Source of the DNA: Candidatus Uhrbacteria bacterium
Lineage (GTDB): Bacteria; Patescibacteriota; Patescibacteriia; UBA9934; GWF2-40-263
DNA: 51,628 nt
Assembly: GCA_016188495.1 (NCBI GenBank)
Contig: JACPHU010000005.1
Location: 1 to 51,628, forward strand
Direction: 5' to 3'
Shown here in pieces: positions 1 to 51,628 of the stretch. The notes below the pieces were generated by a model. That model ran no database searches and was not told the DNA's origin. It saw only the letters and a program-made list of their open reading frames with translations. Numbering within the stretch: position 1 is the first letter of the stretch; every line of letters begins with the position of its first letter. The translations under genes were made by a program, and so were the position numbers.

Positions 1-1
1 C

Positions 2-517
2 AAGGGAGTTCGTTGCCCCTTCTCAGGTTGTGACGGTCTGATCCTGCAGCCCAAGCAGGAGAAGTCCTTCCAGTCCTGGGTCACTCTGCAGGAGCGTGCT
101 CCGGCGGTGACTCATTATCGGGACGGGCATCTTCCTCTGCCTGAGCGCAACGACATCATCCTGAAGGAAGCCGGACAGGGACTCTACGAGATCAGCAGCC
201 TGGTTCGTCAGGCTCTGGAACAGGAAGATCTCACGACAGAGGAAGGGGAGATCGACGTCGCTCACTTCCTCATGTATCTGGCCCATGATCCTTCCGTCGC
301 TTCCCGTTTCCGAGGCAAGGACGAGGTGCTCGTATCATTGGGTAGGCCGAGTATGTTCGGAGCCTATGATCTGACCTCGGTTCGCGCCGAAGTGAGGAAG
401 CTACCCAAACTGTTCCGGTGGAAAGGAAACCGGAATCTAAAGCTCCCGTTGATAATGGTAAACCCACTCTGTTCGTTCTCTGTGCACCCAAAGATAAGGA
501 TGAACTTGAAGAACTGA
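2..517 (+). CDS. 3' part of a hypothetical protein running in from the left edge; possibly frameshifted from the downstream TIR-like ORF
   Basis: Frame 2 is open from position 2 (KGVRCPFSGCDGLILQ...) to the stop at 515-517. It overlaps the TIR-like ORF by about 100 nt. Confidence 0.55.
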   Translation, partial: KGVRCPFSGCDGLILQPKQEKSFQSWVTLQERAPAVTHYRDGHLPLPERNDIILKEAGQGLYEISSLVRQALEQEDLTTEEGEIDVAHFLMYLAHDPSVASRFRGKDEVLVSLGRPSMFGAYDLTSVRAEVRKLPKLFRWKGNRNLKLPLIMVNPLCSFSVHPKIRMNLKN

Positions 518-849
518 GGATTCAGTTGGCGCGTCGTGCCAACATTCTCAGTGATGATAGTGTCCCGCCAGGCGGAGATTTTGAGGAGGAGCGTCGGATT
601 CTTATTGACCAATCTGACGGTATCATCCTCATGCTCAGCGCGTCCTCTGCCGCCAAAGGACTGGACGAGGAAGCGGTTCGTTTGGCGAAATCGGGTAAAC
701 GGTGTGCACCGATGCTTGTGTCCGCCTACGATTATCCGTCGAGTGCGGTTGGACGTATACAGTGCATGAATCGTATGAAGCCGGTCAAGACTGAAGATGA
801 CTGGCTGACGGTTAATAAAGAGATCCGTAAGGTTTTCAACATCCCTTAA
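418..849 (+). CDS. TIR-like domain protein (degenerate TIR_2 type)
   Basis: The pattern LFVLCAPKD..LEEL..QL...ILSDDSVPPGGDFEEE..ILIDQSDGIILMLSAS...EE...RCAPMLV...IQCM..KPV...W..V..EIR follows the bacterial TIR beta/alpha consensus. Confidence 0.65.
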   Translation: MERKPESKAPVDNGKPTLFVLCAPKDKDELEELRIQLARRANILSDDSVPPGGDFEEERRILIDQSDGIILMLSASSAAKGLDEEAVRLAKSGKRCAPMLVSAYDYPSSAVGRIQCMNRMKPVKTEDDWLTVNKEIRKVFNIP

Positions 850-860
850 AGTATTTCTTA

Positions 861-900
861 CCCCTGATCGAGTTTCAGCTCAATCAGGGGTTTTTATTTT
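861..900 (+). terminator. Intrinsic terminator
   Basis: CCCCTGAT..ATCAGGGG stem followed by a T-rich tract, just after the TIR ORF stop. Confidence 0.75.
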
Positions 901-914
901 TGTTTAAAATTTAG

Positions 915-943
915 TTGCTTTTTTTTATCGAGTTTTGTATCAT
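915..943 (+). promoter_or_regulatory. Putative sigma70 promoter for tRNA-Leu
   Basis: TTGCTT (915-920), 17-nt spacer, TATCAT (938-943). Confidence 0.5.
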
Positions 944-960
944 CCCATCGTCAATTGAAT

Positions 961-1090
961 GAGATTGTTTCAGAATTTGATGAGATTGCCTTGAACGGGC
1001 TGGCAGCCCCGGAAGACGTACCCAAACGTACGTCTTCCGGGGTGCCTGGGCGCCCGTGAAAGGCAAGATCGCAAATTCTGAAACAATCTC
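961..1090 (-). repeat. Structured intergenic repeat, copy A (130 bp)
   Basis: Perfect 19-bp terminal IR GAGATTGTTTCAGAATTTG/CAAATTCTGAAACAATCTC, core ATGAGATTGCCTTGAACGGGC...GCCCGTGAAAGGCAAGATCG, and apical hairpin CCCCGGAAGACGTAC/GTACGTCTTCCGGGG. Confidence 0.9.
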
Positions 1091-1095
1091 CATGA

Positions 1096-1182
1096 GCGCG
1101 GATGGTGGAATTGGTATACACGCCAGCTTGAGGGGCTGGTGCCAGCAATGGCTTGGAGGTTCGAGTCCTCTTCCGCGCACCA
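1096..1182 (+). tRNA. tRNA-Leu (GAG)
   Basis: Acceptor stem GCGCGGA/TCCGCGC, anticodon arm CCAGC-TT-GAG-GG-GCTGG, long variable arm, GTTCGAG T-loop and encoded CCA. Confidence 0.97.
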
Positions 1183-1215
1183 CAAAACACACTTCTAATA
1201 AGAAGTGTGTTTTGT
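1182..1215 (+). terminator. Hairpin terminator after tRNA-Leu
   Basis: ACAAAACACACTTCT-aata-AGAAGTGTGTTTTGT inverted repeat. Confidence 0.7.
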
Positions 1216-1225
1216 ATTGTGCTGA

Positions 1226-1353
1226 AGATCTCTACAAAACTCGCGATCTTACCTTTCACGGGCGCCTGTTGACCACACTCTCCCTATTCTAAATAGGGTT
1301 CGTATGGCTCAACAGCCCGTTCAAGGCAATCTCATCGAGTTTTGTAGAGATCT
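1226..1353 (+). repeat. Structured intergenic repeat, copy B (128 bp)
   Basis: 18-bp IR AGATCTCTACAAAACTCG/CGAGTTTTGTAGAGATCT, core CGATCTTACCTTTCACGGGCGCC...GCCCGTTCAAGGCAATCTCAT, apical CCCTATT/AATAGGG. Confidence 0.9.
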
Positions 1354-1409
1354 CTCTGGTATTGATTTATCTTTTTGGATCAAGTATTCTTTTAATCGTT
1401 AATATTTTA

Positions 1410-1486
1410 GGGCGTTTAGCTCAGCTGGTTAGAGCGCTTCGTTTACACCGAATAGGTCGGGGGTTCGAATCCCTCAACGCCCACCA
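1410..1486 (+). tRNA. tRNA-Val (TAC)
   Basis: Acceptor GGGCGTT/AACGCCC, D-arm GCTC/GAGC, anticodon loop TT-TAC-AC, GTTCGAATC T-loop and encoded CCA. There is one mismatch at the top of the anticodon stem. Confidence 0.95.
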
Positions 1487-1523
1487 CAAAAAACATCGAC
1501 TAAAGGTCGATGTTTTTTGTGGT
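1483..1523 (+). terminator. Hairpin terminator after tRNA-Val
   Basis: ACCACAAAAAACATCGAC/GTCGATGTTTTTTGTGGT inverted repeat. Confidence 0.7.
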
Positions 1524-1546
1524 GTCTTTTGTTATACTGAAGATCT

Positions 1547-1807
1547 ATGTCACCATGGATTCGTATTCCGCTAGGATTATTTATTATTGCTGTTGGTTTT
1601 TTGATGGTACAAAAAACGGACGTTTTTCTTTCTTGGTTTGGACGGATTCCATTTGCCGAGGATAAATTTGGTCCGGGCGGATCTCGTTTTTTTTATAAAC
1701 TATTAGGAATTGCGGTGGTATTCATAGGAATTTCTACGGCAACGAACGTTATCTCGGGTGTCTTAGAAGATCTCGCCGGACTTTTGACCCATACGAGTTC
1801 TTCCTAA
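1547..1807 (+). CDS. Small membrane protein (2 TM), unknown function
   Basis: 86-aa ORF with two hydrophobic helices. An extended -10 (TGTTATACT) lies 8 nt before the ATG. Confidence 0.8.
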   Translation: MSPWIRIPLGLFIIAVGFLMVQKTDVFLSWFGRIPFAEDKFGPGGSRFFYKLLGIAVVFIGISTATNVISGVLEDLAGLLTHTSSS

Positions 1808-1858
1808 GCTTGATCAGTTGGAGGGGTTTTGTTAATCTCTGATTACTATCAACCTCAT

Positions 1859-2281
1859 ATGCTTTCATTTTTTCGGCCAACGTACTGGTTCACCATGGAT
1901 CCTCCTCAAGTAGGAGGTCTTTTAGGAAATGCCGTTTTTGTCCTTTTTGTTCTGTGTGTGGTTTTAGGGGTTATTGGACATATTGTGACAGATCGTCACA
2001 AAAAGGACCGATACGTTCGCCAAATAGGGAAACGTGTTTCGACTCTTTTGGTCACAATGGGAATGTTGGGAGTCGCCTTATATTTTTTCAGTTTTGAGGA
2101 AATTCAGCTATTTGGAGCAAGGTTTTGGTATCCGGTTTGGATCATTGCGGTGATGGTTTGGACATTGCTGATTATACGGTTTGTCAGAATAGAGATTCCT
2201 CGGTCACAACAACAAACACAAACACGGCAAGCTATCGCTAAATATCTTCCTCGTAAAAAAGCCAAGAAGCATCATCGCTAA
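1859..2281 (+). CDS. Membrane protein (about 3 TM), unknown function
   Basis: Hydrophobic segments and a basic C-terminal tail. ATG at 1859 is preferred over the upstream TTG. Confidence 0.8.
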   Translation: MLSFFRPTYWFTMDPPQVGGLLGNAVFVLFVLCVVLGVIGHIVTDRHKKDRYVRQIGKRVSTLLVTMGMLGVALYFFSFEEIQLFGARFWYPVWIIAVMVWTLLIIRFVRIEIPRSQQQTQTRQAIAKYLPRKKAKKHHR

Positions 2282-2289
2282 GTTTGAGT

Positions 2290-2658
2290 ATGGACGAACG
2301 CAGACGCTTTGGTAATCAGGGAGAAGCGCTAGCGGCTGAATATCTGGAATCAAAAGGTTTTCGGATTTTGGAACGTCAATATACGCGACCTTACGGAGAA
2401 ATCGACCTTATTTGTCTGGATGGCGAAGAGGTCGTTTTTGTTGAGGTGAAGTCGCGACGAACAAATCAGTATGGGTACCCCGAAGATTCCGTGACTCCTA
2501 AAAAGATCAGGCACCTGCTTCGTGTCATTGAGGAGTATCTCGTCTCTTCGCGTTTTTTTGAAACACCTTGGAGGATCGATGTTGTCGCTATCGAGTTTTA
2601 TTGCCAGCCTCCGCAGGTGACGCATATCAAAGCTATTGACGTTCCTGAGAATTATTGA
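2290..2658 (+). CDS. yraN: YraN / UPF0102 family putative endonuclease
   Basis: G.QGE.LA..YL...GF.IL, GEIDLI, VFVEVKSR and RIDVVAI motifs. Confidence 0.92.
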   Translation: MDERRRFGNQGEALAAEYLESKGFRILERQYTRPYGEIDLICLDGEEVVFVEVKSRRTNQYGYPEDSVTPKKIRHLLRVIEEYLVSSRFFETPWRIDVVAIEFYCQPPQVTHIKAIDVPENY

Positions 2659-2729
2659 TATATTTTTTTTATCAGAAACCTGTCGGATCGACGGGTTTCT
2701 TTGTTAATTGTCGTATTTGAACTATTTCT

Positions 2730-3983
2730 ATGTCCTCACCTATTGAACAAGCGATTCGTCAGATTTGTGAAGAGAAAGGTCTTGCGTTTGAATCCGTGAT
2801 CGACGCTATCCAATCAGCGTTAGCGGCGGCCTATCGTAAAGATTTCGGTGATAAAAACAGTAACATCGAAGTTGAATTTGATCCTGCAACAGCTCAGTCG
2901 CGCGTTTTTGATATAAAGACCGTTGTAGAAGACGTGGACGTGGAAGAGCTCGAACGACTTGAGGAAGAGCGTAGACAATATGCAGAAAAGTTAGCGTTTC
3001 AAATCGAAGATGCACGCAGACGCGGAAGAGATATCCCTTCAATTTCTATTGAAGATGAATTAGGTCCTCGTTTTAATCCCAAAACAGACATCATGGTTTC
3101 CGAGGCCCAAGTATTAAAGATGGGTGCAAAAATCGGGGATGTGATTCGTACAGAAATGCCTACTCCAGGCGAGTTTGGTCGTATGGCCGCAATGACCGCC
3201 AAACAAGTCATCACACAAAAGCTTCGCGAGGCTGAACGAGAAGTGATCTTTAGCGAATTTAAGGAACATGAAGGTCAGATCATGAATGGAACTGTTCAAC
3301 GTCGTGAAGGCCGTGTAGTCCTAGTAGATTTGGGCCGCATTACAGGTGTCATGCGCCAGGAAGATCAGATTCCTTCGGAACGCTATAACACAGGGGATCG
3401 TATCAAGGTATTTGTTCGTCAAGTGAGCTTGACGACGAAGGGTCCGGAAATTCTCGTTTCACGTACTTCAGAGGAGATGGTTCGAACCCTTTTTGAATTT
3501 GAAATTCCAGAAGTCGCTGAAGGTTCGGTTCAAATTAAAGCCATTGCTCGAGAAGCAGGTTCCCGTTCGAAAGTGGCTGTTACCACATCCGATCAAAACA
3601 TCGATCCGATCGGGGCATGTATCGGTCAGCGGGGAACGCGTATCCAAACCATTATTGCTGAACTAGGTGGTGAAAAAATCGATATTGTCGAATGGAGCGA
3701 AAATCCTGCAGCATTTATTAGCAATGCATTGTCTCCTGCTAAAATTACAAAGTTAGAACTTCATAACAGTGAGAAAGCTGTTTTTGTAAAAGTCCAAGAA
3801 GATCAACTGTCACTTGCTATTGGAAAAGGCGGACAAAATGTTCGTCTAGCAGCTCATCTCACAGGTTGGAAAATTAACATTTCTGGAGACGAGGGGGTCG
3901 CACCTGAAGAAACTCCTGCACCAGAAGAGGCCGCTTCTCTCCCAGAGGATTCCGCTAAACAAGAATCAGAATCTCACGCCTAG
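2730..3983 (+). CDS. nusA: Transcription termination/antitermination factor NusA
   Basis: FGRMAAMTAKQVI.QK.REAER, S1 domain, AREAGSRSKVAV, GACIGQRGTRI and LAIGKGGQNVRLA KH motifs. Confidence 0.98.
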   Translation: MSSPIEQAIRQICEEKGLAFESVIDAIQSALAAAYRKDFGDKNSNIEVEFDPATAQSRVFDIKTVVEDVDVEELERLEEERRQYAEKLAFQIEDARRRGRDIPSISIEDELGPRFNPKTDIMVSEAQVLKMGAKIGDVIRTEMPTPGEFGRMAAMTAKQVITQKLREAEREVIFSEFKEHEGQIMNGTVQRREGRVVLVDLGRITGVMRQEDQIPSERYNTGDRIKVFVRQVSLTTKGPEILVSRTSEEMVRTLFEFEIPEVAEGSVQIKAIAREAGSRSKVAVTTSDQNIDPIGACIGQRGTRIQTIIAELGGEKIDIVEWSENPAAFISNALSPAKITKLELHNSEKAVFVKVQEDQLSLAIGKGGQNVRLAAHLTGWKINISGDEGVAPEETPAPEEAASLPEDSAKQESESHA

Positions 3984-3989
3984 AGACAT

Positions 3990-4742
3990 ATGGGGACACT
4001 TTTTCACAACGTTCTTTACGTACCTATTTTTAACCTTCTCGTTTTTCTCTACGAAATTCTTCCAGGAGCAGATGTTGGGTTTGCCATCATTGCCTTAACG
4101 ATCGTCATTAAGCTTCTTTTGTGGCCGCTCATGAACCAGTCTTTGCGTTCACAAAAAGCGCTTCAAACGCTTCAGCCAAAGATTGATGAATTAAAAACAC
4201 GTTTTGGAGACGATCGAGAAGGGCTATCCAAGGCCATGATGGAGCTTTACCAAACAGAAAAAGTAAATCCGCTTGCTTCTTGTTTACCCTTGCTTATTCA
4301 GTTGCCTGTTTTAATTGCTCTCTATCAAGTCCTTCTCGGGGGATTTGGAGCAGAAACACTCACGCAGCTTTACAGTTTTGTTTCTCATCCGGGTGAAATT
4401 AATCATGTTTTTCTAGGAATCGTTGACCTTTCCGTGGCCAGTGTTTACATGGCCGTTTTAGCTGGAATCTTCCAATTTGTTCAGACCCGCATGATGATGA
4501 TGCGCCGTCCACCCAAAGAAGTTCGTGGTTCTAAGGGGGCCATTGATGAAACGATGCTTGCGAGCATGAACAAGTCTATGCTGTATTTTATGCCTGTCAT
4601 GACCGTTGTGATTGGTGCAAGCTTGCCCGCCGGTCTCACTCTTTATTGGGTAACGGTTAATATCGTTTCTATTATCCAGCAACACATTATTTTTTCAAAA
4701 AACAATCCATCTGAGAAAGAAACAAAAATCGACTCTAAATAA
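3990..4742 (+). CDS. yidC: Membrane protein insertase YidC/Oxa1 (short form)
   Basis: GFAIIALTIVIKLLLWPL, LQPKI.ELK, NPLASCLPLLIQLP and PAGLTLYW motifs. Confidence 0.95.
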   Translation: MGTLFHNVLYVPIFNLLVFLYEILPGADVGFAIIALTIVIKLLLWPLMNQSLRSQKALQTLQPKIDELKTRFGDDREGLSKAMMELYQTEKVNPLASCLPLLIQLPVLIALYQVLLGGFGAETLTQLYSFVSHPGEINHVFLGIVDLSVASVYMAVLAGIFQFVQTRMMMMRRPPKEVRGSKGAIDETMLASMNKSMLYFMPVMTVVIGASLPAGLTLYWVTVNIVSIIQQHIIFSKNNPSEKETKIDSK

Positions 4743-4758
4743 AGAGTCGATTTTTGTT
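4721..4758 (+). terminator. Hairpin terminator overlapping the yidC stop
   Basis: AACAAAAATCGACTCT/AGAGTCGATTTTTGTT inverted repeat. Confidence 0.7.
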
Positions 4759-4761
4759 TAT

Positions 4762-4918
4762 GAGACCTCTACAAAACTCGATGAGATTGCCTTGAACGGG
4801 GTAACCCGTCCGAACGAACATAAGGCCGGGCGGGTCGACGACAGAGCCGTACTCACCGTACGGTGACGAGTCGATGGGGCCCCGTGAAAGGCAAGATCGC
4901 GAGTTTTGTAGAGGTCTC
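4762..4918 (-). repeat. Structured intergenic repeat, copy C (157 bp, carries a nested 30-bp hairpin)
   Basis: 19-bp IR GAGACCTCTACAAAACTCG/CGAGTTTTGTAGAGGTCTC with the same core as copies A and B. An extra hairpin lies at 4805-4834. Confidence 0.9.
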
Positions 4919-4937
4919 TGTGCTAAGATGCAAAGAT

Positions 4938-5864
4938 ATGGGTCACCAGACCGATTTAGAACAATCAGTCATGAGAACCATTCTTTGGTTTTCGTTGTTT
5001 TCTTATCCACTGACGGCTTTTGAATTGTGGAAATGGTTATTGAAGCCTCAGCGTCCTTACGATTTAATCGAAGTCTACTCTATCCTTGAAAAAAGCGACT
5101 GGCTTAAACAAATGCTTGAGACGTCTGAGGGTTTTTATGCCCTTAAAGGGAAACAGATTAATGAAATGGTTCGAGATCGTCAGATGCGATTTTTGGATGC
5201 GGAACGTAAGTATAAAATGTTGCGTCGCATTGCGAAGTTTTTTTATCTTCTTCCTTCTGTTCGTGCGGTTGGTGTAGTCAATACCATGGCGTGGTGGTCG
5301 ACAACCTCTCAGAGTGATATTGATCTGTATGTGGTGACAAAACCAGGATCTATCTGGTCTTCTCGTTTTTGGTTAGTGCTGCCGTTTTTTCTCACAGGAC
5401 AAAGACCCATGCACCACCAGCAACTCAGACAAGGAAAGGATCCGTTTTGTTTTAGCTTTTTTTCCACGACAGAACATCTTCAGATGGAACATCTGTGTTT
5501 TCCCAGGGATTATTACATGGCTTTTTGGGTAAAATCTTTAGTTCCTATTTTGGATCGCGATGGGAATTTTTCCGTTTTTCATCAGGAGAATCGTTGGGCC
5601 ACGCGCTTGTTGCCCAATGCCCATCCTCGCACGCATCACCGGTCTCACGTACCATGGACGATGCCGAGTCTGTTTTTTCCAGGTACATTTTTTGAGTCTT
5701 TTTTTCGGACTCTCCAACAAAAACGACTTCCACTTCAGCTTCGAACACTAGCCAATATTGATTCAAGGGTCATTGTCACAGATGAAGTGTTGAAGTTTCA
5801 TGAAAATGATCGACGCCTCCAATTTCGTGATGCGTTTGAATCTCTTCTTGAACGTTATTTATGA
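4938..5864 (+). CDS. Putative pol-beta-superfamily nucleotidyltransferase-like protein
   Basis: LPSVRAVGVVNTMA....SQSDIDLYVV resembles the hG[GS]x9-13DhD motif, with NT in place of GS. Start at ATG 4938, downstream of the repeat. Confidence 0.65.
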   Translation: MGHQTDLEQSVMRTILWFSLFSYPLTAFELWKWLLKPQRPYDLIEVYSILEKSDWLKQMLETSEGFYALKGKQINEMVRDRQMRFLDAERKYKMLRRIAKFFYLLPSVRAVGVVNTMAWWSTTSQSDIDLYVVTKPGSIWSSRFWLVLPFFLTGQRPMHHQQLRQGKDPFCFSFFSTTEHLQMEHLCFPRDYYMAFWVKSLVPILDRDGNFSVFHQENRWATRLLPNAHPRTHHRSHVPWTMPSLFFPGTFFESFFRTLQQKRLPLQLRTLANIDSRVIVTDEVLKFHENDRRLQFRDAFESLLERYL

Positions 5865-7126
5865 TTGCCTCTTTTGCCAATCTTCTGTTTCTTTGTTCCA
5901 TCTTTTTTTTGTCTTGGCAAACGCAATGGATCATCGGAAGCGTTTCGATTTCAGGGCAAGCGTCTTCCTATGGCGTTTTTTCTGTCTATGTTGTCGAAGT
6001 ATTTATTCTTTTTGCCTTTTTGCTCCGTCTCCGACAGCAAACGTCCCCGATGGTTCTTCACTCTTGGAAGACGTTGTCTTTTTTTCTCGCCATGGTTTTT
6101 TTCTCATTGAGTTTCAGTCACTTTACGCAGATAGGATGGTTCCAGGCGATCCATGTCGTTTCCGCTTCAATGTTGTATTTTTTAATCACAGACCAGCGCA
6201 CAAATATTAAGCAGGTTCTTTCGCTTTTTTTATTGGGTCTCATGGTTCCTGTAGCGCTGGGATGGTTCCAAGTGATTCGTGGCTCAAGTCCAGATTCCAC
6301 AACGCTTGGCATTGCGGCAAAAGACGTGTTTACCCCTGGTGTGGCGGTTGTTGAAACACTTGCAGGCCGTCTGATGCGGGCATACGGAACGTTTCCGCAC
6401 CCAAATATTTTTGGCGGTTATCTTGCTTTCGCGGTGATTGCTCTGGGGTATTTGAGTTTGCGATTAAAAAAACATGAGTGGGTGATGGGACTGGTGGGAG
6501 CTGCTGTTTTTGGAGCAACCTTGGTCACCACTTTTTCGCGTTCGGCATGGTTGGGACTTTTCATCGGATGTCTTGTTCTCATTGCTTTGATGTTTTGGCA
6601 AAAAAAAATACCTCCGCGACGAGCTCTTCCTATTTTGATGATTGGATTGGCGTCTGTGCTTTCAACACTGATATTGTTTCATAACCAAGTCTTTTCAAGA
6701 GTGTATCCAACTGGCCGTATCGAAGTGATTTCCATAGAAGAACGCGCTTCCCAATATCAAACGGTTGATGACGTTTTTTTGTCCGCCCCTTTTTTTGGCG
6801 TGGGTCCCAATGCTTACACGTTTGTTCTTTCGCAACGTGATCCGGGCCATCCCGCATGGTCGTACCAACCGGTTCATAACACGTTTTTGTTGATTCTCGC
6901 CGAGCTTGGATTAGTCGGAATACTTTTTTTTGGTTATTTTATTTTTTCGGTAAATCCCATCGCACATGCATCTGTACGGAAACCAGATGGAATGTTTGCT
7001 GTTATGATTGGTGTCACTTTTTTTGTGATCGCCCTATTTGATCATTATCTCTGGTCGTTGTGGTCAGGACTGGCATTGAGTGCCTTGGCCTGCGCAGTGA
7101 TGGTGCGATGGGAAAGAGATAAGTGA
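5861..7126 (+). CDS. O-antigen ligase / Wzy_C family membrane protein
   Basis: About 12 TM segments, with RAYGTFPHPNIFGGY, TFSRSAW, PFFGVGPNAY and PVHNTFLLILAELGLVG motifs. Confidence 0.88.
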   Translation: MIASFANLLFLCSIFFLSWQTQWIIGSVSISGQASSYGVFSVYVVEVFILFAFLLRLRQQTSPMVLHSWKTLSFFLAMVFFSLSFSHFTQIGWFQAIHVVSASMLYFLITDQRTNIKQVLSLFLLGLMVPVALGWFQVIRGSSPDSTTLGIAAKDVFTPGVAVVETLAGRLMRAYGTFPHPNIFGGYLAFAVIALGYLSLRLKKHEWVMGLVGAAVFGATLVTTFSRSAWLGLFIGCLVLIALMFWQKKIPPRRALPILMIGLASVLSTLILFHNQVFSRVYPTGRIEVISIEERASQYQTVDDVFLSAPFFGVGPNAYTFVLSQRDPGHPAWSYQPVHNTFLLILAELGLVGILFFGYFIFSVNPIAHASVRKPDGMFAVMIGVTFFVIALFDHYLWSLWSGLALSALACAVMVRWERDK

Positions 7127-7148
7127 ATATGGGATTTGTTTAAAATCA

Positions 7149-7177
7149 TTGACAAAATGTTGATTTTGTGGTTTAAT
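7149..7177 (+). promoter_or_regulatory. Sigma70 promoter
   Basis: TTGACA (7149-7154), 17-nt spacer, TG-G-TTTAAT extended -10 (7169-7177). Confidence 0.7.
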
Positions 7178-7343
7178 AGCAGGTCTTTTTTCTATCTACT
7201 CTAGCAAAAAGATGCTCTAAAAAGGGCGGTTTCTTGCCATAGTTGATTTATAGGACAATCTCTTCTCGTGAGAGAGGAACATTTCATAACTCCGGGTCTA
7301 CCAAGTTCGGAAAGAAAACGGCTATCAACCGGAAGGAGTTCGT

Positions 7344-7910
7344 ATGTTCAAGTATGGTAAATGGCTTGAGACGATCGTTAACCGATTCCGAGGCAAATCT
7401 GTCGTTTCCAAACCCGCCAAGCGCTGGCGGGAAGTCGATGGAGTGATCTATCTCACCGTCGTTTCCGACGGAACGAGCGGAGAAGCGTGCACATGTTTGG
7501 AGCAAAACAATGTTCGCTTAAGTGCAGATACAAAAAGTGTTTTGCATTCTTCTGGGGATTTTAAGCATACGAATGGTATACTCTACGAGATTGCCATTCT
7601 GAAGGGGGATCGTTTTTTAGGTATGACTCGGGATTTTTACCGGAAGGCGGGTGAGATGGAATTTACGATTCCGAACGCGGAAGTCGTCTGTCTCATCCGT
7701 AAGAATTTTACGGACAAAGAAATCGCGCACATGGGATTGGGTTATATTGTGGTGATGCGTCAGTTCGGGGATTTTGATGGTAAATCGAAGTTCCTTGCGG
7801 TTGGTCGAGGTGGTAGTTTGTTTACGTGCGAGGTTTATCCTTGTCACAATGACGTATGGCCCTGTGGAGGCGGGTTCGCGTTCCTCGCTCCATCCCAAAG
7901 GGATGTTTGA
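7344..7910 (+). CDS. Hypothetical protein with a degenerate DGR-target-like (C-type-lectin-fold-like) C-terminus
   Basis: AAGGAG SD and its own promoter and terminator. The C-terminus D.DG....LAV.R......W....GFAF parallels the end of the 10242 gene (DSDG...VFSV.R...W.....W....FVF). Confidence 0.7.
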   Translation: MFKYGKWLETIVNRFRGKSVVSKPAKRWREVDGVIYLTVVSDGTSGEACTCLEQNNVRLSADTKSVLHSSGDFKHTNGILYEIAILKGDRFLGMTRDFYRKAGEMEFTIPNAEVVCLIRKNFTDKEIAHMGLGYIVVMRQFGDFDGKSKFLAVGRGGSLFTCEVYPCHNDVWPCGGGFAFLAPSQRDV

Positions 7911-7918
7911 TTTTTCTG

Positions 7919-7962
7919 CGCCGTACTCCTGCTGACTTTCAACAGGAGTACGGCGTTTTTTT
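7919..7962 (+). terminator. Intrinsic terminator
   Basis: CGCCGTACTCCTG/CAGGAGTACGGCG stem followed by a T run. Confidence 0.85.
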
Positions 7963-7980
7963 GTTTTGAATTTTGATCCC

Positions 7981-8043
7981 TTGACAACAACCCTCGCTTT
8001 GAACACAATGAAACCGTTAGCACTCTTGGTATGAGACTGCTAG
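7981..8043 (+). promoter_or_regulatory. groESL promoter with CIRCE (HrcA operator)
   Basis: TTGACA (7981), N17, CACAAT (8004), then TTAGCACTC-N9-GACTGCTAG at 8017-8043 (consensus TTAGCACTC-N9-GAGTGCTAA). Confidence 0.9.
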
Positions 8044-8088
8044 CGTCTTTTTTCTCATAACATTATCTAAATTTTTAACTTTTTACTT

Positions 8089-10021
<1,933 letters not shown>

Positions 10022-10022
<1 letters not shown>

Positions 10023-10149
10023 AACCATTGCAAAACTTGCGATCTTGCGGTTTACGGGCGCCCGCTGACTCCACTCTCCCTATTGTGAATAGGGTTCGTG
10101 CAGCTCAGCAGCCCGTGCACCGCAATCTCATCAAGTTTAGCAAAGGTTT
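10022..10149 (+). repeat. Structured intergenic repeat, copy D (128 bp, most diverged)
   Basis: 18-bp IR with 2 mismatches. The core CGATCTTGCGGTTTACGGGCGCC...GCCCGTGCACCGCAATCTCAT carries compensatory changes. The apical hairpin is of the copy-B class. Confidence 0.88.
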
Positions 10150-10168
10150 AACAAAATTGTTTTTAAGC

Positions 10169-10196
10169 AAAACGAGAGGGTTCATCCTCTCGTTTT
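10169..10196. repeat. 28-bp hairpin (groEL terminator candidate); left copy of a direct repeat flanking the 10242 gene
   Basis: AAAACGAGAGG-gttcat-CCTCTCGTTTT; 24/28 identical to 12584-12611. Confidence 0.8.
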
Positions 10197-10241
10197 TGTA
10201 TATCTAGTGAATTTTGAGAGTTTTTGATACCATTCCCGCAT

Positions 10242-12455
10242 ATGAAAGAAGGATCGAACCCGGAGTTTCTCAGGCAAAAATATCAATTTGAAAAAACTGA
10301 CGAAGCAGATCGCGCCGTGAAGAAAAAGGAGCGGCGCGGCGAACGTGTCCGTAACATACCGTCCGAGCGTATCCAGGCGTATCTTGAGCGCTTGGATATC
10401 GTTATGAATCCGCCCAAGCTCGAAGGTCACGAGAGTTTTGATCGCAAAGCCCGCAATATTTCGATGATGAAACGCTTCATGCACGAAACTCTTATTGTGA
10501 AGCCAGACGTCGCTACCGATGAATATTTGGTGCACCAACAAAAACAAGAACGTGCTATGGGATATGGTGACGTTGATATTTCTGCAGATATCCGTGATCA
10601 GATCACGCATGCGGTAGAGGCTATCGCCAAAGGATCCGACATCCACCAAGAGCTTCAGGGTCTTGAGAACGAAAAAAAGCAGATGGCGGAAGAGATCGTC
10701 GCCAAGATTGAGGACCAAAAACGTTCTCTTGATAAATGGATCGATTATCTTGCAACTGATGATGCTGCAACCGCTTACCCCGACTGGTTCAGGTATTGGG
10801 CGATGCGCAGCGTTACCGGACTCTCAAGTTTTGATAAAGATACCAAGGCCTTTCCGTCCAGGGACGAAGAGACCATGAACCCGTTTCCGGAATTGGACCA
10901 AGCTGTTCTTGGAAAGGTTCGTGATCACGTTGAGCATGATCGTGCTTACAAGGAGCGTCTCGCGGCTTCTTTAGAGGAGTTGGAACGAGCAGAAAGAAGA
11001 CATAACCAGAAACGTCAAGATGCGGTCGCCCGATATCTTCAAGAGAACCATGTTGATCTACCCAAAGGAAAGGAGAATAAGGACAGACGTGCGGATATCA
11101 TGGGAAAAATATCCGAAGCCATCAATATAGCCCCATTTGATCCGTCGACGTTTGAAATTGAAACGCCTGTCGACGACCGCAATCTCGAACCAGAAGTTCA
11201 ATCAGCCTTGGATACCAAGGATTTTGCAAGGCTCTATGCCCTTGAATTTGCCAAGCTCATTCCGACCAGCGAAACGCTTCTTCATAACATTGTCGGACAA
11301 TGGGTGAAGTACAAACAGGGATCCGAACCCGCCAAGCTCGTGCAATCCATCGAACGCCACAAGACTGGTTGGTGTACCGCAGGCGAAGAAGTCGCTCGTT
11401 CCCAGCTCTCCCGCGGTGATTTTTACGTCTACTATTCGCAAGATGAATCCGGTACAAACAGCATTCCCCGCGCCGCCATTCGCATGGAAGACGATAAGAT
11501 CGCTGAAGTTCGAGGCATTGCGCCGGATCAGAATCTTGATCCGCATATCGCACCCGTCGTCGGAGAAAAAATGAAAGAATTTCCAGATGGCACGGCTTAC
11601 GAAAAGAAGGCCGCAGATATGAGACTCTTAACCCTCATCGAACAAAAAACCGTCGCTGGGAATCCGCTTACAAAACAAGAACTCTTTTTTCTCTACGAAA
11701 TCAACGTTTCCATTGAAGGTTTTGGTTACGATAAAGATCCTCGCGTCGTCGAGTTGCGCAAAGAGCGCAATACCGAAGAAGATATGTTCGTCGTTTTCGA
11801 GTGCGATGAAAGCCAGATCGCCCATTCGGTTGACCAGATTAACGAATCGACCAAGGCCTACGTTGGCAAGCTTGAGCCAGGCATCTTTGATCGCCTACCG
11901 AAAGATGTTGAGCATGTGTATACCAAATTCCCTGATGGATGCATTCGTCGCCAAAGCATTGAAATTGGAGGCAAGGATGAACGCGAGCTCAAGGAGCTTC
12001 TTGAGGGAAATTGGTATGAGATCTATTCGTATACCAAATCAATGATGGAACATGAGGATTTCAAACGCTCGCTTCGCGAGGCAGATCCGAAGCAACCAGA
12101 TTGGAAAAAGTGGAAGCTTAAATCATTGGAAGAGGCAAAGCTTGTCCGTTTACGAGTTGAAGATCTGGGATTTTCAAGCGGAGCGACAACGGATCAGATT
12201 TATGCGCGAGCGGAAGAACTAGGCCTTGAACTCTGTCCACCGGAAGTTGGTCCGCAGTTCCGTTTGCAGTACGTCAATCAGCCAATGAACGAATACGTTT
12301 ACGTTGGTATGAAACAAATCTCCGATTCCGACGGCAGCAGACGCGTCTTCAGCGTGGGACGCGGTGACGGCGGGTCGTGGCTCAACGGCAATTGGGCGCT
12401 GCCGACGGACCGGTGGGCTGCGAACAATCAGTTTGTCTTCCGTCTTCGCAAGTAA
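10242..12455 (+). CDS. Large hypothetical protein with a GWCTAG-motif domain and a C-terminal DGR-target-like variable region
   Basis: 737 aa. The C-terminus MKQISDSDGSRRVFSVGRGDGGSWLNGNWALPTDRWAANNQFVFRLRK is encoded by a GC-rich, NNC/NNT-rich stretch (12321-12455). An extended -10 lies 8 nt before the ATG. Confidence 0.85.
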   Translation: MKEGSNPEFLRQKYQFEKTDEADRAVKKKERRGERVRNIPSERIQAYLERLDIVMNPPKLEGHESFDRKARNISMMKRFMHETLIVKPDVATDEYLVHQQKQERAMGYGDVDISADIRDQITHAVEAIAKGSDIHQELQGLENEKKQMAEEIVAKIEDQKRSLDKWIDYLATDDAATAYPDWFRYWAMRSVTGLSSFDKDTKAFPSRDEETMNPFPELDQAVLGKVRDHVEHDRAYKERLAASLEELERAERRHNQKRQDAVARYLQENHVDLPKGKENKDRRADIMGKISEAINIAPFDPSTFEIETPVDDRNLEPEVQSALDTKDFARLYALEFAKLIPTSETLLHNIVGQWVKYKQGSEPAKLVQSIERHKTGWCTAGEEVARSQLSRGDFYVYYSQDESGTNSIPRAAIRMEDDKIAEVRGIAPDQNLDPHIAPVVGEKMKEFPDGTAYEKKAADMRLLTLIEQKTVAGNPLTKQELFFLYEINVSIEGFGYDKDPRVVELRKERNTEEDMFVVFECDESQIAHSVDQINESTKAYVGKLEPGIFDRLPKDVEHVYTKFPDGCIRRQSIEIGGKDERELKELLEGNWYEIYSYTKSMMEHEDFKRSLREADPKQPDWKKWKLKSLEEAKLVRLRVEDLGFSSGATTDQIYARAEELGLELCPPEVGPQFRLQYVNQPMNEYVYVGMKQISDSDGSRRVFSVGRGDGGSWLNGNWALPTDRWAANNQFVFRLRK

Positions 12456-12520
12456 CCCTTGAAGTCTTAGTCGCTTCTTGAAACTTTGTTTCTTTGATCC
12501 TTTGATATTTTTTATCGTTT

Positions 12521-12537
12521 ACCTGCGACAGGCAGGT
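12521..12537. repeat. Short REP-like hairpin
   Basis: ACCTGC-GACAG-GCAGGT in an otherwise AT-rich intergenic region. Confidence 0.4.
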
Positions 12538-12583
12538 CTCGTCGATTTTAGGAAAATCTTACCGTAAATTATTTTTTTTCAAA

Positions 12584-12611
12584 AAAACGAGAGGAGAGAT
12601 CCTCTCGTTTT
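12584..12611. repeat. 28-bp hairpin (terminator candidate); right copy of the direct repeat
   Basis: AAAACGAGAGG-agagat-CCTCTCGTTTT. Confidence 0.8.
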
Positions 12612-12663
12612 GCTTTAGGGAATCCCTCTAATCTGTTACCATGGTTTTAAACAAAATAAATAT

Positions 12664-13014
12664 ATGACTGACAAAACACCAGAAACTGAATATATTCCTC
12701 CTCAATCTTCCCTTTCTTCCGATGAACGTTTTTTTGCCGCGATCGGTTATTTGGGTATTTTGTGCCTTGTTCCGCTTCTTTTAAAGAAGCATAGTTCTTT
12801 TGCCCAGCATCATGGCAAACAAGGTCTTGTCATTTTAGTCGCCTGGCTTGGATTATGGGTGGGAATGATCGTTCCTATTTTAGGGCAGATTGTCTGGTCC
12901 CTTGGGTCACTCGCATTAATGATTTTGATCATTTTAGGAATGATTAATGCGTTTCAAGGAAAAATGTGGGATATGCCGATCCTGGGCAAGTACGCAAAAA
13001 ATTTAAAGCTCTAA
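12664..13014 (+). CDS. DUF4870-like small membrane protein
   Basis: AAIGYLGILCLVPL, FAQHHGKQG and GMINAFQGK..MPILG pattern with 3 TM segments. Confidence 0.8.
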   Translation: MTDKTPETEYIPPQSSLSSDERFFAAIGYLGILCLVPLLLKKHSSFAQHHGKQGLVILVAWLGLWVGMIVPILGQIVWSLGSLALMILIILGMINAFQGKMWDMPILGKYAKNLKL

Positions 13015-13018
13015 ACAT

Positions 13019-14135
13019 ATGATTGAGCTTCTTAAACACATTCAAGTCCTCCGGGTAAAGACAGAAAAGACCTGGAGGTTACTTTGACCTTGATACCGTT
13101 CAAACCCAACTCAAAACGCTTGAGGTTCAAATGTCATCCCCTGATTTTTGGCAACATCAAGAGCAGGCTCAGCGAGTAAGTAAAGAAGCGGCTGAGTTGC
13201 GTGAAGAACTACTTACATGGGAAGGGTTTTTAAAAGAGGTTTCTGATTTGGAAGAACTTGCTTCTCTTGGAGACGAAACATTGCATGATGAAATCGCCAT
13301 AAAGTTAACTGATCTTGAAGCGCGTTTTGTTAAGATGGAATTTGCGACCCTCTTTGCGGGTTCCTACGATAAGGATACGGCCATTGTCGCCATCCATGCG
13401 GGTTCTGGTGGAACAGAAGCTCAAGATTGGACACAAATGCTGACGCGTATGTATCTGCGTTTTGCTGAATCCAAACACTGGCAAGTGACGGTATTGAGTG
13501 AATCGCGCGCTGAGGACGTTGGTCTTAAAAGTATTACTTTGCGTGTACAGGGCCGTTGGGCCTATGGGTATCTGAAATCGGAAGCTGGCGTTCATCGTCT
13601 GGTGAGGATTTCTCCTTTTGATGCAGAGAAAATGCGTCATACTACCTTTGCTCTTGTGGAAGTGATTCCGGAACTGGAGGACGTTGCAGAGATAGAGATT
13701 GATCCAAAAGATCTTCGTGTTGATACGTTTTTAAGTGGTGGAAAGGGAGGACAAAGCGTGAACACGACCTATTCTGCGGTCAGAATTGTTCACCTTCCCA
13801 CCAATATTGCCGTCGTGTGTCAAAATGAACGTTCCCAGTTGCAGAACAAAGAAACGGCCATGAGGATCCTCAAATCCAAACTGCATCAAATTCAATTAAA
13901 GGAACAGGAGCAAAAGAAAGCGCAGTTGCGTGGAGAATATCAATCAGCACAATGGGGGAGTCAGATTCGTTCCTATATTCTTCATCCCTACAAGCTCGTA
14001 AAGGATCATCGAACCGATTACGAAACCACCGATGCAGAAGGGGTGCTAGAAGGCGCATTGGAACCTTTTATGGAACATTATCTTCGTTATGAACTCGAAC
14101 GTTCATCACGTTTCGAAGAGGCAAATAAGAATTAA
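13019..14135 (+). CDS. prfB: Peptide chain release factor 2, expressed by programmed +1 frameshift
   Basis: ATG 13019 opens 22 codons ending CTT TGA C (13082-13088), with internal SD GGAGG at 13074-13078. The +1 frame joins ORF 13131-14135, which has the SPF (RISPFD) and GGQ motifs. Confidence 0.97.
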
Positions 14136-14138
14136 TGT

Positions 14139-15071
14139 ATGGCAAAAAAATTTCAAACAGCTTTAGTGACCGGCGGTGCCGGATTTATCGGGTCTCATAT
14201 TGTAGACGCGTTGATTCGTCGGCATATCAAGGTTTATGTGGCGGATGACTTTTCAACCGGTCAGAAAGCAAACGTAAATCCCAATGCCGATGTCACACGC
14301 TTGTCGATCTTACATCCTTCCTTTATTCCGTTGTTGAAAAAAATCAAACCCGATGTGGTTTTTCATTTAGCCGCACAAATCAATTTACGCGATTCTCTTC
14401 AAGATCCTTTGAATGATGCAAAGATTAATATTTTGGGAACTCTGACATTGATTCACGAGTGTGCCAAACTGGGTGTAAAAAAAATAATCTATTCTTCCAC
14501 CGGCGGTCCCATGTACCCGGAAGAGGCAAGAATGCCTTGGTCTGAAAAGATCCATCCGCAACCCATTTCTCCTTACGGGATTTCTAAACGCTCGGCGGAG
14601 ATGTATTTCCATTATGCCTTTCAAGTGCATGGAATGCCCTATGTCGCGTTGCGTTATGCCAACGTGTACGGACCAAGACAAAATGCCAAGGGAGAAGCCG
14701 GGGTGATTTCCATTTTTGCAGATCATTTTATGAAAGGGAAACCTATGATTATCCATGGATCAGGCGAGCAAACTCGTGATTTCGTTTTTGTAGAGGATGT
14801 GGTTCGCGCCAATATGAGCGCGATGGATCGTTCAGCAGTAGGAGTGTTTAATATAGGCACAGGAAAGCAAACAAGCATTAATACGATTTTTCGAAAATTA
14901 AAAAAGATCACTCAGTCATCATTGCCCGAACGTCATGACGCTCCGGTCATTGGGGAAGTCGTGCATTCAGCTCTTTCTTCTCGCGAAGCTTTTATTCATC
15001 TTGGATGGCGGCCAAGCGTTAAACTGGATCAAGGACTTGAAAAAACCGTTGCATGGATGCGCAAACGTTAA
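14139..15071 (+). CDS. NAD-dependent sugar epimerase/dehydratase (GalE-like extended SDR)
   Basis: VTGGAGFIGSH, FHLAAQ, YGISK (YxxxK), LRYANVYGPRQ and TRDFVFVEDV motifs. Confidence 0.92.
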   Translation: MAKKFQTALVTGGAGFIGSHIVDALIRRHIKVYVADDFSTGQKANVNPNADVTRLSILHPSFIPLLKKIKPDVVFHLAAQINLRDSLQDPLNDAKINILGTLTLIHECAKLGVKKIIYSSTGGPMYPEEARMPWSEKIHPQPISPYGISKRSAEMYFHYAFQVHGMPYVALRYANVYGPRQNAKGEAGVISIFADHFMKGKPMIIHGSGEQTRDFVFVEDVVRANMSAMDRSAVGVFNIGTGKQTSINTIFRKLKKITQSSLPERHDAPVIGEVVHSALSSREAFIHLGWRPSVKLDQGLEKTVAWMRKR

Positions 15072-15652
15072 ATGATCAAACCATACAGCAGGCTATTGCG
15101 GTTCTCAAAAACGGCGGAGTGGTTGTATTTCCCACGGAGACCGCATACGGCCTTGCTGCAGATGCGGCAAACACGGAATCTGTCGATCGAGTTTCCCTTA
15201 TCAAAGGTCGTACAGAAGACAAATCTTTGCCGCTTATTGCCGCAGATACCGCCATGGTTGAAGTCATTGCCGGAATTCCAAGAGGACTCAGAAGCCTTGC
15301 GGATCGCTATTGGCCGGGTCCTTTGACCCTCGTTCTTCCTGTCATGGGTGACCAGTTAGCAGCATCTGTCATCAGACAAGGAACGATTGCTATCCGTGTT
15401 TCGTCCCACCCTGTCGCGCAAGCTCTTGCTCGCGGTCTTGGCAGACCCATCGTTTCCACTTCAGCAAATCGAAGCGGAGAGCCCACCTGTTATTCGCTCG
15501 AGTGCGTGAAAAAGCAATTTGAACATCAACCCATAAAACCAGATTATTATCTAGATGCAGGAGTGCTTCTTCCAGAACCTACGTCTACGATTGTTGGGTT
15601 GGACGATTACGGAATTCCCGAAGTCCTTCGTCAGGGATCTATTGAAATATGA
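15053..15652 (+). CDS. tsaC: L-threonylcarbamoyladenylate synthase (TsaC/YrdC/Sua5)
   Basis: FPTETAYGL, KGR...K.LP, WPGPLTLVL, STSANRSG and LRQG motifs. Confidence 0.95.
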   Translation: MDAQTLNDQTIQQAIAVLKNGGVVVFPTETAYGLAADAANTESVDRVSLIKGRTEDKSLPLIAADTAMVEVIAGIPRGLRSLADRYWPGPLTLVLPVMGDQLAASVIRQGTIAIRVSSHPVAQALARGLGRPIVSTSANRSGEPTCYSLECVKKQFEHQPIKPDYYLDAGVLLPEPTSTIVGLDDYGIPEVLRQGSIEI

Positions 15653-16461
15653 CGCTGTCTCCTCGAGCAAAAAAAAGTTACGGCCAAAATTGGCTGGTGG
15701 ACGAGACGGTCGTAAAAAAGATCATTCAAGCCGCTGAAATTAGGAGCGGCGAACCTGTTCTTGAGATCGGTCCAGGAACCGGTGTTCTGACTCAAGCGTT
15801 GGTGGATGCTGGCGCACAAGTGATAGCGATAGAGGCGGATCCCTACTTGATCGAGCCTTTGAAAGAGAGGTTCGGTGATCGTATCTACTTGATTCAAGGG
15901 GACGCGCTCACCTTTCCACTCCCACCTCCGCTCTCCGAGCTACGGTGGGCAGGCCATCACTTTTCCTACAAACTGATCGCCAATATTCCTTATAATATTA
16001 CTTCAGATTTGCTGAGACGATTTTTGACACAGGATCCTAAACCCAGCCGAATGGTGTTGATGGTTCAAAAAGAGGTGGCGGACCGTATTACGGCTAAGCC
16101 TCCACAGATGAGCTTATTATCTGTCGTTTGTCAGCTTTATGCCACTTGTGCACGTGTGAGTGTTGTCCCTAGAGGGGCATTCCGACCTATACCAAACGTA
16201 GATTCAGCGATCGTACAGTTTGATCTTGAAGATCCTCAATCACGATGGGGAATAGATCCGGAATCTGTTATTGAGTTGGCAAAGCTGGGATTTTCTTCGC
16301 GTCGTAAGCAACTGCACGGGAATATGGCAGGCGCATCCATACACGTGACCTCCTCGCAGGTAAAAGAAGCCCTTTCGTTTTTGGGTTTAGACCCAAGATC
16401 CAGAGCCGAAGTCCTCACGGTAGATCAATGGGTCCAACTTACCCACACATTGAATGAATAA
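15649..16461 (+). CDS. rsmA: 16S rRNA m6,2A dimethyltransferase RsmA/KsgA
   Basis: KKSYGQNWL, VLEIGPGTGVLT, ANIPYNITS, MVQKEVADRI, F.P.PNVDSA and RRKQL motifs. Confidence 0.97.
   Translation: MTLSPRAKKSYGQNWLVDETVVKKIIQAAEIRSGEPVLEIGPGTGVLTQALVDAGAQVIAIEADPYLIEPLKERFGDRIYLIQGDALTFPLPPPLSELRWAGHHFSYKLIANIPYNITSDLLRRFLTQDPKPSRMVLMVQKEVADRITAKPPQMSLLSVVCQLYATCARVSVVPRGAFRPIPNVDSAIVQFDLEDPQSRWGIDPESVIELAKLGFSSRRKQLHGNMAGASIHVTSSQVKEALSFLGLDPRSRAEVLTVDQWVQLTHTLNE
15921..15953. repeat. REP-like palindrome apparently inserted in frame in rsmA
   Basis: CCCACC-tcc-GCTC-tcc-GAGC-tac-GGTGGG-cagg, 33 nt, encodes about PPPLSELRWAG in a loop before YKLIANIPY. Confidence 0.6.
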
Positions 16462-16466
16462 TGCAA

Positions 16467-16495
16467 AAAACGTCTAGGTAAGACCTAGACGTTTT
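16467..16495 (+). terminator. Hairpin terminator after rsmA
   Basis: AAAACGTCTAGG/CCTAGACGTTTT inverted repeat. Confidence 0.75.
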
Positions 16496-16521
16496 GTTAT
16501 AATTAAGCGGAAGAGGTCTCT

Positions 16522-17214
16522 ATGGCTACGCAACGGATCCGTCTTAAACCAATTTCACCTGTACGTATCGAACAAAAGGTCGCTTTCGGTCTTTTGATGT
16601 TTTTGGGTTTAGGAGGAGTTGTGTTTGGATTCCAATCTTTTGGAGCCAGCATGCAACGACCTATTCAAAAACAAATAAAGGAATCTTATACAGGCGAACA
16701 ATATTTAACGCAGGATCAACGCGATGAACAGGAACGCGAAGCTTCCAAGACCAAGGATACAGATGCCGACGGACTCGTCGATTATGATGAGTTATACGTT
16801 TATAAGACGAGCCCTTACATTGTCGATTCTGATTCTGACGGATATGACGATAAGACAGAAATTTTTTCTGGAAACAATCCCAACTGTCCTGTTGGCAAAA
16901 CGTGCGGATTTATTGTCGCCTCTGATGAAGAAGCAACAGCGTCCAACAATATTGCCGACGCCTTTGTCCAGAGCCTTGGGGCAGGAGCGCTGATCGAAGC
17001 AGGGAGTGTTCAGTTCAATTCGGCAGCTGACGTTGAAGCGTTTTTTAAACAAGCAACCATGGATCAGATTCGCGCCGCCCTCATCGAATCGGGCATGAGC
17101 CAGGAAGAACTTGATGCTATCGACGATGAGACTTTGAGAGCTTTTTTTAACGGAGCATTGGATGAGGCATCGGTTTCCGGAAATCTCGATCAATATGTCG
17201 CTCCCACTGAATAG
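16522..17214 (+). CDS. Membrane-anchored protein with thrombospondin-type-3-like Ca-binding repeats
   Basis: N-terminal TM, then DTDADGLVDYDE and DSDSDGYDDKTE...NP acidic repeats. Confidence 0.8.
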   Translation: MATQRIRLKPISPVRIEQKVAFGLLMFLGLGGVVFGFQSFGASMQRPIQKQIKESYTGEQYLTQDQRDEQEREASKTKDTDADGLVDYDELYVYKTSPYIVDSDSDGYDDKTEIFSGNNPNCPVGKTCGFIVASDEEATASNNIADAFVQSLGAGALIEAGSVQFNSAADVEAFFKQATMDQIRAALIESGMSQEELDAIDDETLRAFFNGALDEASVSGNLDQYVAPTE

Positions 17215-17219
17215 TTTTT

Positions 17220-20200
17220 ATGATGCAGATTTTACGTAAAACCAAACGATATTTGAGTGCAGGCCTTACGACTGTTTTTGTTCTGAGTTTGATAATGTTT
17301 GGATTTTTTATTCCTCAAAAATCAGTGTTTGCTGTTGATGCTGAAGGAATTCTCAGTAGTAATAGAGCTTCTGCTGCAGCGGCAAGAGCTGCTTGTTTAA
17401 AAACTGGAGCTGTTCCTTCAACGTGTCCTCCAGAAGGAATTGAAAATAGTTTACAGGTGGTTGGAGATAAAATCATCTCTCCGGCCTTTCGTATCGCTCT
17501 TATTCAGGCGCTGTTGAATCTTTCCCAATTTGTCTTGAACCGTCTGGCGTATGAAGCGGCTGTGGCGATCGCCTCCGGCGGTCCAGGAGAAGAGTCTTTG
17601 TTTTACCAACAGACTCCTGTTGAAGCGTTCAAGCAATTAGGGCTTGAAGCGGCAGGAGAGGCGATTGGAACCATTTCAGAACTTTCGTCTACGAAGCTGG
17701 GAATTGAATTTAATCTGTGCCAGCCGAACAATTCGCCTTTACAACTTGCCCTTGCTGTCGGTATTAAACAGAAATATAAACCCACGAAACCTAAGTGTGA
17801 CATTTTAGAAATAGGGAAAAATTGGAGTGGATTGTTTACGAATTTTTATCAGACTATTAGCGATCCGGATGCCTTGCAAAAAGCGGTCTTAACGAAGTTT
17901 GCGGAATCTCTCAAGCCTGGAAAAAATGAATTAAGCGCAACCCTTCGCGTGAATATTGCCATTGACCAAAAGGTGCATGAACAAAAGTTGCTCCAATTTT
18001 TGCAACAAAATCAAAATCAGTATAAGTCCGTTACCGATTTTATTACGGGAAATGTCAAAACTCCTTCACAGACGCTGCAGGGAGAATTTGAATCAAAACT
18101 CAAGGAAGTCAACGGAGACCAATCCAAGATTAAAGTCGGCGAACTGGTGAATTCCGGCGAATTGATCGGAGGATTGGCTCTTTCTACGGCTTCCACATTC
18201 ACCAATACCCTTTTGTCCCAACTCATGAATCGTATTTATACAGGGTTGTTTGAATCAGAGCCTATTCCTGATCCTTTTGATGTTGAAGGTGTAGGAGGAA
18301 GTGACAGAGAGTCTGCTCAGGAACGTTTTGCTTCCATTATTGCCACCCATCCTATTGCCACAGCGGAATATAATGCTCTTTCCGAATTCGTTGTCTGTAC
18401 TGCCGAAGGGGTGACCAATCGAGGTCTCTACAACTGCGTCATGGATGTGAATTTTTTGGCTGCTGTCAGTCGCGGAAACAGTGGATCGGCTTTGACGGTC
18501 CAAGAAGCCATTGACGAAGGGCTTTTGGATGGAAATAAACCGCTTATTTCTCCGGAAAACGAACCGGCAAACCAAGATCCTTACTGCTATACCTACGGAT
18601 ATTGTTACGGAAACTTGGTAAAGCTTCGAAAGGCCCGAGTGCTTCCTATCGGTTGGGAACTGGCCGCATTGCGCAATAGCGAAACCACTCCCGCAACCCT
18701 TCAAGAAGTCATTGACGGGTTTAATCATTGTACGGAAGACGGAACGATCGGACCTTCCAATTCAGTCAATAGTGATACGAAATGGTGTCACTTGATTGAT
18801 CCCAATTGGGTTTTGAAATATCCGGAAACGCAATGCCGCGCTATTGTTAGCGGTGAAATTCGCCTTTCTACCCTGAGCCCGGGACGCTCCAGTGTCTGTG
18901 TAGACGCTCCAAGCTGTATCGGTGAAAATAACGAAGGTGTCTGTACGGACGGATACGGCTATTGCGTTCAGGAAAAAAACGTCTGGCGTTTTCGCGGAGA
19001 TGAATGTCCGGCTGAATATGCCAGCTGCTTGTCTTTTCAAAATACCCAGACGGGTGATCCGGGTGATTTTCTTGTGAATACCGTGGACTACAGCGTGTGT
19101 GATCAGAATAATGCCGGATGTCAGTGGTATCGAACCAATAAGTATCTGGATGACGCGGGGACCTCGGACGATACATCAGATGATACCTACGTCTGGCTTC
19201 CAGAGGGGGAGGCGTATATTACGATGGACGTTGATAGTACAACGTCTGACCACGATGACGATTTAAACTATCAAACAACTTCCGGAGGTTCTGTTAGTCC
19301 GGCAACCTACACGTATACGTCAGATTCCGGAAACACCTACACGTACACCAGTTACACCTATCAAGATCGTCTCTACTTAACCCACAACGCCCAAACATGT
19401 GCAGACAGCGATGCAGGTTGTACGAAACTATTTGAATTTGACGAGGATCTCGTACTCAATGCTGTTCAAAATCCAAGTTTTGAAGATGATACAGACGAGG
19501 ATGGTTTTCCTGATTATTGGGTGAAAACAGTCACCGGAGGTTCTTCAGAAAAAAGAGTCGAAGATGGAGCGGCGGTCGGTTCTTCCCTGTTCCAAACCGA
19601 CAGCAGTAGTTTTTATCAGTATGTCCCTTTGCAAGCGAACAATTTTTACACGTTGAGTTTTTACGCCAAGACCGTCAGTACAAGCGCCGGTTCTACGACG
19701 CTGTCTCTTTCTTTGGAAGATAAAAACGGATCCGTGGTTTCTATTGCCGGCACGTCCTATCAAGGGGATTGTTCTCCTGTCAGCAATACCTATTCGATTG
19801 TTTTGAATCCAGCAAGCACTTCTCAATTCACCTCGGGTGAATGGTCCAGATTCGATTGTACCTTTACGGCCCCTTCGAATACGGTTCAAGCCAATATTTC
19901 TGTTGATAGCGATGCCTTGTTTCTTGACGGTATTCAGCTTGAATTAGGCGAGGATGTTCATTCTTTCGCAGAAGGGTATAGCTCGACGCCTGTTGCCGCT
20001 TATTACAAAATGGCACCGGATTATTTGGGATGTTCCGGTTCCTCAAATGATCCGTCTGAGTGCGACAATTATACTCAAGCGTGTCAGGCACAAGACGTGG
20101 GTTGTAATTTGTATACTCCCGAAGATGGCGACCCTTCTATTCCAGCGATTATTTCTGAGCTGGACCAATGTCCAAGCGAGTGTGTCGGGTATACCACTTA

Positions 20201-23200
20201 CAAACAGGAGGCGACGGATTACGAAAGCGAATCGTTCCCTCTCTATTTTATTGCTTCAAGCGCCAGCAGCTGTTCGCAGCAGTACGTTGGCTGTGATTCA
20301 TTTACGAATTTAAATGCCGTCAGTGCCGGAGGCGAGGGGATCGAGTACTACACCTCTCTTCGTTCCTGCTTGAGTTCCTCTATTGCGGACGGTTCCAACT
20401 CGCAAAAGACTCCCGCGACATTTTTTACCTGGGAAGGCTCGGATAACGAAGGATACCAATTGCAAACATGGGTCTTGCTCGAATCTAACCTGAGTGCCAC
20501 CACAGGTGTGTTTACCCAGGATCCGTTTACGTCCGAATCATCTCCTGATCTTGCTCCTTGTACTCACATTCAGATGTTGGGTGAAAACGAGGTGACCTGC
20601 GATGATGGCAGTACGAATATGGCAGCAGACGTTTGGGGGAATGCGCAGTGCGATGAGCATGCCGATATTTTCGAAAATCCAGATTGCCGAGAGTTTTTCG
20701 ATACGCAAGGAAACATGCATTATCGTGAGTATACGCAGACGGTTTCCGTTTCTGACGACTGCAGTCCTTATCGAAAAGATGAAGGAAATGAGCTTGATTG
20801 CGGAGCTTCAGGCGGATACTGGACAGACCAAGGTTTTTGTCGCTACTACGCTCTGCCTGCAGAAAGTACGACCTGCCCAGCCGAACAAAATGGCTGTCGG
20901 GAATATACAGGTGGAACAGGCCGCAATGCGACCACGATCTTAGATGAAACGTTTGAAGGGGGAACGTATGAAGATTTTGTCATTGCTCAAACGGGAGATA
21001 TCCCAGAGGTTTCTATCAGCAATGAATCCGTTGCCACAGAAGGACATTCCTTGCGTGTGGAAGTGGCAACAGGAGACACAGCCGGAATCGATACGGTGCA
21101 AGTGTATTTGGGACCATCTAACACCAGTACGTACGACGAAGATGTCAGCACGACCTGTACCGGAGTGGTTGGTGAAACAGGTTGTGAAATTGAATACGAT
21201 GTGGACGGTGACGGATCTGCGGATGAAGCGTGTATCGTTTCAGACGGTGAAGAAAGCTGTGGAACGCTGACAAGCAGCCTTGTTTCCGGCAAAACGTTCG
21301 TTTTAGATTTTTGGGCGAAAGGCAATGGCAATCTCTTCGTGACCTTGGAAGAAGAAGGGGGCGACGGACAGACACGAGATTTTTCAAATCCGACAAAAAC
21401 CATTTCTAGCCCGAGCGATCTCACCCCTGTTGCGCTTGACGGGGCCTGGACACTTTATAGTTTAGGTCCTTTGGATACGAGTAGCTTTGAACAGTTTGAT
21501 GAAAATGCGGTCTTGCGCTTTAGCAGCACGGCTTCTTCTACGACCAGCGAGTTCTATATCGACAACATCACACTCAAGCAAGTTGAGGAAAATATCACTC
21601 TGATTAAAGATTCTTGGGTTGTTCCTTCTACATGCGATCAAACCCCTAGCGGAGCGGATTCTCCTCAATATTATTTAGGATGCGAAGCGTATACGGATCA
21701 GCACGGAACAGAGGCAACACTCTATCAATTTTCTGATATTTGTTCTGAAGAGGTTGTCGGATGTGAGGGATTCTTTGATACGGCAAATTCCGAGTCAACT
21801 TATCAGCAGATGTATAACGTCCGTTGCGTCTATTCTACGGATACAGATCTGATAGATAGCGAGACAGTGGCTTCTAATACCGCATGTAAAGTCAATGATA
21901 AAGAATACTGCACGATTTCAGCGGGTCTGGGCTACTGCACCTTTGATGCCACAGAAGTGTTTGAACAACCACTGCCGTTGGATAATCCTTCTTCCGGTTT
22001 GTATTTTGGAATCGTATACGGACCAGAAACCGTTGTGATTGAAGGCGATACGCCCGTGTATCTCGTCACAGACAGCCAGTTTGCCTGCACGTCTGAGGCG
22101 ATGGGATGCGAAGAAGTGGGGCTGCCTACCTATAATCAAGACCATTCAGCCGTTGAATCGTTTGAATCCAGTTATTACATCAATCTTCCAAGCGATTATG
22201 GAAACATTCTTTGCGATCACGAAGCGCTCTTTTGCGAAGAATGGTCCTCTACCAACAACGGAAATTTTTATTTCAAAGATCCTCAGGATAAAACCTGTGA
22301 GTATAAAACAACCGTGAGCATTGAAAACCGAAGTTATTTCGGATGGTTCAGAACGGGAACATCCGAGCCTTGCTATTGGGAAGATAAGGATGATTCCGGT
22401 GATTTCAATATTGATACGGATGAATCGTATCTGATTGCCGGCGAACAGTTCGGTATCTGGCGCAATGGGGATGAAGACGACGGGGACGACGATCTTTGGG
22501 ATTATTACGACGGCTGGGTTGCCGGCTGCGAGAGCAAGTATGATCTGTGTACGGAATTTATTGATGTCGTAGATACAGAGAGCGGAAGCAGTGCTTCCGG
22601 CGAATCGTATTATTTTACCAATGACGAACTCCTTGATGAGAGCAATCTCACCGACAGCCAGCGCTGCAACGGACAGATCAGCCAGAAGTTCGGATGCGCG
22701 CTGTTTAATAACTCCACCATCTCGGAATTAAGCTACAACGCGGGAGCCAGTTACGTTTCTTCTATCCATGCGGACATTTTGTACGGCCAAGAACAAAATA
22801 CCTTAGTAGACCCTATCAGCTGTGCACTGGAAGATGGGGGAGTGTTCACAATTTCTTCATCTGATGCTGAAATACTCGGCTTGGCGGTTGGGGACGTTGA
22901 GGTTGATTTGTGCGCGCGCCGCTGTGCGTATCAGGTCGATAGCGGAGATTCTATTGCCACCGGTTCTTCCGAGCTTGGAACGACAAGCACCACGTATTAT
23001 GAACGTTCCTGTTTGGCGGATTCGGATTGTCCTGTGTTAACCACTGTGTTGGGAGAAAGTGCGACAGGATCTTGCGGGGATGTCGCGAGCGATTACGCTC
23101 TTCAAGATGATTCGAATGAAATTTTGAAAGTCAACCGAGACCGTACCTGTTCCGCATGGCTGGCGTGCGAGAGTTCGCGTACGAGTTGGAATACCAGTAC

Positions 23201-26200
23201 GAACAAATACGATTTAGTGTGCGATTCGGTAAATTTGTGTACGGAAGGGTCCGTTCAAGGGGACCGTTCGGTGTGTACGCAATGGGATCAAAATGATCCC
23301 GCTATTTTATCCGCCTATACATATTCGACTCGCGATGTGAATTGGACAGGTTTCGAGTATTCTGGAAATGCGATTCCAAATCAGCTTCCGATTGAAATCT
23401 ACGACCAGTTTAATATTTCGCCTCAAGCGGTATGTGTTGATGCAAGCGGAAACAAGCAGACAAATGAAAACGATTTGCCGATAAGTTGCCGTACCTTTGA
23501 GGATTGCCCTCTTACTTCTGTAAGTTGTAATACAGATGCGGATTGCACATCTGCCAATTACGGCGCCTGCGATCAGGATACGAACACGTGTTATTTTACA
23601 TGCCAAACTTCCAGTGAAACGGATTATCGATTGGTCTATAATGCCGGTCCTTGCGATGCTCGCGAGTCAGGGTCTGGAAACGGAGGGCTCTGTTATGTGG
23701 GGCATTGTTCTGAAACGGGAGCCGCCTGCGCCACATCTGGAGATTGTGAGGACACGGAAGAGTGCGTGGTCGGATACTGTCAGGCAACCGCAGATACGAA
23801 TTGCGTGAATGAAAATTGTTCCTGCAATCCTGAACAGAACGAAACGGACGGAACCAATGCCGATTGCGCTGGTTCTACAGCAGGAACGTCTTCCGCTGCG
23901 GTGAGCACCCCTTTCTGCGATCCCGTCCAATTTATCTGCGTGAGCGAATTGACATCCGACGAAGCCAACCGCGATGCATGTCTGACAACGGCCCAATGCG
24001 GCACAAGCTCGACCCGATCCAGCTACGACTGCATTCCGTCTGATGCGTCCACCACAGGTTCCTGCTTCAACGACCGTTGTCTTTCAGACATTGTGGATGA
24101 AAACGGGGACCGTAAAGCGGACCGTCTTGTTGTTTCTGATGCCCGCGAAGAATCCTGCCGAGCCTATCCGGAAATCGATTCGCCATTTCCTTCCAGTGTG
24201 GTCAGTTCTTGGTTGCGTTATGACGGCCTGGATATTGAAGACGATGAAAAATCACCCACGTCCGTTTCTTCTCAGCCGGAATCATCGCCGAGCGTTCAAC
24301 GTTCATTCCCCTATAGTTATGTGAACGGATTTCAAGATTCGAATGTGTGCGGATTGGACGAGGATGGGAACGTGGTTGACTGCTTGTGCAGTTATGAGAA
24401 AGCAGAGTACGGAGAAGGATCCGGATATCGTTACTATGAGACTGGTACAGGCATCGAATCTGATGATATTCCCGACGGCATTTGTTCCGGAGGTCTTGTC
24501 GCAGGCATTCCTTGCAAGAATGATGCAGATTGTACGTCCGAAGATAAAATTGGTTCATGTTCGTATCTTTCCCGTCTGGATACATTTTATGGATGGGCGG
24601 GATATTGTATCGAACGAGACACATCCATACAGACGTTGGGATCTTCCGCACAGGAAGATCAGGCCTGCTTAAGCTGGCTTCCTGTGGATCAGTTGACCGG
24701 CGCAACGGATTTGTACGCAAAATATACCTCTGCCGGATATTCTCCCCAAAACACCTATTACTGCGCTGAAGTTAATTTGACGTATGATATTAGGACAACA
24801 GGCATCGGTTGCGCAGAAGTGCAAGACAATAATTGTAATAACGATGGAACGTGGGGTGCGTTTAAAGACGAGGCTGATAACAGCGATAGCGGACAAGACG
24901 ACTGCGTCGCCGCCGTCTGGTGTCCGGACGGATATTTTGCGGTCATGACCGGTTGCGGAGATCAGAGCTTTGATGAAATGTGCTTAGAAACTTGGGGAGA
25001 CAATGACTGTCCGTTTTTCTGCGTGCCAAAATATTCATATAAATCATCGGGAGAACCCTGTCTTGCCCCGACTATTTATAGTTATCATCTTCAAATCGAT
25101 GACGTTGGAGATCATTGGTCTAGTCCAAAACCGGATACCTATGTGTATGTGTTACAACCGAACGATTTCGGAACAGCGAAAGATTTTTACCTGGATTGTG
25201 CGGTAAAAGGAGTTGTGGATGGTAGCGGAGGACATATCGCTGAATATTACACGCCACGAGATAATTTTGGCGCGGTCCTGCCTACCGACGGTGGCAGCAC
25301 GAATGGATATCGGGATCTGGGATTCAACTATCAGCCTTATGCCGCATGTACTTCCGTTGTGCAAGTTTCCACTAAAACGTTAGAAGAAGGAAACGATACG
25401 AACCTTCCGTTTGATACGTATAATGCGGCTTGGACAAATCGCTTATGGAAAGATAATCCCACGTTTGAACCGTTACCCGATCCTTTCGCAGACCAGACCC
25501 ACTTCGGGTATCAGTATCCGACATTACTGTCTCCGTACGGAGCCGCTTTGGATTATCTGCAAAAAAGATTGGATCTTGACCCGTATCCGCATCCGCTTGT
25601 GATGTGCGAATCTGATAGGTTGGATCAGACGGTTCCCGCCGTTGATCTTTCCTGTCCTGCCGGTTACGACTCTGTGACGAGTGATCTGGGAGAGGAAGCT
25701 CGCGCGTACCAAACGGTTGCTGTGACCAACACGACCGAAAATACGTCAATTTACTGCGTGAATGACGATTGTTCGTGTAGCGGAGGAGACAGTGCATTAT
25801 GCAATTACGATGCGTCTATCGGAGCCACGATTTCTTGCGGCAATGCCGCCTGCGCGTACGGAAGCTGTTCAAAAGGCGGAGCCATCTGTTATTTCCAAGA
25901 CACAAACAGCGACGGATATGATGATGTGTGCGGAAAAGATGACGGTCCTTGTAATCGTGTGGCTTGTTATTTTCAGGACACCGATGAAAACGGAGCCGAT
26001 GACATTTGCGGGCCTTCGTCACTAGGGTCTTGCATCGGCTGGTGTATCGGAGGTCCCTATAACGGGCAGCAATGCGGAACAAGCACAGGAGCTGTGTGTG
26101 AACCTAACTATTGCAAGGGAACAACCAAGCAGCATGGGCGCGGCAATAGCAGTACGTCATACGAATGCACACCTAATAGTCAGGCAACAACGTATGCTTT

Positions 26201-27191
26201 TTCTGCAACGAACACGGTCGCTGATGTGGTCGCTCGATTAGGCGGGGTTTTTGGACGCATGTACAAGCTTATTCTGTATGATGATGGATACGCGGGCATT
26301 TCAGATGTCCAGTCTAATGATCTGAATTTTAATCAAACATTTGGCAGCTTTGACGATACACTTTCTCTGGCCGATCTTGAGACATACGGATTGGGCGATT
26401 GGATATGGGATCGTCGAGGAGATAGGGAAGATCCTGAAACGTATGTTCCAAAGATTTTTTCCGTTGGCGAGTGCGAAGGATCAGAATGTTATGAATCCAC
26501 AGAAGGAGCGTTTACGGTTAACGAAGTCGACAGCGGTATCATTCAGGGCGAAGGTTCCAAACGCACGACCGTGAATTTTTTCGCTTCCGCAGACTCCGAA
26601 CAAATGCCTATCCGTCGAGTCGTGGTCGATTGGGGGGATGATTTCGCTGGTATTACAGGGGATATGCCTTGGCCAACAGGCAGTTATAGCGGATCGATTG
26701 CCCGGGATAACTTCTATAAGAATCATCGCGGATTAAACCCGATTTCCAATACGGAGGAATGTTCAGCAACAGCCACTGAATTCGGCGATAGTCCAGAAGC
26801 GTGCAGTTCCAGCTATTTTTCCTTTACCCATGACTACACCTGCACCGCAGGTCGTTTGCAGGATCTCCAATCCGCTTCCGATCGCGAATGTTCGTTTGAT
26901 GAAAACGGTCGTCTCTTGAATTCTCCTTGCTACGACGGAAACTACTGCGTCTTCCAACCCCGCGTCCACGTGATGGACAACTGGGGATGGTGCACCGGAT
27001 TCTGCGATTCCGGCGCTGATGAGACAGAGGGATGTTTTACGGGAGAGTTACCAAATGGTTCAACCCAAGACGAATGCGACATCGAATCCTGTCCTTCTGG
27101 TGGAGATTCAGAGAGTTGTGAAGATTCTTTTGGTGGCACAACCAATCCTTGGGTTAACTTTGATGGTTCTGTTTATATCCTTGCGGAATAA
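17220..27191 (+). CDS. Giant (3323 aa) exported Cys-rich, acidic surface protein
   Basis: Uninterrupted 10-kb ORF with an N-terminal signal/TM ending SVFA and many CxxxxxGC motifs. Two CBM-like segments (NPSFE..YTLSFYAK..DGIQLE; TFEGG..LDFWAKG..YIDNITL) and a PKD-like C-terminus (VDWGD..FTHDY..DNWGWC). Confidence 0.9.
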   Translation: MMQILRKTKRYLSAGLTTVFVLSLIMFGFFIPQKSVFAVDAEGILSSNRASAAAARAACLKTGAVPSTCPPEGIENSLQVVGDKIISPAFRIALIQALLNLSQFVLNRLAYEAAVAIASGGPGEESLFYQQTPVEAFKQLGLEAAGEAIGTISELSSTKLGIEFNLCQPNNSPLQLALAVGIKQKYKPTKPKCDILEIGKNWSGLFTNFYQTISDPDALQKAVLTKFAESLKPGKNELSATLRVNIAIDQKVHEQKLLQFLQQNQNQYKSVTDFITGNVKTPSQTLQGEFESKLKEVNGDQSKIKVGELVNSGELIGGLALSTASTFTNTLLSQLMNRIYTGLFESEPIPDPFDVEGVGGSDRESAQERFASIIATHPIATAEYNALSEFVVCTAEGVTNRGLYNCVMDVNFLAAVSRGNSGSALTVQEAIDEGLLDGNKPLISPENEPANQDPYCYTYGYCYGNLVKLRKARVLPIGWELAALRNSETTPATLQEVIDGFNHCTEDGTIGPSNSVNSDTKWCHLIDPNWVLKYPETQCRAIVSGEIRLSTLSPGRSSVCVDAPSCIGENNEGVCTDGYGYCVQEKNVWRFRGDECPAEYASCLSFQNTQTGDPGDFLVNTVDYSVCDQNNAGCQWYRTNKYLDDAGTSDDTSDDTYVWLPEGEAYITMDVDSTTSDHDDDLNYQTTSGGSVSPATYTYTSDSGNTYTYTSYTYQDRLYLTHNAQTCADSDAGCTKLFEFDEDLVLNAVQNPSFEDDTDEDGFPDYWVKTVTGGSSEKRVEDGAAVGSSLFQTDSSSFYQYVPLQANNFYTLSFYAKTVSTSAGSTTLSLSLEDKNGSVVSIAGTSYQGDCSPVSNTYSIVLNPASTSQFTSGEWSRFDCTFTAPSNTVQANISVDSDALFLDGIQLELGEDVHSFAEGYSSTPVAAYYKMAPDYLGCSGSSNDPSECDNYTQACQAQDVGCNLYTPEDGDPSIPAIISELDQCPSECVGYTTYKQEATDYESESFPLYFIASSASSCSQQYVGCDSFTNLNAVSAGGEGIEYYTSLRSCLSSSIADGSNSQKTPATFFTWEGSDNEGYQLQTWVLLESNLSATTGVFTQDPFTSESSPDLAPCTHIQMLGENEVTCDDGSTNMAADVWGNAQCDEHADIFENPDCREFFDTQGNMHYREYTQTVSVSDDCSPYRKDEGNELDCGASGGYWTDQGFCRYYALPAESTTCPAEQNGCREYTGGTGRNATTILDETFEGGTYEDFVIAQTGDIPEVSISNESVATEGHSLRVEVATGDTAGIDTVQVYLGPSNTSTYDEDVSTTCTGVVGETGCEIEYDVDGDGSADEACIVSDGEESCGTLTSSLVSGKTFVLDFWAKGNGNLFVTLEEEGGDGQTRDFSNPTKTISSPSDLTPVALDGAWTLYSLGPLDTSSFEQFDENAVLRFSSTASSTTSEFYIDNITLKQVEENITLIKDSWVVPSTCDQTPSGADSPQYYLGCEAYTDQHGTEATLYQFSDICSEEVVGCEGFFDTANSESTYQQMYNVRCVYSTDTDLIDSETVASNTACKVNDKEYCTISAGLGYCTFDATEVFEQPLPLDNPSSGLYFGIVYGPETVVIEGDTPVYLVTDSQFACTSEAMGCEEVGLPTYNQDHSAVESFESSYYINLPSDYGNILCDHEALFCEEWSSTNNGNFYFKDPQDKTCEYKTTVSIENRSYFGWFRTGTSEPCYWEDKDDSGDFNIDTDESYLIAGEQFGIWRNGDEDDGDDDLWDYYDGWVAGCESKYDLCTEFIDVVDTESGSSASGESYYFTNDELLDESNLTDSQRCNGQISQKFGCALFNNSTISELSYNAGASYVSSIHADILYGQEQNTLVDPISCALEDGGVFTISSSDAEILGLAVGDVEVDLCARRCAYQVDSGDSIATGSSELGTTSTTYYERSCLADSDCPVLTTVLGESATGSCGDVASDYALQDDSNEILKVNRDRTCSAWLACESSRTSWNTSTNKYDLVCDSVNLCTEGSVQGDRSVCTQWDQNDPAILSAYTYSTRDVNWTGFEYSGNAIPNQLPIEIYDQFNISPQAVCVDASGNKQTNENDLPISCRTFEDCPLTSVSCNTDADCTSANYGACDQDTNTCYFTCQTSSETDYRLVYNAGPCDARESGSGNGGLCYVGHCSETGAACATSGDCEDTEECVVGYCQATADTNCVNENCSCNPEQNETDGTNADCAGSTAGTSSAAVSTPFCDPVQFICVSELTSDEANRDACLTTAQCGTSSTRSSYDCIPSDASTTGSCFNDRCLSDIVDENGDRKADRLVVSDAREESCRAYPEIDSPFPSSVVSSWLRYDGLDIEDDEKSPTSVSSQPESSPSVQRSFPYSYVNGFQDSNVCGLDEDGNVVDCLCSYEKAEYGEGSGYRYYETGTGIESDDIPDGICSGGLVAGIPCKNDADCTSEDKIGSCSYLSRLDTFYGWAGYCIERDTSIQTLGSSAQEDQACLSWLPVDQLTGATDLYAKYTSAGYSPQNTYYCAEVNLTYDIRTTGIGCAEVQDNNCNNDGTWGAFKDEADNSDSGQDDCVAAVWCPDGYFAVMTGCGDQSFDEMCLETWGDNDCPFFCVPKYSYKSSGEPCLAPTIYSYHLQIDDVGDHWSSPKPDTYVYVLQPNDFGTAKDFYLDCAVKGVVDGSGGHIAEYYTPRDNFGAVLPTDGGSTNGYRDLGFNYQPYAACTSVVQVSTKTLEEGNDTNLPFDTYNAAWTNRLWKDNPTFEPLPDPFADQTHFGYQYPTLLSPYGAALDYLQKRLDLDPYPHPLVMCESDRLDQTVPAVDLSCPAGYDSVTSDLGEEARAYQTVAVTNTTENTSIYCVNDDCSCSGGDSALCNYDASIGATISCGNAACAYGSCSKGGAICYFQDTNSDGYDDVCGKDDGPCNRVACYFQDTDENGADDICGPSSLGSCIGWCIGGPYNGQQCGTSTGAVCEPNYCKGTTKQHGRGNSSTSYECTPNSQATTYAFSATNTVADVVARLGGVFGRMYKLILYDDGYAGISDVQSNDLNFNQTFGSFDDTLSLADLETYGLGDWIWDRRGDREDPETYVPKIFSVGECEGSECYESTEGAFTVNEVDSGIIQGEGSKRTTVNFFASADSEQMPIRRVVVDWGDDFAGITGDMPWPTGSYSGSIARDNFYKNHRGLNPISNTEECSATATEFGDSPEACSSSYFSFTHDYTCTAGRLQDLQSASDRECSFDENGRLLNSPCYDGNYCVFQPRVHVMDNWGWCTGFCDSGADETEGCFTGELPNGSTQDECDIESCPSGGDSESCEDSFGGTTNPWVNFDGSVYILAE

Positions 27192-27217
27192 GTTACGATA
27201 TTCAGATGTTATTATTT

Positions 27218-27252
27218 AAAACAGACGATCTAATCTAGATCGTCTGTTTTTT
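27218..27252 (+). terminator. Hairpin terminator after the giant gene
   Basis: AAAACAGACGATCTA/TAGATCGTCTGTTTT inverted repeat. Confidence 0.8.
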
Positions 27253-27267
27253 ATTCAAACTAATATT

Positions 27268-27305
27268 TCCTGAGCGAAGCGACCATCGGGAGCGGAGTCG
27301 AAGGA
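27268..27305. repeat. REP-like element
   Basis: TCCTGAGCGAAGCG..GAGCGGAGTCGAAGGA resembles the CCTGAGC(G/N)AAG(T)CGAAGG class of REP palindromes. It is a single copy here. Confidence 0.45.
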
Positions 27306-27371
27306 TTATTTTTGTGCGTTTAGTTCCGGTATTAAAAAACCGACTTGTAAAAGTCGGTATCGTCGTTTCAT

Positions 27372-28010
27372 TTATAGAAGTTTGATTGTAGCTTCCCACT
27401 CATTACCGCTTTCGTAAGCGACAAGGTGGTACCAGATTTCGGATAGATCGGCAGAAACTGTGCCTTCCAATTTTCCATCCGAAGTCTCGTTATAGAATTT
27501 GTCTCCAGTCACTATACCGTCGACTGGAAAACCCAGATCGATTACAACCTGATCACTAACCAGGTCTGTATGGACATTGTTGCCACTGTAATCCCCCTCA
27601 GGAGCAAGTCCACACTGTCCTTCCTCTAGCCATTCATCCTTAAGCTCAACGATCTGGCCATTGTTGGTCTGGCCGATGGTGGTGAACTGGTTCACACACA
27701 GAAACGTCTCGCCGGTAATGGCGACCTGGAGCGTTCCTTCCTTTTCCAGATTAACGACGCACTCGTTGACCTCTTCGCAGTTGGGATCGCTCGGCCGTCC
27801 GTCGTATGGGAACGCGTAGAAAGTTCCCATCCACGAGTAGGGGGCAACGATCTTGAGTTGTGCGGAAAACGGAGCAGGTGTAGGTGTGGCGACAACTGCG
27901 TCATCATCCCCAGACGCGCATTCCCCGGTCAGGCATTCCGTTTCGGGACACCCTGTCAGGGCGAAAGCGATACCAAGAAGAAAAAGACCTGAAGACCGGT
28001 TCAGATGCAT
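27372..28010 (-). CDS. Putative lipoprotein
   Basis: GAGGAG SD before ATG 28010, signal peptide ending in lipobox ALTG-C, a GDDD/PTPAP linker and a beta-rich body. Confidence 0.75.
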   Translation of the reverse strand: MHLNRSSGLFLLGIAFALTGCPETECLTGECASGDDDAVVATPTPAPFSAQLKIVAPYSWMGTFYAFPYDGRPSDPNCEEVNECVVNLEKEGTLQVAITGETFLCVNQFTTIGQTNNGQIVELKDEWLEEGQCGLAPEGDYSGNNVHTDLVSDQVVIDLGFPVDGIVTGDKFYNETSDGKLEGTVSADLSEIWYHLVAYESGNEWEATIKLL

Positions 28011-28211
28011 GAGCGATCTCCTCATCGAGGGTGGTGGTTGAATGAACGTAAAGCTCTCTCTGTGAGAGTATTTGAACCTATTTTAGTGATTTTGTCAATC
28101 ATTCACCTTGACGAAAACGCTTAAGAGTGATAAAAAAAGCCGTCGTTCTTTACAAAAATGACTCTGTTTTCACATTGGGAACAAAGGCTATTCTAAGTGG
28201 CAGGAGGTTGT

Positions 28212-29129
28212 ATGTATCAGAAAGCGTTCATACTTTTGGCTTTTTTTCTTTTTCTTCCGCGACCCGCTTTTGCTGTGTGTGACGAACCCACCTCCGTGGT
28301 CCAGCTGATTCAGGCCAGTCGCCTGGCAGAGGAAGCATTTGCGAACCTTGACGCCGATGCACTGCTTACCCAGTCGAGTCTTGCCCGCAGCCAGATCTTA
28401 CCCTGCGTGCAGGAGATCATCAGCAAACGTAATGCTGCCGCGTTTCATCGCCTGATGGCGTTGGAGGCGTTTATCAATGGCAATGAATCGCGTGTGGTGA
28501 GCGAACTTCACGCCGCCCTCATCCTTGAGCCTGGCTATCTGTTTCCAGAAAAGGTCGCCGGTGCAGGACATCCTCTTCTGGCTCTTTACAAGAGAGCGGA
28601 AACGTTAGACGACGGCGTGGCTGAACGAACATATCCTCCGGCAAACGGCTATATGATGGTGGGAGGGGTTCGCAATGCGGCACGCTCTTCCAAGATTCCT
28701 GTCATCATCCAGGCGTTTGGTCCTCATGGGGAACTTTTGGAAACGCGCTATGTCCAACCAGGAGAAGCTTCTCCCAACTGGAGTGGTAACGTGTTTGGTC
28801 TCACGGCGGAAGATTTAGGAATCAAACATCCATTGCTGGATGCCCGTCCTTGGTATGTGGCGGGGGCTGTGACTCTGCTGGCTTCCGGCGTGCTCTACGG
28901 CATCGCCTTAAACCAGAAGCATCAGTATCTGGACCCAGCTACGTCTGACGATCAGCGTCCCGGACTTGAAAGTCGCGCGAACGGTTTTGGAACCGCATCC
29001 GCCATCACAGGAGCTTCGGGGATTCTTTTTAGCGGTTTTGGTATCGGATTCCAATTCAAGTTCGGACTTCGTGATACGAACAGTAGCAAGAAACTTTTTT
29101 CTCCTCAGAAGGAGTCTGACCATGAATGA
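28212..29129 (+). CDS. Secreted/membrane protein, unknown function (helical N-terminus, hydrophobic Gly-rich C-terminus)
   Basis: AGGAGG SD before ATG 28212 and a signal peptide ending AFA. Its stop overlaps the kinase start region. Confidence 0.8.
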   Translation: MYQKAFILLAFFLFLPRPAFAVCDEPTSVVQLIQASRLAEEAFANLDADALLTQSSLARSQILPCVQEIISKRNAAAFHRLMALEAFINGNESRVVSELHAALILEPGYLFPEKVAGAGHPLLALYKRAETLDDGVAERTYPPANGYMMVGGVRNAARSSKIPVIIQAFGPHGELLETRYVQPGEASPNWSGNVFGLTAEDLGIKHPLLDARPWYVAGAVTLLASGVLYGIALNQKHQYLDPATSDDQRPGLESRANGFGTASAITGASGILFSGFGIGFQFKFGLRDTNSSKKLFSPQKESDHE

Positions 29130-38445: not shown

Positions 38446-39720
38446 ATGATTGACATCAAACGTCTCCTTGAGGAGCCAGAACGTGTAGCTGCGAACAATG
38501 AACATCGTGGCAAAACCATTAATATTCAAGTTGCTCTTTCTTTAAATCAGCGCCGTTTAGTCCTTATTGAAGAAGTCCAATCGTTTCGCACCCGCGGAAA
38601 CGAAATTGCTTCCCGCATCCCATCCGTGACGTCACAAGATGAGCGAAAAGCATTGGTTGAGGAAGGCAAAATAATCAAAGAACAGGTCAAAGAAAAAGAA
38701 ACGGAACTCGCTCAGGTTGAAACCGAGCTTGCGCAAGAAATTCGTCGTTATCCAAATATCATGCGGGAGGATGTGCCGGTGGGAAAGGATGAATCGGCAA
38801 ATGAAGTTGTCCGCGTGTTTGGAGAACCGACTCAATTTTCTTTTGAACCGAAAGACCATTTGGATTTAGGTCAGGCGTTGGACATCATCGATATGGATGC
38901 CGCAGCCAATGTGTCTGGTGCTCGTTTTGTTTATTTGAAAGGAGACGGAGTCTTATTAGAGCTGGCGCTTTTGCAATACGCTCTTCAAGAAACCATGAAA
39001 GAGGGGTTTGTCCCTGTATTTCCTCCGCATCTGATTTCCACTGCGGCCATGGGAGCGATGGGGTATTTAGAACATGGGGGAGAGGACGAGATTTATCACT
39101 TGAAAAATGACGATCTGGTGCTGATCGGAACCTCTGAGCAGGCGATCGGTCCTATGCTCATGAATACGATTATCGACGAGGAAAAGCTTCCGGTTCGATA
39201 TGTTGGATTTTCCCCTTGTTATCGACGCGAGGCCGGAAGTTACGGCAAAGACACCAAAGGAATTTTGCGGGTCCATCAGTTTGATAAGATTGAAATGTTC
39301 AGTTTTACCTCGCCTGAGGTGTCAGATCAGGAACACGAGCTCATCCTTTCTCTTCAGGAGCGTTTAATGCAAGGATTAAAGCTCCCTCATCGCGTAATGA
39401 AATTGTGTACAGGGGACACCGGAGCTCCTTCTGCCCGCACCTATGACGTTGAAACCTGGATGCCGGCGCAGCATACCTATCGCGAGACTCATTCCACCTC
39501 CAACACGACCGATTTCCAAACGCGCCGTTTGAATACGCGTGTGCGTACCGAAGGGAAGAATGTGCTAGCGCATGCTCTCAATGGAACCGCCTTTGCGGTT
39601 GGACGAATTATTATTGCGATCATGGAAAATTATCAGCAGGAAGATGGATCCATCATTGTTCCAGAGGTCTTGCGTCCGTGGGTTGGAAAAGATCGACTGG
39701 TGAAGAAAGGAAAAAAATAA
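38446..39720 (+). CDS. serS: Seryl-tRNA synthetase
   Basis: MIDIK start, coiled-coil arm, LIGTSE, CYRREAGSYGKDTKGILRVHQFDKIE and HALNGTAFAVGR motifs. Confidence 0.98.
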   Translation: MIDIKRLLEEPERVAANNEHRGKTINIQVALSLNQRRLVLIEEVQSFRTRGNEIASRIPSVTSQDERKALVEEGKIIKEQVKEKETELAQVETELAQEIRRYPNIMREDVPVGKDESANEVVRVFGEPTQFSFEPKDHLDLGQALDIIDMDAAANVSGARFVYLKGDGVLLELALLQYALQETMKEGFVPVFPPHLISTAAMGAMGYLEHGGEDEIYHLKNDDLVLIGTSEQAIGPMLMNTIIDEEKLPVRYVGFSPCYRREAGSYGKDTKGILRVHQFDKIEMFSFTSPEVSDQEHELILSLQERLMQGLKLPHRVMKLCTGDTGAPSARTYDVETWMPAQHTYRETHSTSNTTDFQTRRLNTRVRTEGKNVLAHALNGTAFAVGRIIIAIMENYQQEDGSIIVPEVLRPWVGKDRLVKKGKK

Positions 39721-39843
39721 GGTTGTTCACATTGTGCATGTTTCATGAACATGAACACATAATACCGTTTTTTGTTCACACAATGATGTTCAGTGATTGA
39801 GAGATGTAAGAAAAAGGTTAACAAAAAAAGTTCTCAATTTAGC

Positions 39844-39874
39844 AAAAAACCGTTTGACGCTCAAACGGTTTTTT
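39844..39874. terminator. Bidirectional-type hairpin
   Basis: AAAAAACCGTTTGA-cgc-TCAAACGGTTTTTT. Confidence 0.75.
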
Positions 39875-40139
39875 GATTTCCTAACACTAGATCTACATCG
39901 ATCACTCTCTCGTTTGCAGGAGGAAACGTAAGAGGTCTCTCAACAACCTTCGGGTTTTCCAGAGGTCTCAACCGGAACGATAAAACGTTTCCAAATGCGT
40001 CGACGGGGTGAACGGTGGTGATGATCGTGAGCCGTTTTTCTGAAATAGGGGGCAGAAGAACGGGTCGACCCACACGGGCCGGTGCGCAAGATCTGGTGCG
40101 CCGCCCGGGAAGGTTGACCATTTTGGTACACCAACTCAT
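39861..40139 (-). CDS. Possible small hypothetical protein
   Basis: 92-aa ORF fills the gap divergent from the M23 gene and ends in the hairpin. No recognisable motif. Confidence 0.3.
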   Translation of the reverse strand: MSWCTKMVNLPGRRTRSCAPARVGRPVLLPPISEKRLTIITTVHPVDAFGNVLSFRLRPLENPKVVERPLTFPPANERVIDVDLVLGNQKTV

Positions 40140-40168
40140 GGACGCCTTTGCTCATGGGAGAGACCATC

Positions 40169-42115
40169 ATGCATTTTCATTGTTTGGAAACACTGGTTTT
40201 TCTTCTTGTCTCTTTTTTGTCCGCGGGTTTTATGGGCTGTACATCGCAGACTGTTACAGAAGATCAGATGTCAGATGAACAGGGTGGAAGCGACTTGCTG
40301 ATTCAGCTCCCTGTGTCCGCAGGAAAAGAGTTGTTGTGTACTCAAGGAGCCTTTGGTTCCTATAGCCACACTAGCGTCTCAACGCAATATGACATCGATC
40401 TGGATACGGATAATGCCAGCAGCGAGGAAGTTTTTGCTCCGGTAAGCGGTACGGTTTTTGTTCATACACAATCCGCAACATCCGGTTTTGGCTACCATAT
40501 CAATATCGATGTAGGAAATGAGAGCTATGTGGTGATCGCTCATTTGTCAGAGATTTTTTTAACCAACGGTCAGGAAGTGGCGTCCGGTCAGCTCATCGGT
40601 TATGAAGGCTGTACAGGTAATTGCAGCGGCGATCATATTCATATTGGCTTACACGAAGGAGACGCTGCGCAAGCGGCCCAATATGGAGTGTCTGTTCCCG
40701 CGTCTTATTGGGCAGCCAATGCCAGTGAACGTACAGGTTTTGAAGAGATTGTTTCTGAAGAATTCGTCTGCGGAGTCCAAACAGACAGCAGTTCTCATGA
40801 TGGGGATTTTTATGAGTCAGATTTACCCGTCACGCTGTGGCATCCAAATGGCGTTCTGGTAAAAACGCCAGACAATGCCCGTGTGTATGTGTTAGAAGAC
40901 GGGCGGCTTCGCTGGATGGAAAACGAGGATATTTTCTGGAGTTTCCATTATGACTTTGAAGATCTCCTTCTTATTTCCCATCAGGAGTTTGAGTGTTTGG
41001 GAGAAGGGGAGCAGATCGATGACCCGGGATATATCAATGCGTTCTTTGATACTCAGCAACAGCTTTGGCTGATCGTTGGGTCAAGTACGGATCCCAATCG
41101 TTATCGCGCTCGCGTTGATACCAAAGGATGGGAAAGCGTGATGGCTTCTTGGGGCCTTGCCTATGACTCAACTAATCCGCCTGAGACCTATGGTCAAACG
41201 AGTGGATATATTACCGATTGGCCTGTCAGTTCCCAGGTCGCTGGATTGCGGGACGGAACATTCGTGAAAGAGGAAGACGCTTCTGACGTGTATGTGATTT
41301 CAGATGGTCTAGCTCTTCCTGTGCAGAGTTGGGATGTGTACGTGCTCATGAACGCCTTTGCCCATTCTCTTTTAACGGTTGAAGATGGGTTGGTTGGGGA
41401 GCTGCATTCCGTGGGGAGTTGCGCAACAGACAACGGGTGTCTTGATCGCGTGGCCATCACGACCTGCGGCGGGGGAATGGATATCAGCGGTGGGGAGTCC
41501 GGGGGTTCTCCTCCTTCTGAAACTCCTTCTGAACAATCCACACCCGAGGATTCACCACAACCCCAACCAACACAGACCCCGGTCATTTCAGAACAAACAC
41601 CAGAACCCTCTCCTGATGATCCTATGGAAGACATTCCTGGGGCATTGGAGGACCTGTGTGAGGGGCAAGAAGCCTGTCTTGTTGATCAAAATAACGACGG
41701 ACTCGCAGAAACGCTCTTTATGGCACAAGACCTATGGCTTGCCAGTTCCATCGAGGGAATTCCTAGCTACGTCTACGGCAATGGCGGGTGTTTTGATGGG
41801 GTATTGACCTCTCAAGATCTTGTCCTTGCCAACGATTCCGGATATTACGAGATTGATTTTTCTCCTGTTTCACGTTCCTGTTCGGTTCAACTCACATTGA
41901 TTTCAAGTGAAGGTACCGATGAAAAGGATCCTGCCGCTGATATGAGTAATTGGTATTGGTGGCAGAACGCAAGCTTGTGTTCCATGGGTTCAAGTTTGTG
42001 TGAGCTTATGGATAACGGGACTGTCTGGGAAGAATGGCTCATCGCGGTTTCGTGGAATCTTGAAGCGGGACTGACAGCCAATGGAAATGGATTCACAGAC
42101 AATAGCCAATTCTAG
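40169..42115 (+). CDS. M23-family metallopeptidase lipoprotein with additional repeats
   Basis: Lipobox FMG-C, then H....YDIDL, VFAPVSGTV, AHL, GQLIGYEGCTG and HIHIG (HxH). Two G..VK.....VYV..DG repeats and a Pro/Ser/Glu linker follow. Confidence 0.85.
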   Translation: MHFHCLETLVFLLVSFLSAGFMGCTSQTVTEDQMSDEQGGSDLLIQLPVSAGKELLCTQGAFGSYSHTSVSTQYDIDLDTDNASSEEVFAPVSGTVFVHTQSATSGFGYHINIDVGNESYVVIAHLSEIFLTNGQEVASGQLIGYEGCTGNCSGDHIHIGLHEGDAAQAAQYGVSVPASYWAANASERTGFEEIVSEEFVCGVQTDSSSHDGDFYESDLPVTLWHPNGVLVKTPDNARVYVLEDGRLRWMENEDIFWSFHYDFEDLLLISHQEFECLGEGEQIDDPGYINAFFDTQQQLWLIVGSSTDPNRYRARVDTKGWESVMASWGLAYDSTNPPETYGQTSGYITDWPVSSQVAGLRDGTFVKEEDASDVYVISDGLALPVQSWDVYVLMNAFAHSLLTVEDGLVGELHSVGSCATDNGCLDRVAITTCGGGMDISGGESGGSPPSETPSEQSTPEDSPQPQPTQTPVISEQTPEPSPDDPMEDIPGALEDLCEGQEACLVDQNNDGLAETLFMAQDLWLASSIEGIPSYVYGNGGCFDGVLTSQDLVLANDSGYYEIDFSPVSRSCSVQLTLISSEGTDEKDPAADMSNWYWWQNASLCSMGSSLCELMDNGTVWEEWLIAVSWNLEAGLTANGNGFTDNSQF

Positions 42116-42210
42116 AAAGGAGGTGGAAGGGAGCGTAAAGAAAGCGTAACTTGTTTTTAAAATCAAAATGAAAAGGTGATGGTATGGGTGGTTAACCTTA
42201 CTCACAACGC

Positions 42211-42241
42211 AACCGGACATACGTATGTCCGGTTTTTCTTT
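42211..42241 (+). terminator. Palindromic terminator candidate
   Basis: Perfect 24-bp palindrome AACCGGACATACGTATGTCCGGTT followed by Ts. Confidence 0.7.
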
Positions 42242-42299
42242 CATTATCCCCATTGCGATGTCGGCGAAGATCTTTTTCGTGCTATACTTTTACTAGTTT

Positions 42300-45089
42300 A
42301 TGTCATGGGTTCTGTCCAAAATAAAGAAAATCCTTCACCAGAAATTACGAGCTGGACTCTTTTTTATTTCTTCTGTTCTTTTGTTTTTTGTCGGTTTGCC
42401 AGCTCATGCGGCAACTCTAAACGTGGATACCATCCTCCAGATGTTTGCCGAATTTGCGTTTGATATTGCCTCCGTCCTGACAAAAGCAATCGTGTTGCTC
42501 ATTGACGTCATGGTTCCAGTGATGACGTACAATAATTTCACAGGAAATCCTGTGGTGACGGCAGGTTGGGCCATTGTGCGCGATACCGTCAACATGTTTT
42601 TTGTGGTCGTTCTGATTATTATCGCGTTTGGAACGATTTTTGGACATTCTAAATTCAAATGGCAGCAACAGGTTCCCCGTTTATTGATTTTTGCCATCGT
42701 TATTAACTTCTCAAAGACATTGTGCGGAATCATGATCGATTTCGGGCAGGTGATCATGCTCACTTTTGCCAACGCACTTCGTGAAATCGCTGCCGGAAAT
42801 TTCATTCAGCTTTTGGGACTTAACCAAATTTATTCCGTAAGCCAGAGTTCTTCGGTCATTACCACCATTAAAGGCGAAGGCGGTTCCGGGGCTGGAAATT
42901 CTTTTGATTTTTTTGCCGCTGGTGTGATGTCCGTCATCCTCACGCTTTGGGTGTTAGGAACATTGATTATTCTTGTTGCTGTGCTGTTGTTTCGGATCAT
43001 CATGTTGTGGGTGTTGATTGTGATGGCACCTCTTGCCTGGTTTGTAGGTGGGGCCGGTGACATTATTAAGTCTGATGCCTATCAGGACTGGTGGAAGGAG
43101 TTTAAATGCATGGTGGCCGTAGGTCCTGTTCTCGCGTTCTTTTTATGGCTGACTCTTGCTGTTGCCGGAGCGGGAAACATTGCCGCAAACTCTGGATTTA
43201 ATGTGGGAACGAATTCAAACAATGCAGATTTCACCTCATCGTTGCTTGAATTAAATAATTTTCTCAGTTTCTTGATCGGCATGGCCCTGTTGTTTTCTGG
43301 ACTCAAAGCGGCTACGCAATTTTGTTCAGGCATGGCTGGCTCCATGATTAGTTCAGGCATCAATAAATATGCAAAACGCATTCCGCAAATCACCGCAGGT
43401 GTCTTAGGGGCGGGTGCGGCCACAGGTATTGGTCTTGGGTTAAAGGGGGGAAGCCTTGCCACGCGCGGAGTAGCTAAAGCTGCATATGCAACACCAGCAG
43501 TGCTTGCCGCTGCAGGACGATATGCCCCAGGTTCTGCCAAAGTTTCTCGTGCCATTAGTTCTGCAAAGGAAGGAGTAAAAACAGGAACTTACGGAGTATT
43601 AGAGAAATTTGGAAAGAAAACCGGTATTTCTCCGATTGAACGCATGGCCGCCAGAAGAAAAGGAACTGCTTCTGACACGGCTGGATTGGAGCGTGTGGCG
43701 GAAGTCAAGAAACAAAAAGAAGGTCTTAAAGGAATGTCACGTGATACGATTGCCGCTTTAGGAAGCAAATACGCAAATAATCCTTCTAGTACCAAAGTAG
43801 GAGAGGCAGAAGCCATGGCAATTATGGATCAAGCCATGGGAGATTCACGCTTGCAGAAGCAGTTGCGCGAATCAGGGGATCTTCAGAAGCTTTGGAAACA
43901 GCATGGAGAGAAATTTCAAAATGATTTTAAACATGATGCCGCAAAGACGGCTTCGATTAAGGATTTTAAGAAAGCAAATGCCGACTTTACCGGCAGTGCC
44001 GGCTTATTAAAGAATTGGGACGATGTGAAAGGTTTGCAAGACGATGCGTTGAAAGACGTGGATGTTCAAAAACATTTGAAACAGATGCAGTCCGGTTTTG
44101 TCACCAAGGACGGTCAGGCGATTTCTTCCTATGACGCGATTTTACAAGGTCGCGCAGATGCCAAGAAAGCCTCTCTTCTAGGAGGAATCGATGTTAAAAA
44201 TACAAACGTCGCTGAATTAAAAGCCGAGACGGAACTAGAAGGTCAGCTCGTACGGGCCTTAAATCACAATGACGTTTCGAGCGCGCAAAAAGTCATTACA
44301 GAAGTTGAGAAACGATATAATGATCCGGCAACATCCGATCAGGATCGATCCAGAATGGCTGTGTCTATGGATCGTATGCGTGCAAGTATTGCCAGAACTA
44401 AATCGCAGACGGCAATGGATACGCTGGCCGTATTTGATACCAAACGCTCGGCTATGGAAACCGCTTCCGGTTTAGGAGCTGTTCCTTTGATTGAGCGTGG
44501 AGACAGTCCTGAGTCGTATGTCACAGGACAATTTGGCGGAGCGACTCAGGGCCGCATCCAAAGGGCTATTGATCAATTTTCAACACAGGAATCTACGACC
44601 AGCGCGCAAGCGTCTCAATTGGAATCTCAGCGAGATGCATTGATTGGAACGCGCGCGGGTGTGTTGAAGCAGCGTATGGATCAAAAACAACAACAATTGG
44701 AAGCTGTACGCAGAAGAGTAGGAGCAGAGACTGAACAAGAAGTCACAAGGGCGATGCAAGATGTGCAGGCCGCTGAAGCCTTGCTTGCGGAAGCGCAAAA
44801 ATCAGGAGATGCCGCTGAAGTAGGTGCTGCGGAGAAAATGGTTCAGGATGCTCGCAATGTTCATGTTCAAAAGAAAATTCAAGCAGAAGATGCTGTAAAA
44901 GGTAATTTGGAATTGAATACGATTCAGTCAGAACTTGATAAAATGACTGATGCGGTGACCCAATTAAATCCAGAAGAGGTGGAGGGGGTAAAGGAAGCCA
45001 ATCGCCGAATCGCCGATCTTCACACACAGGCCGAAAAATTGAAAAAAGTACGTGAGCGTTTAGAGCAGCAAAAGGCAAAAAATGTTTAA
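42300..45089 (+). CDS. VirB6/TrbL-like polytopic membrane protein with a long C-terminal coiled-coil
   Basis: GWAIVRDTVNMFF, PRLLIFAIVINFS and RIIMLWVLIVMAPLAW..WWKEF patterns, a Gly/Ala-rich region, and position upstream of PrgI/VirB4. Confidence 0.75.
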   Translation: MSWVLSKIKKILHQKLRAGLFFISSVLLFFVGLPAHAATLNVDTILQMFAEFAFDIASVLTKAIVLLIDVMVPVMTYNNFTGNPVVTAGWAIVRDTVNMFFVVVLIIIAFGTIFGHSKFKWQQQVPRLLIFAIVINFSKTLCGIMIDFGQVIMLTFANALREIAAGNFIQLLGLNQIYSVSQSSSVITTIKGEGGSGAGNSFDFFAAGVMSVILTLWVLGTLIILVAVLLFRIIMLWVLIVMAPLAWFVGGAGDIIKSDAYQDWWKEFKCMVAVGPVLAFFLWLTLAVAGAGNIAANSGFNVGTNSNNADFTSSLLELNNFLSFLIGMALLFSGLKAATQFCSGMAGSMISSGINKYAKRIPQITAGVLGAGAATGIGLGLKGGSLATRGVAKAAYATPAVLAAAGRYAPGSAKVSRAISSAKEGVKTGTYGVLEKFGKKTGISPIERMAARRKGTASDTAGLERVAEVKKQKEGLKGMSRDTIAALGSKYANNPSSTKVGEAEAMAIMDQAMGDSRLQKQLRESGDLQKLWKQHGEKFQNDFKHDAAKTASIKDFKKANADFTGSAGLLKNWDDVKGLQDDALKDVDVQKHLKQMQSGFVTKDGQAISSYDAILQGRADAKKASLLGGIDVKNTNVAELKAETELEGQLVRALNHNDVSSAQKVITEVEKRYNDPATSDQDRSRMAVSMDRMRASIARTKSQTAMDTLAVFDTKRSAMETASGLGAVPLIERGDSPESYVTGQFGGATQGRIQRAIDQFSTQESTTSAQASQLESQRDALIGTRAGVLKQRMDQKQQQLEAVRRRVGAETEQEVTRAMQDVQAAEALLAEAQKSGDAAEVGAAEKMVQDARNVHVQKKIQAEDAVKGNLELNTIQSELDKMTDAVTQLNPEEVEGVKEANRRIADLHTQAEKLKKVRERLEQQKAKNV

Positions 45090-45092
45090 AAG

Positions 45093-45115
45093 AGACCTCT
45101 GCAATGCAGAGGTCT
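45093..45115. repeat. Short palindrome matching the outer arms of repeat copy C
   Basis: AGACCTCTGCA-a-TGCAGAGGTCT, compared with copy C ends AGACCTCTACA...TGTAGAGGTCT. Confidence 0.55.
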
Positions 45116-45126
45116 AAAAAGTGTTT

Positions 45127-46764
45127 ATGGTTGAGGAGGTTTCAACAACACAATCATCGCAAACAATAGACGAGAGAGTCGTTTCTGTTTTGCGTAGCGC
45201 TTCAACGTTCCAGTCATACGAAAAATTGTTGAAAGGGGTTGGGGTGCAAGATCCCAATCCCGCCTTTTTGGGCTTGGAAGTGTTTCGTCTTGTTCAAGGG
45301 AAAAAAAATGCCTCGTCGTTTATTCAGGTGCTGAAAGACGAATTAAGCCTTTCCGATGTCCAAGCGCGAACACTCGCTATTTCCATAGGTGCAGACCTTT
45401 TGCTTCCTTTAAATTCTTTTCTCTCCATCCCCGTGGGAACTCTCATGAAGGAATGGGGATCAAGTAGTGATGCATCACAGGAACTTTCACCAGAAACTTC
45501 TGTCACGGCGTACGTATCTTCCTTGCCTGGGGTTGAGGATGAACGTATGCGCCACCGATTTATCTCCATTCTCGTTCATTACGCGAAAGAGGATCGTTCC
45601 AGAGAAGAAACGAAGCTTCGTTTAATGGAGCCCATCTCGTTTAATGGACTTGGGTTTGATGAAGCGTTGGCGGAACAAGTTTTATCTGATTTTGATAAGA
45701 GCCATCAAGAAAAACGGCTTCAAAAAAAGCAGCAGATTACTGAGGTTTCTCAAGCTCCCGTGATCGAGACATTTACTCAAGAGGATGCAACAGAACTGGC
45801 TCAGGTCCAAACGCGCACATCAGATATTTTGAATGAAAAAGGTCCCGCGGATATTCCTTCTATGGTGAATGATATTTGCAAAGACCCCTCGTTTCATTTT
45901 GAAGAGCCAGTTTTACAGGATCGTTGTCGAACACTTATCGAATCCCGCGTGCGCGAGGTAAGGGATGCTGTCCAGGTCCGTTCGCAGCTTGAACGATCTA
46001 TCGATAAGGGCGGTCTAGGAGTTTCTGGTCGGCGCTTGGCAGATCTTTTAGAGAGGTTAGAGCATCACGTGGAGGTCTATCAGAGTCTTTTAGCTAAAGA
46101 ACAAAAGCAAGAGCAAACACAGGAACAGGAAGCAGTACAAATGAAAAAAGAAGAGAAAGCCCAAGCTCTTGAGCAGCACGCTCAAAAAGAAGAGCAGGTG
46201 TTATCCAAGCGTTACATTAGCCTTACAGGAAAAATGCCTACAGAACGGGTTTTGCCTGTGGCTCCTCCCATGAGCCGCACAAGTGCCGCTATTTCTGCGC
46301 AACACGAACTTTTGCAACATGAAGGCAAAATTGATGTGGCAAAGGTTCGGGCCGTTGTGGAGCAGGCAAGAGATCAACGTCCAGTTGCCTCTCAACCTAT
46401 CGGACGGCCAACCATGCAGGAGGTGACGTTCATCAAACGTCTTTCCGGGCCGCTGGATGAGTTGCGTGCATTAACGCTGGTTGATTTTCGGCGTCTTTCT
46501 CGCGATCCGATTCAATCGGCAATGAAAGTCAAAGATAAAGTTGATTTGATGGAAGAACAAGGATACGACAAGAAGGTTGAGGCGGTTGCCGCCTGGCGTT
46601 CTTCGCCAGTGAACCAGCTGTACGTCCAATTAACACGAGAGGCCGTCTTAAAAGGAATTTCTGTGAAAGATCTTCTCTTCCAAAAACGCGAACAAAAACA
46701 GGAGACATTTTCTGATGAGGAGTTGAATGCTCTCATGCAGCTGAACGCCGATCTTAGATTCTGA
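45127..46764 (+). CDS. Hypothetical soluble protein within the T4SS-like cluster
   Basis: Long helical ORF with internal repeats L..PI..NGLG / L.RSI.KGGLG and C-terminal GPLDELR.LTLVDFRRL. Confidence 0.85.
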   Translation: MVEEVSTTQSSQTIDERVVSVLRSASTFQSYEKLLKGVGVQDPNPAFLGLEVFRLVQGKKNASSFIQVLKDELSLSDVQARTLAISIGADLLLPLNSFLSIPVGTLMKEWGSSSDASQELSPETSVTAYVSSLPGVEDERMRHRFISILVHYAKEDRSREETKLRLMEPISFNGLGFDEALAEQVLSDFDKSHQEKRLQKKQQITEVSQAPVIETFTQEDATELAQVQTRTSDILNEKGPADIPSMVNDICKDPSFHFEEPVLQDRCRTLIESRVREVRDAVQVRSQLERSIDKGGLGVSGRRLADLLERLEHHVEVYQSLLAKEQKQEQTQEQEAVQMKKEEKAQALEQHAQKEEQVLSKRYISLTGKMPTERVLPVAPPMSRTSAAISAQHELLQHEGKIDVAKVRAVVEQARDQRPVASQPIGRPTMQEVTFIKRLSGPLDELRALTLVDFRRLSRDPIQSAMKVKDKVDLMEEQGYDKKVEAVAAWRSSPVNQLYVQLTREAVLKGISVKDLLFQKREQKQETFSDEELNALMQLNADLRF

Positions 46765-46767
46765 TAG

Positions 46768-46897
46768 GAGATCTTTTAAAAACTCGCGATCTTGCCTTTC
46801 ACGGGCGCCCACCGACCCCGCTCAACGTACGTTTTGGTACGTTGAGCGGGGTGCGGAGCCCGTTCAAGACAATCTCATCGAGTTTTTAAAAGATCTC
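46768..46897 (+). repeat. Structured intergenic repeat, copy E (130 bp)
   Basis: 19-bp IR GAGATCTTTTAAAAACTCG/CGAGTTTTTAAAAGATCTC with the same core. The apical hairpin is of the copy-A class. Confidence 0.9.
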
Positions 46898-46912
46898 TGA
46901 TAAAATACGTAC

Positions 46913-47344
46913 ATGCCAGAACAGTATGTGATTCCACAATTTATCGATGCAGAAGACAAAATCTTTGGGCCAATCACCGCAAGACAGTTTATTATTCTCA
47001 TCGTGGTTTTTTTAATCGATTTCATTCTGTTCCGTCTCCTGTCCTTTACCACCTTTTTACTTATCGGTATTCCGTTGATTGCTATAGGAGGAATTGTCGC
47101 TTTTGTGAGGATTAACGGGGCACCATTTCATTATTTTTTATTGAATATTATTCAAACGCTCAAAAAACCCCGATTGCGGGTTTGGAGCCGAGAATATACA
47201 GACAGCGAACTTCGTGAACTTATTAAGATCGAACCTCCAGTCCCTTCTATTCGTGTGAGACGCAAAGCCTTTACCGCCACATCCCGTTTGCAAGAAATTA
47301 CCTTGGTTGTGAATACGGGCGGTATCTACAAACCGGAGGAATAA
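46913..47344 (+). CDS. PrgI-family (VirB3-like) membrane protein
   Basis: QYVIPQFIDAEDKIFGPITARQF, two TM segments, ING.PF and P.LRVW. Confidence 0.85.
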   Translation: MPEQYVIPQFIDAEDKIFGPITARQFIILIVVFLIDFILFRLLSFTTFLLIGIPLIAIGGIVAFVRINGAPFHYFLLNIIQTLKKPRLRVWSREYTDSELRELIKIEPPVPSIRVRRKAFTATSRLQEITLVVNTGGIYKPEE

Positions 47345-47347
47345 CGT

Positions 47348-48046
47348 ATGCAATCAAAAAAACTTGCCAAACCAAAACCAGGACCTTCGACAGAACGCTT
47401 TCTTGATATCGCTGAAATTCGGGATGATATGGTTTTGTTAAAAGACGGAACTGTACGAGCGGTTTTGCTGGTTTCAAGCATTAACTTCGCCCTGAAGTCT
47501 GTCGAAGAACAGGAAGCCATCATTCAGGCGTACATGACATTTTTAAACTCGTTGGAATATCCTCTTCAGATTGTCATCCAGTCCAGGCGCATGAACATCG
47601 ATGCGTACATGAACAGACTGATTGAACAGGAACGAATCATGACTAACGATCTTCTGCGTGGGCAAATTGCCGAATATCGAAGTTTTATTACGGAGCTTGT
47701 GGAACTTGGGCAGATCATGCAGAAAATGTTTTATCTGGTCGTGCCTTATGATCCGTTGACCAATAAGAAGAAAAATTTTTGGACGCGTTTTTCTGAGGCA
47801 CTTTCTCCAGCCTCTTCAGCCAAATTAAATAAAGAACAGCTTGCAGACCGGATTGAACAGCTGATGCGTCGGGTTGAGCTCGTGGGAGGACAGCTCAATA
47901 GTATGGGCCTGTCTTCTGCCAGGCTCGATACCCAGAGTTTGATCGAGCTTTATTATGATGTGTATAACCCGGATTTGTTTGAAACAGAGCGATTTGCCGA
48001 TGTAAATCAAATTCAGGTTGAAGAAACCAGTCATCTACAGACGTAA
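47348..48046 (+). CDS. T4SS-associated protein (resembles a detached VirB4/TraC N-terminal region)
   Basis: I.EIRDD.VLLKDG..RAVLLVSSINFALKS.EEQ, FLNSL.YP.QIVIQSR; lies between PrgI and VirB4. Confidence 0.7.
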   Translation: MQSKKLAKPKPGPSTERFLDIAEIRDDMVLLKDGTVRAVLLVSSINFALKSVEEQEAIIQAYMTFLNSLEYPLQIVIQSRRMNIDAYMNRLIEQERIMTNDLLRGQIAEYRSFITELVELGQIMQKMFYLVVPYDPLTNKKKNFWTRFSEALSPASSAKLNKEQLADRIEQLMRRVELVGGQLNSMGLSSARLDTQSLIELYYDVYNPDLFETERFADVNQIQVEETSHLQT

Positions 48047-48052
48047 CGCGCT

Positions 48053-51628: not shown

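Follow-up and report, generated by a model that had tools for sequence, protein, structure and literature searches.

The window analyzed here, a 51,628-nt stretch of DNA, holds five long hairpins in which the mismatched bases of the core are fixed and the outer arms differ from copy to copy yet stay paired. What kind of element keeps its mismatches and lets its stems drift, and does it act as DNA or as RNA? The first-pass annotation had read the copies as a structure-selected element working as folded single-stranded DNA or a cruciform, of the REPIN/MITE kind or analogous in logic to integron attC sites, or else as an unknown RNA motif.

Five window copies and their family

Copy A (961..1090, minus strand) combines a perfect 19-bp outer stem with a TTGCCT/AGGCAA core helix and a tip of class A, a long ACGTAC hairpin (fold z -14.0 relative to shuffles; R1 133.3 bits). 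Copy B (1226..1353, plus strand; R1 141.8 bits) has a perfect 18-bp stem and a tip of class B (CTCTCCCTA..TAGGGTTCG), and its junction motifs lie at 1244-1250 (CGATCTT) and 1329-1335 (ATCTCAT). Copy C (4762..4918, minus strand; R1 113.5 bits) pairs a perfect 19-bp stem with a tip of class 3 (CCGTAC..GTACGG) and carries one nested GC-rich hairpin module of the CCCGCCCGG..CGGACGGG type (4803..4834, minus strand), delimited by comparing long with standard copies; five other long copies of this genome contain the same module. Copy D (10022..10149, plus strand) has a core helix of the TTGCGG/CCGCAA type and an outer stem with two mismatches. It starts directly past the stop codon of a 543-aa ORF (8391-10022), which we take to be groEL, given its length and a 96-aa neighbor upstream of it, and is followed by an intrinsic-terminator-like hairpin at approximately 10171-10198. 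Copy E (46768..46897, plus strand) has a perfect 19-bp stem and a variant of the class A tip, and is flanked by the target-site duplication TGATA (left, 46762..46766, overlapping the upstream stop codon; right, 46898..46902). The 3′ core pattern has exactly five matches in the window, namely these copies, against 0.03 expected from shuffles, and the four window copies that were folded are more stable than shuffles by z -8.4 to -14.0. The first-pass annotation thus described the window accurately: its coordinates and strands, its outer stems of 18-19 bp that are perfect in four copies (measured as 19, 18, 19, 18 and 19 bp from A to E), its core strings with the helix swap in copy D, its two tip classes with compensated differences, its nested hairpin in copy C, and its flanking ORFs, on the plus strand at all five copies around elements in both orientations, were all reproduced.

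These five are members of a family that numbers at least 77 copies, 127-234 bp long, in the 1.19-Mb genome of a tiny groundwater bacterium. Sixty-four copies were recovered by motif pairing, a covariance model found 74 distinct loci, and three long copies were detected by motif pairing only. The 64 motif-paired copies are singly dispersed over 23 of 29 contigs (36 on the plus and 28 on the minus strand) and take up 9650 of 1,187,653 bp, near 1% of the genome, a heavy repeat load that is unexpected because Patescibacteria genomes are very small and gene-dense. The element is present in 40 of 61 related Patescibacteria genomes labeled Uhrbacteria, with 1 to 54 copies each, and absent in the other 21. 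A class-level survey found it in 4 of 151 genomes, so it is rare outside these relatives, and on element-bearing contigs with other phylum labels the encoded proteins are 56-92% identical to those of this genome. Phages and plasmids contained no match to the element. One IMG/VR pattern match proved to be chance, having no model hit and lying inside the last ORF of its contig (3989-5602), presumably a terminase.

The terminal stem is 19 bp long in 34/64 copies, 18-20 bp in 53/64 and perfect in 37/64; its sequence varies between copies, and its length and pairing are conserved. Two such terminal arms of 19-20 bp, a junction next to them and an interior open to exchangeable hairpin modules make up each unit. 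The asymmetric junction is subterminal, with CGATCTT on the left and ATCTCAT on the right, and in the hairpin form it presents a C/AT bulge and TC/TC mismatches. Of 67 copies compared across genomes, 63 have ATCTCAT and 52 have CGATCTT, the two motifs being constant in genomes labeled anywhere between 39 and 59% GC. GATC occurs in both the junction and the stem consensus, and an idea built on this was dropped, as the genome-wide GATC observed/expected ratio is 1.01, without avoidance.

Insertion sites and target duplications

Comparison of orthologous loci, as the first-pass annotation had proposed, uncovered empty sites in congeners. At the site of copy E in G005 the flanks abut around a single TGATA. 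Copy C is absent from the orthologous spacer in both G005 and G001, and no copy D lies downstream of the same ORF in any of five congeners; in G007 the stop codon and the terminator hairpin follow each other with no element between them. At the copy B locus of G001 the tRNA-Leu/tRNA-Val spacer is short (48 nt) and without a copy, and in the same genome another copy separates two genes that adjoin directly in the window. Conversely, 4 of the 16 G007 copies have an empty site in this genome (G000), and 10 of the 14 resolved G007 sites are also occupied here, so either many of the insertions date far back or these are hot spots of insertion. In contigs from four DNA sequencing runs, compared with window positions 1-11000, depth peaked and unitigs broke where the copies lie, and no contig bridged an empty site.

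Five target duplications of 3-5 bp were resolved (TGATA, AATA, TTTT, ATA and TTTG/TTTA), and a minimal copy is flanked by ATTA. Flanking direct repeats of at least 6 nt occur at 14 of 62 copies compared with 2.2 +/- 1.5 (maximum 8) in 200 shuffled pairings; a test for target duplications at a fixed offset gave no signal. The duplications are short, variable and AT-rich, and many copies have no visible one. Together, these observations show that copies insert in short intergenic spacers, often at a stop codon (24/64 copies abut one), in either orientation and with duplication of a 3-5-bp target, and that species of one genus differ in which sites are filled. The median spacer in this genome is 51 nt. 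There is no strand bias of the element with replication or transcription: orientation is independent of GC skew (28/8 vs 21/7, Fisher p = 1) and of local gene strand (p = 0.21), and between co-directional genes 26 copies share the direction of the genes and 17 run against it. A further 14 of the 64 lie in divergent spacers.

These insertion properties bear on the analogy with attC sites, of which one half held. As in attC sites, which a tyrosine recombinase would use, recognition may be structure based, and conserved unpaired, extrahelical or mismatched bases sit in a variable paired stem of fixed length. The other half failed: attC sites form same-direction arrays after cassette ORFs, whereas these copies stand singly, follow no orientation rule, adjoin conserved genes and tRNAs (so read from size and sequence) and carry short target duplications. 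We give attC-like sites almost no weight. Instead, the data favor a non-autonomous family of mobile DNA hairpins, MITE-like in behavior and REPIN-like in logic, that is confined to one Patescibacteria lineage, a reading to which we assign a probability of roughly 0.6.

Pairing of the arms and changes in resident copies

The 44 standard-length copies are 95.1% paired compared with 76.1 +/- 0.6% in shuffles, and contain 281 double-change cells against 65, values that none of 500 shuffles attained; sliding the pairing partners by 1-3 columns leaves only 29-51% paired. Covariation in the family is very strong. Of 1408 cells within the genome, 1338 are Watson-Crick, 9 G-T, 27 A-C and 34 other, and of 2047 cells across genomes (67 copies at 62 loci), 1940 are Watson-Crick, 26 G-T, 50 A-C and 31 other. 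G-T is therefore rarer than A-C on both scales, and pairing that is Watson-Crick only, with no preference for G-T, places the constraint at the level of DNA and not of RNA, which bears out the DNA half of the first-pass interpretation and speaks against its RNA-motif alternative.

A cis-acting or small structured RNA selected at each locus, such as an mRNA 3′ stabilizer, an RNase III site or a terminator, would agree with the very stable fold, with the 24 copies abutting a stop codon and with the many sites retained between two species with their pairing kept. However, such an RNA should show G-U enrichment among its non-Watson-Crick pairs and an orientation tied to transcription, and we find neither: wobble pairs are not preferred, and copies ignore the direction of transcription, down to those between divergent genes. 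Furthermore, copy D has its own separate terminator-like hairpin, which is also present in a congener that lacks the element. Rfam has no family for the element; in the window only two tRNAs pass the gathering threshold, and at positions 900-1400, with E up to 10, matches are weak (15.8-21.7 bits against thresholds of 56-102). We consider an RNA role very unlikely. The result also holds a warning for covariation-based RNA discovery, since, judged by a covariance model and a shuffle test, this element made of DNA passes for a superb "structured RNA".

Resident copies evolve in place. In seven same-orientation orthologous pairs from two species, 102 of 133 stem positions are the same, 21 have changed in both arms with pairing kept, 7 are one-sided and 3 are other changes; in one pair a 2-nt indel is mirrored from arm to arm, and the element is flipped at 3 of 10 shared sites. 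The arms of resident copies thus stay complementary through double changes, their interiors are swapped, and they are sometimes flipped. Orthologous copies offer a natural experiment on stem pairing: both arms change together, indels are mirrored, elements flip, and wobble intermediates are absent. This pattern tells templating or hairpin selection at the level of DNA apart from selection on an RNA.

Between the former two, the first-pass annotation had considered selection only; its pairing constraint stands, and it missed templating from arm to arm within an inverted repeat as an alternative source. Template switching has been reported to homogenize inverted-repeat arms and to invert spacers (PMC8604942). 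Quasipalindrome correction and inverted-repeat template switching share with our copies arm homogenization, mirrored multi-base and indel changes, and spacer inversion (PMC8604942; see also PMC8794818). Unlike our family, quasipalindrome correction is a mutational process and not an element, and it leaves insertion at new sites and the survival of conserved mismatches unexplained. Indeed, arm templating alone is expected to symmetrize the junction mismatches, so some selection on these mismatches is needed, which may favor either the element itself or its host.

A host-useful DNA site, that is, a cruciform or hairpin to which a lineage-specific protein would bind, and which spreads as mobile DNA and is then kept by the host, is in our estimate unlikely. 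The junction motifs do not vary with the GC content of the genome, the 10 of 14 resolved sites shared by G000 and G007 have been kept as their arms changed in pairs, and elements persist in streamlined genomes of ~1 Mb. Against this, genomes of one genus carry anywhere between 1 and 54 copies and the element is missing from 21 of 61 relatives, which fits a dispensable element, and the binding protein is putative. Such a site could serve nucleoid organization, replication or recombination.

Candidate enzymes and comparison with known elements

The reading as mobile hairpins, in keeping with the REPIN/MITE comparison of the first-pass annotation, places the family next to several known systems. 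REPINs, too, are short hairpins without coding content that lie between genes and number in the tens, and they are reported to persist long within a lineage. They are doublets of REPs, each REP being imperfectly palindromic, short and marked by a conserved tetranucleotide at its 5′ end. REPINs are reported to combine conserved protein-recognition parts with parts constrained in length and pairing, and to show frequent compensatory changes in a long hairpin (PMC3116915). Our element has the same compensated hairpin of conserved length and pairing, but in reverse arrangement, its conserved parts being subterminal and the free-but-paired part terminal, and its interior contains exchangeable modules. 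In the corresponding mechanism, a domesticated HUH Y1 (RAYT-like) transposase would move the folded single strand during replication. This genome does have a Y1_Tnp gene (56.7 bits), and Y1 homologues occur in 34 of 61 relatives. However, the gene is flanked not by copies, as had been anticipated for a RAYT/HUH gene, but by its own perfect 29-nt inverted repeat, which is unrelated to the element and found nowhere else in the genome. Across the 61 genomes the two do not co-occur: G055 has 12 Y1 matches and no element, and G007, G030, G014 and G049 have the element and no Y1. Y1 enzymes of the IS200/IS605 type are not known to make target duplications, whereas the element has duplications of 3-5 bp, and its lack of orientation bias relative to GC skew also argues against a replication-linked Y1 route. 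We regard this mechanism as quite unlikely.

Bacterial MITEs include Correia/NEMIS, ERIC, RUP and the Rickettsia palindromic elements. The element resembles them in being short (100-200 bp in MITEs), non-coding and dispersed, with terminal inverted repeats, short target duplications, long hairpin potential, empty sites and insertion polymorphism between relatives, and a location at gene ends. It differs in that its terminal repeats are conserved in pairing and length and not in sequence, that its subfamilies are set apart by covarying helices and nested modules, and that no autonomous parent insertion sequence with the same ends was found. BIMEs combine a small set of short palindromic motifs into mosaics between genes, a trait that our family shares; here the motifs are nested in one large hairpin and not in tandem, and the sequences are unrelated. 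We found no earlier description of the element in Rfam or in the literature searched; the core strings are likewise absent from that literature, none of its papers brings Parcubacteria together with palindromic repetitive elements, and the titles and abstract openings covered on Patescibacteria/Uhrbacteria repeats and on CPR tRNAs mention no such elements.

As the first-pass annotation had stated, the window contains no cognate transposase; nor did the genome yield one that follows the element. No copy with coding cargo was found in this genome, or among 80 loci of other genomes, whose 121 matches are without exception either full-length or truncated at a contig end. None of ten transposase families (PF01797, PF13610, PF01610, PF01609, PF00665, PF13359, PF12762, PF00872, PF13358 and PF07282) tracks the element, and the near-complete G013, with 31 copies, is without any of the nine non-Y1 families tested there. 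Individually rejected candidates were IS6, IS256 and the TnpB zinc ribbon (each in 0/5 genomes), DDE_Tnp_1 (13/61), rve (14/61), DDE_Tnp_4 (1/61), IS1595 (1/5, at a locus without an inverted repeat of at least 12 nt), DDE_3 (a single match, in G000, below threshold) and ISL3 (only in fragments where G007 contigs end, and on visual inspection dissimilar to the element at its termini). An IS4-like element adjoining a half copy in G003 is itself inserted into the element arm, and this genome's own IS, which makes 4-bp duplications, has ends unlike the element (local score 22 vs a shuffled maximum of 19.8 +/- 2.3). The genes between paired copies showed no recombinase or transposase motif; from their sequences they read as ordinary conserved genes or as unnameable ORFs, and to judge from motifs they presumably include a LexA-like repressor, RNase III and NusB.

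How might such hairpins move? A putative enzyme could read the invariant junctions and cut at a fixed distance (~19-20 bp) outside them, and a cut so placed would explain tips that vary in sequence yet hold their length. Arm complementarity may be kept because a folded single strand or a cruciform is the substrate; alternatively, template switching between the arms during replication may copy each change across, which would also explain the flipped interiors. Gene conversion with the conserved junctions as anchors, or else the insertion of smaller modules, may account for the exchange of interiors. If an enzyme of this kind is found, the invariant mismatched junction with its 19-bp ruler would be a new mode of recognition.

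The "swappable tips" of the first-pass annotation are indeed exchanged, although it missed that the interior consists of separate, exchangeable hairpin modules which also occur outside the element, some of them in tRNA D-loops. A bolder picture, which we hold to be tentative and on balance unlikely, is a self-contained ecosystem of hairpin DNA parasites, in which 33-50-nt modules sit inside scaffolds of 130 nt and also invade tRNA D-loops, moved either by an unrecognized structure-specific enzyme that reads the asymmetric mismatched junction and cuts at a measured distance or by a replication-linked, transposase-free route. Such an ecosystem would imply new transposition chemistry or substrate logic in minimal episymbiotic bacteria. 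On the practical side, the modules disturb tRNA gene calling, and the copies break assemblies, with unitigs ending at them.

Anatomy and range of the hairpin family

The five copies that the first-pass annotation had placed in the window (A, 961-1090, minus strand; B, 1226-1353, plus; C, 4762-4918, minus; D, 10022-10149, plus; E, 46768-46897, plus) are borne out, and a degenerate pattern of the 3′ core matches only these five places, with a chance expectation in the window of 0.03 from shuffles. The three layers described for them are also present: the outer stem varies in sequence but is paired, the asymmetric core is nearly invariant, and the tips can be sorted into classes. The outer stems, given as 18-19 bp and paired, measure 19, 18, 19, 18 and 19 bp in A to E, copy D having two mismatches and the other four copies none. 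Folded as single strands, the four standard window copies reach z values of −8.4 to −14.0 against dinucleotide shuffles.

Genome-wide pairing of the two core motifs finds 64 copies in the genome under study (G000; 29 contigs, 1.19 Mb, 44.4% GC, 96% complete), of which the window forms contig C18; 36 lie on the plus and 28 on the minus strand. From core to core, 30 copies span 92 nt and 46 span 88-93 nt, and the remaining copies are longer because they carry extra hairpins. The covariance model R1, trained on 44 standard copies, matches 74 distinct G000 loci on the sense strand, minimal copies of ~78 nt among them, and three 196-nt copies that it misses were found through motif pairing, so that G000 holds at least 77 copies. 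The terminal arms are 18-20 bp long in 53/64 copies (19 bp in 34/64), and their sequence is individual to almost every copy; GAGATCTCTnCAAAACTCG is a loose consensus, beside which there are two other subtypes. Next comes an invariant junction whose 5′ part reads CGATCTT and whose 3′ part reads ATCTCAT; once folded into a hairpin it contains a C/AT bulge and TC/TC mismatch. Of 67 copies across genomes, 63 carry an unaltered ATCTCAT and 52 an unaltered CGATCTT. Inward of the junction lie a helix of 7 bp, of which at least six covarying forms exist (TTGCCT/AGGCAA, TTGCGG/CCGCAA, TTGACG/CGTCAA, TTTCGT/ACGAAA, TTTGCG/CGCAAA and TCAACT/AGTTGA), a second small loop and a GGGC/GCCC helix. The apex is one of three tip classes, is empty in one copy (contig C12, position 18129) and in minimal copies is a short unrelated hairpin; one to three extra GC-rich hairpin modules are carried at fixed apex points by 18/64 copies. 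The element is no known Rfam family, and a literature search (open papers, main texts) found no description of it.

In a pattern scan with one genome per species, most carriers are MAGs under the labels Candidatus Uhrbacteria or Patescibacteria, their labelled GC ranging from 39 to 59%, and R1 confirms 67 sense copies, full or end-cut, in these loci. Some copy-bearing contigs have the label Lentisphaerae or Gammaproteobacteria, but their proteins share 56-92% identity with those of G000, and they belong to its lineage. The element occurs in 40/61 relatives, G000 counted, at 1 to 54 copies each: in 8/8 genomes of the genus, 28/36 of the family and 11/24 from six other families of the order. An even sample across the class has it in 4/151 genomes, two of them outside the order and one of those two with at least 22 copies. 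It was not found in the phage and plasmid collections searched; one pattern match on a viral contig was due to chance. The DNA runs show repeat-induced breaks at element copies and nothing further.

Insertion sites and mobility

Comparison with congeners, proposed at the outset as a search for empty sites, yields sites of copies E, C and D that lack the element. At the copy E site in G005 the flanks abut with a single TGATA, which in G000 stands on both sides of the element; for copy C, the homologous spacer in G005 and G001 is without it. The ORF at 8391-10022, which we take to be groEL, has no element copy downstream in 5/5 congeners, and at this copy D site G007 has a stop codon and a terminator-like hairpin with nothing between. 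The spacer of copy B is 48 nt in G001, which instead has a copy between two genes separated in the window by 2 nt, flanked on both sides by AATA. Among 16 G007 copies examined, 10 sites are occupied in G000, four are empty and two could not be placed; the empty sites correspond to duplications TTTT, ATA and TTTG/TTTA, the fourth being ambiguous. Judged from flank coordinates only, G000 lacks the element at one G005 site and one G002 site and shares two G001 sites. Furthermore, flanking direct repeats of at least 6 nt accompany 14/62 copies, compared with 2.2 ± 1.5 (maximum 8) in 200 shuffled pairings. No target duplication signal was found at any single fixed offset and length, and thus the duplication is short, varies somewhat and has been lost from many copies.

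Nearly all 64 motif-paired copies are intergenic, 24 abutting a stop codon and 8 a start codon. Between co-directional genes, 26 copies run in the same direction as the genes and 17 in the opposite one, while divergent spacers hold 14 copies and convergent spacers 4. Orientation is related neither to GC skew (Fisher p = 1) nor to the local gene strand (p = 0.21).

Pairing constraint and in-place evolution

The covariation proposed for the family holds in the larger alignment behind the covariance model, and 0/500 shuffles reach any observed measure of pairing or covariation. RNAalifold on 44 copies predicts 37 pairs, with double changes in 28. In these copies pairing holds in 95.1% of cells, against 76.1 ± 0.6% with shuffled 3′ partners, and 281 cells with double changes are observed against 65 in shuffles; when the partners are slid by 1-3 columns, pairing falls to 29-51%. 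An RNA-selected helix is expected to tolerate G-U and to disfavour A-C, and an RNA motif had been one of the first readings of the element. The outer stem and core helices of G000, however, comprise 1338 Watson-Crick, 9 G-T, 27 A-C and 34 other cells out of 1408, and the 67 copies from other genomes 1940 Watson-Crick, 26 G-T, 50 A-C and 31 other. On the sense strand A-C mismatches thus outnumber wobble pairs, which are rare on the antisense strand too. This near-pure Watson-Crick pairing is the main evidence that the pairing constraint acts on DNA, and it speaks against the RNA reading, as does an orientation unrelated to gene strand.

The most telling result is the set of ten sites common to G000 and G007, whose flanking DNA matches at ~82-89% identity. 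In the seven same-orientation pairs, 102 of 133 outer-stem positions are unchanged, 21 have changed in both arms and are paired in each species, 7 have changed in one arm and 3 are other; one pair has a 2-nt deletion mirrored in both arms. At one shared site G000 has a GACG-type core helix where G007 has the TCGT type, four sites have modules in only one of the two species, and at three sites the element is reversed and of another subtype. From these site comparisons, the arms of a resident copy stay complementary, its interior is exchanged and the copy can change orientation.

Template switching between the arms could produce both the arm homogenisation and the flips. It has reportedly also been proposed as the creator and maintainer of hairpins. 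One report describes arm homogenisation and spacer inversion through template switching between inverted-repeat arms (PMC8604942). The kept pairing might alternatively reflect selection for a foldable DNA strand; for REPINs, another study describes a constraint on length and pairing only, with compensatory changes common (PMC3116915). Templating alone should erase the conserved junction mismatches, yet these persist, and therefore something selects for them.

Candidate enzymes and nested modules

No mobilising enzyme for the element was found among the ten transposase families examined in G000 and its relatives. A gene of the HUH/RAYT kind flanked by copies had been suggested as a sign of one. 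The Y1_Tnp (IS200-like) gene of G000 (contig C6:5195-6124; 972-1905 in extracted locus L136; 290-aa protein) is instead bracketed by its own perfect 29-nt inverted repeat, found nowhere else in G000, and the distribution of its homologues over 61 genomes does not track that of the element. Some relatives have several of these homologues (G055 gives 12 matches). A ~940-bp IS encoding a 283-aa DDE_Tnp_1 transposase (C8:53933-54870, and at the ends of C4, C9, C10, C20, C22, C23, C25 and C26) has ends GCCGTGAACCCAWAAATTCA, at least six copies, all at contig ends, and 4-bp target duplications ACAG, TCAA and CTAA in three matched flank pairs. It explains many of the G000 assembly breaks; as a parent it was rejected, its ends being no more like the element than shuffled sequence. 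The IS6, ISL3, DDE_Tnp_1, rve, DDE_Tnp_4, IS1595, IS256, DDE_3 and TnpB families are missing from several near-complete, element-rich genomes. A single IS1595-family ORF of G000 (C14:35133-35549, minus strand; 296 aa, 158 bits) has no flanking inverted repeat of at least 12 nt. In a related genome (locus L174, from G003:C57), an IS4-like element with a 341-aa transposase (1297-2640) interrupts the left arm of one copy and shows an ~11-bp direct repeat (CTTTGAATCAC). Neither G000 nor the extracted loci of other genomes yielded a copy with coding cargo or a solitary end. Because the distance from junction to tip is fixed at 19-20 bp while the tip sequence is free, the anatomy suggests an enzyme that would bind the invariant junction and cut at a measured distance.

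The element is in behaviour a MITE and in logic closest to REPINs. Like a MITE it is short, codes for nothing, ends in inverted repeats, has short target duplications and occupies polymorphic sites, but no parent element with matching ends was found. It differs from REPINs in that no RAYT gene flanked by copies or co-inherited with them was found, in its target duplications and in the reverse order of conserved and free parts. The analogy to integron attC sites extends no further than conserved unpaired bases in a variable stem, and the element is no attC array. The existence of small palindromic repeats is no surprise to a specialist; unusual and testable are the Watson-Crick-only covariation, the paired in-place evolution and the flipping, and also the nested modules common to tRNA D-loops and the setting in minimal CPR genomes.

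These hairpin modules also occur outside the element, and the "swappable tips" are therefore small units in their own right, which lodge in other hairpins' loops. Two of them, GC-rich and of 33 and 47 nt (CCCGCCCG...CGGGCGGG; 87 nt together), lie in the D-loop of G000's only tRNA-Arg(CCG) (C10 ~42650-42807, plus strand), between ..GGATA and the 3′ D-stem AAGC. With the modules removed in silico ARAGORN calls a normal 76-nt tRNA, and with them in place a 79-nt tRNA whose 5′ end is inside the modules. They recur in partial tRNA copies (C19:26541-26620, C21:16522-16600 and C2:1570-1700, the last on the minus strand) beside intact tRNA-Ile(GAT), tRNA-Val(CAC) and tRNA-Arg(TCG), invariably between the D-loop ..TA and the 3′ D-stem. 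Copies of the 5′ acceptor and D-arm lie ~40-60 nt upstream of tRNA-Ile(GAT) and tRNA-Val(CAC), and a 3′ tRNA copy of ~65 nt lies downstream of tRNA-Arg(TCG). Furthermore, a second hairpin repeat with three copies (C15:127200-127340; C10:34940-35070 and C12:8870-9010, both minus) has a different outer stem (CGAAATC..GATTTCTTCG) and carries a module and tip class 3, both also present in the main element.

In the window, tRNA-Leu GAG (1096-1182) is bracketed by the inverted copies A (minus) and B (plus), with tRNA-Val UAC at 1410-1486, and several further copies in G000 and its relatives abut tRNA genes. In part of the depth, contigs of two DNA runs (X1 and X3) have 19 nt inserted behind window position 400, a sign that the source community includes a strain variant.
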